Notes: generated from the sequence alone by a model not told the origin. A DNA stretch of 64,000 nt from Candidatus Eremiobacteria bacterium (GCA_963758295.1 CAVWUU010000004.1:608001-672000), one strand, 5' to 3'. Counted from the first letter of the stretch, positions 1-64,000 are shown. Translations and numbers: made by a program.

Positions 1-199
1 ATTCGATATTGGTCGCAACGGCTTGCTCGACGATCGAAGCGTTGGCACCCGGATACGCTGTGCTTACCTGGACGGTCGGCGGCGTGATTTGCGGAAATTG
101 CGCGACCGGCAGCAGCACGAGCGCGATGGCACCCGCAAGCGCAATCACGAGCGAAAGCACCATGGCAAGTACGGGCCGCTCGATGAAAAAGCGCGACAC
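1..199 (-). CDS. RND efflux permease (AcrB/HAE1 family), N-terminal part; runs off the window
   Basis: Hand translation from GTG at 199 gives MSRFFIERPVLAMVLSLVIALAGAIALVLLPVAQFPQITPPTVQVSTAYPGANASIVEQAVATNIE, a classic AcrB N-terminus. It lies directly downstream of the membrane fusion protein gene. Confidence 0.93.
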   Translation of the reverse strand, partial: MSRFFIERPVLAMVLSLVIALAGAIALVLLPVAQFPQITPPTVQVSTAYPGANASIVEQAVATNIE

Positions 200-201
200 C
201 C

Positions 202-1482
202 TTACGGGCTCCGGTTTCCCGGCAGAACCGTGACCGGGGTGCCGGCCTGCAGCCGCGAGTTCGGCGAGAGCACGACTTGCTCGCCCGGTTTTAAGCCCGA
301 CGAGATGACCATCAGTTGGCCGTACGGCGTTCCGGTCTCGATGGAACGGAACTGGATCTTGTTCCCCGGCCCCACGACGTACACCATCGGTGTGCCCTGG
401 TACGCAGCCACGGCGCTTTGCGGCACGACGATGGCGTTGCGCTGCTCGGAGATCGTGAAGCGAACGCGCGCGAATTGTCCGGGGCGCAAAAACGCCGAGG
501 GGTTTGGAAAGATCGATTCGACGGAGATCGTGCCCGTAGTCGGATCGACGGCATTGTTGATGTTGGTGGCCCGCCCGCGATACGGATAGATCGCCCCGTT
601 GGAAAGGTACAGCTGCAGCTCGGGGGCCGCGCGTTGGCGCATTTCGACGAGTCGTTTTGCCACCTTCAGGTAGTCCGACTCGCTAAGCTGGAAAATCACT
701 TTCGTCGGATCGATACTCGAAACGGTTGCGAGCGTGGCATTCTTGCCGGGCCCCACGACGTTGCCCGGATCGACGTTCGCAAAACTGATGATGCCCGTCA
801 CGGGCGACGAGATCGTCGTGTAGCTCAAGTTCAGCTGCGCGTTGGTGAGTTGCGCTTCGGCTTGCGACACGCTGCCTTGCGCCGTGAGAATGCTCGTCTG
901 TTGCGTCAGCTCCACGTCTTTGACGTTTGCCTGGGCCGCTTGAACGTCGGCGACGGCAATGTCGTACTGCGTTTTTGTCTGATCGTAATCTTTTTGCGAG
1001 ACGGCATGCTTTGCCGCTAAGGGGCCCATGCGCGCGAGCTCGACCTTTTGATACTCGTAGGCTGCGTTAGCTTGGGCCAGTTTGGCCTTCGCCGATTGAT
1101 CGGCAACGTTGCTCTTCGCGTGCATCAGATCGGCGCGCGCTTTCTGCAGCGCACCGTCGGCCGCTTGAACGTCGGCCTGATAGGGCGCCTGTTGAATCTG
1201 CATCAAGAGCTGGCCGCGATGTACGAGCGTGCCGTTCTTGAAGTAGATGCGGTCGAGCGTGCCTTGCACGCGAGCCGTGAGGTCGACTTGTTGAAGCGCA
1301 GCCGTTTGAGCGACGTATTCAGCCGTCACCGGAACGGTCGTCGCTGTCGCCCGCGCAACGCGAACCGCCTGCGGAGGCGTATCGGCTTTCACTTGTGGCG
1401 CGCTGCAATGCGCCAGTCCAAGCGCGCATACTATCGTAGCGAATACGCCGAAACGCTGAAATGTCGCCGAAGCCAAAAGCAC
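202..1482 (-). CDS. RND efflux periplasmic adaptor (membrane fusion protein), probable lipoprotein
   Basis: LAHC lipobox-like segment, ARVQG, coiled-coil hairpin, ISSPVTG, VDPTTGT, LRPGQF, SGLKPGEQVV. Confidence 0.95.
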   Translation of the reverse strand: MLLASATFQRFGVFATIVCALGLAHCSAPQVKADTPPQAVRVARATATTVPVTAEYVAQTAALQQVDLTARVQGTLDRIYFKNGTLVHRGQLLMQIQQAPYQADVQAADGALQKARADLMHAKSNVADQSAKAKLAQANAAYEYQKVELARMGPLAAKHAVSQKDYDQTKTQYDIAVADVQAAQANVKDVELTQQTSILTAQGSVSQAEAQLTNAQLNLSYTTISSPVTGIISFANVDPGNVVGPGKNATLATVSSIDPTKVIFQLSESDYLKVAKRLVEMRQRAAPELQLYLSNGAIYPYRGRATNINNAVDPTTGTISVESIFPNPSAFLRPGQFARVRFTISEQRNAIVVPQSAVAAYQGTPMVYVVGPGNKIQFRSIETGTPYGQLMVISSGLKPGEQVVLSPNSRLQAGTPVTVLPGNRSP

Positions 1483-1581
1483 CCCCGACGCCGTTTGCGA
1501 AAAGTGCCTTCAGTATTGCACCCGGCAAGCCGCCTCACAATCCATGACGAAATGACCGAGTCTATTTACTCAGACGAGAAA

Positions 1582-1613
1582 CAATGGGCTCGATTGCTTA
1601 ACCGAGCCCATTG
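1582..1613 (-). terminator. Probable intrinsic terminator of the aspartyl protease gene
   Basis: Inverted repeat CAATGGGCTCG...CGAGCCCATTG ~20 nt past the stop, followed by TTTCTC on the minus strand. Confidence 0.55.
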
Positions 1614-1633
1614 AACGTTCGTCAGCGTCTTTC

Positions 1634-3493
1634 TTAGACGTAATCGGCGAGGGTCAGCGTCACGTCACGATCGCCGGCCGGTCCCTTTACGTGCAGATGG
1701 TACACCGTGCCGGCGGGTTGCTGGAACAGCGTGCGAACCTGTGCGAGGGACTGATCCGACGCCGGTTTTCCGTTTATCGTTTCGATAACGTCGCCTTTTG
1801 CCAGGTGATCGATCGCGGCAGGCGTTCCGGGCCGTGCGTCAATTACCGTGTACGCGCCCTTGTTGTCGATCAGGAACAAACCGGAGCGGTCGTACCCAAA
1901 CGGCGAGTCGTACGAACCGTTCTTCGCCAGAAGCATCTGATGGTGCGCGTAATCGAACGTTACGGTGAAACGCCGCCAGATCGCGCCGCCGAGATTCGCG
2001 GGGTTGTTGGGATCGGCAAACGCGCCTTTTTCGCCCGTCGTAAAATCGGCAATCGTCCCGTTGAGATCGAAGGGACCGATCTGCAGCGAATTCACGCGCC
2101 CGAGTTTTGCATATGACGGGCCGCCCACGCCGAACCCGGCAACGCCGTCGGAGGTTTTCGCTTGCGCGGCGATCGTGGGATGCGCGCTGACGAATGGCGA
2201 GCTGAGGGTTAGTGCGGCGCGGCTGCCCGTATCAACCTCGCCATTAGTGCTGATGCCGTCGATGGTAATCGGAACGCGCGGGATGGTGCGGTCGAAGAAA
2301 AAGTTCACGGCAGTAGCGCCCGCAACCGTTGCGGGCCTGCTGCTTGGCATCGCAAAGGTGACCTTGGCATTGGCGTAGTCGATCGTAGTGAGAAAACGCG
2401 CGACGGTCTGATAGCCGATCATTCCGTCGATCTTGACGCCCTCGGCAATGCCGAATCCCGTGCCGATGGGCAATACCAGCATGTACTGGTTGTGAATCGT
2501 CGCGGCACCGATCTCAATCGAATCTACTTTGGTGAATCCGGCCGCCTCCGTTTTACTGCCCACGCCGCCGATCTGCGTATTCCCCGACGTCTGGACGTTG
2601 AGCGCCGCCGCGACGTCGGGCGTAACGATCGAGTCACCGCCGGTATCCAGGATGAAGTTGTACGGGCCCTTTCCGTTCAGCATCAAGTGGACGTAGATGT
2701 GATTGTTGATTATGTCGATCGGCACCGTCGTCGATCCGCCGGCGACGCTGAAGTCCTTGACGGTTGATGCCGGAACGCCCATCTTCGAAGCGACATCTTC
2801 GTTGAACTTCACCGACGAAAGCGTTTGTGAAAACTCGTTGCCGTCGGACGTCTTAGTCGCGTTCTTGAACGGATAGTTTACGCCATCGACTTTGCGATAG
2901 CCGGACAGACGCGTATCGGTGGACACCAGTCCTACGGTGCTCGTCATACGATCGAGCAGATGCGTGCGCGGATTCACCCAGAAATCCATTTCGCTTCCGT
3001 GCGCCGGGGTAACGGCGACAACGTCATACGTAACGCCGCCTTCAGGCTTCTTGCCGAGCCAATGCACCGCCGCGCCGCCGAAGTCGGCGCGCAGAAAGGC
3101 GAGGTTATCGAAGTAGGCTTGATCGACCGACTGCGTACGCCCCGCAACACCGCCGTCGATCGTCACGAGACCGGCATAGTCTTCATTCCAGGCGCTAGAA
3201 CCGTCCCAGCCCGAGCCGCCGGTGATCGGTCCGCCGGATTGACGAGACGAAAAACGCAAACCCTTCGCGTCGTCCCACTCTTCCGCCGTCGCTTGAATGC
3301 CAAGTACCAGCGTCGTTCCGGCAACGTGAATTGACGAGATGGATGAAACCGGCCGGCTTAGCATTGCTTTTCGAAGTTCGGTGAGGGTCGCTTGAGCGGA
3401 TCCCTCCGGCGCAGCGGCGGCGGCAATGGCACAAAGCGGCAGCGCGCTCGCAAATAACACAGCAGCGAAAAATTTCGTTCCCATGTTGCGCAC
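1634..3493 (-). CDS. Secreted aspartyl protease (two retropepsin-like domains) with C-terminal PDZ domain
   Basis: Signal peptide; FILDTGG and EVDTGS catalytic motifs, each followed by a G-hydrophobic-G type motif (DGMIG, NLGG); PDZ-like tail GTPAA...KGDVIETING. Confidence 0.85.
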   Translation of the reverse strand: MRNMGTKFFAAVLFASALPLCAIAAAAAPEGSAQATLTELRKAMLSRPVSSISSIHVAGTTLVLGIQATAEEWDDAKGLRFSSRQSGGPITGGSGWDGSSAWNEDYAGLVTIDGGVAGRTQSVDQAYFDNLAFLRADFGGAAVHWLGKKPEGGVTYDVVAVTPAHGSEMDFWVNPRTHLLDRMTSTVGLVSTDTRLSGYRKVDGVNYPFKNATKTSDGNEFSQTLSSVKFNEDVASKMGVPASTVKDFSVAGGSTTVPIDIINNHIYVHLMLNGKGPYNFILDTGGDSIVTPDVAAALNVQTSGNTQIGGVGSKTEAAGFTKVDSIEIGAATIHNQYMLVLPIGTGFGIAEGVKIDGMIGYQTVARFLTTIDYANAKVTFAMPSSRPATVAGATAVNFFFDRTIPRVPITIDGISTNGEVDTGSRAALTLSSPFVSAHPTIAAQAKTSDGVAGFGVGGPSYAKLGRVNSLQIGPFDLNGTIADFTTGEKGAFADPNNPANLGGAIWRRFTVTFDYAHHQMLLAKNGSYDSPFGYDRSGLFLIDNKGAYTVIDARPGTPAAIDHLAKGDVIETINGKPASDQSLAQVRTLFQQPAGTVYHLHVKGPAGDRDVTLTLADYV

Positions 3494-3517
3494 TACGGGG
3501 GCAGATGGGAAAGTGTT

Positions 3518-3670
3518 TCAGGTCTGGCCGCCTTCTTTCGCAGGAATGATCTTTTGCGGATCGGTTCCGGAACGATGCAGGCCACTCTTCTGCTGATCGT
3601 CTTCTTGCGCGGCGGGCGGTTCGATGGCTGCGGGGTCGTGTTCGGCTTCATCTCTTCTACGGTCGTCCAT
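3518..3670 (-). CDS. Small hydrophilic hypothetical protein (50 aa)
   Basis: Hand translation MDDRRRDEAEHDPAAIEPPAAQEDDQQKSGLHRSGTDPQKIIPAKEGGQT*; fills the gap between co-directional genes; below the ORF-track cutoff. Confidence 0.5.
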   Translation of the reverse strand: MDDRRRDEAEHDPAAIEPPAAQEDDQQKSGLHRSGTDPQKIIPAKEGGQT

Positions 3671-3694
3671 TGCGCGGTTTTACCCGAATGCGCG

Positions 3695-3835
3695 CTATCC
3701 GCCGGCACTTTCGAAACCCGGATCAACAGTCGGACATTCAACGCCCGCTTCCTCGCACGCCGAACAATGGCGGCCACGATGCAACTGCATCGAGTGCCCG
3801 CACCCGGGACAATTCTCTGGTGTGTCTTGCTGCAT
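3695..3835 (-). CDS. Small Cys/His-rich putative zinc-binding protein (46 aa)
   Basis: Hand translation MQQDTPENCPGCGHSMQLHRGRHCSACEEAGVECPTVDPGFESAGG*; CxxCxH...H...HCxxC...C pattern; purine-rich AAGAAGGGG just upstream. Confidence 0.62.
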   Translation of the reverse strand: MQQDTPENCPGCGHSMQLHRGRHCSACEEAGVECPTVDPGFESAGG

Positions 3836-3899
3836 GCCCCTTCTTACCCATCGGTTCGTTTCGGAAAGGTTGCCGCTATGCGGAGGAGTATCTCCTCGC

Positions 3900-5321
3900 G
3901 TGCGCCGCTTGCTTGCCGTCTTCTTCTGCGCCTTCTGGCTGGTGCCGGGCTTGGCTCAGGCTGCGCCCGGCGTGGCGTCGTTTACAATCACGGCGCAGCA
4001 GATCGCGCTCTACACCGACCGCAGCGCGCTCCTCGCCGACGGGGGTGTGTCTGTGCGCTCCCAGGCGTTGCAAATCACGTCGACGCGAGCGCTTTACGAT
4101 GTGAAGGCCAACACGCTCACGGCAACCGGAAATGTTACCGTCACGGAAAATGCAGCCGCCGCAAGCGGTGCCGCTTATATTTACGACTTCAAGACCTCGC
4201 ACGGCCACTTCTTGGAAAGCGCAACACTGCCGCAGTACTCAACCTCGGAGGCAACCGCAATTGCCCAACAAGTCGAGTTGCATCCCGCGACGTCGATTCT
4301 TTTCAGCAATGCGCAAGTTCGCACCGGCAGCGTGCTGACGCCGATCGCCTCGTACGAATATACGATTCCGCCACCCGGCGCCAAAGACTTCGGCTATTCG
4401 CCCGTTCCCAGCGCCGCGCTCGAGGAGTACCTCCGGCTCGGAGCGGATCGGAATGCGTATTCGTTCGCACGCGTGCGTTACGACCGGTACAACGGCGGTC
4501 CGGGGGCGGGCTTGGAAGAGCACTATGCACGGACGGACCGAGGATACATCGCCGTTGGGCAAACGCTCGACGTGGATGGTGCGCGCTTCGATCTCGCGGC
4601 GTTTCAGCGACTCAACGCGAGTCTTACGCAATCGCTCACAGGATCGTCACTTTTCGGCACGCGATCCTTACGCTATGCGTTGAATCTCAGCGGGCGCGAA
4701 GGTTACTCGTCGCTCTCGTCCTTTCAATATAACAATACGCGGTCTGATGATTTATACCTAACCGACAACCAGCACCCCATTGGCAAGGTTGGCCAGCTCC
4801 GCGAACAAGTCGACTTCGGCCACGACGTTCACCCAACGGATTACATGGGCAGCCAAGATTTCCGCGTAACGCCGGGACTGCATTTCGACACGGCTAGCGT
4901 CCGCGTTGGCCGCGCTACACTCTCGAGTTCCGCCGATATCGGCGAAAGCTGGTACGACTACGGCCGCGCGACGCTTGCGACCGGCGTGTCGTTCTGGGAC
5001 ACGTACGTTGCGAATCCGAAAGTGCAGTTCAATGCCGGCGCGACGTTCACGCACGACGCGCCGCCGTTTCCCTCAACGTATCGCACTTACGTAGTTGGAA
5101 GTACGTGGAAGGCGAGCAATGCCTTCGCTCTCATTTCATCATTGACGTATGCGCACGACTACGGCCAATACCTCGGCGTCGGCCGCCCCGAGTTCAGCGC
5201 CGCGTTCGACGTGCGCTTTCGCCGCAAAAATGGTACCGGCATCGAAGTCGGCAGCATCATTCCGTTTGGCACGGGCAACCTTTACCACGCCGGCGGCTTC
5301 AATCTGCGCTTCTTCAAGTAG
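3900..5321 (+). CDS. Exported LptD/OstA-like outer-membrane protein
   Basis: Start reassigned to GTG 3900 (GGAGGAG upstream); signal peptide ending AQA-A; OstA-like beta-jellyroll pattern (ITAQQI..LLADGGV..LTATGNV); aromatic beta-strand C-terminus FNLRFFK. Confidence 0.55.
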   Translation: MRRLLAVFFCAFWLVPGLAQAAPGVASFTITAQQIALYTDRSALLADGGVSVRSQALQITSTRALYDVKANTLTATGNVTVTENAAAASGAAYIYDFKTSHGHFLESATLPQYSTSEATAIAQQVELHPATSILFSNAQVRTGSVLTPIASYEYTIPPPGAKDFGYSPVPSAALEEYLRLGADRNAYSFARVRYDRYNGGPGAGLEEHYARTDRGYIAVGQTLDVDGARFDLAAFQRLNASLTQSLTGSSLFGTRSLRYALNLSGREGYSSLSSFQYNNTRSDDLYLTDNQHPIGKVGQLREQVDFGHDVHPTDYMGSQDFRVTPGLHFDTASVRVGRATLSSSADIGESWYDYGRATLATGVSFWDTYVANPKVQFNAGATFTHDAPPFPSTYRTYVVGSTWKASNAFALISSLTYAHDYGQYLGVGRPEFSAAFDVRFRRKNGTGIEVGSIIPFGTGNLYHAGGFNLRFFK

Positions 5322-5407
5322 CGGCCGCATTCCGACGCCATGTGGTCGCTAAACGTGACGCGCCGGCTCGGAGAGAAATCCTCACCGGCGCGAAACCACA
5401 TGGAAAT

Positions 5408-6121
5408 CTAGCGATCCGTTTTATCTTTTACATTAGCGGGGTCGACATCGACGTCACTATCGAATTGCACGCGTTCTTTGCGTACGTCTGCCCCGACGGT
5501 TTGCGTTTCTTGAATGCGCCGCTTTCCAACGACGATTTCTTCGGTCGTAACCGGCGTCTTCTCTACCCGAACCTCTTCGCGCGTAACCGGAATACGAATC
5601 TCTTCGTTTCCGTCGGCTAGCTCATTTGCTGAGGCCTCACTGTTGACGGGACGGCGCTCAACGTAGACTTCTTCGCGCATAGTTGGAACGTCGATGTCCT
5701 GGTGCTCGACTGCCACCTCTTTGCGCGCGCGAAACTCGCCATCACCAACTTGCTCCGTCTGTACCTTCAGACGTTCTTCGTGTAATGTGAGCCGTTGCTC
5801 CGCGAGCGACTCCTGGGACGACTGCGAGAGGTCGCTTTGCTCATCAGCGCTCATTCTTCCGCCGTACCTGCGAACAATGGACATTGTATCTTCATCCGCG
5901 GCATCCAGCGTAAGAAACGCTGCACGTGAGTGGTCAGAATCGCTTGCCGGCGCAGCGCCGAAGAATTCACGCACCCGCTCCATGAATCCACCGTTCCCGG
6001 ATGTCGACGCGCTCGAACTCGAATGAAGCTGAGACGATACACCGCGCCCGTCGAGTGCGTTTTGTGCGTCCCGAGCGTTCTCTTGGTTGTCAAAATAGAT
6101 CGTTGTGGTTCCTGATTGCAT
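5408..6121 (-). CDS. YsnF/AvaK (DUF2382) domain stress-response protein
   Basis: LTLHEERL, VPTMREEVYVERRPV, IRIPVTREEVRVEKTPVTTEEIVVGKR, DVRKE motifs. Confidence 0.9.
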   Translation of the reverse strand: MQSGTTTIYFDNQENARDAQNALDGRGVSSQLHSSSSASTSGNGGFMERVREFFGAAPASDSDHSRAAFLTLDAADEDTMSIVRRYGGRMSADEQSDLSQSSQESLAEQRLTLHEERLKVQTEQVGDGEFRARKEVAVEHQDIDVPTMREEVYVERRPVNSEASANELADGNEEIRIPVTREEVRVEKTPVTTEEIVVGKRRIQETQTVGADVRKERVQFDSDVDVDPANVKDKTDR

Positions 6122-6271
6122 TCGCGGCTTACCAGCCTTTCGGATTGGCGTGATGGCCTTATTTACCGTTCGGCATGTGCACGAAAACGTGCATGCCTAC
6201 CATGCACCCAACCAATCCATGAAGCTGTACCCGTCCGTTTGCTTAGGGCGAACGCCCGAATTGGTGGACTA

Positions 6272-6418
6272 ATGAATCAACGCTTTGTCCGCGGTGCTGC
6301 ATTCGCTTGCGTGCTACTTTGGTTCACCCTCGCTTGCATTACTCGGACGCCTGGCTGGAGACGGCACCGCCGTGTAAGCGCGGAAGGCCGGCCCCTGCGT
6401 CGAAAGTCTGCCGCATGA
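6272..6418 (+). CDS. Possible small membrane peptide (48 aa) coupled to solA
   Basis: MNQRFVRGAAFACVLLWFTLAC... hydrophobic stretch; GGTGG upstream; its stop overlaps the solA start (ATGA). Confidence 0.25.
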   Translation: MNQRFVRGAAFACVLLWFTLACITRTPGWRRHRRVSAEGRPLRRKSAA

Positions 6419-7563
6419 CGGACACGTACGATGTCGTCGTTGCCGGATTGGGCGGCATGGGAAGCGCCGTTCTTGCGCACTGCGCGTTGCGTGGCGTTCG
6501 CGTGTTGGGCGTCGAGCAGTTCAAGCGCGGACACGAGTTGGGCGCATCTGCCGGCAAAACGCGCATTATCCGTCAGGCTTACTACGAAGACCCGGCATAC
6601 GTGCCGCTCTTACTTCGCGCGTACGAACTATGGACCGACCTCGAGCGACAAACGGGCGAAACGGTCATGCGCATCACCGGGCTGCTCATGGCCGGTTTGC
6701 CGGAAAGCGAAGTCATTGCCGGGTCAACCAAAGCGGCGCGGAAATGGGATCTTCCGGTCGAGCACCTTTCCTCGAGCGACGTGCGCAACCGATTTTCGAC
6801 TCTACAAATACGCGACGACGAAGCGGCGATCTACGAGCGTGCCGGCGGCGTGATTTTCCCGGAAGCCGCGGTAGGCGCGCACTTGAAACTTGCGGAACGG
6901 CACGGTGCGGAAACGCGGTTCAACACTCGCATTGAATCATGGCATAGCAACCACAACCGCGTCGCTATACGTCTTTCCAACGGCGCTGAAATCCACGCCG
7001 GGTCGTTGGTCTTAAGCCTCGGGCCGTGGAGCGATCGCGAATTTCATGCGCTCGGTGTGCCGTTCGAAGTGCAACGAAACGTCCAAGTGTGGTTCGAGCC
7101 GCTTACTCACGTCTACGATGCCGGAACCTTTCCCGTTTTCTTTTTGGACCGAGAGGACTTACCGGCGCCGGTCTATGGATTTCCCGATTTCGGCAACGGC
7201 GTGAAGGCAGCGTTTCACGGATTAGGGGTAGCGACACGCGCCAATACGTTGGACCGTTCGATCGATGAAGCGCGCGACGTAGAGCCCCTTGCAGCGGTGC
7301 TTGACCATTGGATGCCCGGCGCAGCGGGACGATTTGTTGAAGCGAAGGCGTGCATGTATTCGCTCACACCGGATCGCCATTTCGTCGTCGACCTTCACCC
7401 ACATCATCCCAACGTCGTTGTGCTTGGCGGCTTTTCGGGCCACGGCTTCAAGTTCGCCAGTGTCATCGGCGAAATAGGTGCAGATCTCGCGATGTCACGC
7501 ATAACACGCCACGACGTTCGTTTTTTATCCTCTCGACGTTTCCACTCACCTTCGTCATCCTGA
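6415..7563 (+). CDS. solA: N-methyl-L-tryptophan oxidase / monomeric sarcosine oxidase family flavoprotein
   Basis: Start reassigned to ATG 6415; VVAGLGGMG FAD motif, TRIIRQAYYE, ACMYSLTPD, GFSGHGFKF. Confidence 0.9.
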   Translation: MTDTYDVVVAGLGGMGSAVLAHCALRGVRVLGVEQFKRGHELGASAGKTRIIRQAYYEDPAYVPLLLRAYELWTDLERQTGETVMRITGLLMAGLPESEVIAGSTKAARKWDLPVEHLSSSDVRNRFSTLQIRDDEAAIYERAGGVIFPEAAVGAHLKLAERHGAETRFNTRIESWHSNHNRVAIRLSNGAEIHAGSLVLSLGPWSDREFHALGVPFEVQRNVQVWFEPLTHVYDAGTFPVFFLDREDLPAPVYGFPDFGNGVKAAFHGLGVATRANTLDRSIDEARDVEPLAAVLDHWMPGAAGRFVEAKACMYSLTPDRHFVVDLHPHHPNVVVLGGFSGHGFKFASVIGEIGADLAMSRITRHDVRFLSSRRFHSPSSS

Positions 7564-8337
7564 GCTTGTCGAAGGACGAGCGCATCTCACCAATGCTGAT
7601 ATGCGAACTGTTGCGTTTGAAACCGAGCGCGCATATCCGCATCGCTTGGTATGCGCCTGTGCTTCGACGGGGCTCAGGATGACGGGGGGAATTGTATGGA
7701 GCGCGCGTTTGCTGAGAGTGCGAGTTTCGTCATCCTGAGCTTGTCGAAGGACGAGCGTATCTCACCAATGCTGATAGGCGAACTGTTGCGTTTGAAAACA
7801 GAGCGCCACATATCCGCATCGCTTGGTATGCGCCTGTCCTTCGACGGGGCTCAGGATGACGGGGGAATTGTAGGAGTGCGAGTTTCGTCATCCTGAGCTT
7901 GTCGAAGGACGAGCGCACCTCACCGCTGCTGATATGCGAACTGTTGCGTTTCAAAGCCGAGCGCGCATATCCGCATCGCTTGGTATGCGCCTGTCCTTCG
8001 ACCGGGCTCAGGATGACGGGGGAAATTGTAGGAGGTGCGAGTTTCGTCATGCTGAGCTTGTCGAAGGACGAGCGCATCTCACCAATGCTGATATACGAAC
8101 TGCTGCGTTGGAAAACCGAGCGGCACATATCCGCATCGCTTGGTATGCGCCTGTCCTTCGACGGGGCTCAGGATGACGGGGGAATTGGAGGAGGGTGCGA
8201 GTTTCGTCATCCTGAGCTTGTCGAAGGACCAGCGCATCTCACCAATGCTGATATACGAACTGTTGCGTTGGAAAACCGAGCGGCACATATCCGCATCGCT
8301 TGGTATGCGCCTGTCCTTCGACGGGGCTCAGGATGAC
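7554..8337. repeat. Tandem array of five ~130 bp REP-bounded (BIME/REPIN-like) palindromic units
   Basis: Units start at 7554, 7729, 7887, 8046 and 8206. Each reads GTCATCCTGAGCTTGTCGAAGGA - conserved ~85 nt core - TCCTTCGACGGGGCTCAGGATGAC. Confidence 0.95.
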
Positions 8338-9299
8338 GGGGAAATTATGTGTGGAGCGGCGGGTTTGCGGAGGAGGGTGCGAGTGGAGACGGCGATCTGC
8401 AGGGCCAGCACGAAGATTGCGCCGATGAGGAAGTAGAGCGCGCCGGTGTTATAGCGGGCGACGGGCGACTCGATCAACGGCGAGGCTTGAAGCGTCACCG
8501 CGATGCCGGCTATCGTGACAACGCTTGCGACGATGCGAAGAGCTTCATGGGCGGCGGCAAACTGAGGCCGCACGAAGAGCACGAGCGCAGATGCTGCGAG
8601 AATGGCGGTTCCGGCGATCGTGCCGATATACGCGCCGTGCCATGCGGGCGTGAGCGAAATTTGCATGGCTTGCAACGTGTTCCCCAAAACGGCGTCAAAC
8701 GGAATGTGATGCGGACGCGTGGCGTCGAGCAAGACAAGCAGTGCGAGAAAGTTGGCAATAAACTCGGCGATCGAAGACGTACGCGGAACCGGTGGCCTCG
8801 CATTCGGCGCAGGCAGCCGGCGCGGATCCCACTTCAGCGGGTTAAAAAGATTCGTGCGGTTCGGCGTGCGTTCGCTCAGCGCGAAGATGACCGTCACGAT
8901 GCCGAAGATCCAGATCAGCGAATTCCATGCGGCGCCAAGAGCTTCAAAGAATAAGAAGCCGTTGTGCGTTACGAGCGACGAGATTGCACCGGCCAGCAGC
9001 TCGATGGTGACGACGACGACCATCACGAGTCGCAGCGCGGAGAAATAGAACGGAAACGCTTCCGGCCCTACCAGATACTGCACGCGGTTATATCGTCCCG
9101 CGACGACGCGCGGGTGACCGTACGTTTTGAGAATTGCTGCCTGCTCTTCTTCGGTCAACGGCCGCCCAAGCGTTGACGAACGTTCATCAAACTGCGACTG
9201 CAAATCGTCGCCTATTTCTGCGACGATGTCGGCTACGGGCTGATCCTTCGGAAGGTCGTTTTGGACGGCATAAAGATAGCGATCGAGCATTGATGACAT
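8328..9299 (-). CDS. Membrane protein with N-terminal HAAS-like signalling domain (PadR partner)
   Basis: LDRYLYAV..LP..DIVAEI....YGHP N-terminus followed by several TM helices; directly downstream of the PadR gene. Confidence 0.75.
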   Translation of the reverse strand: MSSMLDRYLYAVQNDLPKDQPVADIVAEIGDDLQSQFDERSSTLGRPLTEEEQAAILKTYGHPRVVAGRYNRVQYLVGPEAFPFYFSALRLVMVVVVTIELLAGAISSLVTHNGFLFFEALGAAWNSLIWIFGIVTVIFALSERTPNRTNLFNPLKWDPRRLPAPNARPPVPRTSSIAEFIANFLALLVLLDATRPHHIPFDAVLGNTLQAMQISLTPAWHGAYIGTIAGTAILAASALVLFVRPQFAAAHEALRIVASVVTIAGIAVTLQASPLIESPVARYNTGALYFLIGAIFVLALQIAVSTRTLLRKPAAPHIISPSS

Positions 9300-9302
9300 G
9301 AA

Positions 9303-9645
9303 CTACGTCTCCGCGATGATCCGGTCGAGGGAAGCATTGATACGATGCAACTCGGCCGATAGTTGTTTGAAAATTTGCTCGCCGGCGGGCAGTAAACGGT
9401 AGAAGCGTTTGCGGCGCTTGTTCTCTTCTCGCCACTCGCTTCGCAGCAGTCCCTGGCTTTCGAGGCGGCGTAGCAGCGGGTAAAGGGTGCCCTCGTCGAT
9501 CTCGAGTCCCGCTTCCTCGAGGGCTTTACGCAGGGTGTATCCGTAGCGCTCGGTGCGCAGCTGAGACAGGACCGCGAGCGTCAGGCATCCCCGCCTCAAC
9601 TCCAGCCCGCAGATTCTCGAAGAGCCCCTGCGATGCGCCGTTCAT
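9303..9645 (-). CDS. PadR family transcriptional regulator (apparent +1 frameshift near the 5' end)
   Basis: RYGY, IDEGTLYPLLRRLE..GLL, RKRFYRL. Removing one base of CCC 9606-9608 gives MNGASQGLFENLRLELRRGCLTLAVL from ATG 9645. Confidence 0.9.
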
Positions 9646-9654
9646 ACCGTTTCC

Positions 9655-9681
9655 CATATACTATGTGACACATAGTATATG
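9655..9681. promoter_or_regulatory. Perfect 13-1-13 palindrome, probable PadR operator overlapping the promoter
   Basis: CATATACTATGTG-A-CACATAGTATATG, AT-rich, about 10 nt upstream of the padR start; contains TATACT on both strands. Confidence 0.75.
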
Positions 9682-9724
9682 ACATACGGGCTCAGGTCAA
9701 GAGTGCCCAGAAGTGGATGCGCGC

Positions 9725-9747
9725 TCTTTCGACAGACTCAGGATGAC
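9725..9747. repeat. Solo degenerate REP copy
   Basis: TCTTTCGACAGACTCAGGATGAC, matching the array arm with 3 mismatches. Confidence 0.8.
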
Positions 9748-9786
9748 CCGAGCGGGCGGAGGTATGATGGCGGCGGAGGGTTGGAT

Positions 9787-10728
9787 ATGCATCATCGCAT
9801 CAGGTCCGGCATTCAGGCGCCAAAGTGGCCGAGCTATACCGGAACGTCCCAATACGTTGGAACAAGCACGAACGGTCGCGTGATCGTCTTTGTCGATCCG
9901 TCGCTCGGCGCGCCGGCGTTGACGAACGCGCAGGACCTCGTGAAAGACGCGACACGCATTTCAACCGACAATGACGCGTTCTTCGGCACGACGGGCGGGA
10001 CGGTAAACGCGATCGTCTTCGCGCTTGGCGGCGCGACGGATGGAACCGGTGGTGCAGATCATATGGGCTGCACGTTTCAGACCGGCCAGAACATCGAAGT
10101 CTGCGCTTCGTTTGGAAATTCCGCTCGAGTGTCGGCGCTGTTTGAAGCCGAGCTCAGCGAGTGCTCGATGAACAACAACCTCTGCGGTTTGAGTACGGGC
10201 GAAGCCCTATCGCGTTGGTGCGCCTTCATCGTCAGCAACAACGCGCTCGCCGATTTCGCAACCGCGCCGACGTGGGCGCAGGACGGCATGCCGGACTTCG
10301 TCACTAAAACCGACCCGACGGATCAAAATGCGGACAGTACCGGCTGTGGCATGGCCTTTCTCTCCTGGTTGCTAAGCAAAGGGCAGGCGATCGATGCGAT
10401 CGCGCCCGCGATGGTGCAACTCGGCGATAGCGGGACGCTCGCGCAGTTATACGCCAAGCTAACGGGGGATTCGCAAACTAACGCGTGGCCGGCATTCTCC
10501 GCGGCGGTTAAAGCGCTTGCCGGCGGCGTGACGTCGGACGATCCGTTCAACGGCGCGCCTCGCTCCGCAACCCTCGAATCGATCTCGGCACGCGCGGTGG
10601 AGACGGCCGGGCGCATCTTCTCCGCCGTTCTCGGAGACGTGCTCGCGGGGCACGAAGAAGAACAGATCGGCAAGCGAATTCACTCGGAGATCGGAAATGC
10701 CGGGGCGCCGCACCCGTTGCGGCCATAG
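9787..10728 (+). CDS. Hypothetical Cys-containing protein
   Basis: Start reassigned to ATG 9787 (GGAGG upstream); long ORF with typical codon usage; no recognised family. Confidence 0.75.
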   Translation: MHHRIRSGIQAPKWPSYTGTSQYVGTSTNGRVIVFVDPSLGAPALTNAQDLVKDATRISTDNDAFFGTTGGTVNAIVFALGGATDGTGGADHMGCTFQTGQNIEVCASFGNSARVSALFEAELSECSMNNNLCGLSTGEALSRWCAFIVSNNALADFATAPTWAQDGMPDFVTKTDPTDQNADSTGCGMAFLSWLLSKGQAIDAIAPAMVQLGDSGTLAQLYAKLTGDSQTNAWPAFSAAVKALAGGVTSDDPFNGAPRSATLESISARAVETAGRIFSAVLGDVLAGHEEEQIGKRIHSEIGNAGAPHPLRP

Positions 10729-10750
10729 CTTCGCTACGTAGGACCGGCAC

Positions 10751-12247
10751 CTAATAGAGCGCAAGACCGGCGAGTTCAGGGGTATCGCGTGCATCGAGAA
10801 TTCGGACGCGCACGCCGTTGGTCTCGACGGGCTTCTGCAACTGGAGGAGCCGCTTGTAGCCGACGGTCGTTCCGCTCGCGATTTGGCGCCACGTGCTGCC
10901 GTCGCGAGCGTCCACGGCAAAGCGCGCAATGCGCTGGCCGTCGGCGATGCGTTCGCGGAGCTCGATCGTACGAATCATCACGCTGCGCTCGAGCGAAAAT
11001 GTATCGGTCGCTCGAGCGCCGTCGACGGACTCGTGCCGGATCGCGCCGCGAGCGAGATCATTTGCAAACGCATCGCGAATCCACGAATGGAACTGTTGCA
11101 GGCGCGCGATGTCGGCTGCATCGAAGCGGCCGCTGCGATCGGGCGGCACGTCGAGCAGCAGTTGGCAATTTCGGCCGATCGACGCAAAGTAGATACCTTG
11201 AAGCGCACCGAGCGATTTGGGCTGCGCGCGAGGATGCCAAAACCACCCGGGCTCCAAAGGAACGTCGCACTCGGAAGGCATCCAGCGCAGAAGCCGCGTC
11301 TTGGGATTGGTCAGCGTAGCATCGTTTCCGAGCGCGTCGCTCGTCGGATCGACGACGTGCGTCGATTGATCCGCCACCGGCGGTCCGGTAAGCGGAATAA
11401 CGCTCCATTGAGAGAGACGCGCATGGCCTTCTTCGTTCCCGACCCAATTTAAGTCGATCGGAAAGATTACTGCATTGGGCTGTAACGCGTGAACGACGGT
11501 GTACCAAGCGGTGAAGTCGTACGGTTGAACGCGGCCGCTGTCTTTCAACGGGTTCGCCCCATCGAACCACACTTCTTCGACCGGACCGTACTGCGTGAGC
11601 AGTTCGTAGAGTTCGTTGAGGTAGTATGCGTTGTAATCATCGAGATCGAAATGAAAACGGCGAGCCGGCCTGCGATTGTCGCCCGCGGTCAAGGTCGGAA
11701 TTTCACGCGGTTTTTTTGCGCTGCCGTTTGCAAAAACGCCACCGGGCTGCGCTTGGTAAAGGTCGGCCGGCGAAAGATAGAAGCCGACTTTTAACCCGTA
11801 TTTGTGTGCCGAGGCCACGAATGCGCCGACGAGATCTCCTCGACCGCCGCGCCACCGGCTCGACTTCACCGAATGCCGCGTATATCGCGATGGCCATAGC
11901 ACGAACCCGTCGTGATGCTTCGTAACGAGAATGACTTTCTTGAACCCGGCCTCTTTCAACGATCGCGCCCATTGATCCGTATCGAGCGACGACGGGTTAA
12001 AGACGTCGGGATCCTCTTTTCCGGTTCCCCATTCGCGATTTGTGAACGTGTTGGGACCAAAATGAATAAAGGCCGTTAGCTCTTCGTGCTGCCACTCCAG
12101 TTGCCGCGCGTCCGGCGTAATGTGAGCCGCAGTTGTTATGACGGCTTGGGGCGAGCGGTTCGCATTAGGCGCTTGTCCTTCGACAAGCTCAGGATGACGG
12201 GGAAGCGCGGCGAGCAGCAGCAGAGCGACGACGATAAACGGCCGCAC
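10751..12247 (-). CDS. Alpha-L-fucosidase, GH29 (subgroup B-like, alpha-1,3/1,4), secreted
   Basis: Start reassigned to GTG 12247; FIHFGPNTF, KHHDGF, VWFDGA nucleophile motif, WVGNEEG, GWFWHP, F5/8-like tail with TVGYKRL. Confidence 0.92.
   Translation of the reverse strand: MRPFIVVALLLLAALPRHPELVEGQAPNANRSPQAVITTAAHITPDARQLEWQHEELTAFIHFGPNTFTNREWGTGKEDPDVFNPSSLDTDQWARSLKEAGFKKVILVTKHHDGFVLWPSRYTRHSVKSSRWRGGRGDLVGAFVASAHKYGLKVGFYLSPADLYQAQPGGVFANGSAKKPREIPTLTAGDNRRPARRFHFDLDDYNAYYLNELYELLTQYGPVEEVWFDGANPLKDSGRVQPYDFTAWYTVVHALQPNAVIFPIDLNWVGNEEGHARLSQWSVIPLTGPPVADQSTHVVDPTSDALGNDATLTNPKTRLLRWMPSECDVPLEPGWFWHPRAQPKSLGALQGIYFASIGRNCQLLLDVPPDRSGRFDAADIARLQQFHSWIRDAFANDLARGAIRHESVDGARATDTFSLERSVMIRTIELRERIADGQRIARFAVDARDGSTWRQIASGTTVGYKRLLQLQKPVETNGVRVRILDARDTPELAGLALY
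12176..12198. repeat. Solo perfect REP copy inside the GH29 coding sequence
   Basis: TCCTTCGACAAGCTCAGGATGAC, identical to the right arm in array 2; read in frame as RHPELVEG. Confidence 0.9.
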
Positions 12248-12251
12248 GAAG

Positions 12252-14024
12252 TTACTTCCAAGTAACCTTGAACGTCCACGCGTATTCGCCGCTTGCGCGT
12301 GCGGCGGCCGGGACGTCGACGAGAATGTCCTGCCCATAGCGATGCCATTTTAGCGCCGCGCCGTGGTAGCCAAGCAGTTCGATCGTGTCGCGGTCGGCGA
12401 TCGGAATCGGTTGATGAATTTCCAGCGTCGCGAGCGGACGCTCGAGCGAAGTAACGTAAAACGCCTTGTTCTGCGCTACGGTGAAGCGAAGGTTCCCATC
12501 TTGTGACGTGCGCCACCAGTAGTGCGTGCCGTAAATCGCTTCGCCGTTCGTGCGCAACCACCGGCCGATATCGCGCAAACGCGACTGCATGATGTCCGGA
12601 ATCGTGCCGTCGGCCTTCGGACCGATGTCGAGTAAGAAGTTTCCGTTCTTACTAACCATATCCACCAGGAAATGCACCAACTCGGCGCTGGTTTTATAGT
12701 CCTTGGGCTGTTCCGCGGCGTTGTAGCCGTACGAATACCCCATACCGCGACTGGCTTCCCACTTCTTCGCGCGCGTTTCGTCGTACGTCGTGTATTCGGG
12801 CGTGGAAAAATCGAAGACGACGTTCTTATTTTCGTCGTCGCCGCCCGTGACGCGACAGCGGTCGTCGATTGCGACGCCTTCATTGCGCGCGCGAGCTTGA
12901 TTGTAATAATGCGCGAAGAGGCCGGCGTCGTGCCAGTACTCCGAGGGCTTGTCCCATTCGCCGTCACACCAGATGATCGCCGGATGGTACTTGTCGACGA
13001 TTTCGTACATCTGCGGAAGCATATGCTGATCGACGTAATTGGTAATCGGCTTCATACCCGTGTACGGAATCGGTTTGCCGCTATACCACTGTGCGACAGG
13101 CTTGCCCGTATAAGCGGGGTTATACCATTCGTAAAGCGAGTAGTAGAGGCCCGGATGTAAATCTTCCGGATGGTACTTCCGCGCTGCATCGAACAGCGCG
13201 CCGACGAGGTCGCGATGCGGTCCCAAGTCGACGGCGTTCCGGCCGGTCGTCGCGGTTTGAAAGAGCGCAAAGCCTTCGTGATGCTTCGATGTCAGCACGA
13301 AATACCGGGCACCGGCTTCGTGAAACAAATCGACCCATGCTTTGGGATCGAAATGCGATGCGGTGAACTGCGGGATGAAGTCGTCGTATGTCGAGTTCAT
13401 ACCGAACAGTGCGAGCTGGTGCTTGTAATCGACGGAGTCTTTTTCGTGAATGGAATGCCAGTACCACTCCGCGTAATCGCCCACGCGGCTGAACGCAGGC
13501 ACAGAATAAACTCCCCAGTGAATGAAGATGCCGAACTTTGCATCATCGTACCAGTCGGGTGCTTCATGCGTTTTTAGCGACGCGCCGTCGGCGGTGTACG
13601 CCTGCACGCCAAGCGTGAGCGGTACGTGTTTGACGATCGGATTCTTTTGCCCATCGTCCGCAACCACCGTTCCATCGGTTTCCGTCCCGGCTGCAGCGCC
13701 CGAGTCGTTCACGATGCCGATTTCGACGAAGGCACGCTCGCCGGGACCGAGGCGCGTGATTTGCGCCGGAACGACGGTCCGAGCGCCCTTCGCATCGACG
13801 TGCAGGGTTACCGCATGCGCCGGATCGATCCAACCATCGGTATCGTTTTCGTACGTCGCTTCCACGAATTGCACGCGTGCGCCGTTGACGATCCGTTCTT
13901 TCGTCGTCGAACGCGCATCGACGATCGATCCGCGTTCGGCCGCCGCGCCGTTGAGCGGCGCCAGGACCGCCGGCAGCAACAGCGCCGCAAGAAGCGCCGG
14001 TTTTATGGAGTTTTTCGCAGCCAT
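12252..14024 (-). CDS. Alpha-L-fucosidase, GH29 (subgroup A-like), secreted, with an extra N-terminal beta domain
   Basis: WYDDAKFGIFIHWGVYSVP, TSKHHEGF, IIWCDGEW, SKNGNFLLDIGPKADG, NGEAIYGT. Confidence 0.95.
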   Translation of the reverse strand: MAAKNSIKPALLAALLLPAVLAPLNGAAAERGSIVDARSTTKERIVNGARVQFVEATYENDTDGWIDPAHAVTLHVDAKGARTVVPAQITRLGPGERAFVEIGIVNDSGAAAGTETDGTVVADDGQKNPIVKHVPLTLGVQAYTADGASLKTHEAPDWYDDAKFGIFIHWGVYSVPAFSRVGDYAEWYWHSIHEKDSVDYKHQLALFGMNSTYDDFIPQFTASHFDPKAWVDLFHEAGARYFVLTSKHHEGFALFQTATTGRNAVDLGPHRDLVGALFDAARKYHPEDLHPGLYYSLYEWYNPAYTGKPVAQWYSGKPIPYTGMKPITNYVDQHMLPQMYEIVDKYHPAIIWCDGEWDKPSEYWHDAGLFAHYYNQARARNEGVAIDDRCRVTGGDDENKNVVFDFSTPEYTTYDETRAKKWEASRGMGYSYGYNAAEQPKDYKTSAELVHFLVDMVSKNGNFLLDIGPKADGTIPDIMQSRLRDIGRWLRTNGEAIYGTHYWWRTSQDGNLRFTVAQNKAFYVTSLERPLATLEIHQPIPIADRDTIELLGYHGAALKWHRYGQDILVDVPAAARASGEYAWTFKVTWK

Positions 14025-14674
14025 TCTTCGACACCCACGATGTGAATGGTCGCCCAGGAACGCGCCGTCTCGGGATTGCGCTCCGCGACGCCTTGGTAAA
14101 TCATTTCATGTTCGTGCAGCGAACGTTCGAGCGCCGCTTCTTCCGTGAAACCGCGGATGATTCGGGCGCGCGTGGTAGGGGCAACCAGACCGTCGAGGAT
14201 GGAACAAAGCACGGGATTCCCGGAGCCTTCCGCCAGGGTGCGGTGAAAGGCCATGTCTTGATGGATGAATTGCTCGACCGGAAGATCGACGTGCGTTTCG
14301 TTGAGAATTTTTTTCAGCGCGGCGATCTCGGCCTTGCCCATGCGCGTCGCTGCCATCGCCACTGCGGACGGTTCCAAAATGCGGCGCACTTCGAACAGCT
14401 GCAACAGCGTGCTGTCGCGATGGAAGTCGAGAACGAACTTCACCGCCTCGAGCAGCAGCTCGGGTTGTAGGCTCGTAACGTAGGTGCCGTCGCCTTGCCG
14501 CACATCGAGTACGCGAATGAGCGAGAGCGCTCGCACTGCTTCGCGTAGCGAATTGCGCGACAAGCCCAAGCGCTCGGCGAGTTCGGCTTCTTTAGGAAGC
14601 TTGTCCCCCGGTCCGAGTTCGCCCGAGAGGATCATGTCTTTGATCTTCTCGATCGCCTCGTCGGTTAACGCCAT
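14003..14674 (-). CDS. FadR/GntR family transcriptional regulator (probable fucose regulon repressor)
   Basis: GDKLPKEAELAERLGLSRNSLREA wHTH; FCD domain (FEVRRILEP, DMAFH, SGNPVL, EHEMI). Confidence 0.95.
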   Translation of the reverse strand: MALTDEAIEKIKDMILSGELGPGDKLPKEAELAERLGLSRNSLREAVRALSLIRVLDVRQGDGTYVTSLQPELLLEAVKFVLDFHRDSTLLQLFEVRRILEPSAVAMAATRMGKAEIAALKKILNETHVDLPVEQFIHQDMAFHRTLAEGSGNPVLCSILDGLVAPTTRARIIRGFTEEAALERSLHEHEMIYQGVAERNPETARSWATIHIVGVEEWLRKTP

Positions 14675-14707
14675 ACAGCTAGCCTTTCTCGAAGCAAAAC
14701 AGTCCTA

Positions 14708-14718
14708 ACATCGGATTT
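14708..14718. promoter_or_regulatory. Imperfect operator copy upstream of the regulator gene
   Basis: ACATCGGATTT (reverse complement AAATCCGATGT), a variant of CATCCGATG. Confidence 0.6.
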
Positions 14719-14769
14719 ATGGACGAGTACGCCCCTGGCTCGTTCCGCTCTTTCGCCGGACAAGGGCAA

Positions 14770-14784
14770 ATTCATCCGATGAAT
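14770..14784. promoter_or_regulatory. Palindromic operator, probable site of the FadR-type regulator
   Basis: ATTCATC-C-GATGAAT perfect 7-1-7 palindrome abutting a TAACGT -10-like hexamer that ends 8 nt before ATG 14798. Confidence 0.75.
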
Positions 14785-14797
14785 AACGTCCCCGGCC

Positions 14798-16111
14798 ATG
14801 GGTGCAGCGTTCACCGCGGGGCGCACGTTCGACGTCCGCTTCCCGACCTCGGCTCAAGCGCACGGGTCCGACGCCATGAACGTGGACCCCGACTACTCCG
14901 CGTCCTACGTCATCCTCTATACAGATGCCGGCGACGGCCTTCAGGGCCACGGCTTCGCTTTCACGATCGGCCGGGGCAACGAGATCCAGCTCGCAGCCAT
15001 CCGAGCGCTTCTTCCCTTGGTGATTGGTGTATCGGTCGATGACGTTTGCTCCAATATGGGTGCTTTCGCCCGCCGCCTGCACGCTGACAGTCAATTGCGC
15101 TGGCTCGGCCCGGACAAGGGTGTAATGCAGATGGCGATCGCCGCCGTGCTGAACGCGGTGTGGGATCTCGCCGCGAAGCGCGCCGGGAAACCGCTGTGGC
15201 AGCTGCTTGCCGATCTTTCGCCGGCGGAGATCGTCGAACTCGTCGACTTCCGCTATTTGCGCGACGTGCTTACGCCGCAAGAAGCGATCGCTATGCTCGA
15301 ACGTCACGCCGCAAGCCGCTCGGAGCGCATCGCCGCTCTGGAAAAGCGCGGCTTCCCCGCCTACACAACCTCGCCGGGATGGATCGGTTACGACGACACT
15401 CAGCTCGCCGACGCATGCCGTACCGCCGTCGAAGCCGGTTGGGAGCAAATCAAAATCAAAGTCGGCGGCGACTTGGATGCCGATGTACGCCGGTGCGGAA
15501 TCGCGCGCTCGGTGCTCGGACCGCAGCGCCGCCTGATGGCCGACGCAAACCAACGCTGGAGTTGCGGTGAAGCGATAGACGCCTGCGCGAAGTTCGCGCC
15601 GTTCGACCTTTGGTGGATCGAGGAGCCGACACATCCAGACGACGTGCTGGCGCACGCGAAGATTGCCAAGGCAGTCGCGCCGGTGCGAGTAGCGGCGGGC
15701 GAACATCTTCCGAACGCGATTGCGTTCAAGCAGTATTTCGAAGCCGGGGCTTCACGCATCGCTCAAGTTGATGCGTGCCGTTCCGGCGGCGTCAACGACG
15801 TGATCGCGACGCTTCTTCTCGCGGCAAAGTTCGGTATTCCGGTTTGCCCGCACGCGGGCGGTGTTGGATTATGCGAGCTTGCACAACATATTTCCATTTT
15901 CGATTACGTCGTGCTCGGCGGATCGCTCGAGGACCGCATGCTCGAGTTTGTCGATCATCTGCACGAGCATTTCGTCGATCCGGTTCGGATCGACCGCGGA
16001 CGATATGCCATGCCGCATGCGCCCGGATTCAGCTCCGAGATGCGGGCCGAATCCATCGAACGCTACGCCTTCCCCGGCGGCCCGGTGTGGCGTGAAGCGG
16101 TCGCGCCATGA
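14798..16111 (+). CDS. fucD: L-fuconate dehydratase (enolase superfamily, mandelate racemase subgroup)
   Basis: DVRFPTS..GSDAMN.DPDYS, QLRWLGPDKGV, PAYTTSPGWIGY, KIKVG, DANQRW, WIEEPT.PDD, VCPHAGGVGLCE. Confidence 0.93.
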   Translation: MGAAFTAGRTFDVRFPTSAQAHGSDAMNVDPDYSASYVILYTDAGDGLQGHGFAFTIGRGNEIQLAAIRALLPLVIGVSVDDVCSNMGAFARRLHADSQLRWLGPDKGVMQMAIAAVLNAVWDLAAKRAGKPLWQLLADLSPAEIVELVDFRYLRDVLTPQEAIAMLERHAASRSERIAALEKRGFPAYTTSPGWIGYDDTQLADACRTAVEAGWEQIKIKVGGDLDADVRRCGIARSVLGPQRRLMADANQRWSCGEAIDACAKFAPFDLWWIEEPTHPDDVLAHAKIAKAVAPVRVAAGEHLPNAIAFKQYFEAGASRIAQVDACRSGGVNDVIATLLLAAKFGIPVCPHAGGVGLCELAQHISIFDYVVLGGSLEDRMLEFVDHLHEHFVDPVRIDRGRYAMPHAPGFSSEMRAESIERYAFPGGPVWREAVAP

Positions 16112-16854
16112 GTGAATTTGAAGGGTTGCGCGCGATAGTGACCGGTGCCGGTTCGGGCATCGGCCTCGCAACGGCACAACTCCTCGCGCAGCGCGGTGGG
16201 CGCGTAGCCGCCGTCGATCGCGATCCGTCGCCGGCTACGGAACCGCTGCTGGCAGTCGTAGCGGACGTGCGGGATCAGCGATCGCTCGATGCGTGCGTCG
16301 CTCGAGTCGTCGAGCGCTTCGGCGGTCTCGACATCTTGGTCAACAACGCCGGCATCGGCGCGACGGGCACCATCGTCGATAACGACGATGAAGAGTGGCG
16401 CACGGTTTTCGACGTGAACGTCCTGGGCATCGCGCGAATGATGCGAGCTGCGCTCGAACCGCTTCGCCGCTCGGACCATGCAAGCGTCGTGAATACGTGT
16501 TCGATTGCGGCGACGGCCGGTTTACCGAGTCGCGCACTCTATTCGGCTAGTAAAGGCGCCGTGCAGTCGTTGACGCTAGCAATGGCAGCCGATCATCTCG
16601 CCGACGGCATCCGCGTCAATTGCGTAAACCCCGGCACGGCGGACACGCCGTGGGTCGCGCGTCTTCTGGCTAATGCGGGAGATCCTGAAGCGGAACGCCG
16701 CGCGCTCGAAGCACGCCAGCCGATGGGACGGCTTATCTCGCCCCAGGAAGTTGCCGAAGCAATTGCTTATTTAGCGAGTCCGCGCAGCGCTTCAACCACT
16801 GGAACCGTTCTTGCCGTCGACGGGGGAATGCATGGATTGCGCTTGCGAAAGTGA
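16108..16854 (+). CDS. SDR oxidoreductase, probable 2-keto-3-deoxy-L-fuconate dehydrogenase
   Basis: TGAGSGIG, NNAG, YSASKG, PGTADTP, ARQPMGRL; pathway context. Confidence 0.85.
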   Translation: MSEFEGLRAIVTGAGSGIGLATAQLLAQRGGRVAAVDRDPSPATEPLLAVVADVRDQRSLDACVARVVERFGGLDILVNNAGIGATGTIVDNDDEEWRTVFDVNVLGIARMMRAALEPLRRSDHASVVNTCSIAATAGLPSRALYSASKGAVQSLTLAMAADHLADGIRVNCVNPGTADTPWVARLLANAGDPEAERRALEARQPMGRLISPQEVAEAIAYLASPRSASTTGTVLAVDGGMHGLRLRK

Positions 16855-16861
16855 TCGCGCT

Positions 16862-17887
16862 TTGAAAGTTCTGCGCGTCCTTCGCACAATTGTCGCCTCG
16901 GCTCTCATTGCCGTCGCGAGCGCGTGCAGCTCTGCCACGCACGGCGGAGCCGCCGGTCCGAAGGTCGGCGTGGAATTACCGCTGCTGACATCTCCGTTTT
17001 GGCAAGCCTACGAAGCGTATCTGCCGCAATATGCAAGCAAGACCGGAGTCGATCTCGTCGGCCCTTCGAGCGCCGACGGCGACACGAATAAATTCCTGAC
17101 CGACACGCAAAGCTTCATTACCGAAGGCGCAAACGGGCTCGTGCTTTCGCCCACCGACACGGCCGCCGCTTCTTCTACGCTAGCGAAAGCGGCTGAGGCA
17201 AAGATCCCCGTCGTTACGGTAGATGTTGCGCCCGATCGCGGTCCGGCCTTTATGGTGGTTCGTGCCGATAACCGTGCTTATGGAACGCAAGCCTGCCAGT
17301 TTCTCGGCGCGCACGTTCGCAGCGGCGCCGTCGTACAAATCGAAGGCGACCTCACTTCGATCAACGGGCGCGAGCGCACCGAAGCCTTCGCGTCTTGCAT
17401 GCGCGGGCGCTTTCCGTCGCTTCGCGTACTCGCAGTGCCGGCAAACTGGGATGCTTCTAAAGCCGAATCCGGTCTTGAAGCGCTGTACACGGCAAATCCC
17501 GACATCAGAGGCATCTACTTGCAGGCCGGCGGCGTGTATCTGGCGCCGGCGCTTGCGGTGCTGCGGCGACACGACGCGCTCGTACCGGCCGGCGATGCAC
17601 GTCATATAACTATCGTCTCCAACGACGGCATTGCGCAGGAACTCGAGGCGATCCGCCGCGGCGACATCGACGCGACGGTTTCGCAGCCTGCCGATCTGTA
17701 TGCAAAATACGGCCTTTTCTACATTAAAGCCGCCCTCGCGAACCAGCATTTTCAGCCGGGCAAAACCGATCATGGCAGCACCATCGTGCGACTGCCCAAC
17801 GGACTGCTCGAAGACCGTCTGCCTGCGCCGCTGATCACGAAGGGTAACGTCAACGATCCCCGATTCTGGGGCAACGCCAAGAGTTAG
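16862..17887 (+). CDS. Sugar ABC transporter substrate-binding lipoprotein (CUT2/RbsB-like)
   Basis: Start reassigned to TTG 16862; ASAC lipobox; SPFW, IPVVTVD, ADNRAYG, NGRERT, DATVSQP. Confidence 0.92.
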   Translation: MKVLRVLRTIVASALIAVASACSSATHGGAAGPKVGVELPLLTSPFWQAYEAYLPQYASKTGVDLVGPSSADGDTNKFLTDTQSFITEGANGLVLSPTDTAAASSTLAKAAEAKIPVVTVDVAPDRGPAFMVVRADNRAYGTQACQFLGAHVRSGAVVQIEGDLTSINGRERTEAFASCMRGRFPSLRVLAVPANWDASKAESGLEALYTANPDIRGIYLQAGGVYLAPALAVLRRHDALVPAGDARHITIVSNDGIAQELEAIRRGDIDATVSQPADLYAKYGLFYIKAALANQHFQPGKTDHGSTIVRLPNGLLEDRLPAPLITKGNVNDPRFWGNAKS

Positions 17888-17893
17888 CGGGCA

Positions 17894-19336
17894 ATGAGCA
17901 AAGCCGCTGAAGTCGTCGGCGTTGGAAAGCGTTTCGGAAATACCGTTGCGCTCGCCGACGTGTCGCTTACAATCGAACGCGGAAGCATTCACGCGCTCGT
18001 GGGCCGGAACGGCGCGGGCAAATCTACGCTCGTTTCCATTCTCACCGGACTCGTGCAACCGGATCGCGGCTCCGTTTATTTAGAGTCCGCACCTTCTTGC
18101 GTCTACCAGCATTCGAAGATTGTCCCGCACGTAAGCGTCGCGGAAAATATCTTTCTCAATCGTCAGCCGCGTTCGCGGTTCCACGCAATCGATTGGAAAG
18201 TGATGCGGCAGCAAGCGCGCGCGATGCTCATGGATTGGAACGTCGCGGTCCAGCCCGATGCGCCGGGGTCGGCGCTTTCCGTTGAAGAGTGCCAGCTCGT
18301 CGAAATTCTGCGCGCGCTGTGCTGCGGCTCGCGATTTCTCATTTTGGATGAGCCGACGGCGCGACTGGAAGGCACCGCCATCGAGCGGCTTTTCGCGCGT
18401 TTACGCCGGCTGAATGAGTCCGGCGTAACGATGCTCTTCATTTCGCACCATCTGCAAGAGCTTTACGCTTTGTGCGATACCGTAACCGTGTTACGCGACG
18501 GAATGTCCGTGGCGACGCGTCCCACGGCGGAGTTTCCGGCCGAAGCCGCGATCGAAGCGATGACGGGAAGCCCCCTGAGCGTCGCGCAAAGTCCGGCTGC
18601 ACCGATTGCCTCGACGGCGGCACCGGTGCTTACGGTTGAAGCTTTGTGCGGCGACGGCTTCGAAGACGTCACGTTTGAAGTAAGGCCCGGTGAAAGTGTT
18701 GGACTCGCGGGCATCGGCGGCAGCGGCAAAGTCTCGGTCGCAGAAACGATTGCGGGCATACTCGAACCGCGTAGCGGCGCGGTGTGCGTAGGTGGCGCAA
18801 GAATCCAGCCCGGTGTGCGCAAGGCGCTCGAAGCGGGAATCGGTTTCGTTCCGCGCGACCGTCATCGAGAAGGCTTGATCCCGCAGTTGAGCGTTGCGGA
18901 GAACGCGACCATCACGCTGGACGACCGGCTCGGTCCGCTTGGATGGATTATTCCGCGCCGGCGGGATGCCATTGCGCAACGGACGATCGAAGAATTTGCG
19001 ATCGCCGGCAGTGCCGCACAACGCGTCGACACCCTTTCCGGCGGAAATCAACAGAAGGTCGTTTATGCGCGTGCGCTTGCGCGTGGTCCCGCCGTGCTGA
19101 TTGCGATCGAGCCGACGGCGGGCGTTGACGTAGCTTCGAAAACGGCGCTGCACGAGCAGCTTCGAACGATGCTCCAGCGCGGCACCGGTGTCGTGGTTGT
19201 CTCCGACGATCTCGACGATCTTCGTGACTGCGATCGCATTATCGTGATGTTCAACGGCCGGCAAACGGCGGAGCTGTCTCGCGGATGGAGCGACGGCGAT
19301 TTGATCGCGAACATGGAAGGCTTAACGCGTGTCTGA
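17894..19336 (+). CDS. Sugar ABC transporter ATP-binding protein (tandem NBD)
   Basis: GRNGAGKST Walker A, LILDEPT, ISHH, LSGGNQQKV. Confidence 0.95.
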   Translation: MSKAAEVVGVGKRFGNTVALADVSLTIERGSIHALVGRNGAGKSTLVSILTGLVQPDRGSVYLESAPSCVYQHSKIVPHVSVAENIFLNRQPRSRFHAIDWKVMRQQARAMLMDWNVAVQPDAPGSALSVEECQLVEILRALCCGSRFLILDEPTARLEGTAIERLFARLRRLNESGVTMLFISHHLQELYALCDTVTVLRDGMSVATRPTAEFPAEAAIEAMTGSPLSVAQSPAAPIASTAAPVLTVEALCGDGFEDVTFEVRPGESVGLAGIGGSGKVSVAETIAGILEPRSGAVCVGGARIQPGVRKALEAGIGFVPRDRHREGLIPQLSVAENATITLDDRLGPLGWIIPRRRDAIAQRTIEEFAIAGSAAQRVDTLSGGNQQKVVYARALARGPAVLIAIEPTAGVDVASKTALHEQLRTMLQRGTGVVVVSDDLDDLRDCDRIIVMFNGRQTAELSRGWSDGDLIANMEGLTRV

Positions 19337-20297
19337 AGCGCTTCGCCTCCGGGCGCGAGAGATGGTGCTGCTTCCGGCGCTCGTCGTTCTGGTTGCAATC
19401 GGCGCATTCGTAAATCCGCATTTTCTTTCACCATCAAACATCATCGATATCCTAGGCGCTTGTTCTGCGCTCGCCTTGCTCGTACTGGGCGAATCGCTTG
19501 TGCTCATTGCCGGGAAATTCGATCTTTCGCTCGAGTCCACGGCCGGCCTTGCTCCGGCGCTTGGTGTGTTGCTTACCGCGTCCGTGAGCGCCCGCGGCTG
19601 GGGCATCGGACTACCGTGGTGGGCGGGATTGTTGGTCGTCCTCGCATTCGGCGCGCTCGCGGGTGCGTTCAATGGTCTGCTCGTCGTGCGCTTCCGCCTC
19701 AATGCGTTCATCGTAACGCTCGCAATGCTCATCATCTTGCGTGGCGTGCTGGTCGGCTTGACGAAAGGCAACACGCTCTTCGAAATGCCTGCGCAGTACT
19801 TGTTTCTCGGCGCACAAACGTGGCTGCACGTTCCCGTGTCGGTGTGGCTTGCGGCGGCGTGCTACATCGTTGGAGCGGCCGTGCTTCTGTACCACAGGCA
19901 CGGACGCGCGATCTACGCCATCGGTGGAAATGCCGTCGCGGCGCGAACGGCCGGCATCGACGTAGAGCGAACGACCTGGTGGTGTTATATCATCGCGGGA
20001 ATTCTTGCGGCAGTGGCAGGCTTGATTTTGAGCGGGAGGCTCGGCGCCGTTGCGGCGAGCCAGGGTCAAGGGATGATCTTCACCGTCTTCGCCGCCGCCG
20101 TTATCGGCGGCGTCAGCTTAGACGGCGGTCGCGGAACGCTCGGTGGGGCGCTCACCGGTGTGCTGCTTCTTGGCGTGCTGGACAATCTGCTTACGTTATC
20201 GCAAGTGCAAAGCTACTGGGTGCAAGCGATCTATGGAGCCATCATCTTGCTCGCGCTCACGCTCGCGCGCATCACCGGTGGCGAGCGGGAGCAATAA
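19329..20297 (+). CDS. Sugar ABC transporter permease (RbsC-like)
   Basis: GKFDLS, FIVTL, YAIGGN..AA..AGI, AAAVIGGVSLDGGRG. Confidence 0.95.
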   Translation: MSEALRLRAREMVLLPALVVLVAIGAFVNPHFLSPSNIIDILGACSALALLVLGESLVLIAGKFDLSLESTAGLAPALGVLLTASVSARGWGIGLPWWAGLLVVLAFGALAGAFNGLLVVRFRLNAFIVTLAMLIILRGVLVGLTKGNTLFEMPAQYLFLGAQTWLHVPVSVWLAAACYIVGAAVLLYHRHGRAIYAIGGNAVAARTAGIDVERTTWWCYIIAGILAAVAGLILSGRLGAVAASQGQGMIFTVFAAAVIGGVSLDGGRGTLGGALTGVLLLGVLDNLLTLSQVQSYWVQAIYGAIILLALTLARITGGEREQ

Positions 20298-20298
20298 C

Positions 20299-20619
20299 GT
20301 GGAACGCGTAGCGCTGCATACGCGGCTTCGTCCGGGTACGGAAACGGAATACGACCGGGTCCACGCAACGATTCCGCCTGAGCTCGCCGCGCTACTTCGC
20401 GGTAGCGGCGTGTACGAGTGGCGCATTTTTCGCAGCGGCCGCGATGTATTTCACTACGTTGAAGTGGAAGATTATGCCGCGTTCTTGCGCGCCGTTCGCG
20501 ACGATCCGGTGAATGTCGCGTGGCAAGCGCGCATGGCGGAGCTCCTCGAAGTCGTTCACGACTACAACGCGGCGGAGACGAACCGGCTTCCCGCGGTTTG
20601 GGCTCTTTCGGAACAATGA
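20299..20619 (+). CDS. L-rhamnose mutarotase family protein (probable L-fucose mutarotase)
   Basis: Start reassigned to GTG 20299; EYDRVHATIPPEL...GV..WRIF, P.NVAWQARM. Confidence 0.88.
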   Translation: MERVALHTRLRPGTETEYDRVHATIPPELAALLRGSGVYEWRIFRSGRDVFHYVEVEDYAAFLRAVRDDPVNVAWQARMAELLEVVHDYNAAETNRLPAVWALSEQ

Positions 20620-21554
20620 TCCGGCGGCTGGTCTTCGGCGGCGCGCCCATCGGCGGACTCTTCGAAACGGTTTCCGACGAGATGGCGCAGGCTGCGTTGC
20701 AAAGCGCGTGGGACGCAGGCATTCGTGCGTTCGATACGGCGCCGCTCTACGGTTCAGGACTGTCGGAATCGCGCATCGGTGAATTCCTGCGTGATAAAGA
20801 CCGCACGTCGTTTTTCATCTCCACAAAAGTTGGACGCGTGCTCGTCCCGCAACAAAGTGCGAATGCTCGAGGCGACGGATTGGCGTCTTTCCAAGGCGCG
20901 CTGCCTTACGACACAGAGTTTGATTTCAGCTCCGCCGGCATCCGCGCGTCCCTCGAATCGAGCCTGCAGCGTCTCGGAATCGATTACGTCGACGTCGCAT
21001 TCATTCACGATCCCGACGAGCACCTGGATGAAGCCGCGGCGTTGGGCGTTCCTGCGCTGCGCCACCTGAAAGCCGAAGGACTCGTACGCGGGGTCGGTTT
21101 CGGGATGAATGCTGCAGCGCCGCTCGCAAAACTCGTCGAGTCCTGCCGCCCCGATTGCATCCTGATCGCCGGGCGCTACACCCTGCTAGACCGAACGGCC
21201 GCCGGCGAACTGCTTCCGCTTTGTGAACGCTACGGGGTTCGTGTCGTCGCCGGCGGCGTGTTCAACAGCGGCGTGCTCTCTCGCGACGTGCCCGCTGAGG
21301 ACGCCATGTTTCACTACCGGCAAGCCGATTCGCAGACGCTCGCGCGCGTTCGCGCGCTTGCCGCTGTTTGCCACGAGCACGGCGTTCCGCTGCCGGCGGT
21401 TGCTATGCAATACGTGTTACGCCATCCTGCCATTGATGGTGTCGTCGTCGGGATGCGGTCGCCGGATGAAGTTCGCGAAGATGTAGAGTTTGCATCGATG
21501 GCGGTTCCGCGAGATCTCTGGCGCGCGCTCGAGGCGAATGGAGTCATCGCATGA
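20616..21554 (+). CDS. Aldo/keto reductase, probable L-fucose dehydrogenase (D-threo-aldose 1-dehydrogenase)
   Basis: Start reassigned to ATG 20616; FDTAPLYGSGLSE, STKVGR, IHDPD, AGRYTLLD, GGVFNSG. Confidence 0.88.
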   Translation: MIRRLVFGGAPIGGLFETVSDEMAQAALQSAWDAGIRAFDTAPLYGSGLSESRIGEFLRDKDRTSFFISTKVGRVLVPQQSANARGDGLASFQGALPYDTEFDFSSAGIRASLESSLQRLGIDYVDVAFIHDPDEHLDEAAALGVPALRHLKAEGLVRGVGFGMNAAAPLAKLVESCRPDCILIAGRYTLLDRTAAGELLPLCERYGVRVVAGGVFNSGVLSRDVPAEDAMFHYRQADSQTLARVRALAAVCHEHGVPLPAVAMQYVLRHPAIDGVVVGMRSPDEVREDVEFASMAVPRDLWRALEANGVIA

Positions 21555-22396
21555 TTGTCGACGCGCACCATCATTTATGGGATCCGGCGCTTCGCGAGTA
21601 CTCGTGGATGGATGAGACGGTCGCATCGATCGCGCGGCGCTTCGATCTCGCCGAGATGGACGAAGGCATTCCGCCTGAAGTCGCCGCCACAATCGTCGTG
21701 CAGGCAGCTTCTTCCCTCGAAGAAAGTGTCTCGCTGCTGGCGCTCGCCGCGAGCAGCCAACGCATCAAAGGCGTCGTCGGATGGATCGACCTCACGGCGG
21801 ATGCCGGCCAACAGCTCCTTCAGTTACGAAAATCGCGCGGTGGCGAATTTCTCGTGGGAATTCGTCACCAAGTGCAGGACGAGAGCGATCCACGTTGGCT
21901 TGTGCGCGATGAAGTAGTTGCCGGACTGACGGCCGTTCATGAGGCGGGACTGCTGTACGAATTGCTGGTTCGGACGCGCGAGTTGGACGCGGCCTATGAA
22001 GTTGCCACACGTTTGCCGCACATGTGTTTCGTTTTGGATCACGCCGCCAAGCCGCCTATCGCCGAAGGCGCCTTCGAACCGTGGGCAGCCAAAGTTTCCC
22101 GTCTCGCTTCTCTTTCGAACGTCACGTGCAAACTGAGCGGGCTCATTACCGAGGCGCGTTGGTACGCGTGGTCGGATGACGAAGTGCTTCCATACGCTCG
22201 GCACGTATTGCAAGTCTTCGGCCCATCGCGCGTGATGTTTGGATCCGATTGGCCGGTGTGTCTGCTTTCCGGCTCGTATGCAGACGTCAAGCGAGTTGCG
22301 GAGCGAACGTGCGAAGACCTCGACGAAGCTGAACGCGAAAGCGTGTTTTCGGGCAATGCGCTGGGCGTCTACCGCTTGCGGGCGCACCACCCGTGA
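21551..22396 (+). CDS. Amidohydrolase_2 family, probable L-fucono-1,5-lactonase
   Basis: DAHHHLW, GVVGW, LDHAAKP, CKLSG, MFGSDWPV. Confidence 0.88.
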   Translation: MIVDAHHHLWDPALREYSWMDETVASIARRFDLAEMDEGIPPEVAATIVVQAASSLEESVSLLALAASSQRIKGVVGWIDLTADAGQQLLQLRKSRGGEFLVGIRHQVQDESDPRWLVRDEVVAGLTAVHEAGLLYELLVRTRELDAAYEVATRLPHMCFVLDHAAKPPIAEGAFEPWAAKVSRLASLSNVTCKLSGLITEARWYAWSDDEVLPYARHVLQVFGPSRVMFGSDWPVCLLSGSYADVKRVAERTCEDLDEAERESVFSGNALGVYRLRAHHP

Positions 22397-24531
22397 TTGC
22401 GCGGCGTGAGTTCATCGCGATGTGTTCGGCGCTGCCGCTGCTTGCCGCGATGCCATCACCGCCGGATGCGGCACTCTCGCGCATCGACGAATTGATTTCG
22501 CGCATGACGCTCGCCGAAAAAGTTACTCAGCTGACGAACGAAAGCGCCGGGATTCCGCGTCTCGGCATTCCCGCGTACAACTGGTGGAACGAAGCACTGC
22601 ATGGTGTTGCACGCGCCGGTATCGCAACGGTCTTTCCACAGGCTATCGGCATGGCAGCGACGTGGAATGCCTCGCTGATCGAGCGGGTCGGCGACGCCGT
22701 TTCGACCGAAGCCCGCGCAAAGTTCAATGCCGCTGACGTGCCCGACCACGGCTTGTATCACGGGCTCACGTTTTGGTCCCCGAACATCAATTTGTTTCGC
22801 GATCCCCGGTGGGGACGCGGACAAGAGACGTACGGCGAGGATCCGGTGCTCACGTCGGTGCTCGCCGGACATTACGTTGGCGGGCTCCAAGGCCGCGACC
22901 CGCAGTTTCTCAAGGCAGCCGCGTGTGCGAAACACTTCGCGGTGCATAGCGGGCCGGAACCTTTGCGCGATCACTTCAACGTGAACGTGGACGAAAAGAC
23001 GCTCAACGAGTATTATCTCGTCGCCTTTCGTCATTTGGTTCGCGATGCCGGCGTCGCAGGGGTGATGTCGGCGTACTCGTCGGTGGATGGAACGCCGTGT
23101 TCGGCCAACACGATGCTGCTGCGGGACAAGCTTCGCCACGCGTGGAGCTTTCAGGGATACGTTACGTCGGACTGCGGCGCCGTCGATGATTTGACGGACA
23201 CCTATCGCATTGCCAAAGACATGCCGCACGCGGCAGCGCTTGCATTGAACGCCGGCGTGGACGTTTCGTGCGGCGAGGCCTTTGCCTCGGCCGGGAAAGC
23301 CGTAGCGCAAGGACTTGTTTCCGAGTCACGCGTCGACGACGCTCTGCGCCGGTTACTCGGCATTCGCTTCCGCTTGGGATTGTTCGAGCCGCCGGACCGT
23401 CGCCCGTTTGCAAACATTAAACCGGCCGAGAACGATAGTCTGCAACATGCCGCACTGGCGCTGCAAACCGCGCGTGAAGCGATCGTGCTGTTAAAGAACG
23501 ACGCCATACTTCCGCTTTCGAAGGTTCGGACGATCGCACTCGTCGGACCTAATGCCGATTCCCTGGAGACGCTGCTTGGCAATTACAACGGCACACCGTC
23601 GCGCCCCGTAACGCTGCTCTCCGCGCTGCGCGAAAAGCTGGGCACGGCGCGAGTTCGGTACGTTCGCGGATGCGACTACGTTACGGAAGGCGGCGAAGGC
23701 GAGGCGGAAGCCGCGGTCGATATCGCACGCGAAAGCGACGTCGTCATTTTCGCCGGCGGCATTTCGCCTCGGCTCGAAGGCGAAGCCATGAAGGTTGACG
23801 CCGACGGATTTCTCGGCGGCGATCGAACGCGAATCGAGTTGCCGAAAGTGCAAACGGCGTTGATGCAGCAACTGGTGGCCACCGGAAAGCCGCTCGTGTA
23901 CGTCCAGTTCAGCGGCAGCGCTATTGCGTGCGTTTGGGAAGCCGGACATGCCAAGGCGGTCATGCAAGCGTGGTATCCCGGCGAATCGGGCGGAACGGCG
24001 ATTGCCGACGTCCTCTTCGGCGATTACAACCCGGCGGGGCGTCTGCCGGTAACGTTCTACTCGTCAACGGCGGATCTGCCGGCGTTCGAAGATTACCAGG
24101 TAACGAACCGGACGTACCGCCATTTCGCCGGCACGCCGCTTTTCGCGTTCGGCCATGGGTTGAGTTACACGCGGTTCAAGTACGGTCCGATGTCGACGCA
24201 GTTGCGCGGTGAAACCGTGGAAGTTTCCGTAACGGTGCAAAATGCCGGCGCTCGCGACGGCGACGAAGTTGTGCAGGTCTACGCGTACGCGCCGAACGGC
24301 TCGCTTGGGCGACAGCGGTTGTGCGGGTTTGCGCGCGCTTTCGTACCGCGGGGCCAGAGCAAGGCCGTCGCTTTGGAGATTCCGCTGGAACGTCTGGCTG
24401 GGTGGGATGAGGCACGCAAGCGATACGTTTTGCCCGCCGGCACCTACGAGTTACGGGTGAGTGCTTCTTCCGCGGACATTCGCTTGCGACACCCTCTCGC
24501 AATTGCGCGAGAACTATCGTGGCCGGCGTGA
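22393..24531 (+). CDS. GH3 glycosidase (beta-xylosidase-like) with Tat signal
   Basis: ARREFI twin-arginine signal; WWNEALHGV, RDPRWGRGQETYGEDP, KHFAVH, YVTSDCGA, C-terminal Fn3-like domain. Confidence 0.93.
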   Translation: MIARREFIAMCSALPLLAAMPSPPDAALSRIDELISRMTLAEKVTQLTNESAGIPRLGIPAYNWWNEALHGVARAGIATVFPQAIGMAATWNASLIERVGDAVSTEARAKFNAADVPDHGLYHGLTFWSPNINLFRDPRWGRGQETYGEDPVLTSVLAGHYVGGLQGRDPQFLKAAACAKHFAVHSGPEPLRDHFNVNVDEKTLNEYYLVAFRHLVRDAGVAGVMSAYSSVDGTPCSANTMLLRDKLRHAWSFQGYVTSDCGAVDDLTDTYRIAKDMPHAAALALNAGVDVSCGEAFASAGKAVAQGLVSESRVDDALRRLLGIRFRLGLFEPPDRRPFANIKPAENDSLQHAALALQTAREAIVLLKNDAILPLSKVRTIALVGPNADSLETLLGNYNGTPSRPVTLLSALREKLGTARVRYVRGCDYVTEGGEGEAEAAVDIARESDVVIFAGGISPRLEGEAMKVDADGFLGGDRTRIELPKVQTALMQQLVATGKPLVYVQFSGSAIACVWEAGHAKAVMQAWYPGESGGTAIADVLFGDYNPAGRLPVTFYSSTADLPAFEDYQVTNRTYRHFAGTPLFAFGHGLSYTRFKYGPMSTQLRGETVEVSVTVQNAGARDGDEVVQVYAYAPNGSLGRQRLCGFARAFVPRGQSKAVALEIPLERLAGWDEARKRYVLPAGTYELRVSASSADIRLRHPLAIARELSWPA

Positions 24532-24553
24532 TGCCGACGCTCGATAGAACATC

Positions 24554-25546
24554 GTCATGGTTAGGTGTAGAACCATGGTCGTAGAGAGGCGATTGTCATG
24601 GTGAGCTTGTCGAACCAGCGGCGGATATCCCCAGTGTCCCGTATGCGCCTGTCCTTCGACAAGCTCAGGATGACGGGGCGGGGTGTGATCGTCATGGTCA
24701 CGGGACGGGGTGTAATCGTCATGGTGACGGGGCGGGGTGTAATCGTCATGGTGAGCTTGTCGAACCAGAGGCGCATATCTGCTGAGCCTCGTATGCGCCT
24801 GTCCTTCGACAAGCTCAGGATGACGGAGCGGGGTGTAATCGTCATGGTGACGGGGCGGGGTGTAATCGTCATGGTGACGGGGCGGGGTGTAATCGTCATG
24901 GTGAGCTTGTCGAACCAGAAGCGCATATCCGCAGTGCCTCGTATGCGCCTGTCCTTCGACAAGCTCAGGATGACGGGGCGGGGTGTAATCGTCATGGTGA
25001 CGGGGCGGGGTGTAATCGTCATGGTGACGGGGCGGGGTGTAATCGTCATGGTGACGGGGCGGTGTAATCGTCATGGTGAGCTTGTCGAACCAGAGGCGCA
25101 TATCTGCTGAGTCCCGTATGCGCCTGTCCTTCGACAAGCTCAGGATGACGGGGCGGGTGTAATCGTCATGGTGACGGGGCGGGGTGTAATCGTCATGGTG
25201 AGCTTGTCGAACCAAAAGCGCATATCCGCAGTGCCTCGTATGCGCCTGTCCTTCGACAAGCTCAGGATGACGGGGCGGGGTGTAATCGTCATGGTGAGCT
25301 TGTCGAACCAGAGGCGCATATCCGCAGTGCCTCGTATGCGCCTGTCCTTCGACAAGCTCAGGATGACGGAGGGGGTGTAATCGTCATGGTGACGGGGCGG
25401 GGTGTAATCGTCATGGTGAGCTTGTCGAACCAGAGGCGCATATCAGCTGAGTCCCGTATGCGCCTGTCCTTCGACAAGCTCAGGAGACGGGGCGGGGTGT
25501 TGGCAGTGTTCCGTATGCGTTTGTCCTTCGACAAGCTCAGGATGAC
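24554..25546. repeat. Composite array: seven 80 bp REP-bounded hairpins separated by 0-3 copies of a 27 bp minisatellite
   Basis: Units at 24595, 24745, 24895, 25070, 25192, 25288 and 25410; the 27-mer is GTCATGGTGACGGGGCGGGGTGTAATC; degenerate half units at both ends. Confidence 0.95.
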
Positions 25547-25657
25547 AAGCGCGTCGTTCGCTGGTTCTCCTTGCGGCATCGTGCGGCGATCAGCATGACG
25601 GGGCGGCGAATGAATGAGAACTGAAATAAAAGCCACGGACTTTGCAAAGGAGCACGC

Positions 25658-27472
25658 GTGCATTTAACGACGCTCGACTGGGTGATTCTCTGCGTTTCCC
25701 TCGCGGTAACGTTTACGCCCGCGATTCTGCTGGCGCGGCGGGCCGGGAAGAATACGACGGAGTTCTTTGCGGCAGGGCGGCAAGCGCCGTGGTGGCTGAT
25801 CGGAGTTTCGCTCGTCGCAACCACGTTCAGCACCGATACTCCGAATCTGGTAACGAACTTCGTTCGCACCGGCGGCGTCGCGGCGAACTGGCAGTGGTGG
25901 GCGTTTCTTCTTACCGGCATGGCGACCGTGTTTTTCTACGCGCGGTTATGGCGGCGTAGCGGCGTACTCACCGACTTGCAGTTGTACGAACTGCGCTACA
26001 GCGGAAAGCCGGCGGAGTTTTTGCGGTGGTTCCGCGCCGTATACCTCGGCTTCTTCTTCAATATCATGATTATCGCGTCGGTGAATCTCGCGGCGGCGAA
26101 GATCGCGAGCGTGTTGTTCGGTTTGCCCGAAGTGCTGACGCTTGCGGTGGCGGGTGTCGTGGTCGTCATCTTTGCGGCAACGGCCGGTCTTTGGGGCGTT
26201 ATGGTGACGGACACGATTCAATTCGTGATCACTATGTCGAGCGCATTTGCGGCGGCCTACTACGCATTGCATTCACCGAAGGTGGCTGCGTTCGGAGGTC
26301 TGCGTGGAATGCTCGCACACTTTCAAGCGACGAATCCACACGCACTCACCGTTCTTCCGGACTTCTCGAACTGGGCGGTGGCGCTGTCGATTTTCATCAT
26401 TCCGGTTACCGTGCAGTGGTGGTCGGTCTGGTATCCCGGCGCCGAACCGGGCGGCGGCAGCTACGTAGCGCAACGCATGCTTTCCGCTCGGCGCGAAACC
26501 GACGCGGTGTGGGGAACGCTTCTGTTTCAGGCGGCGCATTACGCTTTGCGGCCCTGGCCGTGGATTATCGTCGCACTCGCCTCGATGATCGCATACCCGA
26601 CGCTCGGCGACATTCACCGGGCCTTTCCGCACGTCGATCCTCACTTGATCGGCGACGACATTGCGTACCCGGCGATGCTCGTGTTTCTTCCGGCCGGGTG
26701 GGCGGGCTTCATGGTAGCGGGTCTGTTTGCCGCGTATCGTTCCACGCTCGAATCACATCTGAACTGGGGCACGTCGTATCTCGTGCACGACTTCTACCGG
26801 CGTTTCTTTAATCCGGGCGCGCCGGAAAAGCACTACGTTATGATGGGGCGCATCGTTACGGCCCTCATCATGGTCGCCGCATTCGGCTTCACGCTGATTT
26901 TGAACACGGCGAAGGATACGTTCCAGCTGATTCTGCAGATCGGCGCGGGCACCGGCTTGATCTACTTACTGCGCTGGTATTGGTGGCGCATTAACGCGTG
27001 GACGGAAATTGCCGGGATGGCATCGTCGTTCGTCATATCGCTCGTCATCTTTTTCCTCGGGAAATTTGGGCATCCAATCGATCAGGTCCCGGCACTCCTG
27101 TGGACCGTCGGATTATCGACGATCGTGTGGCTCACCGTCACCTTCCTAACGAAGCCCGTGGACAGCGAAACCCTCGCCACATTCTATGCAAAAGTTCGTC
27201 CGGCCGGCCCCGGTTGGCAGCGCACGCGCGCGCAGACCGGTCTTGGACCTTCTCCCGATAGTTTGCCGAATTCGCTCCTCGGTTGGGTCCTCGGGTTGCT
27301 CTGCATTTACTCGGCACTCTTCGGCGCAGGCGCGTTCCTTTACGGACATGCGACCGCCGGTGCGATCTACACGGTAGTATTCATCGGCTCGCTCGTGTGG
27401 CTCGTTCGGCTCACGTCATATGTGTGGCGCAGCGGTTCCAGCGTGGAACCGGCAGCGGAGGCAACGCCTTGA
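25658..27472 (+). CDS. Sodium:solute symporter (SSS/SLC5) family transporter
   Basis: EFFAAGR..PWW..G.S.VATTFS, ELRYSG, V.VTD.IQF, QRMLSAR; about 14 TM segments; AAGGAG RBS. Confidence 0.93.
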   Translation: MHLTTLDWVILCVSLAVTFTPAILLARRAGKNTTEFFAAGRQAPWWLIGVSLVATTFSTDTPNLVTNFVRTGGVAANWQWWAFLLTGMATVFFYARLWRRSGVLTDLQLYELRYSGKPAEFLRWFRAVYLGFFFNIMIIASVNLAAAKIASVLFGLPEVLTLAVAGVVVVIFAATAGLWGVMVTDTIQFVITMSSAFAAAYYALHSPKVAAFGGLRGMLAHFQATNPHALTVLPDFSNWAVALSIFIIPVTVQWWSVWYPGAEPGGGSYVAQRMLSARRETDAVWGTLLFQAAHYALRPWPWIIVALASMIAYPTLGDIHRAFPHVDPHLIGDDIAYPAMLVFLPAGWAGFMVAGLFAAYRSTLESHLNWGTSYLVHDFYRRFFNPGAPEKHYVMMGRIVTALIMVAAFGFTLILNTAKDTFQLILQIGAGTGLIYLLRWYWWRINAWTEIAGMASSFVISLVIFFLGKFGHPIDQVPALLWTVGLSTIVWLTVTFLTKPVDSETLATFYAKVRPAGPGWQRTRAQTGLGPSPDSLPNSLLGWVLGLLCIYSALFGAGAFLYGHATAGAIYTVVFIGSLVWLVRLTSYVWRSGSSVEPAAEATP

Positions 27473-29265
27473 TTCCATTGATCTTGGCGGCTGCCGCAAG
27501 CGTTCTGCCGGTGATTCCACTGCCCCGTTCTGCCGTGCGGCATGACGGGTCGTATGCGCTTAAACAAAGCGTAACGATCGAAGCGTCAACGGCCGACGAG
27601 CGCAACGTCGCGGAATTCACGCGCGCGTTTCTTCAGATGCGTGGACTGCAGGTGACGATTGTCTCGCACGGGGCCGCCGATATCGCGTTCCAGGGAGACG
27701 CCCACGATGCAACGCTCGGCACCGAAGGATACCGGCTTCGTTCCGCCGCGGAGGGCGTTCGCATCACCGCCAACGGCGGGCCCGGACTATTTTACGGCCT
27801 GCAGACGTTGGAGCAGCTCTTGCCGCCCGGAGCTACCAACGAAATCGCCCGCGTCGATATCACGGATTCACCCTCGTACGCATATCGCGGAATCCACCTG
27901 GACGTAGCGCGCCATTTCTTTCCCATATCTTTCGTTGAGAAGTACATCGACATAGCAGCGCGCTATAAGCTCAATTCCTTCCACTGGCACCTGACCGACG
28001 ATCAGGGCTGGCGCATCGAGATCAGAAAATACCCGCGGCTCACGAGCGTTGCGTCTTGCCGCAGCGGCACGATGCTTGGTCACGATTTCAGCTCGGACGA
28101 CAAACAACGCTATTGCGGATACTACACGCAAGACGAGATCCGGCAAGTCGTCGCCTATGCGAAAAAGCGTTACGTGACGATCGTGCCGGAAATCGAGATG
28201 CCCGGACATTCGGTTGAGGTCCTCGCCGCGTATCCGCAGTTAGCATGCGCGCCGGGTCACTACGAAGTGCGCCGCACGTGGGGCGTCTCAGATCAGATCG
28301 TCTGTCCATCGGAGCAGACGATCGCGTTCTACGAAGACGTGCTCCGCGAAGTCATCGCGCTCTTCCCCGGCCCGTACATTCATACCGGCGGCGACGAAGC
28401 GCCGAAAGCCGCCTGGAAAAATAGCGCGCTCGTGCAGTCGTTGAAGCGAAAGTACCATTTGCAGAACGACGATGCGGTGCAAGGGTGGTTCGACACCCGC
28501 ATAGAGGCGTTCTTGCGCGCGCACGGCAGACGGATGATCGGATGGGACGAGATTCTCGGCGGCAACGTTTCGCGCAGCGCCATCGTCATGTCGTGGCGCG
28601 GCGTCGCCGGGGGCGTGATCGCGGCGATGCGGGGCAACGACGTTATCATGTCGCCCGACGGGCCGCTCTACTTCGATGCCTCGGCCGGCGACGGCGCGTT
28701 CGAACCACTGAACATCGGCGGCAAGACGACGCTGCGCGACGTTTACGATTTCGATCCCGGCATCGACGCGCTTCCGCCGGAGCAAGCCAAACACGTGCTC
28801 GGCGCGCAGGCGAATCTGTGGACCGAATACATTCCGACGCAAGCGCAAGCGGAGTACATGCTGATGCCCCGCCTGCTCGCGCTGGCGGAGCTCACCTGGA
28901 CGCCCGTCGAAGAGAAAGACTGGGACAGCTTCGTGGCGCGCACGCCAAATCAGTATGCGCGGCTCGAACAGGAGCAGTTCCAATTTCGCATTCCCGAACC
29001 GGTGGGGCTTGCCGATACGAACACCGACAAGCCGTCGATCGCGGTGTCGCTTTCGAGCCCCGTACCGGGCGCAAGACTTTTCTATACGACCGACGGAACG
29101 ATGCCGACCGCATCGTCAACGGCATATACGCAGCCCATCACGCTGAATTTGCAACCGGGAGAAACGAAGATCGTGCGAGTGATAACGATTTTGGCTTCGG
29201 GCCGCATGAGCGCGCCCGCGCAAGCTCTCTACGAGCGCACGCTTTTGACGCCGGCGGTGCCGTAA
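27469..29265 (+). CDS. Beta-N-acetylhexosaminidase, GH20, with C-terminal Fn3-associated domain
   Basis: Start reassigned to TTG 27469, overlapping the upstream stop; RGIHLDVARHF, HWHLTDDQGWR, PEIEMPGH, HTGGDE, YTTDGT.PT. Confidence 0.95.
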   Translation: MIPLILAAAASVLPVIPLPRSAVRHDGSYALKQSVTIEASTADERNVAEFTRAFLQMRGLQVTIVSHGAADIAFQGDAHDATLGTEGYRLRSAAEGVRITANGGPGLFYGLQTLEQLLPPGATNEIARVDITDSPSYAYRGIHLDVARHFFPISFVEKYIDIAARYKLNSFHWHLTDDQGWRIEIRKYPRLTSVASCRSGTMLGHDFSSDDKQRYCGYYTQDEIRQVVAYAKKRYVTIVPEIEMPGHSVEVLAAYPQLACAPGHYEVRRTWGVSDQIVCPSEQTIAFYEDVLREVIALFPGPYIHTGGDEAPKAAWKNSALVQSLKRKYHLQNDDAVQGWFDTRIEAFLRAHGRRMIGWDEILGGNVSRSAIVMSWRGVAGGVIAAMRGNDVIMSPDGPLYFDASAGDGAFEPLNIGGKTTLRDVYDFDPGIDALPPEQAKHVLGAQANLWTEYIPTQAQAEYMLMPRLLALAELTWTPVEEKDWDSFVARTPNQYARLEQEQFQFRIPEPVGLADTNTDKPSIAVSLSSPVPGARLFYTTDGTMPTASSTAYTQPITLNLQPGETKIVRVITILASGRMSAPAQALYERTLLTPAVP

Positions 29266-32200
29266 ATGCTGCCGTTAATCGGCGCGGCGCTACTCGCCGC
29301 CGCACTCAATCCCGTAACGCTGGTCGATCCCTTCGTCGGCACATCCGGCACGGTCATCGGCGGACCGGTCGATGATTATCCCGGCGCAGACGCGCCCTTC
29401 GGCATGGTGCAATGGAGTCCCGACACGCCGTCCTCGCCGCCGAGCGGCGCGTATGATTATAAAGATACCGCCCTCACCGGTTTTAGCTTGACGCATATTT
29501 CCGGCGCAGGCTGCAACATCTTCACCGATTTCCGCGTGACGCCCACCGTGGGCACCGTTCAAGATCCGGCAAACGTAAAGTTGGCGTTCTCGCACGCCGG
29601 CGAAACCGCAACGCCCGGATACTACGCCGTTACGGCCGGTTCGCCGGCGATTAAAACGGAGCTTGCCGTTACGCCGCGGACCGGAGCCGGCGCATTTACG
29701 TTTCCCGCGGTACCGCAAGCCAATCTTCTGATCAACGTTTCTTCAGATCAAGCGGGCGCAAACGATTCATCTTTCACGGTCAGCGGCCCGAGGGAAATCA
29801 GCGGATCGGTAACGAGCGGCTCGTTTTGCGGATTGCCGAACACGTTCACGGCGTACGTCGTGATGCGATTCGACCGGCCGTTCGCCTCGTACGGAACGTG
29901 GCACGGCACAACCGTTGAACCGAACACGTCTTCCGTTCGCGGACCCAATGCCGGCGGCTACGTGACGTTCGACACGCGCACGAACGCAACGGTTCATGCG
30001 CAGGTTTCCGTTTCCTGGGTTTCCGTCGACGGTGCGCGCGCGAACCTGCAGGCCGAGGCGAAAACCTGGGACGTAGGTGCGGTGCGCGATGCGACGGCGG
30101 CAGCGTGGCAACGTTTGCTTTCCGAAGTTTCCGTTGAGGGCGGTACGCCCGCAGAACAACGCACGTTTTACACGGCGCTGTACCATTCGCTGCTCTTTCC
30201 GAGCCTCTTTAGCGACGCCGACGGCTCGTATCGCGGCTTTGATAACCGCGTGCATCACGTGGCGCCGGGACACGCGGAATATGCGAATTTCTCCGGGTGG
30301 GACATCTACCGCACGCAAATTCCGCTCATTGCCTTACTGGCACCGCATGAAACGAGTGACATGATGCGTTCGATGGTTGATGCATCCGCACAGATGGGCT
30401 GGCTGCCGAAGTGGCCGGTGGCCAACGGCGAAAGCGGTGTAATGGGCGGTGACTCCGCCGACCCGATTCTTGCCGGCGCCTACGCATATGGCGCGCGCGA
30501 CTTCAACGCTCGAGCCGCACTGCGGGCGATGGTAAAAGGCGCGAGTGACACGGCCGGCGTGCCCGGGCAGGGCTGGTACGTGGAACGCCAAGGGCTGGAC
30601 GAGTACCTTCATTACGGCTACGTTACGAACGCTCATACCACCGACGTTTCGCCCGTGCCCAACGGCGCCTCGGTAACGCTGGAGTATTCGGTCGATGACT
30701 TCGCAATTGCCGAATTCGCGCGCGCGGTCGGTGACACCGCCACGTATAACACTTATCTGCGACGCTCGCAAAATTGGACGCATCTGTACGATAATTCGAA
30801 CGGCCTCATCGCGCCGCGCGACGGCGACGGCGCGTTCATGGATACGCCGATCACCGAAAGCGGCCAAAGCGGATTCCAAGAAGGCAACTCGTGGCAATAC
30901 ACCTGGATGGTGCCGCAAAATCTCGGGGGGCTCGTTTATGCAATGGGCGGGCGTGATGCGGCGCGCTCGCGCCTTGACTGGTTCTTCTCCCAGCTAAATG
31001 CAGGGCCGGCGCAACCGTTTGCGTGGTACGGCAATGAGCCCGGTTTCGCAGCCGCGTGGACGTATCTTTATGCCGGTGCACCGTACCGGGAAGAAGCGGT
31101 GGCGCGGCAAGTTATGTCGACGCTTTACCTGGACGCTCCCGACGGAATCCCGGGCAACGACGATCTGGGTGCAATGAGCTCCTGGTACGCGTGGAATGCG
31201 ATGGGGCTCTATCCGATCGATCCGCCGGTTCCACTATTGCTGGTCGGCACGCCGCTGTTCACGCACGTTACGCTTCATTCGCCCGGCGGAACGACGCTGG
31301 ACATCGACGCGCCCAATGCGGGCGACGGCGCGCCGTACGTTCGCGGATTGCGGATCGACGGCATCGCCACGAACAAGGCATGGTTGCGCCTGCCGCTCGG
31401 AGGCGCCACTGCGCTTTCATTCGACGTCGGCTCGGATCCGAATACGCAATTCGGCGCCGCGATCGCTGACGCGCCGCCCTCCTTCGGCATCGGACCGCTC
31501 GCGTTTCCCCCATCGACGCTCGCGTCGCTCACTGCGCCGCCGGCGTTCCTCGACGCGCAAACAACCAATGCCGGAACGCTCGCGTTTACCGTTTCAAATC
31601 CGGATTCCAAACCGGCAAGGGTTCGTCTCTCGGCGAGCACGACGCCGGGCGTTACGGCTTCGTTGGAAACGACCTCCATCACGGTTCCCGCTGCTTCAAG
31701 CGCGACGGTTAATGTAGGCGTAAAGACGACGCAACGGGGACTCTTCGACGTCTTCTTGCGTGGCAACGCCGCGAACGGCGCGGTGCTGTCGCACGCAACG
31801 GGCGTCGTTCGCGTCGCCGGGAACGCTGCGCTGCCGCTCGGTTTCGTAGCCAACTTCAGCGGAAACACCGTCATGCCGATCGATCCGCGCACCCATGCGT
31901 ACGGCGTGCCGATTCCCGTCGGAAAGAGTCCGGGCGGCATTGCGCTCTCGCCCGATAATGCGCGCGCGTATGTCGCGAATCAGGCGAGCAACGACGTTTC
32001 CGTGATCGATACGCAAAAATTGCAGGTCGTCGCGACGGTGAAAACAGGCGGCGTCCCCGCGGGCATTCAGTTAGCCCCGACGGGAAACAGCTCTGGGTTG
32101 CAAACTATGCCGACGGTACCGCGCAAGCGATCGATACACAGACGCTCGTTGCGGCGGCGCCCGTCAAAGTCGGGCGTCATCCCGAAGGCCTCGCGATTTC

Positions 32201-32711
32201 GCCGGACGGCCGCACGGTTTACGTCGTCGATCAAGATGACAACGCCGTGACGGCAATCGACGTAGCTAAAGCTGTGAACGTCGGAACGTTCGCAACGGGC
32301 GCGCGTCCGTTAGGCGTCGTGGTTTCACGCGACGGCTCGAAGCTTTACGTGAGCAACGCGGGAGAAAATACCGTGAGCGTCATCGATGCGCAAGGCGGTA
32401 AATCTCTCGCTGTCATTGCGGTGGGTAAAGTTCCGCAAGGCATGGCGCTCTCCGGCGACGGCTCGTTGCTGTTGGTTGCGAACTCCGGCTCGAACGACGT
32501 AACGCCGATTACTACGGCGACGAATCGTGCCCGCCCCGCAATTCGCGCCGGCAACGGACCGTTCGACGTGGCGTTCGGACCGGATGGTACCACGGCACTC
32601 GTTGCGAACACGGGCGACAACGAATGCGTCCCGATCGACCTCGCACAGGGCCGCGCGCTCACTCCCGTCCCCACCGGCAGCTTCCCCATCGCCCTCGCTC
32701 TCCCGCGCTAA
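29266..32711 (+). CDS. GH92 alpha-mannosidase fused to an Ig-like domain and a YVTN/YncE beta-propeller (single frameshift at ~32075-32078)
   Basis: VDPFVGT, PFGMVQWSPDT, THISGAGC, SGWDIYR, GNEP, PGNDDLGAMSSWY. Adding one C to CCCC restores PDGKQLWVANYADG and joins ORF 32247..32711. Confidence 0.92.
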
Positions 32712-32785
32712 AGTCCCAACCCTCGTGACGGGGTGGCGGAGGGTCTGCGGGATGACAAGCTGGGCGCACGTTGGTAGGAAAGAAT

Positions 32786-32794
32786 CATCCGATG
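32786..32794. promoter_or_regulatory. Operator copy upstream of the TonB-dependent receptor gene
   Basis: CATCCGATG, identical to the core at 14773-14781, ~95 nt before ATG 32890; a partial copy CATCCGA lies at 32861. Confidence 0.62.
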
Positions 32795-32889
32795 TCTTAA
32801 GGTATGGCTATCGAAGAACGCGCATTTCGGCCCTGATTACTCGGTAGATTCGTTGCTAGCCATCCGACCTTCTCGGAAGGAGCCCATCA

Positions 32890-35800
32890 ATGGTTCGAGT
32901 GATTCTACGCCCTCTGCTCGCTATAGCCGTTCTCATTTGCATGCTCTCTCAGAGCATGCCGCCGGCATTTGCCGGAACGGTGGGCACGATCTCCGGAACG
33001 GTCGTGCAAGCGAACACTCATGCCCCTGTTGCGGGCGCCTTGGTAACCGCTACTTCAGCTAGCGGTACACAGCGTGCCCACACCGATTCTCACGGTTTTT
33101 ACTCGATGAACGGTTTGAACCCGGACACCTACACCGTTTCCTTCGAACGCGAAGGCTTCACGCAAGCGTCCGAAGCCGGTGTCACGGTGGTGGCCGATCA
33201 AACCGCACGCGTCGACATTTCGCTGCAAGCCGCCCTCAAGACGATCGCACGGACGACGTCGCGAGCGACGGGTGGCGCCTTTCAGCCGCATCAGACGGCA
33301 GACACGTATACGGTTGGACCGGAGCAAATACAAAACATCCAAGGCAATGCCGCAAATATCAGCGAGAAAAGCTTGTTGACGGCGCTGCCCGGCGTGCAGT
33401 ATAGCTCCGGCGATAATCCGACGATTCGCGGCGGACGTACGAACAACGTCGACTACGAATTCGAAGGCATGAATTACACGGACCCGTATACGCAAAAGAA
33501 TATCAACGGGTTCAATTTCCCATCGTTCGGACTGCAATCGGTGCAAGTCTCACCGGGCAACGAAGACGAATCGTTCGGTAACTCCGGAGTTGGAACGGTT
33601 AACGTCGTCGCCCGGCGCGGCACGTACCCCGGCACGTTCGATGCGGTGCTGGCAACCGGTGGTCCGGGCTTCATGCATAATGCGAGCTTCGGCTACGGCG
33701 TTGCAACGCCTGATCAGCGTTTTTCCGAATATTTGAGTTACACGGCCGAGAACAACGCCCCACGGTACGGCGGCATTTATTGGAAAGCCGACGCCAACGA
33801 CATCGGGGTGAAAGACTATCCGATGGTGCTTACCGACCGCGAATTCCTGAGCAATACGCTCTTTCATTTCGGTCGCGACAACAAATTCGGATTCCAGTTT
33901 CTCTATAACAACGGCTTGCACGTCACCGACGGCGGCTACGGCGATTATCTCGCATCGCAGCTTTGCTATTTCTCGTGCGATCCGAATCAAGTCGGCGTAT
34001 TTGCAAGTGATTCGCCGAACGCCGGCATCGGCGGCATCGGCTACACCGGCTACTTTGACAAGAACGGCGTCGGCCACCCCGGCTTGACGCTTTCGCAAAT
34101 TCAAAATCTGCTCGTCCTGTGGCCCGGACAAACGCAAGTCAATCAGTTTATGAACGGCCGTCCCGAGTATTCGGAAAACGGCACGGACAACGGTACGAAA
34201 GCCCAGCTAACGTACAATCCAAACTCGTCGACGTACTTATTCGCCGGATGGGATACGACCAACGGCATCACGACGGCCGATAGCCCGAACGCCGCGCTCT
34301 ACCGTCTAGTCGGCGGTTACAACGACGAATATCACGCGGGATTGCAGAAGACGTTGAGCCAGAAGAACATGTTTCGCTTCAACGTCGACGCGTCGCACGG
34401 AATTCCGATCAACGAAGGGTACTTCCCGAACGACGAACTCTTCAACATCGCGCCGGTTTTCGAAGGCGTAGGGGAACTCTACGACTTTATCTCCCCGAGC
34501 GATCCCAACTGCCCGATCGGACACGATGCGAGCGGGAACAGCTACTGCGGCCATTTGTACAATGCGCTCGGGCTTAGCCCGTCCTCGCAAACCGGCACGC
34601 TGAAACTCATTCCCGGCGGTGCAGGTACGCGCATCAAAGGCTCGTCGTTCTCGGCCAGCGTCGGCGATTCGTGGACGCCAAACGACAAGCTAAAGATCGA
34701 TGCCGGCGTGCGCGTCGAACATCACGATTACAGCTTGCCGCCCTATGGCCAGCTTCCGGATTGTACGTCGTACTATGTGCCGGTTGCTTATCAAACGCCC
34801 ACACCGGGCACGCTACCCGACGGAGAAACGGGCGAGTTCGTGAACGGCGCCCCGGTCGGGCCCGGCAACTGCCCCAAAGCGGTCTTCCTGCCGCTCACGA
34901 AACAACAAACGTCGCCAACGGTTCCGGAACCTCGCTTCGCGGCTTCGTATCAGCTGGGACTGAACGATGCGTTGCGCTTCTCCTATGGACGCACGGCCCG
35001 CTTTCCCGAGGGCATCACGAGCGACTACGGCCCGCCGCCCACCTTTCGGCGCTCAGTTCTCCGGGCTGCCGGCCTTCTTGAATCCCGGCATGTTCGCCGC
35101 GACCGGCATCTACAACCCGAATACGTACTACAAGAGTACGGATCCAAATGACTATTATGGCCGCCGCGGTATTCCAACGGACTGCGGCTTCGTGAATCAC
35201 TGGGTGCCGTGCCAGTCGTACCAAGAGCAGCTCTATTGGTCGGTGGAAAACGGCGACTTCGGCAACCCGATTGCGCCGCTTTCGCCGGTGACATACAGCA
35301 ACTTCGACGTGTCGTGGTCGCACCAGTTCAAGGGAAACCTCTCGTTAAAGCTTACGGGCTGGACACGACGCGCGTACGACCTTGACATCATCCAGCCGAT
35401 TCCGCAAGAGAGCCTCTTCGGCTCCGTGATCATTGGACCGGACGGCAGCGTTTCGAACTACATCTTGAAGATTCCGACGAACGACGGCATCGAAAATGCC
35501 GACGGATTGGAATTTTTCTTGACGAAGCTCAATCCAATTGGTCTCTCGGGACAAGTCTCGGCAACGTATAACAACGTCCGCCAGAACGTTCCACCGACCG
35601 GCGCGGATGAGTTTCACGGTTTGCTCACGTCGAATACCGCGGGCCAACTCTTCCGGGTCGGCTACGTATCGCCGTTCACTTCGGCGCTTGCACTATCGTA
35701 TAAAACGCGGAACGGCTGGCGCTTGCAAACGCGTTGGGATTACGACATAGGGTATCCGTACGGTGACGGCTTGCTCACGAGCTTCGCGTACGCGGGCAAG

Positions 35801-36334
35801 ACGTACAACGTCCCGCATACGAACGTGACGGGCGGCGGACAAACGCAGTACATCGATCCATCGAATCCCGGTTCGGTCTTCCATCCGAATATTGCGGCAA
35901 CGCTGGGCGTGCCGGAATCGAATCAGGCGGCCGGACAGCTTTCGCACGATAATCTCGTCGCGTCGATGACGCTCGAGAAGACCGTCGGAGCCGGCGCGAT
36001 CGGCATCACGATCAACAACCTCTTCAACGAAGCGTACTCCGGACCGACGTACCCGATCGGCGACTTCGGCGCAGAGATCCAAGGACCGTTCACCGCGTTG
36101 AATTCCGGTTCGTACTATCAGGGCGGCGGATTCAAGTTGAATGGAAACTACCAGCCGGTTGCGACCGGCATCGGTGGGCCGCTGACCGGCTATCAAACGA
36201 ACTGCACGCCGAACCCGGCTGCCGGCATTACCTGCCAGACAACGGGCGGCGGAGTCAACGGCCGCGGCGCGTATATCAACGTTCCGAACGCGATCGGCCG
36301 CTCGTTCTACGTTTACTACACGGTGCACATCTAG
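32890..36334 (+). CDS. TonB-dependent receptor-like outer-membrane protein (single frameshift at ~35044-35046)
   Basis: Signal peptide; carboxypeptidase-regulatory-like N-domain (GTISGTV..TDSHGFY..L.PDTYTV); plug (LPGV..PTIRGG); PEPRFAASY; terminal strand GRSFYVYYTVHI. Removing one T joins the two ORFs into ~1147 aa. Confidence 0.85.
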
Positions 36335-36342
36335 GAGAGCAC

Positions 36343-37536
36343 ATGAAGATTCATCTTCTGCGAACCGCACTTATCGTTACGGTTTCGGCCGCTCTCGCGG
36401 GATGCGGCGGCGTGACCAACGGCAATTCGTATACGCCGACGCAAACGCCCGGCAACACTCTGCAAAGCAGCAAAGTGCAACTTGCCGCCGGCACGGCAAG
36501 ATTGCCTGACGGCACGACGGGACTGAACCTCGTCTCGACGTTCAGACAGTCGAACGGGCTGAGCGCCGCGCTCGTAAATACGCCCTCGGTTACCGGGCCC
36601 GCCGGATTCACCGTGCCGGCGACGTCGCTTGCCGGCAACGGCCAAGGCGGCTCCGGAACCGATGCCGGTACAAATGCCATCACTGCGCTTCTTCCGTCGT
36701 TCTTGCCGGCTCCGGCTACATCGACGACGTTCGGAGCCGTCGGTGGCGATTTCGCGTCGGGATTCGGCAACTTCAACAACACGACGAACGGCAACACCGC
36801 TTTCTATCCGGGACAGGCGAGCGGCCCTTCACCGGCGTGGGGACAACCGTTCTACGTGACGTCCATTCCGTTTTCCGGAGTGTTGCCTTCGGGAACGAGC
36901 AACGTGCTGCCGCAACCGTACATCGTCGGACCGCCGGCGGTGCCGTTCTTCGACGATGGCACGTTCCCGCAAAACTTCGCGGGGTACATGAGCGGCTTTA
37001 CCGCGTTCGCGGCGACGCCGGTAAGCGGCGATTACAAGCTCAGCGAAGCCGTCGCAACGTCGAACACCTCGCAGACTTTCACCTATTCCGCCACGGCAAC
37101 GCTCTCCAACCTTACGCCGCTGCCGGCGCTTCCGGCGCCGTCCTTCACGAAAGATGGAACCGGCGGTGGTACGGCCACGATCACGATCCCGTCGGATCCG
37201 CGCATCGTGGAGACGCTCGTCTATGTCGTTGATATCGCACCGGGACGCAACAACAACTTGTACTTTGCGAGCGCTCCGATCAAGGGTACCGGCACGCAGA
37301 CCTTCACGCTTCCCAATAATCTGGGCGTGTGCGCCGTCCTCGTGCCGGGCTGCAACACTTCGCATCCGGGTGCCTCGATCGCCTCGGGCGATCAGTATCT
37401 CGTGTACGCGGTGAGCTTTGACTACCCGCAGTTCGAAGCCGAACCGCCCGGAAACACGTCGCAAACGCCGACGATTTCCGGTACGGGCGGCCAGGCCGAC
37501 ATCAGCATGTCTCCGGCGCTCTCGGGAGTTTACTAA
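36343..37536 (+). CDS. Hypothetical Pro/Thr/Gly-rich lipoprotein downstream of the receptor
   Basis: LAGC lipobox; AGGAG RBS overlapping the receptor stop; beta-rich composition. Confidence 0.85.
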   Translation: MKIHLLRTALIVTVSAALAGCGGVTNGNSYTPTQTPGNTLQSSKVQLAAGTARLPDGTTGLNLVSTFRQSNGLSAALVNTPSVTGPAGFTVPATSLAGNGQGGSGTDAGTNAITALLPSFLPAPATSTTFGAVGGDFASGFGNFNNTTNGNTAFYPGQASGPSPAWGQPFYVTSIPFSGVLPSGTSNVLPQPYIVGPPAVPFFDDGTFPQNFAGYMSGFTAFAATPVSGDYKLSEAVATSNTSQTFTYSATATLSNLTPLPALPAPSFTKDGTGGGTATITIPSDPRIVETLVYVVDIAPGRNNNLYFASAPIKGTGTQTFTLPNNLGVCAVLVPGCNTSHPGASIASGDQYLVYAVSFDYPQFEAEPPGNTSQTPTISGTGGQADISMSPALSGVY

Positions 37537-37539
37537 CCG

Positions 37540-38847
37540 CTACTCCACTAGCGAAGTAATCCCGCGCTGGTAAAGCGCCTCGCGATTTCCGGCGTTCCGT
37601 TGCAGCACGATCTGCGCGCGAACGCCGGAGTCGACGAGCCGCATGTAGCGCTCCAATAAATCGTCCGATCCCTCGTCATTCGGAATCACGAGCGCGTGCG
37701 GACGTTTCAACACTTGAGGCGGCGTGCGGTCAAACTCCGCAATCAAGGCCGCAAGGCGTTTGCCGAGCGGCTTGAGCCGCCGATCGTTCGTGTACAACCC
37801 CAAGTCATATTCCAGTTTGTTGAAGCCGGTAAAACGCTCGCCGACATCGTGCGAGCACCACCACGTAATGCCGAAAAGATGATCGCAGCTCGCGGCGTTG
37901 CGAACCGACGCTTCCGCCCAATCCGGAATGAGGCTTTCAGGCATCCACTGTTTCGAACATCCGTCTTCTTCTATCCAAATCGTACGGGCGCCGTGCGTCG
38001 AAAACGCCTGAATGTACTGCACCAAGAACTCACTGTAGTGTTTGGCGGCCGTGCTCAACGGGCCGTATTTTTTATAGATCGGTCCGAAGCCGGCCCACGG
38101 ATGCACGCAACTCGCGCTTCCCGCGCGGCTCAACCCCTCGCGCGTAAACGCATGCAGTTCCTTGGATTCATACGGCCATTTATCCACGCCGTTTACGTGA
38201 AATTTTCCCGGCGCTACGGAGTCGCAATGGTCCAATAAGGCGTTCATCCACGCATCGCCTTGCGTGGGCGTATATTTAACGTGCAGCGGTTCCGTAAACC
38301 AATAGACTTCGTTCGAAATGTCGAAGCCTAGGAAGTGCGGGTGATTGCCGATCCGTGTGGCAATAGCGCTGAACAGGCGTTGCTGCGTCTGCCATAGTTT
38401 TCGATCGGTGATGAAATTACGAATGTGGCCGTCTTGATTATCGATTAGCCATGGCGGAACGAAAAGAAATCCACTGAGCTGTCCATCGAGGACGGTAACC
38501 TGAACGTCTAAGCCAAGCCTGCCGGCGTCGTTTATCAGTTGCTCCAAACGATCAACGTGCTCGCTGCTTACCGAGGCTTCGTTCGGCTGAAATTGCGGCC
38601 ACAACAGCTGGATGCGAATGTGGTCCATGCCAAGCGCGGCAATATCGTGCAGATCGCGTCGAATGGCTTCGCGATCCCAATCGCCCCAAACGTACCACCA
38701 GTGCTTCGACGGCACGTAATTCGCGCCGAATCGAACGCGACGCCGGTGCGTTGCCGCTGCTGCGGGCATCGGAAACGCCGTTGCAGCGATGCCGCTCGCG
38801 GCCACTGCAATAAATGCCGCTCGAGAGTGTGCTTCTTCGTTCGCCAT
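37540..38847 (-). CDS. GH5 glycosidase, subfamily GH5_18-like beta-mannosidase
   Basis: FGANYVPSKHWWY.W, LGMDHIR..LLWP.FQPN, DGQLSGF.FVP.W, SNE acid/base, WIEE nucleophile, TWWCSHD, LEYDLGL; Tat-like signal SRAAFI. Confidence 0.8.
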   Translation of the reverse strand: MANEEAHSRAAFIAVAASGIAATAFPMPAAAATHRRRVRFGANYVPSKHWWYVWGDWDREAIRRDLHDIAALGMDHIRIQLLWPQFQPNEASVSSEHVDRLEQLINDAGRLGLDVQVTVLDGQLSGFLFVPPWLIDNQDGHIRNFITDRKLWQTQQRLFSAIATRIGNHPHFLGFDISNEVYWFTEPLHVKYTPTQGDAWMNALLDHCDSVAPGKFHVNGVDKWPYESKELHAFTREGLSRAGSASCVHPWAGFGPIYKKYGPLSTAAKHYSEFLVQYIQAFSTHGARTIWIEEDGCSKQWMPESLIPDWAEASVRNAASCDHLFGITWWCSHDVGERFTGFNKLEYDLGLYTNDRRLKPLGKRLAALIAEFDRTPPQVLKRPHALVIPNDEGSDDLLERYMRLVDSGVRAQIVLQRNAGNREALYQRGITSLVE

Positions 38848-38890
38848 CAAAAGGGTGTTGCGAACGCCATTTCAAAGGCCCTTCTCTACC

Positions 38891-39559
38891 GTGCGAACAG
38901 TGTTGGAAGTCATCGTCGTTAATGCGCGCGAAGCACAAATCGCGCAGCGCGCAGGCGCCGGCCGGCTGGAATTGATTGCCCAACGGGAACGCGGCGGATT
39001 CACGCCGGATGCGCGCACGATCGAAAGCGTCGTTGCTGCGGTTTCTATTCCGGTGAACGTGATGGTTCGAACGCACGATCGGGGCTTTACCTATGACGCC
39101 GGTGATCGAGAGGCAATGGTCCGCGACGCGAAGCTCGCGTCGTCGCTGGGCGCCACTGCCATCGTCTCCGGCGCGCTGCTTCCGGATGGCCGCGTCGATA
39201 CGGATTTTGTTGAGGAACTATGCGACGCCGCAAAACTTCCCGCTACGTTCCACCGAGCGTTTGACGAAGCGCGTAATCCGCGCGTCGCATATGAATCGCT
39301 AGGGCGTGCGCCGATGATAACACGCGTCCTTACCTCGGGCGCGGCGGCAGACGCATGGCAAGGCCGCGCTTTGCTGCGTGAACTTGCTGCGGTGAATCGG
39401 CCCATCGTGCTTGCCGGTGTTGGTATCACCGCTGAGAACGCCGCCGCAATCGTCCGCGATACCGGCGCCGGGGAGATTCACGTTGGATCCGGAGCGCGCG
39501 TCCGAGGTGAGATCGATCCGCGCTCGATCGAACGAATCATCGAAGTCCTCAACTGTTAA
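38891..39559 (+). CDS. cutC: CutC-family (copper homeostasis) TIM-barrel protein
   Basis: Start reassigned to GTG 38891; GAGRLEL, GGFTP, VMVR, TFHRAFD, RVLTSG. Confidence 0.9.
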   Translation: MRTVLEVIVVNAREAQIAQRAGAGRLELIAQRERGGFTPDARTIESVVAAVSIPVNVMVRTHDRGFTYDAGDREAMVRDAKLASSLGATAIVSGALLPDGRVDTDFVEELCDAAKLPATFHRAFDEARNPRVAYESLGRAPMITRVLTSGAAADAWQGRALLRELAAVNRPIVLAGVGITAENAAAIVRDTGAGEIHVGSGARVRGEIDPRSIERIIEVLNC

Positions 39560-39698
39560 GGCCACAGTACGAGAGACAGCCGGCCGTTTGCCTGGCCTGT
39601 TCAAACGAATTATTCACGGCTAGCGAGGAGCCCACGTCACGCCGTGCGTATCGGAGCGTACGGGCCCGGCGCGCCGGCGAGAACTTTTCATCGCCGGA

Positions 39699-41009
39699 TT
39701 GGATGTGAGGCGGCGCAAACCATTGATAACCTTCGAAGAGGCCTTTGAAGCTTCTCCCGATGCAGTGGCACTCATCGAAGTCGGCGCCGACGATGCGGCG
39801 TATGGCATAATTCGCTACGTCAATTCGGCGTTTTTGAATCTGTATCAATTCGCGCGCGAAGCGGTGCTCGATAAGAACAGCGTTGATGTCTTTCGCGGAA
39901 TCGACGAAGCCGATCTTGGAGCTACGCTCGACGGCATCGCAACTGCGCGATCGTTTCGCCGCAGCCGCTGCCATCACCGGCCGGACGGCAGCAGAATTTG
40001 GATCGAGATAAGCTTCGGGCCGCTCGACGGCGACGCGCATGTATCCGGACAATGGATCGTCATTTCACGGGACGTGACCGAAACGCGCGCGCTCCACGAG
40101 CAGGTCGCGCAATTGACGGCCGCGATAGATCAAGCGCGCGATCCGATCGCGATGTTCGAAATGCGCGACGGGTTCTGGCGCTTCAGCTTCGTCAACAGGG
40201 CGTTCAACGCGGTACTTGGCTACACGCGCGAAGAATTGCTAGGACAAACCAGCGATTGCATCATGGCTGAAAACATGGATCGCTCCCGCCTGCATCGCTT
40301 GCGAACCGGGTTACGCGACGGGCAAGCCATGCACGATGAAGTTCAACTGCGAGCCAAGAACGGTGCGGTTTTTACGTTCGAGGCAAATGCACGGCCGCTG
40401 CAGCCCCAGCCGGACCAGGAGTCGTACACGGTCGTCATCTACCGCGATGTCACGTTGCGCAAACGACGCGAGGCGGATCTGCAGTACAACGCCGATCACG
40501 ATAGCCTAACGGGCCTTCGCAACCGCCGTTTCTTCGAAGAACGGTTACGTGAAGGTTGCGCGATGACGGACGACGTCACGCATTCCGCGGTGATCTTCAT
40601 CGACCTCGACGGCTTCAAAGCGATCAACGACGCATTCGGACATGCGGCCGGCGACCGCGTATTGAAATTGGCGGCTACGACAATGCGCCGTTCTTCACGC
40701 GAGCATGATTTAGTGGCCCGTTGGGGCGGCGACGAATTCGTCGTGCTGTTATTGCACAGCGGCTTGGACAACGCCCAACACACCGCAGAACATTTACTGA
40801 ACGCCGTGCTTGGTGCGATGGAAGGTGCCGGCGTTCGGGTGGGAGCGAGCTTCGGATTAAGCCCAATAACCTCGAGCGCCACGGAGACTATTGCGCGCGC
40901 CGATCACGCTTGCTATCTTGCTAAGCGTGCAGGCGGCAATCGCATTCACGTAGCCTCCGGGATGCCGATGCATCTTGACGCAGCCGAGGCAGCGGCCCAC
41001 GATGAATAA
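39699..41009 (+). CDS. Diguanylate cyclase, PAS-PAS-GGDEF
   Basis: Two PAS domains (YVNSAF, FVNRAF), HDSLTGLRNR, DLDGFK.IND.FGH..GD, RxxD I-site (REHD), intact GGDEF. Confidence 0.93.
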   Translation: MDVRRRKPLITFEEAFEASPDAVALIEVGADDAAYGIIRYVNSAFLNLYQFAREAVLDKNSVDVFRGIDEADLGATLDGIATARSFRRSRCHHRPDGSRIWIEISFGPLDGDAHVSGQWIVISRDVTETRALHEQVAQLTAAIDQARDPIAMFEMRDGFWRFSFVNRAFNAVLGYTREELLGQTSDCIMAENMDRSRLHRLRTGLRDGQAMHDEVQLRAKNGAVFTFEANARPLQPQPDQESYTVVIYRDVTLRKRREADLQYNADHDSLTGLRNRRFFEERLREGCAMTDDVTHSAVIFIDLDGFKAINDAFGHAAGDRVLKLAATTMRRSSREHDLVARWGGDEFVVLLLHSGLDNAQHTAEHLLNAVLGAMEGAGVRVGASFGLSPITSSATETIARADHACYLAKRAGGNRIHVASGMPMHLDAAEAAAHDE

Positions 41010-41050
41010 GCGCGCTTATGTCGCGCTTCTGTTATTAGAGGTTAGTGATC

Positions 41051-41191
41051 ATGTCGCAAGACGATAAGAACGATCAGGCAGAGCAAGCTCCCGCACCTCA
41101 GCCGGGAAGCTCGTCGCCTCAGCCGTCCGGAATCCCGACGATCGGCGAAAAACAAATCAAGAACACCGGTGGCACGCAGCGACCCGACTAG
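41051..41191 (+). CDS. Small hydrophilic hypothetical protein (46 aa)
   Basis: Hand translation MSQDDKNDQAEQAPAPQPGSSSPQPSGIPTIGEKQIKNTGGTQRPD*; GAGG upstream; followed by a terminator. Confidence 0.6.
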   Translation: MSQDDKNDQAEQAPAPQPGSSSPQPSGIPTIGEKQIKNTGGTQRPD

Positions 41192-41212
41192 CCGCCAAGT
41201 TCTGACATCCAG

Positions 41213-41240
41213 GGCGGGCAGCGGGCACCCGCCTTTTTTT
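41213..41240 (+). terminator. Intrinsic terminator
   Basis: GGCGGG...CCCGCC stem followed by T7. Confidence 0.8.
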
Positions 41241-41320
41241 ATGCCCTTCCGGCAGAAAGGGCTTAGCTCTTAGCTAAGGGCGCAAAAGATGGGTATATTG
41301 CTTGCGCGAGGGTATTCATC

Positions 41321-41671
41321 ATGACGCTCTTTTGGCTCAAATCCGCTCACCCGCGAAATGCCGCTTCGGACGGTTCGGAATCGCCGAAGCCGGAGCCGGA
41401 ATTCGATGAGGACGGCCGGCAGTACGTCTTCCGGTACACGCCGGTCCCGCTGCAAGCCTACCAAATGGATCGCGACCGCATCTTCCGCTATGCCCGCACG
41501 CACGAACTGCCCAGCGCTCGCGCCCGCATGATGCGCCGCGATCGACGCAACGCCGCAAGCTTCTACGAAGACGTGCGAGAGATCCAGACGCACCCGGACG
41601 TAGTCCCGTTGTGCGAGGCGCCAGCCTCTTTAGAACCCGTAGCGCGATTGCGCCTTCGATCCGCGAGCTAG
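41321..41671 (+). CDS. Hypothetical protein
   Basis: 116 aa ORF starting ATG; no recognised domain. Confidence 0.55.
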   Translation: MTLFWLKSAHPRNAASDGSESPKPEPEFDEDGRQYVFRYTPVPLQAYQMDRDRIFRYARTHELPSARARMMRRDRRNAASFYEDVREIQTHPDVVPLCEAPASLEPVARLRLRSAS

Positions 41672-41699
41672 TAGGCACAAAGGACCGGAAGCTTGCCGC

Positions 41700-42568
41700 G
41701 TGTGGCCGGGGCGGCGCGTGCAAGCCGCGCGAGCGCCGCTCGCCAGAAACGTTGCGTATGGGCCGTGCTCGAACGGTTCCGAGACCGCAACGATCAACGT
41801 GAGCGCAACCGAGACGCAGATTTACGAAGAAGATTTTTACGACTCAGCGTGCACAAATATCAAGGACAGCATCTTCCTCGACGTCATGCCGGCGGAACGA
41901 CGAGCGCGTCCGCTACCGGCAACATCACTTCCTATGGCGCGACCGGCGCGGTAACGTCGTACGAGAACCTTACACTTACGCTCGGTGGCGTAGGCACGGC
42001 CGCGGAGACACTCTCCGTTGAAATTGCGACCGCAGCCAATGCGACGTCGAAGGCCGTTTCCGACGTAGGGATGTCATGTACGATGTCGGCCTCGCTTGCG
42101 TGCGGAATTGGCGCCTTGAATCACGACGCCGCCGCTGATGACGATCTAGGTGCGACGATGCTCCTAACCATTTCCGCTGCTGCGGCCACGGGCGGCCTAA
42201 CTAACGTCACGTTGAACGGATCGGTCGGTGGATACACCGGCTCGCTGAACTCCACGATCCTTTCGCAAGGCGTGTTCCCGGCCTGGAATATTTCCGGCGG
42301 AACGGTGAGCGACACGGCAACAATCTCTGGCACGGTCTCAATGACGTCCGCGGGCGCCGCAACCTCCGGAACGGTGAGCGTTACGGATAGTGCCGACCAT
42401 GGCAGCGCGGCATTCACCGCTTCGATAAGCGGCGGTACCGGCGTCATCACCGACACCGCGACTCCTACAACGGTCGCGACCTTTACCGTGGACGCGAGTG
42501 GCAATGGAACCATCCAGTTCAGCGACGGCACGACCGGCAAGATCTCGAACTGGCAGGTGGCGGGCTAA
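41700..42568 (+). pseudogene. Thr/Ser/Gly-rich beta-strand exported-type protein; frameshifted at ~41889 and lacking a clean N-terminus
   Basis: The frame of ORF 41700 (GPCSNGSETATINV...FYDSACT) continues into the frame of ORF 41693 (GGTTSASATGNI...); no signal peptide or RBS found. Confidence 0.55.
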
Positions 42569-42580
42569 CGGCCCAGCCTC

Positions 42581-42617
42581 AAAAAAGAAGGCCGCTCGCA
42601 ATGCGAGCGGCCTTTCT
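42581..42617. terminator. Bidirectional intrinsic terminator
   Basis: AAGGCCGCTCGCA / TGCGAGCGGCCTT stem with an A-run before and a T-rich tail after. Confidence 0.85.
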
Positions 42618-42949
42618 ATTTGTGTCAAACCGGTTAGAGCGTATCCCAAGAGGCGGATGATTCCGCGGCGCGACGACCGTGCGCGCGGCGGCGGTAATTT
42701 TCAAAAAATGCTCCGCCAAGCAACGCAAAAACGCTGCCCGGAACAAGCAACGATAACGAAAACGCGATAGCCTGCACCGCATATGGATGCAGCGGGTGCG
42801 CACCAAAACCGCCCATGACGGCGATAGTGTATCACGCCGATGCAAGCAACGTCCGTATGAAAGTCTTAACAGTTTGCGGCCTATTTTGCGCCCCTTAGAG
42901 CAGGCGAGCATCTTAATCCTTGGCGCGCTTCTGTCGATACGCGAATCAC

Positions 42950-43210
42950 ATGGAGGGTTCAGGAGTGCAATTACCGGGTGACATGGACGAATTATTGAGG
43001 CGGCTGCTCGCCGAAGACGTTCCGCAACCGCTGCACGGGCGACGGTTCGAGCGGCTTTTTTCGGAGATCGACGACGGCGCGCCGGCCGTGCTGATCGTTC
43101 GCAACGGCGACGGCTCGCTGCGTGTGTTAAATTTCAACGTGAACTGCGGCGAAGCAGTCGAAATAACGGGCGCGGCGCTCCGCGCGATGTCGCGTACGCT
43201 TTCGCAGTAG
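42950..43210 (+). CDS. Hypothetical protein
   Basis: Short ORF convergent with the EAL gene; start uncertain. Confidence 0.5.
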   Translation: MEGSGVQLPGDMDELLRRLLAEDVPQPLHGRRFERLFSEIDDGAPAVLIVRNGDGSLRVLNFNVNCGEAVEITGAALRAMSRTLSQ

Positions 43211-43220
43211 CGCTTTCGAC

Positions 43221-44879
43221 CTACGACCTTAGGAAAGCGGCAAACTCGTCGGCGGGCATGGGGGCGGCGATATAGTACCCCTGTGCCTCGTCGCACCCCA
43301 GCGTGCCCAAAACTTGCAGCTGCTCGCGCGTTTCCACGCCTTCGCCTATAACCGATAACCCGCGCTTGTGCGCTAGACGTATCACGCTGGCCGCGATGTC
43401 GCGTTGCAACTCTTGCCGTTCCAGCGGCACGATAAACGTGCGGTCCAGTTTCAGAACGTCGGCCGGAAGTTCGGCCAGATAACTAAGCGCGCTATACCCC
43501 GTGCCGAAGTCGTCGACGGAGACACGGACGCCCAAGTCACGCAAGGCCTGCAAATTTCGTGCGCCCGGGCCTTCCGGTTGCAGCATGGCACGTTCGGTGA
43601 GTTCCACTTCCAGCGCTCTCGGCTCGATGCCATACTTTTCCAGAGCCTCGCGGATCGTGGCTACGGTATCCGGGCTGCGCGCTTGGCGGACCGATATGTT
43701 GATCGCCATGCGAAGCGATGAAAAGCCTTCGCGTTGCCACGTTTGCAATTGCTCGCAGGCTTCGCATAACATCCAGCGGCCGAGTTCCAGGATTACGCCG
43801 CTGTCTTCCGCAAGCGGAATGAACTGATCGGGATTGAGAAAGCCGATCTCCGGACAATGCCACCGCATGAGCGCTTCTGCAGCAACGACTTTGCCGGTTT
43901 CGATCGAGATGATGGGCTGGTATACCGCGCGCAGCTCACGCTCCGCGACCGCATAGCGAAGATGCCGTTCGATGTTGCCACGCTGCCGTTGCGTGATTTC
44001 CAACTCCTGGCTGTACACCACTACGTGGGAAGGGACACGTTCGGCTTCTCGCAGCGCCGTTTCGCCGCGCCGCAGTAAGTCCATCACCGTGATCGATTCA
44101 GCGGGCGAAGAAACGACTGCGATTCGTGTGCTTGTCACAAGCGTGTCCGAGCCAACGGCAATCGGCTTTTCAAAGATCGCTGCGACCTGCGCGACAAGCG
44201 ACGTTATAACGTCCTCGCTCCCGCGCGGAATCGTAATAGCGGCTACGTCGTCGTTATACCGGTACATGGTCACGTTGTCCGGCGCCAGGCCGCGAAGAAT
44301 TTTCGTGATGGCCTTGGCGTTTTCGCGACGGCTTTCCAGCGATCGCGTCGACGTAGCGCCGACCCACTCGAAGCGGACCAGCACCAAGCCCGAATATCCG
44401 CGGCTCTCGTGAGCGCTTTGCAAGAGGGCCGTCCGGTTGGGCCATCCGGTGCCCGGATCGCGAAACGCTAATTCGTGCAAGCGATCGCGCTCTTCACGCT
44501 CGTCGGTTACGTCGGCCGCGACGACCAGTTCCGCCCACGATGATTCGCCGTCGATGCCGGCGGCGGCCCTCGCACGAAGCCAGCGCCATTGATTTTGGAT
44601 GCGGAATCGCAATTCACCGGTGAACGATTCGAATCGCAGCAGCGTCTGCGTTAGCCGTTCGGATTCGGCCGCATCGTCTTTGTGCGTAACGCGCTTGATT
44701 TCGTGCGCGATCTCGGCGAACGGAATTTCGTCTCGTTCAAACACCCGGGTGAAGAGACCGGCAACACGATAGGCCTTGCCGTTCCCCTCGGACCACAGAG
44801 TGCCGATTCCCGCTAGAGCCTGCGCGTCTTCAAGCGTCGATCGATACCCCGGGAACCAGCTTGCGCCTCGATCAAGCAT
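43221..44879 (-). CDS. c-di-GMP phosphodiesterase: PAS-like + degenerate GGDEF + EAL
   Basis: YQP, AEALMRW, FIPLAE, INIS, ELTE, DDFGTGYS, LKLDR, EGVET and QGY all intact; GGDEF replaced by YNDDV. Confidence 0.92.
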   Translation of the reverse strand: MLDRGASWFPGYRSTLEDAQALAGIGTLWSEGNGKAYRVAGLFTRVFERDEIPFAEIAHEIKRVTHKDDAAESERLTQTLLRFESFTGELRFRIQNQWRWLRARAAAGIDGESSWAELVVAADVTDEREERDRLHELAFRDPGTGWPNRTALLQSAHESRGYSGLVLVRFEWVGATSTRSLESRRENAKAITKILRGLAPDNVTMYRYNDDVAAITIPRGSEDVITSLVAQVAAIFEKPIAVGSDTLVTSTRIAVVSSPAESITVMDLLRRGETALREAERVPSHVVVYSQELEITQRQRGNIERHLRYAVAERELRAVYQPIISIETGKVVAAEALMRWHCPEIGFLNPDQFIPLAEDSGVILELGRWMLCEACEQLQTWQREGFSSLRMAINISVRQARSPDTVATIREALEKYGIEPRALEVELTERAMLQPEGPGARNLQALRDLGVRVSVDDFGTGYSALSYLAELPADVLKLDRTFIVPLERQELQRDIAASVIRLAHKRGLSVIGEGVETREQLQVLGTLGCDEAQGYYIAAPMPADEFAAFLRS

Positions 44880-44915
44880 GTCCGTTTACTATACCACCCA
44901 ACGCGGCCGCAGCCC

Positions 44916-47898
44916 TTAGCTGAACAGCCGTTCGATGTCGTCCGGATCGAGGCCCAGCGGCGCATTGGAAGCTTCTTCGAAGAGATTGGCTGCCAGCGCG
45001 CCTTTCTGCGCCTGCAATTCGAGGATACGTTCTTCGACGGTGCCTTCCGCGATGAACTTGTAGACGAAGACATGTTGTTCTTGACCGATGCGATGCGCGC
45101 GGTCGGTCGCTTGACGTTCGACGGCCGGGTTCCACCACGGATCGTAATGAATAACCGTGTCCGCTGCGGTGAGATTCAGCCCCGTGCCGCCGGCTTTCAA
45201 GCTGATTAGAAACAGAGGCACTTCTCCTCGCTGGAAGCGGACGACCGGTGTTTCGCGATCGCGCGTGCTTCCGCGCAATTCCACAAACGCGATGTCGCGT
45301 TTGCGCAACTCCGGAGCGATGAGGTCGAGCATCGACGTGAACTGCGAAAAGAGCAAAATGCGCCGTCCATCCTCAATCAAGCTTTCGAGCATCTCGAGCA
45401 AAGCTTCCAGCTTCTGCGACTCCTGGACCGCCTTCGGCCGCCGGTAACTTCAGCAAACGTGGATCGCAACAGACCTGACGCAGTTTCAACAGCGCGTCCA
45501 GCACGACGATGCGGCTGCGCGAAAGTCCGCGACGCGCCACTTCGTCACGAACGCGAGCATGCATCGCGAGGCGGATCGTCTCGTAAAGATCGCGCTGTTC
45601 ACCGGAAAGCTCGATGCGTTGAACGATTTCGGTCTTCGGCGGCAACTCACTTTCGACGCGGTCCTTAGTGCGGCGAAGCAAGAACGGGCGAAGGCGCGAC
45701 GCGAGCGCCGTGCGCCGCAGCGTATCGTTACGCTTTTCGATCGGCGTTCGGAAAAGTTGTGCGAAACGCCGGCGTTCTCCGAGCAACCCCGGCACCGCGA
45801 AGGCGTAAATCGACCACAACTCCTCGAGGTGATTCTCGATGGGCGTTCCGGTCAAGGCGATGAATTGATCGGCGCGCAGCGAGCGCGCGGCCAGTGCGGC
45901 CTTCACCCGAGGATTCTTGATCGCTTGCGCTTCATCGAGCACCACGAGCGACCAGGTGCGATCGACGAGATGCGCGATGTCCCGCGGCAGCAAAGCGTAT
46001 GTCGTCAGCGCGATGTCGGCATCGTTGATGTCGTCGAAGCGCTCGGCGCGATCGGCTCCTGTGAGTGAGACCACGTGCAGATCCGGGACGAAGCGCGCGA
46101 TTTCCGAACGCCAGTTGGGAACGACGCTCGTCGGAGCCACGATGAGCACCGGTGCGCGAAGACGGCCCGCCGCTTTTTCGATCGCCACGTGCGCCAAAAG
46201 CTGGACGGTTTTTCCGAGGCCCATATCGTCCGCTAGAACGCCGCCGAAGCGATGCGCGCGAAGCGTTTGCAGCCACGCGACGCCATCATGTTGGTACGGA
46301 CGCAATTCGGTTTTAAAAGTTGCCGGCAAGTCGACACGCCGCGCTTCGAGCGATCCAACGGCTTCGATGAATTCGCGATAGGCCGGACGATTCGACCACT
46401 CGACGCTCGTGACGGCACGGTCCAAGTCCGCAATCGCCGCGGCACGAACGGCGGCGACCGAAAGCGCTCCGCTCTCGCCCAAAATTTGCGGGCCTTCGAA
46501 GAGTTCGGAGAGCGTCGCGAGCACTCGGGCGACGCGTGCCGGAGGCAGCGCAACGTATGCGCCGTTCGGCAAACGGCCGAAGATCGGCTCCGAACGCAGC
46601 GCCAACGTCGCAAGATCGTCCGATGCGCCTATGCCGTTCTCGGCAAGCGCCTGCACAAGAATGGGAAGCAGCGCAATGCGCTCGCCTTCGACGTCTATGC
46701 CTAGATCGAATTCAAACCACTGCGGCTGCGACTCACGCAACTCGGCGTGCCATGAGTCGCCGGCTTCTGCGATTTCGTAGGGGAACGCTTCCTCGACCTC
46801 GATCGCCCAACCCTCGCGCCGCAGTTTCGCGACCGTGTCGCCGAGGAACGCGATCCAGCGGCGCTCGTCGCCGTCCGGCATGCGAAGCACGACGCGATCT
46901 ACGTCGACCGCCGCATCATACGGCGGCTCGAGCGGCATCAAACCGAGCGCGCGTAAGTTTGCCAGCGCGTCCGTTTCGAATGAACGGTGACGCGGCCAGG
47001 TTGCGGCCCCGTTCGCAGAGTTCACGCGAAACTCGCGCACGTTCGAATTAGGCGCGATGATTTCGTCCCCGTACGCGAATGCGAGTTCGGCGACGGCAAA
47101 CGTGTCGGAGCCGGCGGCATGATTGCGCGCACCGAACGTGCTTAGGGAAAGCATCGGCGTCGGATCGCGTTCGATGACGCGAACGTCGACTTCGGCCTGC
47201 GGTCCTTCGATGCCGGCGGAGTCAAAGAGTTGGCGCAACGAAATTTGAGTGCGGCGCGCTTGGGCGGCCGTCAATGCGGGAGCGTTCGCGATTAAGGTTG
47301 CGAGGGACGCCGGTACGGCCGAGTGCACGGCGCCGGCCGAAAGCGAGTATGGATCGACGTACCATAGCGGCGACGCAGCGACGAGGACGCTTTGCGGCAT
47401 GCCCTCAACGTGCGGCCGCTGCCGTCCGTCATTGCCGATGCGCCAGGCGATACGCGCGTCTTCCGCCGCGCGCAACTGGAGCGGCGGTTCGGTAACGGAA
47501 CGCCAATGCAGCCGTCCTGTTTCGATGGCGACTTCCAACAAGGTCGCGAGTACCGCCGGCGAGACGCCGGAAAGTCCGCTCAACAATCCGCTCGCCGTAA
47601 CCAGCCTTCCGATGAGCCGGTCCACGGGCAGCGCAAATTTGGCGCTGCTCGTGGCGAGAGAATGGAGATCGTACGTTTGCGGCGTGCCGGCAACTCCGTC
47701 TTTGAGCAACGGCACGATGTACGCCGCGAGATGGAACGACGGCACGTAATACCGCTCGCGAATATCGATGGCGTAACGAATTTGCTGGCGAGCCACCGAA
47801 CGCGGTACCGCCCGGTTGGACGCCGCAAGCGAGTCGATCCAACTATCTACGGCACCGTCGGCAGCATCGCGCCGGCCGTCGTCTTGATTCAAAAACAT
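44916..47898 (-). CDS. SNF2-family DEAD/DEAH helicase (single frameshift at ~45435)
   Basis: LRPYQ, LADDMGLGKT, LDEAQ.IKN, LTGTPIEN, LRQVCCDP, FSQF, SLKAGGTGLNL, DRAHRIGQ. Removing one base joins ORFs 45373..47898 and 44916..45401. Confidence 0.93.
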
Positions 47899-47915
47899 AG
47901 GTTAACATTCAGCCG

Positions 47916-48890
47916 TTAAGGCTGGAAGAGCACCTTTCCGTGGCGTCCGGGAGTAACTGCCGCACGCAGGGCTTTTGCGCAGTCCTGAAGCGAATACGTC
48001 GCATCGACGGCGAGCGGCAATTCACCGGAGAGCGCAAGTTGGAACACTTCTTGAATCACGGCAAGCCGCTGTTGCTGCGAAGCGCGCTGCATCCACGAAG
48101 ACATCCAGAATCCACGCACGATGAGTTCATTGGAAATCATCAAGCTCGGATCGAGTTTCATGGCCGTGCCCGCCAAACCGCCGAAGACGATCAATTCACC
48201 GCCTGTCCCCAGCAGTCGCTGCATATCGATCGATTGCGGCCCGGCGATAGAATCTATCGCTCGAACGACGGGCGCACCGCCGGTCATTTCTTGCACGCGT
48301 TCGTGCCGGCCCTCCACGTCGGAAACGACGACGTTCACAGCGCCGGCTTCGCGCAGGCGTTGCGCCGCGGTTTCGCTGCGTACGAGATTTATGATATTTA
48401 CGCCGTTCTTCTGAGCCAGGCGCATGAGCATCGTCCCCACGGCGCCGTTAGCCGCGTTCTGCACGATCCAATCGCCCGATTTTACTTTCAGCTCTTGCAG
48501 TAGCACAACGGCGGACATCGGCATCGCGAGCAATTGCGACGCACGCTCATCATCGATCGCGTCGGGCACCGGCACAAGCGTTACGGCCGGTGCAAATGCA
48601 TACTGCGCCCATGCGCCGGTTGCCATAGCTGCGACGCGCATGCCCGTCTGCACGCCGTTTACGCCGTTGCCGATCGCATCCACGACGCCGGAGAGTTCGG
48701 TGCCTCCGATCGCGGGCAGCTCAGGTTTGTACCCGTACGTTCCGCGGATCGTCGCAAGATCGTGGTTATGAATGGGCGAGCGTAATACGCGAATGCGCAC
48801 TTGTCCCGCAGGTGGTTCCGGCACGGGCTTCTCGAGCGGCCTTACGACTTCTGCAGGGTCGCCAAATCGATCGTACTGCAAAGCGATCAT
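47916..48890 (-). CDS. MDR-superfamily NADPH oxidoreductase (2-enoyl thioester reductase-like)
   Basis: SPIHNHDL.TIRG.YGYKP.LP, QLLAMP.SA, QNAANGAVG, GKVL; the start could alternatively be ATG 48932. Confidence 0.88.
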   Translation of the reverse strand: MIALQYDRFGDPAEVVRPLEKPVPEPPAGQVRIRVLRSPIHNHDLATIRGTYGYKPELPAIGGTELSGVVDAIGNGVNGVQTGMRVAAMATGAWAQYAFAPAVTLVPVPDAIDDERASQLLAMPMSAVVLLQELKVKSGDWIVQNAANGAVGTMLMRLAQKNGVNIINLVRSETAAQRLREAGAVNVVVSDVEGRHERVQEMTGGAPVVRAIDSIAGPQSIDMQRLLGTGGELIVFGGLAGTAMKLDPSLMISNELIVRGFWMSSWMQRASQQQRLAVIQEVFQLALSGELPLAVDATYSLQDCAKALRAAVTPGRHGKVLFQP

Positions 48891-49010
48891 CCAGCGTTTC
48901 TTCGCGGCGGGACCTTCGCTTCCCACGTTCATACCTTTGTCGATTACCACGGGACATGGCAACGGCCGGCGGTTACCCGCCGGCCGTCCGAGGATCAAGC
49001 GCTCCGGTTA

Positions 49011-51374
49011 TTACAGAGCGTTTGCTAGTGCCCAGCCTTTGGGCGTTCCGATACCGGCAGCTTGGTTGTACTGCGATGCATTGCACGAATAGGCGATATT
49101 ATTGCCCGACGTACAAGGCGTGTAGTACGTGCTATAGCCCGACGACTTGAACAGACTGTAGATCGTCGAGTTCAACCATCCAAGCTTGGAGCCGTGGAGT
49201 TGGTCGGATTCAAGGAATAACGCAACCGATGCGGGTGACGACCACGAGGTACCGAGATACGATGCGAACGCACCGCCCGTATACACGGCCACCGGATCGA
49301 ACGGTAATGAAATATCCGGTTGGTTTCGTCCGGAGGTAATCATACCGGCGACACCGCTCTGCCAGCTCGGAAGCGCGACAACCGTCGATACGCCGCCGCC
49401 GCCGTAGCATTTGCCGCTCGCGCTTCCGCACGATGCACTGCCCGCCGTCACCGACGTGAGCACACCCGAGGTGTTATACGCGAAGTTGACGCCGCCGATG
49501 GACGTGAAGTACGGGTCGCCGGCCGGCGCGCTGACGCCCTTCACATTATCGCTGGTGCCGCATTCGTTGGAACCCGAATCGCCCGATGAAGCTGAGAATT
49601 GAACGCCTTCGGCCGCACCTTGCTGCGCGATGGAGTTGGTCGCTGATTCAAAGGTCGGATCGCTCGATTCGCATCCGCCGAACGAGGAATTGATGGCGAC
49701 GGCTTTTCCGTCGGTCAACGCCTGATTGTAGGCATCTTCGATCGCCTGATCGGTGAGCGAGCCCATATCGTAGACGATGATGTTTGCACCGGGAGCAAGA
49801 CCTGCGATCGTTTGTACGTCGAGGTCGGTCTCCGGATCGTCGCCGCTGCCGCCGCCGTCGACGGCTTCATTCGTAACGGTGCCGGTTTCCGTAACACCTG
49901 CCGCCGACAGGTAGCTATGCAGATAGCTGGTGTTTACCGGATCGTCGATGATGACTGCGGCGGTGTAACCCGCGCCGTTGCAGCCATGCTGGACCGGATA
50001 GTCAAACGGTTTTGCGACGCCCGTTGCGAGCGTTCCGCTGGAGTTCGAAAGCGGTCCGTTGAGCGCTGCCGCACCATTGCAGCCGCCTGCCGGCGTCGAA
50101 GTCGGCGCGGCCGTTGGCGTAGACGTCGGCGACGCCGTCGGCGACGAGGTTGGTTTAGCGGTCGGCGTTGCCGTTGGAGACGGCGTCGGCGTGCTCGTTC
50201 CACCGCTCAGGTTCAACGCGGTCGAATCGATGAAGAAGTCGGTCTCGTAGGAGCCATTCTGCTTCGACGTCCACTTGATGGTCGCGTTTCCGCCTGCGAA
50301 CGACGACAAATTCACCGTTTGCTTGACGTAATACCCGTTGGTTTGATTGACGTTCGAAAGCGACTGAACCGTCGTGCCGTTGACGCTGAGTTTCAGCGTG
50401 TCGGTCGCCGTGTTCGGCTCGTTGCTGCCGATGTACAGATAGTACGTCAGCGTCGCCGTGCAGCCCGCGGGGATAGCCACCGTCTGCGAAAGCGAATCGG
50501 TTTCAGGAGACGTGTAGCCGTCGAGCCACGCAAACCAACTGCCCGAATACGCATACGGCGAGTAGTTATAGATTACGCCCGAAGAGGACGTCCAATTCAC
50601 GGCTCCGGATTCGAAGCCGGGATTGAGCAGCAATTGGCCGGTGCATCCGGCGGCCGTCGTGCGCAGCGTTTCCGGCGCTTCCTGGCTCGCGGCTCCGCCG
50701 GGCTGTTTGCTTCCGGGCTGCACTTTAATGAAAGGACGCGTGAGCCCGTTGTCGGCATCAACTTGCGTTTGGGCAATAACGACGTTGCTCAGTGAGGCGG
50801 TATGCACGTATTGCGAGATCGCGGACGGAACCGTCGCGGGCGTCAAGTTCGCAAAGCGTTGGCCGTACTTGCCTTGATTCACGTTGTGCATTTGTGTGCC
50901 GAAGTACCGCTCGACCGTCGCCGTGGGCGCGGTCGCATCGATCACCGTCCGATTCGCATAACGCTTGGTGATCGTAAACCCGGCTTTTTGCAATGCCGAA
51001 ACGACCGCTGCTTCTTGCTGCGCGGTCGGCGCGTAGGTGGCGTTGAACTGCGCCGGCGTCAGAAACGCATGCGTTCCGTGTGGACCGCTCGCGGCAGCAA
51101 TGAATTGATCGAGCTGATCTTGGTGGTTGTAATTCAAGGTAATGGCAACGGAAACGGGCGCAAGCGCGGCGCGACGGCCGGCGTCCGTAAAAGCCAGTTT
51201 CCCGTGCGTCATGGGGACGGAAATCGCCTCAGCCCGCGACGACGCATTGGTAAGACTCTGTGGCGTCGTCGACGAGGGCTCCAGATTGGGAAGCGACGAT
51301 TTTCCGCCGCTACAAGCGGCGAGGGCCATGGCAAGGATCACCGATCCCGCCAATGCCCGGCGAACTTCGTGCAT
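49011..51374 (-). CDS. S53 (sedolisin/kumamolisin) protease lipoprotein
   Basis: Start reassigned to ATG 51374; LAAC lipobox; pro-domain (FLTPAQF...YAP); ETDLD, SSGDSG, GGGG.S, R.QPDIS, GTSW.SP, G.GTP. Confidence 0.9.
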   Translation of the reverse strand: MHEVRRALAGSVILAMALAACSGGKSSLPNLEPSSTTPQSLTNASSRAEAISVPMTHGKLAFTDAGRRAALAPVSVAITLNYNHQDQLDQFIAAASGPHGTHAFLTPAQFNATYAPTAQQEAAVVSALQKAGFTITKRYANRTVIDATAPTATVERYFGTQMHNVNQGKYGQRFANLTPATVPSAISQYVHTASLSNVVIAQTQVDADNGLTRPFIKVQPGSKQPGGAASQEAPETLRTTAAGCTGQLLLNPGFESGAVNWTSSSGVIYNYSPYAYSGSWFAWLDGYTSPETDSLSQTVAIPAGCTATLTYYLYIGSNEPNTATDTLKLSVNGTTVQSLSNVNQTNGYYVKQTVNLSSFAGGNATIKWTSKQNGSYETDFFIDSTALNLSGGTSTPTPSPTATPTAKPTSSPTASPTSTPTAAPTSTPAGGCNGAAALNGPLSNSSGTLATGVAKPFDYPVQHGCNGAGYTAAVIIDDPVNTSYLHSYLSAAGVTETGTVTNEAVDGGGSGDDPETDLDVQTIAGLAPGANIIVYDMGSLTDQAIEDAYNQALTDGKAVAINSSFGGCESSDPTFESATNSIAQQGAAEGVQFSASSGDSGSNECGTSDNVKGVSAPAGDPYFTSIGGVNFAYNTSGVLTSVTAGSASCGSASGKCYGGGGVSTVVALPSWQSGVAGMITSGRNQPDISLPFDPVAVYTGGAFASYLGTSWSSPASVALFLESDQLHGSKLGWLNSTIYSLFKSSGYSTYYTPCTSGNNIAYSCNASQYNQAAGIGTPKGWALANAL

Positions 51375-51500
51375 CAAAATACCTCTATAAGAACAGCGGT
51401 TACCGCACGCGTTCTGCGGCGGTCCATTCACCGTAGAGCCAAAAGGCCGCCACGAAAAAGCCCCGATACCCACCTAGGTGCTTTTTGCACCTAAGCACCT

Positions 51501-52265
51501 CTAGGGAGAGGGCAAGGCTGACGGTGACGGCGTGGCCGGCGGAGCAACCCCGTCGATCGTGCCGCCGGTGCGGCTGCGAAGGGTCGCTGCGTCGACTACC
51601 GTGCAGCCGGTGCGTTCGAGCGCATTGCTGCATGCGACGGTATTCTTAAAGCTGGCGCCTTCGAGCCGGGCGCCGCGCAGATTGTCGCAGCTCAGTTCGC
51701 TCTTGCTGCCCTTCATCGAGTACGAGCATAGCGATGCTCCGTCGAGTTTTGCATAGCTCAGATCCGCGTTGCCGAAATCGATCGACGTGAGCCGTAATCC
51801 GGAAAGGTCCGTTTTCGAAAGCATGCTGTTTTGAAAATTACAGCTAATGCATCCACCCAGCAGCTCACGCAGCGAACGGTCGGAGATTGTCGCATGAAAC
51901 CCGGCGAAGTTCGCTGCCACAATTCGCGTCTCGTCGAAATTCGCGCCGTCCAGCTTTGCGCCTGAGAAATTGCACGCAATGCATTCAGCGCCGTGGAAAT
52001 CCGCGTTCTCGAGGTCGGCACCCGCGAAATTGGCCGCCACGAGTTGAGAGCGCGCAAACGAAGCGCTGCGCAATTTGGCGCCGGCAAAATTGGCGCCTAC
52101 GTACGTTGCCGTCGTAAAATCGGCATTTTGTAACGATTGGTTCGAGAGGTCGCAGCCGCTGCAAAACTTCGGCAGGGGCATTGCGGCCGCCGGCGATGGC
52201 AGAAGACCGAGCAGAAAGCCGACGACGATACCGAGCAGACCCGCGACTTTTAGAAAACGCGCCAT
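51501..52265 (-). CDS. Exported pentapeptide-repeat protein
   Basis: Signal peptide; A(N/D)(F/L)xx repeats; C.GC pairs. Confidence 0.9.
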   Translation of the reverse strand: MARFLKVAGLLGIVVGFLLGLLPSPAAAMPLPKFCSGCDLSNQSLQNADFTTATYVGANFAGAKLRSASFARSQLVAANFAGADLENADFHGAECIACNFSGAKLDGANFDETRIVAANFAGFHATISDRSLRELLGGCISCNFQNSMLSKTDLSGLRLTSIDFGNADLSYAKLDGASLCSYSMKGSKSELSCDNLRGARLEGASFKNTVACSNALERTGCTVVDAATLRSRTGGTIDGVAPPATPSPSALPSP

Positions 52266-52499
52266 GGCTCTTCACCTCCACATCGAGAAACTAAACAAAG
52301 CCCTAGAACGTTCGCAGCGCAAAAGACCGCCTCTTCTTCCCGTTTTGCTTCAACCTCGACATAAGGAACGAGTTTGAATGCAGCCGGCATCCGGGGTGAG
52401 TGCGAACAAACGCGTTCGCGCGATCGTCCGATCACGAACGCCGCCGGGGTTTCCTCTGGCAGACCAGGCCTAAAACGGGCACGCTAGGAATGGTGCGGC

Positions 52500-53843
52500 A
52501 TGGCGAAAGTCGCAGCGTTTTTCGTGCGTCTCTTTGAGTTTGCTATGCCGGACCCGTACGTCTTTGCGGTCCTGCTCACACTCTTGACGGCGTCGCTCGC
52601 TTTCGGACTCGCGCCGCATCGCACTCTCGAAGACGTCCTCGGTGCCTGGTACAACGGCATCTTCGAGATCTTCGCTTTCGCGCTGCAGATGATTCTGATC
52701 CTCGTGACGGGCTACGCGCTCGCGAGTAGCCTGCCGGTTGCGGGCGCGCTGGAGCGGATAGCGGCAATTCCGCAGACGACGCGCTCGGCCGTCGTGTTGA
52801 CGTTTCTCATTTCTGCCGGCGCATGCTGGCTGAACTGGGGCTTCGGTCTAGTCGTTGCGGGACTGTTAGCAAGAGCGATCGCGCGACGGATGCGCATTGA
52901 TTTCGGGTGGTTGGTGGGTGCGGCTTACAGCGGCTTTCTCATTTGGGCAAGCGGCCTTTCGAGTTCGATTGCGCTCGCGCAAGCGACGCCCGGGAACAAG
53001 CTGAACATCGTACAGAGTTTAACCGGAACGGTGCTGCCGCTTTCGCGCACGATCTTCACTGCGTTCAACTTGGTGCCCGTCCTCGTGCTCGTTATCGTCG
53101 TACCGGCGTTGTTCGTGGCGCTCGAGCCCAAGGGCGGCGATGTCGCAACAGGGGATATTGAAAGGCTCGCGGAGGCCGACGCGGCGGCGCTTCCTCAGTC
53201 TCAGAATCGCGGAAAGCTCGCAAGTGCATTGGATAACGCCTGGGCATTGAATCTCGCGATCGTCGCCGGTGGTCTCGCATATCTAGTCATAACCTGGCGC
53301 AAGACGGGATTTTCGTTGGACATCGACAGCGTGATCTTCATCTTTTTCTTGCTCGGCCTGCTGCTGCATTGGACGCCGGTCCGGTACGTGCGCGCGATCG
53401 ACGGTGCGGCGCGCGTTACGGGACCACTGTTGATTCAGTATCCGCTCTACGGCGGCATCATGGGGCTGATGACCGGCACGGGCCTCGCCGGCGTAATCTC
53501 GCAATGGTTTCTCGCGTTCTCGACCGCTGCGACGCTGCCGTTCTGGAACTACGTCTCGAGCATCATCATCTCGCTTTTCGTTCCGAGCGGTGGCGGTCAT
53601 TGGGCGGTGCAGGGACCATTCGCGGTACCGGCCGCCGCGAAACTCGGCGCGTCGCAAGCGGCTACCGCGATGGCCGTTGCCATTGGGGAAGAAGTCGCAA
53701 ATATGATTCAGCCGTTCTGGGCGCTACCGGTTCTGGCTATCGCGGGCGTCGGTCTGCGCCGCGTGATGGCCTTTACCGCACTCGTGTTCTTCGTAGCACT
53801 GGTCGTCTTTGGAGCGAGCCTGCTCTTACTCGTGCCGCACTGA
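52500..53843 (+). CDS. atoE: Short-chain fatty acid transporter (AtoE/TIGR00366 family)
   Basis: MPDPYVFA, FALQM.LILVTG, LNWGFGLV, QYPLYGGI, FVPSGGGHWAVQGP, NMIQPFWALP. Confidence 0.9.
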   Translation: MAKVAAFFVRLFEFAMPDPYVFAVLLTLLTASLAFGLAPHRTLEDVLGAWYNGIFEIFAFALQMILILVTGYALASSLPVAGALERIAAIPQTTRSAVVLTFLISAGACWLNWGFGLVVAGLLARAIARRMRIDFGWLVGAAYSGFLIWASGLSSSIALAQATPGNKLNIVQSLTGTVLPLSRTIFTAFNLVPVLVLVIVVPALFVALEPKGGDVATGDIERLAEADAAALPQSQNRGKLASALDNAWALNLAIVAGGLAYLVITWRKTGFSLDIDSVIFIFFLLGLLLHWTPVRYVRAIDGAARVTGPLLIQYPLYGGIMGLMTGTGLAGVISQWFLAFSTAATLPFWNYVSSIIISLFVPSGGGHWAVQGPFAVPAAAKLGASQAATAMAVAIGEEVANMIQPFWALPVLAIAGVGLRRVMAFTALVFFVALVVFGASLLLLVPH

Positions 53844-53897
53844 TTTTTTTCAACGCACGGCTCTTCACGCGAGGCGTTATACTCGGCTGCACTCACT

Positions 53898-54086
53898 TTA
53901 CCAAAGCACTCCATCGGCAAGCAGCATGTAGAGAATTGGTCCCACACCCCACAAGATGCAGACCACGGCCCACAGGATCTTTTTCGCCGTATCCATGTCC
54001 CCGCGCGCGGCGATATTGATCCATGCGAGAATCACTGCGATCGGATGAAGAAAGATCGAAAGTAAGATTTCGAAGAGCAGCTTCAT
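53898..54086 (-). CDS. Small two-TM membrane protein (PLDc_N-like)
   Basis: AW.NI..R.D....KILW.....LWGVGPILY pattern. Confidence 0.75.
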   Translation of the reverse strand: MKLLFEILLSIFLHPIAVILAWINIAARGDMDTAKKILWAVVCILWGVGPILYMLLADGVLW

Positions 54087-54194
54087 GCCTTGATATACTA
54101 CGACGCATCGCGGAAGGTTCCGCGGATGTTGTGGATTTGGCCGCTGATCAGCGCGTTCCAGCCGAGCTGCGAAGCCGTGGCAATCTTTGGTTTG

Positions 54195-54443
54195 TTAGCC
54201 GCGCTCGTCGACGCCGCCGTCCACTTCCTCTTCCTCGTCTTCGTATTCTAAATCGTCTTCTTCAGGCGAGGGCGACATTTCGTCGACCGCACTGAATACC
54301 TCGCGATAAAGCGCGCCGATCTCCCGGCCTAAATCCTCGCCGCCACGATCGGCCGGGACGTTCTTCAGCCAACCGTCTAGCGCAGCGATGGCGATATTCA
54401 TGGCGATGACCTCGGTACCGAGCGCGTGGGATTCGAAATCCAT
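54195..54443 (-). CDS. Hypothetical acidic protein
   Basis: Start reassigned to ATG 54443 (AAAGGAG RBS); E/D-rich tail. Confidence 0.75.
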   Translation of the reverse strand: MDFESHALGTEVIAMNIAIAALDGWLKNVPADRGGEDLGREIGALYREVFSAVDEMSPSPEEDDLEYEDEEEEVDGGVDERG

Positions 54444-54576
54444 TCCAGTCTCCTTTAAGTCGACGTGACGAGCGTAGCGGACGGCCAATTATCCGCGCAT
54501 TAAGGGTATGACTTTTCCACTAGAGGCCTTTCCGGTGCAACGGGGTAGAAAGTTAGCCCGGCAACCGGGATAAACC

Positions 54577-56079
54577 ATGAGAAATCCGTTTCAACACCGC
54601 GAAAATGCGCCTGTAGCCCTGATTACGATCACCGTGATGCTTGGCATGATCATGGCCATCATCGATTCGACGATCGTGAATGTCGCCCTGAACACCATCG
54701 CCGGCAACCTGGGCGCATCGGTAGACGAAGTCTCCTGGGTTGCAACGGGCTACATCCTTGCCAATGTGTGCGTCATGCCGTTGAACGGCTGGCTCACCGC
54801 TTATCTGGGGCGCAAGAAGTTCTACGCTGCCTCGCTCGCGATTTTCACGATTGCGTCGCTTCTTTGCGGAACCGCGACGTCGATCACGCAACTCATCATT
54901 TATCGCGTGATCCAGGGCATCGGCGGCGGCGCGCTGCAGCCGACCGCACAGGCGATTCTTTTCGAAACGTACCCGGCCGAAAAACGCGGCGCCGCAATGG
55001 CGATTTTCGGACTGGGCGCAATGGTCGGCCCGGCAGTCGGACCGACGCTTGGCGGCTATATCGTAGACAACGCTACGTGGCCGCTGATTTTCTACATCAA
55101 CATCCCGATCGGCATCATCGCGTTCATGATGACCATGGCCGTGATTCCCAATCCGAAGTTCATCGAAAAAGTGAAGACCGGCATCGACTGGACCGGTTTG
55201 ACTCTGCTGACCGCCGGTCTCGCATCGTTGCAGTATGTCTTGGAGCGCGGTGAACACGACGAATGGTACAGTTCGAGCACCATTTGGATTCTGACGGTCG
55301 TGGCCGCGGTGTCGCTCGTCTGGTTCGTGGTCAAGATGCTGAAAGACCGGTATCCGCTCGTGCAACTGCGCGTGTTCCGGCTTTCGTCTTATACGATCGG
55401 GAACATCATCGGCATCGTTTCGGGATTTGGGTTATTCGGCACGGCGTTGATCCTGCCGCTCTTCTTCCAGACGATTCTCGGCTTCACCGCGTTCGATACG
55501 GGGATGGCCCTTTTACCGGGCGCGATCGCGACCGCGATCAGTATGCTGATCATCGGCCGGATCAACAACATCGTCGATCCGCGCGTGTCCATCGCATTCG
55601 GAATGGTCGTCTTCGGCTACTCCACGTGGATGCTCGGGGGCCTCAACACGCAAGCGGGATACTGGGAAGTCTTCTGGCCGCGCGTGGTTCAAGGCCTCGG
55701 GTTAGGCTTTCTTTTCGTGCCGCTTTCGACGGTTACTTTGGGCGACGTTCCCATTCCGGAATTGGCAGGTGCAACCGGCGTCTACACGCTCGTTCGCCAG
55801 CTGGGCGGCAGTTTCGGTATTGCGATCCTCACTACGCTCCTTACGCACGAAACGGCGGTAGCGTGGAACGTTCTCGCCTCCGGCGTTACGGCGACGCACG
55901 GATATTCGGTCGGCATGCTTACGCAAATGGTCTCACAGCAGGCGGCGATGATTTCCTATGACTACCTCTTCCGCCTCACGGCGATTTTGTTCTTCATCTG
56001 CACGCCGCTGGTGTTTTTCATCAAGGTAAAACCACGGGGGGCAAATGCTTCCGCAATGGCAATGGCGGCGGCGGAATAA
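54577..56079 (+). CDS. DHA2 (EmrB/QacA) MFS efflux transporter
   Basis: DSTIVNVAL, WV.TGY, R..QG.GGG, GP.LGG, W.LIFYINIPIG, RQLGGSFG. Confidence 0.95.
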   Translation: MRNPFQHRENAPVALITITVMLGMIMAIIDSTIVNVALNTIAGNLGASVDEVSWVATGYILANVCVMPLNGWLTAYLGRKKFYAASLAIFTIASLLCGTATSITQLIIYRVIQGIGGGALQPTAQAILFETYPAEKRGAAMAIFGLGAMVGPAVGPTLGGYIVDNATWPLIFYINIPIGIIAFMMTMAVIPNPKFIEKVKTGIDWTGLTLLTAGLASLQYVLERGEHDEWYSSSTIWILTVVAAVSLVWFVVKMLKDRYPLVQLRVFRLSSYTIGNIIGIVSGFGLFGTALILPLFFQTILGFTAFDTGMALLPGAIATAISMLIIGRINNIVDPRVSIAFGMVVFGYSTWMLGGLNTQAGYWEVFWPRVVQGLGLGFLFVPLSTVTLGDVPIPELAGATGVYTLVRQLGGSFGIAILTTLLTHETAVAWNVLASGVTATHGYSVGMLTQMVSQQAAMISYDYLFRLTAILFFICTPLVFFIKVKPRGANASAMAMAAAE

Positions 56080-56083
56080 ACCG

Positions 56084-56977
56084 ATGAGTACGGCACGCTA
56101 TTTATTACTCGACGTCTTCACGGATCGTCCGTTCGAAGGCAATCAACTCGCCGTTTTTCCTGAAGGAGCGCTCGCCGATCGCGCCATGCAACGCATCGCC
56201 CGGGAACTCAATCTGGCTGAGACGGTCTTCGCCACTCGGGGCGACGGCCGCACGGCGGCAACGTTGCGCATCTTCACGCCCGGCCGCGAAGTACCGTTCG
56301 CGGGGCATCCCACCATCGGTACGGCGATTGCGATTGCGACCGAACTGCAGTGGGTCGACTATTCCGTCGACTCCTTCGTGCTGCGAGAAAACGTCGGGGA
56401 CATTCCCATAGCACTCGAACGCGGCGCGGTTTTAACCGCGTGGCTTACCACGCCGCCCACGTTCTTGCGCCAAACTTTCGATCGTGAAGCCGCCGCTGCT
56501 TCGCTCGGGCTCGACCTCCAAGCGGTTCGCGATGACGTGCCGCCGCAGATTGCCGGTGCCGGTCCGGCCTTTCTCTATATCGGCCTCACGTCGCGCGAGG
56601 CCGTCGATCGCGCGTGCATCGACGACGCCGCGCTCCGGCGCATGGTGGACTATTCGCAAATCGTCGGCGTGTATTGCTTCTCGCAAGAAGAGGGCGGCTT
56701 TCACGCACGCATGTTTGCGCCGATGTCGGGCATCCCGGAGGATCCCGCAACAGGAAGCGCTGCGGGCCCGCTCTGCTTTTATCTCGCCAATTACAGTGCT
56801 CTACCGAAGGCCGAACGCTTTGTGGTTCTTCAAGGCGTCGCCATGGGTAGGCGCTCGGTCATCCACGTTCGCTGCAAGTGGGACGGCGATACCTTGGGTC
56901 AAGCCGACGTCGGCGGAAATGCGGTCATCGTGGGGCACGGGGAGCTTATCGTACCAGACGACGGGCCAACGGGTTAA
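56084..56977 (+). CDS. PhzF family isomerase/epimerase
   Basis: DVFT.....GNQLAV, LNLAET.F, RIFTP..EVPFAGHPT, EDPATGSA. Confidence 0.95.
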   Translation: MSTARYLLLDVFTDRPFEGNQLAVFPEGALADRAMQRIARELNLAETVFATRGDGRTAATLRIFTPGREVPFAGHPTIGTAIAIATELQWVDYSVDSFVLRENVGDIPIALERGAVLTAWLTTPPTFLRQTFDREAAAASLGLDLQAVRDDVPPQIAGAGPAFLYIGLTSREAVDRACIDDAALRRMVDYSQIVGVYCFSQEEGGFHARMFAPMSGIPEDPATGSAAGPLCFYLANYSALPKAERFVVLQGVAMGRRSVIHVRCKWDGDTLGQADVGGNAVIVGHGELIVPDDGPTG

Positions 56978-57827
56978 GCGCGCGAAAGCGCCACCGCTGC
57001 TCGTAGTTCATCCGTCGCAACACGTTTCGCGCCCGCGTCTCGACCGTTTGTTTGCGAGCGAGTTCGTCCGTGAGCGCATGCAGCATTCCCAGCCGAACGC
57101 GTAGTCTTGCGATTGTCGCAAGTGCAGCCGGCGGATGTTCGCCGTGGAAGCGCATGAGACGCGGGTAAAATTCGGCAAAATACGTCGGCACGTGAATGTC
57201 GCGCAACTGCGCTTCGTCTACAACTTTGCCCGGTGCCCCGAGATTCGTGTAGTGCCATTCCTTTTCGGCGTGCCGTTGTACGTCGAGCGTATGTCCGTAA
57301 TGCGCGTACACATAGGGCAACACCAGTCGCTGCCCGGGCAACCCGCGCAACTGTTCGTGCACGGTGCCTTCCCAACGGACGCCGGAATGAAAGCGATGGA
57401 ACATCAAGCGGCGTTCGATGGACATGTACCAGTCGAACGAGCCGAAGAAATGCCACGTGTAAGCATCAACGGCATCGTAATCGGCGGGCACCTCGTGCAA
57501 GTGTGACGCGATGCGTTGCGCCGCCGTTGCGTGAACCTCGTCGGCGTCGACGAAGGCCACCCAATCGCCGGCATTCTCTCGCTCGTGAATGGCGAGACAG
57601 ACATTTCGCGCCGCGGCGAAGCCGGTGAACGGCGTGCGATCCATGATCAAGGCGCCTCGCCCCGCGAAACCGCTTGCCCGAAGCGTTTGCTCGTGCGGAG
57701 ATGGGCCCGATCCGTTGTCGTTCACGATAACCGTTTGCACGACGCCTTCGAGCGATTCGAGAAGCGCCGTTAGAAACGGTTCTTCTCGCGGGCCGAGAAT
57801 CAAGTGGGCGGCGATGCGGGCGGACAC
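56946..57827 (-). CDS. Glycosyltransferase family 2
   Basis: VNDNGS, FAAARN, W..FVDADE, W.GTVHE, HYG. Confidence 0.85.
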   Translation of the reverse strand: MSARIAAHLILGPREEPFLTALLESLEGVVQTVIVNDNGSGPSPHEQTLRASGFAGRGALIMDRTPFTGFAAARNVCLAIHERENAGDWVAFVDADEVHATAAQRIASHLHEVPADYDAVDAYTWHFFGSFDWYMSIERRLMFHRFHSGVRWEGTVHEQLRGLPGQRLVLPYVYAHYGHTLDVQRHAEKEWHYTNLGAPGKVVDEAQLRDIHVPTYFAEFYPRLMRFHGEHPPAALATIARLRVRLGMLHALTDELARKQTVETRARNVLRRMNYEQRWRFRALNPLARRLVR

Positions 57828-57883
57828 CGCAACGCGCGTTCGTCAGGCAGAATCGGCGCCCTTCCGCGTCGTACCGGCGTAAC

Positions 57884-58339
57884 ATGCAGCGCATTCATCT
57901 TGCCACGGCTTTGATCGAGCGCGCCGGAGCCGTTCTGCTCGTGGCGTCGCGGTATCCCTCGCACCCCCAACCGTTATGGAACCTTCCCGGCGGGCGTCAG
58001 CAAAGCGGCGAGCTGCTGGAGCGGACAGCGTTGCGAGAGCTTCGTGAAGAGACGGGTCTTGCCGGCACGATTCGGGGTCTCGCATACGTCGCGGAGAGCT
58101 ACGACGGAGACCGTCATTTCTTGAACGCTGCGTTTCTGGTTGACGCCCAAGGTGAACCGGAGTTGCCGCGCGCCGGCGATCACGTCGCTAAAATCGAATG
58201 GATACCGCTCGACCGGATTGCCGGCCGCTTACACGCGGCGGTCGTTCGGGAACCGCTTTTGAATTTTCTTGAACGCGGGCAGCAATATTCTTCATTCGCA
58301 CGCGCCGATATTTCGGTTCGCTGGTTCGACGAAGGCTAA
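57884..58339 (+). CDS. NUDIX hydrolase
   Basis: Nudix box PGG....GE.....ALRELREETG. Confidence 0.93.
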   Translation: MQRIHLATALIERAGAVLLVASRYPSHPQPLWNLPGGRQQSGELLERTALRELREETGLAGTIRGLAYVAESYDGDRHFLNAAFLVDAQGEPELPRAGDHVAKIEWIPLDRIAGRLHAAVVREPLLNFLERGQQYSSFARADISVRWFDEG

Positions 58340-58887
58340 ACCGTATTGGCCGCTTCCCATCGCGCGCGCTCGAGCACGAAGCCGAGAACGTCTACCGGAT
58401 GTCCCTGGACCGTCGCACCATGCGGCAAAACGCCGTCCGGCTCGAAGCCGACGCGCGTTAGCACGAGCTTCGAGGGTTCGTTTTCGGGAACGCAGTACGC
58501 GCGCAGGCGGCGCAGACTTACGCGGGAGAATCCTTCGTTAACGAGCGCTCGCACCGCTTCGCTTGCGATGCCGCGCCGGCGGTATTCACGGACGACGCTA
58601 TACCCGATTTCTGCCGATCCGGCGGAACGCTCGCCGATTCGCAGCGACGCCCAGCCAACGGGCGGTTCGACGCCTTCGAGGTAAACCAACCATTCGAAGC
58701 GTCCCCACGATCCATGCTGCAACCGGCGTGGCCGAGACGCAACCATGCGTTGAAACTGCGCAAGATCCGCATCGGGCAGATCTTGGTACCTTCGCAAATC
58801 GGGCGCTTGCAGTATCTGCCAAAGCAGTTCCGCGTTCTCGGCGTTCACGGGGACCAAACGCAAGCGTTCGGTTAAAATCGTTCGCAC
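58336..58887 (-). CDS. GNAT N-acetyltransferase (RimJ/RimL family)
   Basis: TERLRL.P, AEIGY, RRRGIASEA, N.PS..VL..VGF. Confidence 0.92.
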   Translation of the reverse strand: MRTILTERLRLVPVNAENAELLWQILQAPDLRRYQDLPDADLAQFQRMVASRPRRLQHGSWGRFEWLVYLEGVEPPVGWASLRIGERSAGSAEIGYSVVREYRRRGIASEAVRALVNEGFSRVSLRRLRAYCVPENEPSKLVLTRVGFEPDGVLPHGATVQGHPVDVLGFVLERARWEAANTV

Positions 58888-58943
58888 TGCTGCTTGCTGT
58901 ACCCAATTTCGCGCGTGATAGCCGCCTGCAAAGGAGGCTCGCG

Positions 58944-59273
58944 ATGAACATTACGACGGCTTACAATTCCGATCGTCCGGCACTCGTCAGCTTTAGCGGA
59001 ACGGTAACGTCCTCTCCGTCGTATTTCTACGGAACGCACACGCATGCCGAACACGAAGAATTCGCGATGCAAACCGCGGCCGGCCCGCTCGACGTCATAG
59101 ACAACGTCGGCCTTGCTCCGCCGGTTCCGGTTTCGCCCGGCGATCGAATCGACGTCCGCGGCGAGATGGTGCATGACGCCGGCAAGCCTCCGATCGTGCA
59201 CTGGACCCATCACGATCCGGCGCATCAGCATCCGGACGGGTTCATTCGCTTCCAGGGGAAGGTGTATGCATAG
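58944..59273 (+). CDS. DUF3465-like OB-fold protein
   Basis: AAGGAGG RBS before ATG 58944; H..F, N..LAP, GD.I..RGE, VHWTHHDP..QHPDG. Confidence 0.75.
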   Translation: MNITTAYNSDRPALVSFSGTVTSSPSYFYGTHTHAEHEEFAMQTAAGPLDVIDNVGLAPPVPVSPGDRIDVRGEMVHDAGKPPIVHWTHHDPAHQHPDGFIRFQGKVYA

Positions 59274-60036
59274 CGCCTTTCAACGCGAGCAGTTCCGGAA
59301 TCGTAACGAAGCGGTAGCCTTCGCGCTTTAATTCGCTCACGATCAATTCCGTCGCCGCGATGTCGGCCGTGCGATCGCAGACGTGAAGGTTGGCTTTTTT
59401 GCGGCTGCACAGAAGACCGCGATTGCCGTCGTGAAGCACGATGATCGAACCGTCGCGCACGTACGGCAGAATGCGTTTTGCAATCACGCTCGCGGGCGGA
59501 TACTCCCAATCACGTGCCAGCGGAACCGACCACATTACCGGCGTGTAGCCAAGGTGGCGCGCCTGATCGAGCACAAGCCAGTCTCGCGAACCGTACGGCG
59601 GGCGCATGATATGCGTGTGCACGCCGGCGGCCGAGTAAATCGCGTCGTCGGTTCGCTTCAGGGTTTTGCGCAATTGATCGGGCGTAAGAACGATCAGGTG
59701 ATCGTGTTGCCAAGTATGATTGCCGATCGCGTTGCCGTCGCGCAGCTCGCGCCGCACGACCGATGGATACGCCGTTACGGCTTGGCCCACAAGGAAAAAC
59801 GTCGCGTGCACGTGTTCGCGTTCGAGCACGTCGAGGATCTGTGAAGTGTACGGGGGGTTGGGCCCGTCGTCGTACGTTAGCGCGACCACGCGCTCGTTGG
59901 CGGGCCCGCTTACCACCGTCTTTCCGAAAAGCTGATTGCTCGGATTCTCAGAAATTTCGTACGTTACGAAAGCGATGAGTCCGCAAATGAGCGCAACGAG
60001 GCCCCACCGGACGGCTCCGCGCACCGCGATGACCAT
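59242..60036 (-). CDS. Polysaccharide deacetylase (CE4/NodB), membrane-anchored
   Basis: LTYDDGP, ATFF, GNHTWQH, RPPYG, IIVLHD. Confidence 0.95.
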   Translation of the reverse strand: MVIAVRGAVRWGLVALICGLIAFVTYEISENPSNQLFGKTVVSGPANERVVALTYDDGPNPPYTSQILDVLEREHVHATFFLVGQAVTAYPSVVRRELRDGNAIGNHTWQHDHLIVLTPDQLRKTLKRTDDAIYSAAGVHTHIMRPPYGSRDWLVLDQARHLGYTPVMWSVPLARDWEYPPASVIAKRILPYVRDGSIIVLHDGNRGLLCSRKKANLHVCDRTADIAATELIVSELKREGYRFVTIPELLALKGAMHTPSPGSE

Positions 60037-60039
60037 AAA

Positions 60040-60693
60040 CTAGAGCTTGTTCTGCGCGGCCGAGGCGCGAGCGCGCGACACTTTGTCGCGGAATGACGGC
60101 GGTCCGAAAGTCCGGAAATCGTCAACGATCTTTTGGTAACGCGGGTCGGCGAGCGACGTGCTCTGCAGCTTCAGCAGATCGTTCGGCTTCGTTTTGGAGA
60201 GATTGATGTTGAACTGACGCCCCGCCATCGTCGCCCAATAATGCGGATCGGTAAAGGTCACGGTGCGCTCGCCTTGTTTGAAATCGGCAAGCTGCTTGAC
60301 GTAGACCGTATAGTGAATGCTCGTGTTGCCCCGCGGCGGCTGATTCACCATCTGCCAGATGCCATCTTCATCGAGTGAACCAAAGAAAAAGCTTACGTCG
60401 TACATTTGCTTCGGAGGCGCAGTTATCGTCAATTGCCTTCCCGCATAGGTGCGAATGCGGTAGGTGAACGTCGATACGCCCTCGAGGTCTTTCATGTTGT
60501 ACTCTTCTTCGTAAATCGGGGGCTTGTCGTACCGGATTAGCAATCGCGCATAGAGCTGGCTCGGCGCATGCTGCGCGCGCGAAACCGTGTTGACGCGAGA
60601 AAATTCGGTCCGTCCGTAGTAAACACGCCAGCCGATGATGGCCATGACGATCGCAACGATAACAATGAACGCGGTGGTAGGAAAGCGGCGCAT
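60040..60693 (-). CDS. Hypothetical membrane-anchored protein
   Basis: N-terminal TM helix; operonic with rnhA and the deacetylase gene. Confidence 0.8.
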   Translation of the reverse strand: MRRFPTTAFIVIVAIVMAIIGWRVYYGRTEFSRVNTVSRAQHAPSQLYARLLIRYDKPPIYEEEYNMKDLEGVSTFTYRIRTYAGRQLTITAPPKQMYDVSFFFGSLDEDGIWQMVNQPPRGNTSIHYTVYVKQLADFKQGERTVTFTDPHYWATMAGRQFNINLSKTKPNDLLKLQSTSLADPRYQKIVDDFRTFGPPSFRDKVSRARASAAQNKL

Positions 60694-60703
60694 GATGGGC
60701 GAG

Positions 60704-61147
60704 CTACGAAGACGACGCCGAAGCTTCGTGGTCTAGCACTTCGTTCACCACGCGGTCTGCGAGCGCGTTATCCTTACGGCGAACGTGCGCGACGTCGACG
60801 TGTTCGAATTTGTTGAGCAGCGCCCGCGCGCGCCGGAACAGCGGCTGCAGTCCCTCATGCTTCACGCGGTACTCTCCGCGCAGCTGCTTGACGACGAGTT
60901 CCGAATCCATGCGCACGGCAAGGCGATTGATGCCGCGCTCCGCGGCGCGCTCCAGCCCGATGCAAAGGGCGGTCCATTCGGCGACGTTGTTGGTGGCGCG
61001 ACCCAAGAAGAGGCCTACGGTGTCCACGATCTCGCCCGAGGGGTCGACCAAGACCGCTCCGCTGGCGGCGGGCCCCGGATTTCCTCTCGATCCGCCGTCG
61101 GCGTACAGCGTGGCGTCATGGGGCAGACGGTCGAAGAGCGTGGTCAT
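60704..61147 (-). CDS. rnhA: Ribonuclease HI (archaeal/actinobacterial-like RNase H family)
   Basis: Start reassigned to ATG 61147; YADGGSRGNPGPA, TNNVAE, DSELVVKQ, HVRR..N..AD. Confidence 0.93.
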   Translation of the reverse strand: MTTLFDRLPHDATLYADGGSRGNPGPAASGAVLVDPSGEIVDTVGLFLGRATNNVAEWTALCIGLERAAERGINRLAVRMDSELVVKQLRGEYRVKHEGLQPLFRRARALLNKFEHVDVAHVRRKDNALADRVVNEVLDHEASASSS

Positions 61148-61226
61148 TCCCGCGGATGGTTCCTCGCAAGCGGCGGCTACTCTTCTCCCGTGAAGACCGG
61201 GCAAGAAAGGGTATAGACCAAGCGAT

Positions 61227-61571
61227 ATGCGTAAGAAACTGTTCTCGACTCTCGCGGCCTTCGCGGCAACTGCCGCATTGACGTTCCCGCAAATCGCTAT
61301 GGCCGCGAGCACGTTCTACGGCATCACGGTCCACGTTTCGACCAGCAACATCAAGGTTCAGGACCCGAAGACCAAGCAGACGCTCAGCTTCGCCATCGTT
61401 CCGAAATTCGACCAGATTTTCTCGGCCGACGGCAAGACGACGTATCAGATGAAAGCAGTCAAAGCCGGCCAGTACGTCGGCGTCATTTACGACCAGAAGG
61501 CGCTCGGCATCCGGCATGCCGACAAAATTTTTCTGCTCAACAACGCCAACGAGAAAATCGGCAAACAATAG
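61227..61571 (+). CDS. Small exported hypothetical protein
   Basis: Signal peptide ending AMA; OB-like beta pattern; has its own terminator. Confidence 0.8.
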   Translation: MRKKLFSTLAAFAATAALTFPQIAMAASTFYGITVHVSTSNIKVQDPKTKQTLSFAIVPKFDQIFSADGKTTYQMKAVKAGQYVGVIYDQKALGIRHADKIFLLNNANEKIGKQ

Positions 61572-61594
61572 ATCCCTTGCCGTAAAGGGCTTAA

Positions 61595-61622
61595 GGCTGC
61601 CGGCTTTCCGGCGGCCTTTTTT
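61595..61622 (+). terminator. Intrinsic terminator
   Basis: GGCTGCCGG-CTTT-CCGGCGGCC followed by T6. Confidence 0.85.
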
Positions 61623-61732
61623 AAATTCCTCGGACGTCTTTTGACGATAAGCAGGCTACCACTTGGCATGGTAACCTTAGAACTTCCGGAATCATCCTAC
61701 CTCTGCTTTCTACGCCAGGTGCGAGGTGACAC

Positions 61733-63569
61733 ATGACGAGGAATCGTTTTTGGTCTTTCCGGTCGGTCCCAGCCCTCGTTGCAGCCGCGCTTCTTGTAAG
61801 CGCCTGCAGCGGTGGAGCGGGTGGTTCTCATAGCGCCCTTCCCCAAACGCAACTCTCCAATGCTCCCGGCGCCACTGGAATGGCGATTCGGTCGGCCGAG
61901 GCTCGCCGCGAGGGAGCCGACACGAAGGGCCGCGATTCGACGATGTCCGTGCGCGCCTTAGCGGTGACGCCGTCGAACACGACGTCGGCCGAGCCGCCCG
62001 TTACGCGTCCGCACGAGACGCCGTGCACCGTTCAGTTATTTTCGAATTTTCAATTCACGAACTTCAACTATCCGCAGTTCCAGTACGCGCCGCCGGCAAA
62101 CTGTCCGGGCCCCTGGGCAAAAGTCGTTCTGAGCGCTGACTTTGCAGTCACCGCCGGACGTCAATTCGACCGCACCGGTTCCATCTGGATCGGCGGAACA
62201 AACGTCTACTTCGGAACGACGGCCGAGCCGTCGGCGAATCTTGGCCCGACATGGCACGTCGAGCGCGATCTGACGGATCTTACTTCCCTGCTCGAACGGT
62301 CTTCCACGGGCGAAGTCGTGCTCGGCAACATCGTCGACAGCACGTACACCGGCGTCATCTCGGCCAGCGCAACGTTGGAATTCTATCCGGCGTCAGCAAG
62401 TTATCCGGCCGCGAATGCGCCGGACAACGTCTATCCGCTTTCCGGTGGACCGCTCGGCGACAACCAGTACATCAGCTCGCAAAATCAACCGCTGACCGCA
62501 ACGTACACGTTCCCGCAAAATGTGCGCGCAGCGTACCTCGACGTGTTCTTGCAATCGCAAATCGGCGATGAGTTCTGGTATACGTGCTTCCCGAACGATC
62601 TAGCCGCGAAGCTGAACAACTGCGGCAATACCGCGTTCCGCGAGGGCGACGTCGCCATCGACGGCAAGCCGGCCGGCGTTGCGCCGATCTATCCGTGGAT
62701 TTACACGGGTGGTATCGATCCGTATCTATGGCGGCCGATTCCGGGCATCGAAACGTTGAACTTCAAACCGTATCGCGTGAATCTCACGCCGTTCGCAGGC
62801 ATTCTGAGCGACGGCAACCCCCATACGGTTACGGTCAACGTCTTCAACAACGGAAACTACTTCGCTGCAAACGGCACCCTGTACGTGTATCTCGATCATG
62901 GCTCGAAACAGGTTACGGGCGGCCTGATCAGCGACTCTACGACGCTGTATCCGACACCGGTCGTTACCGAAGGTGTGGTCTTCGACAAGAGCGGCAACGC
63001 AAAGGGACCGATCGGCGTGAGTTCAACGCATACGGTTGCGATCGACGGCTACGTGAACACGTCTGCCGGCCGCGTGGAGACGCAGATCAATCAAACGATC
63101 CGCTTCTCCAACAATCAGCAGGTCGTATCGACGTCATCGGCGTTCGACCAAAACATCAAGCAAGATACGACCGTAACGTCGACCACCACGACGATCTCCG
63201 GTCCGGGCGAACGCGTGACGGATCGCGCCCAAAAAGACTGGCCGCTTACGCTCGTGTACGACTACACGGTGAATGCGGACGGCAGTGCGGTGCAGTTTGC
63301 ATCGGTGTCGCAAGGCAAACACGAACAATTCAGCGGCCATGTAACGGGTGGCGGAAGCGCCGTTCCGTGCGTCGCTCGATGAAACGGACACGGCTCAGGA
63401 TACGCTGACGTTCCCGGCTGCGGGCGGCGACACGCCGTCTAACGGCAAGAGCGAACAAACCTATTCTGCGAACAATAGCCTCGGCTACTGTTACAACAAG
63501 GACGTTGCTTCGGTGAACTACTTGATCACCCGCAACTCCGGCGGCTTCTGCGGGGACAGCTCGCACTAG
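61733..63569 (+). CDS. Peptide:N-glycosidase A (PNGase A / acidic PNGase) family lipoprotein; frameshift near the 3' end (~63346)
   Basis: VSAC lipobox; GRQFDR, FGTTAEP, W.VERD.T, DEFWY, AFRE..V.IDG..AG..P.YPWIYTGG..P.LWRPI, NLTPF...L.DG..H. Confidence 0.9.
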
Positions 63570-63594
63570 TTCTTTTCCACGATGGATCAACGAA

Positions 63595-63627
63595 GGCTAC
63601 TCGCTTCGGCGGGTGGCCTTTTTCTTT
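63595..63627 (+). terminator. Intrinsic terminator
   Basis: GGCTACTCGC-TTCG-GCGGGTGGCC followed by TTTTTCTTT. Confidence 0.85.
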
Positions 63628-63782
63628 CGCAGCGGCGCCCGCCTTTTGTCTATGTAACCGGCGATCTAGACAAGCCGTGCAACCCGCGAAAAGCGCGTTG
63701 CCACCGCCGCCTCCTGCGGCTGCAATCAGTACGCGCATCGTGCGGTAACCTCTCATTGGTCGCTCGTTCGAATCACGGGGCG

Positions 63783-63825
63783 ATAAAGACAAAAACGAAG
63801 CCGTTGGCTCCGTTTTTGTCTTTAT
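63783..63825. repeat. 15 bp perfect inverted repeat immediately 3' of tRNA-Pro (terminator-like)
   Basis: ATAAAGACAAAAACG (63783-63797) / CGTTTTTGTCTTTAT (63811-63825). Confidence 0.85.
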
Positions 63826-63902
63826 GGTCGGGCTGACTGGATTCGAACCAGCGACCTCTTGACCCCCAGTCAAGCGCGCTAACCAAGCTGCGCTACAGCC
63901 CG
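63825..63902 (-). tRNA. tRNA-Pro (anticodon GGG)
   Basis: CGGGCTGTAGCGCAGCTTGGTTAGCGCGCTTGACTGGGGGTCAAGAGGTCGCTGGTTCGAATCCAGTCAGCCCGACCA folds into a cloverleaf; CCA is encoded. Confidence 0.98.
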
Positions 63903-63914
63903 ATACCGGACGGT

Positions 63915-63943
63915 AGTATAACAGGCAGACGAGAGGCTCGCAA
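63915..63943 (-). promoter_or_regulatory. Sigma70-type promoter of tRNA-Pro
   Basis: TTGCGA-17 nt-TATACT, ending 12 nt upstream of the mature 5' end. Confidence 0.8.
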
Positions 63944-64000
63944 TTACTCTAGAGCCTGCCGCCCGCAAGTACTTTCTAACGGCGGCCGCTTTTTTTGGCG

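Follow-up and report, generated by a model that had tools for sequence, protein, structure and literature searches.

A probable fucose-regulated scavenging locus for plant-type N-glycans in a Vulcanimicrobiota bacterium

Systems that dismantle plant N-glycans have been described in Xanthomonas and in gut Bacteroides. In Xanthomonas campestris, the operon nixD-nixL encodes a TonB-dependent transporter (TBDT) and glycosidases and belongs to a GlcNAc CUT system, and NixK, NixI and NixE are active on plant N-glycan, according to the accessible part of the published account (PMC4173781). For Bacteroides massiliensis, the available part of the preprint describes a pathway whose genes, among them SusC/D pairs and a type-II PNGase F relative, are distributed among several loci, and in which PNGase release is accompanied by the action of GH92, then a GH3 xylosidase and then a GH29 core fucosidase, with a GH20 also taking part (bioRxiv 10.1101/2022.04.07.487459). 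N-glycan core loci with a GH5_18/GH38 pair are found in Actinomycetota such as C. acnes; the accessible part of that source states that GH5_18 requires unsubstituted mannose and gives R41, S88, N139, E140, H215, W217, E259 and W295 as the catalytic glutamates and supporting residues of CaMan5_18 (PMC6160142).

Here we describe a locus within a window, that is, the whole analysed stretch of 64,000 nucleotides, from a bacterium whose relatives point to the Vulcanimicrobiota (Eremiobacterota), as the first-pass annotation had guessed; these soil bacteria have received little study. Pfam and NCBIfam scans of the window located every gene of that annotation and confirmed its inventory of two GH29s, GH3, GH20, GH92, GH5, TonB-dependent receptor (TBDR), lipoprotein, ABC and SSS transporters and fucose catabolism. 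The encoded proteins probably strip and consume the sugar chains of plant-type glycoproteins. We favour, with fair but not high confidence, the reading that this diderm member of the Vulcanimicrobiota uses the locus to scavenge eukaryotic N-glycans under fucose control, with an extension to chains of the plant/algal type that bear core xylose and core fucose. The features are as follows.

10751..12244, minus: GH29-B-type α-1,3/4-fucosidase, signal peptide (Pfam Alpha_L_fucos; mechanical ORF from 12337, database start 12244)
12178..12198, plus: REP-like hairpin core within the GH29-B gene, in frame and directly past the signal peptide (repeat comparison)
12252..14024, minus: GH29-A-type α-L-fucosidase, signal peptide and extra N-terminal domain (Pfam)
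14003..14674, minus: FadR-subfamily GntR repressor (Pfam GntR and FCD)
14706..14720, no strand: weaker putative operator, upstream of the regulator/GH29 operon (score 14.4)
14770..14784, no strand: putative operator before the fucose operon, perfect 15-bp palindrome (score 21.9)
14798..16111, plus: L-fuconate dehydratase, enolase family (PDB 2hne/1yey, E 1.7e-166)
16108..16854, plus: SDR, probable 2-keto-3-deoxy-L-fuconate dehydrogenase, a role suggested by the pathway (Pfam adh_short_C2)
16811..20297, plus: monosaccharide-type ABC transporter with lipoprotein binding protein, two-domain ATPase and permease (Pfam Peripla_BP_4, ABC_tran, BPD_transp_2)
about 20299..20619, plus: RhaM-family mutarotase, overlooked earlier (Pfam rhaM, E 3e-21)
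20520..21554, plus: aldo-keto reductase, probable L-fucose dehydrogenase (Pfam Aldo_ket_red)
21551..22396, plus: amidohydrolase, probable L-fucono-1,5-lactonase (NCBIfam FuconLaconase, E 6e-60; 203 bits, under the cut-off of 400)
22393..24531, plus: Tat-signal GH3, β-xylosidase type
24595..25546, no strand: REP-like repeat array, non-genic (repeat unit also at 7554-8346)
25658..27472, plus: sodium:solute symporter, SSS (profile scan)
27469..29265, plus: GH20 β-N-acetylhexosaminidase (Pfam; PDB 6q63, E 1.5e-133; HTGGDE motif)
29266..32711, plus: GH92 α-mannosidase with C-terminal YVTN β-propeller (Pfam; frameshift near 32055-32091)
32783..32797, no strand: putative operator 93 bases upstream of the receptor start (score 24.0)
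32890..36334, plus: TBDR with carboxypeptidase-regulatory-like domain, plug and barrel (Pfam on the N-terminal part)
36343..37536, plus: lipoprotein of an unnamed family, all-β, two Ig/FnIII-like sandwiches (structure model)
37540..38847, minus: GH5_18-related exo-β-mannosidase, Tat-like leader (PDB ScGH5_18, E 2.5e-78, then BlGH5_18, BlMan5B, CaMan5_18)
38900..39559, plus: CutC-family gene, divergent from the GH5 gene (Pfam CutC)
61733..63569, plus: PNGase A/H+-type amidase, outside the locus (Pfam PNGaseA, E 1.5e-58; PDB 9vla PNGase Bb, E 1.4e-58)

The predicted use of N-glycans is well supported by three features, namely a GH5_18-type active site, the conserved order GH20-GH92-GH5 and a glycosylasparaginase-like gene in the operon of a relative. 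The GH5 scores 183-267 bits against ScGH5_18, BlGH5_18, BlMan5B and CaMan5_18 versus 63 for the next GH5, and the nine best of ten PDB matches are GH5_18 or like-scoring enzymes. All eight GH5_18 active-site residues checked are kept (R78, S125, N179, E180, H249, W251, E293 and W329), paired with those of CaMan5_18 by motif and spacing and not by direct alignment, in keeping with the earlier suggestion of a GH5_18-like enzyme. Among 80 loci fetched around GH5 homologues, the two non-actinobacterial ones, L001 and L002, both carry GH20, GH92 and GH5 genes consecutively, with GH20 orthologues at 68% and 74% identity, respectively. The TBDR-lipoprotein pair lies between GH92 and GH5 in neither relative, both being short contigs. 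At the head of the L001 GH20-GH92-GH5 operon lies an Asparaginase_2 (glycosylasparaginase-type) gene, which points to GlcNAc-Asn substrates.

The GH5 sits on a long branch away from classical GH38-linked proteins (35-38% identity) and, in an unrooted tree built quickly and with no outgroup from 67 of some 200 sequences, on a separate branch beside exported actinobacterial proteins. The loci of its nearest actinobacterial relatives (L003-L012) contain no match to the other genes of this locus or to GH38. Such a branch might have changed its specificity, so that the locus would degrade a microbial polysaccharide or glycoconjugate of β-Man, GlcNAc, Fuc and Xyl; GimA and GimB, which lie near BlGH5_18 in a published tree yet cut bacterial polysaccharide, provide a precedent, and the exported actinobacterial relatives occur without these partners. 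We regard this as very improbable, as the -1 subsite residues of the GH5 are conserved, the all-exo enzyme set fits N-glycan linkages and the L001 operon includes the Asparaginase_2 gene.

The best PDB match of the GH92 is 6f8z (BT3130, described as an α-1,3 enzyme), at 330 bits, with other entries at 320 and 302, and in an alignment to 2wzs the α-1,2 Trp/His/Glu motif appears to be absent; α-1,3-mannosidases of GH92 that tolerate core xylose lack this motif and have pockets that accommodate the xylose. Its one-base frameshift falls past the catalytic domains, and the orthologues are single ORFs of 1161 (L001) and 1159 (L002) amino acids; this frameshift and that in the receptor are probably assembly errors. 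Apparent export signals had been assigned to all the glycosidases. By eye or regex they are clear for the GH3 (RREF), both GH29s and two lipoproteins, whereas those of GH20 and GH92 are short and atypical, with ordinary signal peptides in the L001 orthologues, and the motif of the GH5 is Tat-like with a single arginine. The same variant is seen in 28 of the 73 proteins of the GH5 clade, 56 of which have Tat-like leaders.

As had been proposed, the GH3 is of the β-xylosidase type: its seven best PDB matches are all β-xylosidases, and its best NCBIfam model is xylosidase_Xyl3A, at 805 bits against a cut-off of 1250. β-1,2- and β-1,4-specificity cannot be told apart from sequence; NixI and B035DRAFT_00995, both plant-N-glycan β-1,2-xylosidases, share only 33% identity in the published material available. 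The best plasmid-borne relative examined sits amid xylose-use genes. The enzyme belongs to a clade of 11 members with 99% support, much smaller than the GH5 clade of about 73, so that xylose removal looks accessory. The closest solved relatives of the 10751..12244 enzyme are GH29-B enzymes (4zrx, 6org/6orf (SpGH29) and 3mo4/3ues, "alpha-1,3/4-fucosidase"; E 1e-109 to 1e-82), in line with the α-1,3/1,4-fucose suggested as the GH29 target, and its closest homologues carry the name Vulcanimicrobiaceae. For the second GH29 the best PDB entries are 1hl8/2zwy together with 7pls, the human tissue fucosidase (E about 1e-72), and it has relatives at 48-49% identity in two Streptomyces loci, L026 and L080. 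As a proxy for co-location we used an exactly equal base count of the longest contig, for which chance alone would give about 0.4 matches in each comparison. By this measure, five of the ten other GH3-clade members match the contig of a GH5 or GH29-B homologue (9,696, 11,276, 11,560, 20,171 and 2,466,984 bases), versus 1 of 109 outside the clade, and three GH29-B homologues agree in the same way with GH5 contigs, every one of them long. These matches suggest that GH3 and GH29-B orthologues co-occur with GH5.

Regulation appears to be led by fucose. We newly recognise the motif CATC-N-GATG as a predicted FadR-type operator; in Nonomuraea it precedes the orthologous regulator, in Arthrobacter the genes for the ABC transporter and fuconate dehydratase, and it occurs twice in the SSS/asparaginase divergent promoter heading the L001 GH20-GH92-GH5 operon. 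A matrix was built from six sites outside the window, although the core had first been spotted in the window, so that the test is not fully blind. The site before the receptor ranks first in the window, also with the four actinobacterial sites only, and the palindrome before the fucose operon ranks second; none of 100 null sequences attains the score of the former or a score of 21. A score of at least 14 occurs somewhere in 28 of 100 null sequences, and the site before the regulator rests on its position. Standing ahead of the fucose operon as well as of the receptor, the predicted operator links the latter to the fucose regulon: the TBDR shares it with the fucose/GH3 and GH29 operons, and not with the GH20-GH92 or GH5 genes, as the matrix scan finds none before SSS-GH20-GH92 or before GH5 in the window.

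In an alternative reading two modules are simply neighbours, one an operon for N-glycan cores in general (GH20-GH92-GH5), the other an island of actinobacterial type for scavenging fucose and xylose. A dedicated plant-N-glycan pathway would then be absent; GH3 and the GH29s would attack fragments of cell walls, and the TBDR would take in any fucosylated oligosaccharide. The halves are split by the 950-bp REP-like array between GH3 and SSS, the FadR-ABC-fuconate cluster is found without mannosidases in Nonomuraea and Arthrobacter, the GH5 clade exceeds those of GH3 and GH29-B in size, and the window's GH20-GH92 and GH5 genes lack an operator. However, the L001 GH20-GH92-GH5 operon is headed by the same operator, the contig proxy places GH3 with GH5 on contigs of 9.7-20 kb, and the Pfam scan finds no xylanase, GH31 or GH74 in the locus; we consider two independent modules unlikely. 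A REP-like hairpin such as that inside the GH29-B gene is missing from the N-termini of the 22 closest GH29-B homologues listed.

The plant target named in the first-pass annotation is plausible but not exclusive, as invertebrate glycans fit too. Certain molluscs and helminths have core xylose, and glycolipids of the mollu series contain Fuc, GlcNAc, α-1,3-Man, Xyl and β-Man. Paucimannose N-glycans of insects, nematodes or molluscs, or a similar glycolipid, could be the substrate, with one GH29-A and one GH29-B removing both core fucoses, and the β-1,3-galactosidase needed for plant Lewis-a antennae is missing from the locus. Insect N-glycans are, however, not described as xylosylated in the literature found, and reports of the phylum come from mosses and bare soils; an invertebrate target seems to us quite unlikely. 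The mechanism would be common to this and the plant-type reading, the source alone differing.

The nearest Atlas cluster of the TBDR is from Vulcanimicrobiota (score 0.99). A probable one-base frameshift near 35040, called from a frame switch in the window sequence, would leave the receptor dead in this strain if real. The lipoprotein has no Pfam or NCBIfam match and 256 relatives at 50% clustering; its model (pLDDT 90) predicts 18 strands and one four-residue helix, with weak fold matches (best Z 6.8). SusD is mainly helical, and judged by this confident all-β model the lipoprotein is not SusD-like. The description "PUL-like" holds only loosely, given this lipoprotein and the absence of the receptor pair from that position in both relatives. 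Both inner-membrane transporters are present, but the ABC system is of a monosaccharide type: PDB matches of its binding protein are monosaccharide-binding proteins, and ribose/allose-type models fall under cut-off. The SSS is not orthologous to that of L001 (22%).

The locus cannot be called complete, since Pfam and NCBIfam scans find no GH38/GH125, β-galactosidase, endoglycosidase or PNGase within it. Glycans or glycopeptides would be released by functions outside it, either by the PNGase A/H+-type amidase 22 kb away, a candidate releasing enzyme with a probable frameshift near 63360 and an upstream motif at chance level (11.4), or by proteolysis and glycosylasparaginase as in L001. Fucosylated oligosaccharides may then cross the outer membrane via the TBDR and lipoprotein, whose co-regulation is predicted from the operator. 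In the periplasm, exported exo-enzymes would remove GlcNAc (GH20), α-Man (GH92), β-Xyl (GH3), Fuc (two GH29s) and the core β-Man (GH5), with families assigned here and linkages and order taken from characterised systems; α-1,6-mannose would have to be removed either by this GH92 or by an enzyme encoded elsewhere. Free L-fucose may enter through the ABC transporter and another sugar through the SSS, and fucose would be oxidised through fuconolactone and fuconate by the enzymes encoded here, a pathway intermediate presumably relieving FadR repression. CutC, previously counted as part of the system, is probably a bystander, with no match in the 80 GH5 loci and no operator by the gene.

More tentatively, and with considerable doubt, the Vulcanimicrobiota may have built their own periplasmic N-glycan pathway, which relies on an exported GH5_18 sub-branch and on a single propeller-bearing GH92 that clears the two mannose arms even when the core is xylosylated. 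In it, a TBDR specific to the phylum and an FnIII-type lipoprotein would replace SusC/D, and an actinobacterial-type fucose repressor would preside over all. If so, this phylum, noted until now for phototrophy and the use of trace gases, would be one that specialises in consuming the glycoproteins of mosses, plants and algae, and the unnamed receptor-lipoprotein family would gain its first substrate.

The fucose genes most resemble the oxidative L-fucose clusters of Nonomuraea (L081) and Arthrobacter (L083), sharing FadR, the monosaccharide ABC transporter, aldo-keto reductase, dehydratase, SDR and operator, and with L083 also the mutarotase and lactonase; a fumarylacetoacetate-hydrolase-family gene of these clusters is missing from the window locus. 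The regulator's closest matches in a plasmid collection are all actinobacterial (best Nonomuraea, 63%), the SDR is 73% identical to that of the Nonomuraea fucose cluster, and the aldo-keto reductase is 44-45% identical to genes of the actinobacterial clusters L081 and L083. Higgins is said to have described GH5_18/GH38 N-glycan core loci of Bifidobacterium and Streptomyces in 2021. In Streptomyces, a homologous FadR-fucose ABC cluster lies next to the GH5 locus in L026, L068, L072 and L080, two of which (L026 and L080) also contain GH29-A. A GH5_18-type β-mannosidase is common to these systems, that of C. acnes included, as far as its description extends. The enzymes of those systems work in the cytoplasm, have GH38 as a partner (in 57 of the 78 actinobacterial loci) and are served by oligosaccharide ABC importers under LacI, whereas the GH5 here has a Tat-like leader, GH92 and GH20 partners and an outer membrane in front; GH38 is absent from the window locus, L001 and L002. 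The SusC-like TBDR with helical SusD lipoprotein that marks Bacteroidota PULs is, judging from the model, not found here. With B. massiliensis the locus shares GH92, GH3, GH29, GH20 and possible PNGase release, but here the glycosidase genes lie in a single locus, the candidate PNGase belongs to the PNGase A/H+ family and the lipoprotein does not resemble SusD. CUT gene content (a TBDR with glycosidases, inner-membrane transport and a regulator) is present, and as in nix the receptor lies beside exported fucosidase, hexosaminidase, α- and β-mannosidases and GH3. Occurrence outside Bacteroidetes is no novelty, given nix, and in the accessible accounts the same enzyme families work on plant N-glycans in both species. 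The parts do differ from nix, as claimed: to the extent covered there, nix is a GlcNAc/NagR regulon, whereas here a FadR operator is shared with fucose catabolism; the second α-mannosidase, β-galactosidase and GH18 of nix have no counterpart among the ORFs scanned with Pfam, which include one GH92; and the lipoprotein, the ABC and SSS transporters and a second GH29 are additional. The core enzyme of nix, NixH, is a GH2, whereas that of this locus is GH5_18-related. Xanthomonas and gut Bacteroides are known to do the same job, which is probably done here with other, partly borrowed parts, and what is apparently new, relative to the Xanthomonas nix/CUT kind, is a putatively Tat-exported GH5_18 branch together with predicted fucose-led regulation.

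The locus at 10751-39559 is real, and the gene set that the first-pass annotation had claimed there, as a PUL-like system for foraging plant-type N-glycans and fucose, is present in the ORF listing and family scans. The minus strand carries FadR-GH29A-GH29B, and divergent from these the plus strand encodes a fuconate dehydratase, a short-chain dehydrogenase-type protein, an ABC system (three genes), a RhaM mutarotase, an aldo-keto reductase, a lactonase and GH3. Downstream of GH3 lies a 950-bp repeat array, followed by a sodium:solute symporter (SSS), GH20 and GH92 and, after a 180-base gap, a TonB-dependent receptor (TBDR) and a lipoprotein. GH5 is located on the opposite strand, convergent with the TBDR-lipoprotein pair. 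CutC (38900-39559), divergent from GH5 and about 50 bases away, was rejected as a locus member, as it was matched in 0 of the 80 loci kept from 594 and a glycan role lacks support. The GC content of the window is even at about 60%. The guess that the DNA derives from Eremiobacterota has held up: the named near homologues of GH5, GH3 and GH29-B belong to Vulcanimicrobiaceae, Baltobacteraceae or Eremiobacteraeota, and most of the Atlas clusters nearest to the TBDR and to the lipoprotein come from Vulcanimicrobiota, a phylum whose cultured member possesses an outer membrane (PMC9758169).

Frame changes occur in four window genes, coding for GH92, the TBDR, an SNF2 helicase and a PNGase; a number that, within 64 kb, suggests indel errors of long-read sequencing. 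The break in GH92 is corroborated by its orthologue, a single full-length ORF in two relatives. Features outside the locus include:

44916-47898, SNF2 helicase gene, split by a frameshift at about 45400
61733-63569, exported-looking PNGase of the A/H+ type (PDB PNGase Bb, E 1.4e-58), with a probable frameshift near its end
63825-63902, tRNA-Pro(GGG) gene

The tRNA was the sole Rfam hit in the window. Arrays of a REP-like unit are found at 7554-8346, 9727-9747 and 24595-25546 (21 matches, 0 by chance), with periods of about 160 and 96-175 and a 27-base sub-repeat, and a transposase was not seen among the window ORFs scanned. ORFs 24598-25110 and 7730-8128 are translated repeats and were rejected as genes. 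A REP-like hairpin (12178-12198) lies in frame within GH29-B, directly past its signal sequence, where it inserts a few residues that were not seen in close homologues. ORFs 3624-5321, 9679-10728 and 41693-42568 have no Pfam or NCBIfam match; by eye, the first has the look of an outer-membrane beta-strand protein.

The GH5 enzyme appears to be of the subfamily-18 kind, as had been proposed: in the PDB it scores highest with ScGH5_18 (E 2.5e-78), 9y4v, BlGH5_18, BlMan5B and CaMan5_18, and it has counterparts for eight residues described in the active site of CaMan5_18 (PMC6160142). In a quickly built tree, unrooted and with 67 sequences (every third homologue and 26 of the 80 loci), it branches with secreted actinobacterial proteins and is distant from the classical GH38-linked Streptomyces proteins. 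Among 73 proteins of the GH5 clade, a regex search gave 28 twin-arginine and 28 single-arginine Tat-like motifs and none in 17; the window GH5 has the single-arginine form, which makes its export likely but not certain. The actinobacterial GH5s nearest its clade (L003-L012) are encoded without GH38 or other matches to the window locus. GimA and GimB, close to GH5_18 in a published tree, cleave a bacterial polysaccharide (PMC12691653), and the possibility that this GH5 branch acts likewise counts against N-glycan foraging, which nevertheless very probably is the role of the locus.

The remaining glycosidases bear on the type of glycan. GH3 does not appear to be a plain beta-glucosidase and is, by its PDB and NCBIfam matches, of the beta-xylosidase type, for which a beta-1,2 specificity is unreadable from sequence. 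Of the two GH29 enzymes, one falls among alpha-1,3/4-fucosidases, the second among the broad GH29-A enzymes (subfamily meaning as in PMC11189522). Invertebrate glycans would also fit as the target (PMC10154615), and the two fucosidases suit them; a putative extension of N-glycan foraging to plant-type chains is the likely reading. BT3130 is, by a narrow margin, the top-scoring match of GH92. The claimed completeness of the pathway did not stand, as family scans found no GH38/GH125, beta-galactosidase or GH18/GH85 in the locus; Pfam and NCBIfam scans gave no FAH-family hydrolase there. Since GH5_18 requires a bare mannose (PMC6160142), the two arms must be removed either by GH92 or by the product of another gene. 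By family scans and PDB matches the ABC system is of the monosaccharide type, so that an oligosaccharide importer was rejected, and this fits periplasmic trimming. An enzyme of the PNGase A/H+ type releases core alpha-1,3-fucosylated glycans (PMC4231336); the PNGase in the window lies 22 kb from the locus and nothing links the two. A predicted sedolisin-like protease with a pro-kumamolisin domain and Thr/Pro linker (49011-51473) could supply glycopeptides.

Clustering at 50% gives 256 relatives of the lipoprotein. Its model (105 sequences, pLDDT 90) is almost all beta, on which ground a SusD reading was rejected. The Foldseek and VIA-align matches, FnIII/Ig-like over two domains, are weak (E no better than 2e-4; highest Z 6.8, below 8 in every case) and assign no function.

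The genome scan kept 80 of 594 loci, 78 of them actinobacterial and two from close relatives (L001, from Vulcanimicrobiota, and L002), so synteny within the phylum is thinly sampled. In both relatives GH20, GH92 and GH5 are consecutive and co-oriented with 55-74% identity, and the TBDR is absent between the genes of this run. In L001 GH20 is preceded by an Asparaginase_2 gene; the divergent SSS of that locus was rejected as an orthologue of the window SSS at 22% identity. GH38 is present in 57/78 actinobacterial loci. A homologous FadR-fucose cluster adjoins four of the 78 (L026, L068, L072 and L080, all Streptomyces), hence the combination of GH5_18 with fucose catabolism is not unique to the window's lineage. 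As an indirect linkage proxy, identical longest-contig sizes were sought among the 120 best matches for each of GH5, GH3 and GH29-B, which on long contigs indicates a shared replicon only. Non-self matches numbered four for GH5/GH3 and three each for GH5/GH29-B and GH3/GH29-B, with about 0.4-0.6 expected by chance; a 3,147-base contig match (P0237/P0246), whose sources differ, was taken as the chance one. The GH3 matches sit in an 11-member Tat-signal clade (32 rows), in 5/10 other members versus 1/109 outside. The GH3 (11) and GH29-B (about 22) clades are smaller than that of GH5 (about 73), by which the core operon appears to be general and the part for xylose and fucose an accessory to it.

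A palindrome with the core CATC-N-GATG, a putative FadR-type operator, lies upstream of both the fucose operon (14770) and the TBDR (32783). It also occurs in Nonomuraea, immediately upstream of the orthologous regulator, in Arthrobacter ahead of the ABC and dehydratase genes, and twice in the promoter region driving the asparaginase-GH20-GH92-GH5 operon of L001. With a matrix built from six non-window sites, the top score in the window fell to 32783 and the next to 14770, and a score of 21 was reached in 0 of 100 order-2 Markov sequences; the positions of the outside sites are independent, but the test is not entirely blind, as it was in the window that the core first came to notice. Weaker putative operators were found at 21542 (17.1) and 14706 (14.4), and the matrix scan of the window gave none before SSS, GH5 or CutC. 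The PNGase was rejected as a regulon member, its upstream score of 11.4 being at chance level (85/100 null sequences). The site at 21542-21556 overlaps the lactonase start codon, as one L001 site does that of the SSS. Sigma-70 promoter scans gave nothing at either operator. The motif is unlike the FadR consensus in PMC4494728, and the matches listed in a literature search were unrelated papers. The FadR-fucose cluster promoters of the four Streptomyces loci have a different palindrome of the GTGGTC-GACCAC type, and a score of 18.0 at 3007 of L080, just before a GH29-A gene, may be chance.

Taken together, we favour, with moderate confidence, a fucose-regulated locus by which a diderm member of Vulcanimicrobiota scavenges eukaryotic N-glycans, extended to core-xylosylated and core-fucosylated chains of the plant or algal type. 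This offers a concrete carbon-source hypothesis for a widespread, barely cultured soil phylum and an enrichment recipe based on fucose or plant glycoprotein; the putative operator is testable and connects a receptor and lipoprotein of unnamed families to a sugar. The locus would also take GH5_18 beyond the cytoplasmic enzymes of actinobacteria, adding a branch that appears to be exported, and provide candidates for plant-glycan remodelling, for which few enzymes have been described (bioRxiv 2022.04.07.487459). Among the papers listed in literature searches, judged by titles and abstract starts and with subscription papers, supplements and CAZy outside the scope, none describes such a locus in the phylum. 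Xanthomonas and Bacteroides were already known to forage glycans in this manner, which lessens the surprise. In its working the window locus resembles both the nix CUT system of Xanthomonas (PMC4173781) and the pathway of B. massiliensis (bioRxiv 2022.04.07.487459; reviewed in PMC10154615) but is a member of neither, nor does it belong to the cytoplasmic GH5_18/GH38 loci.
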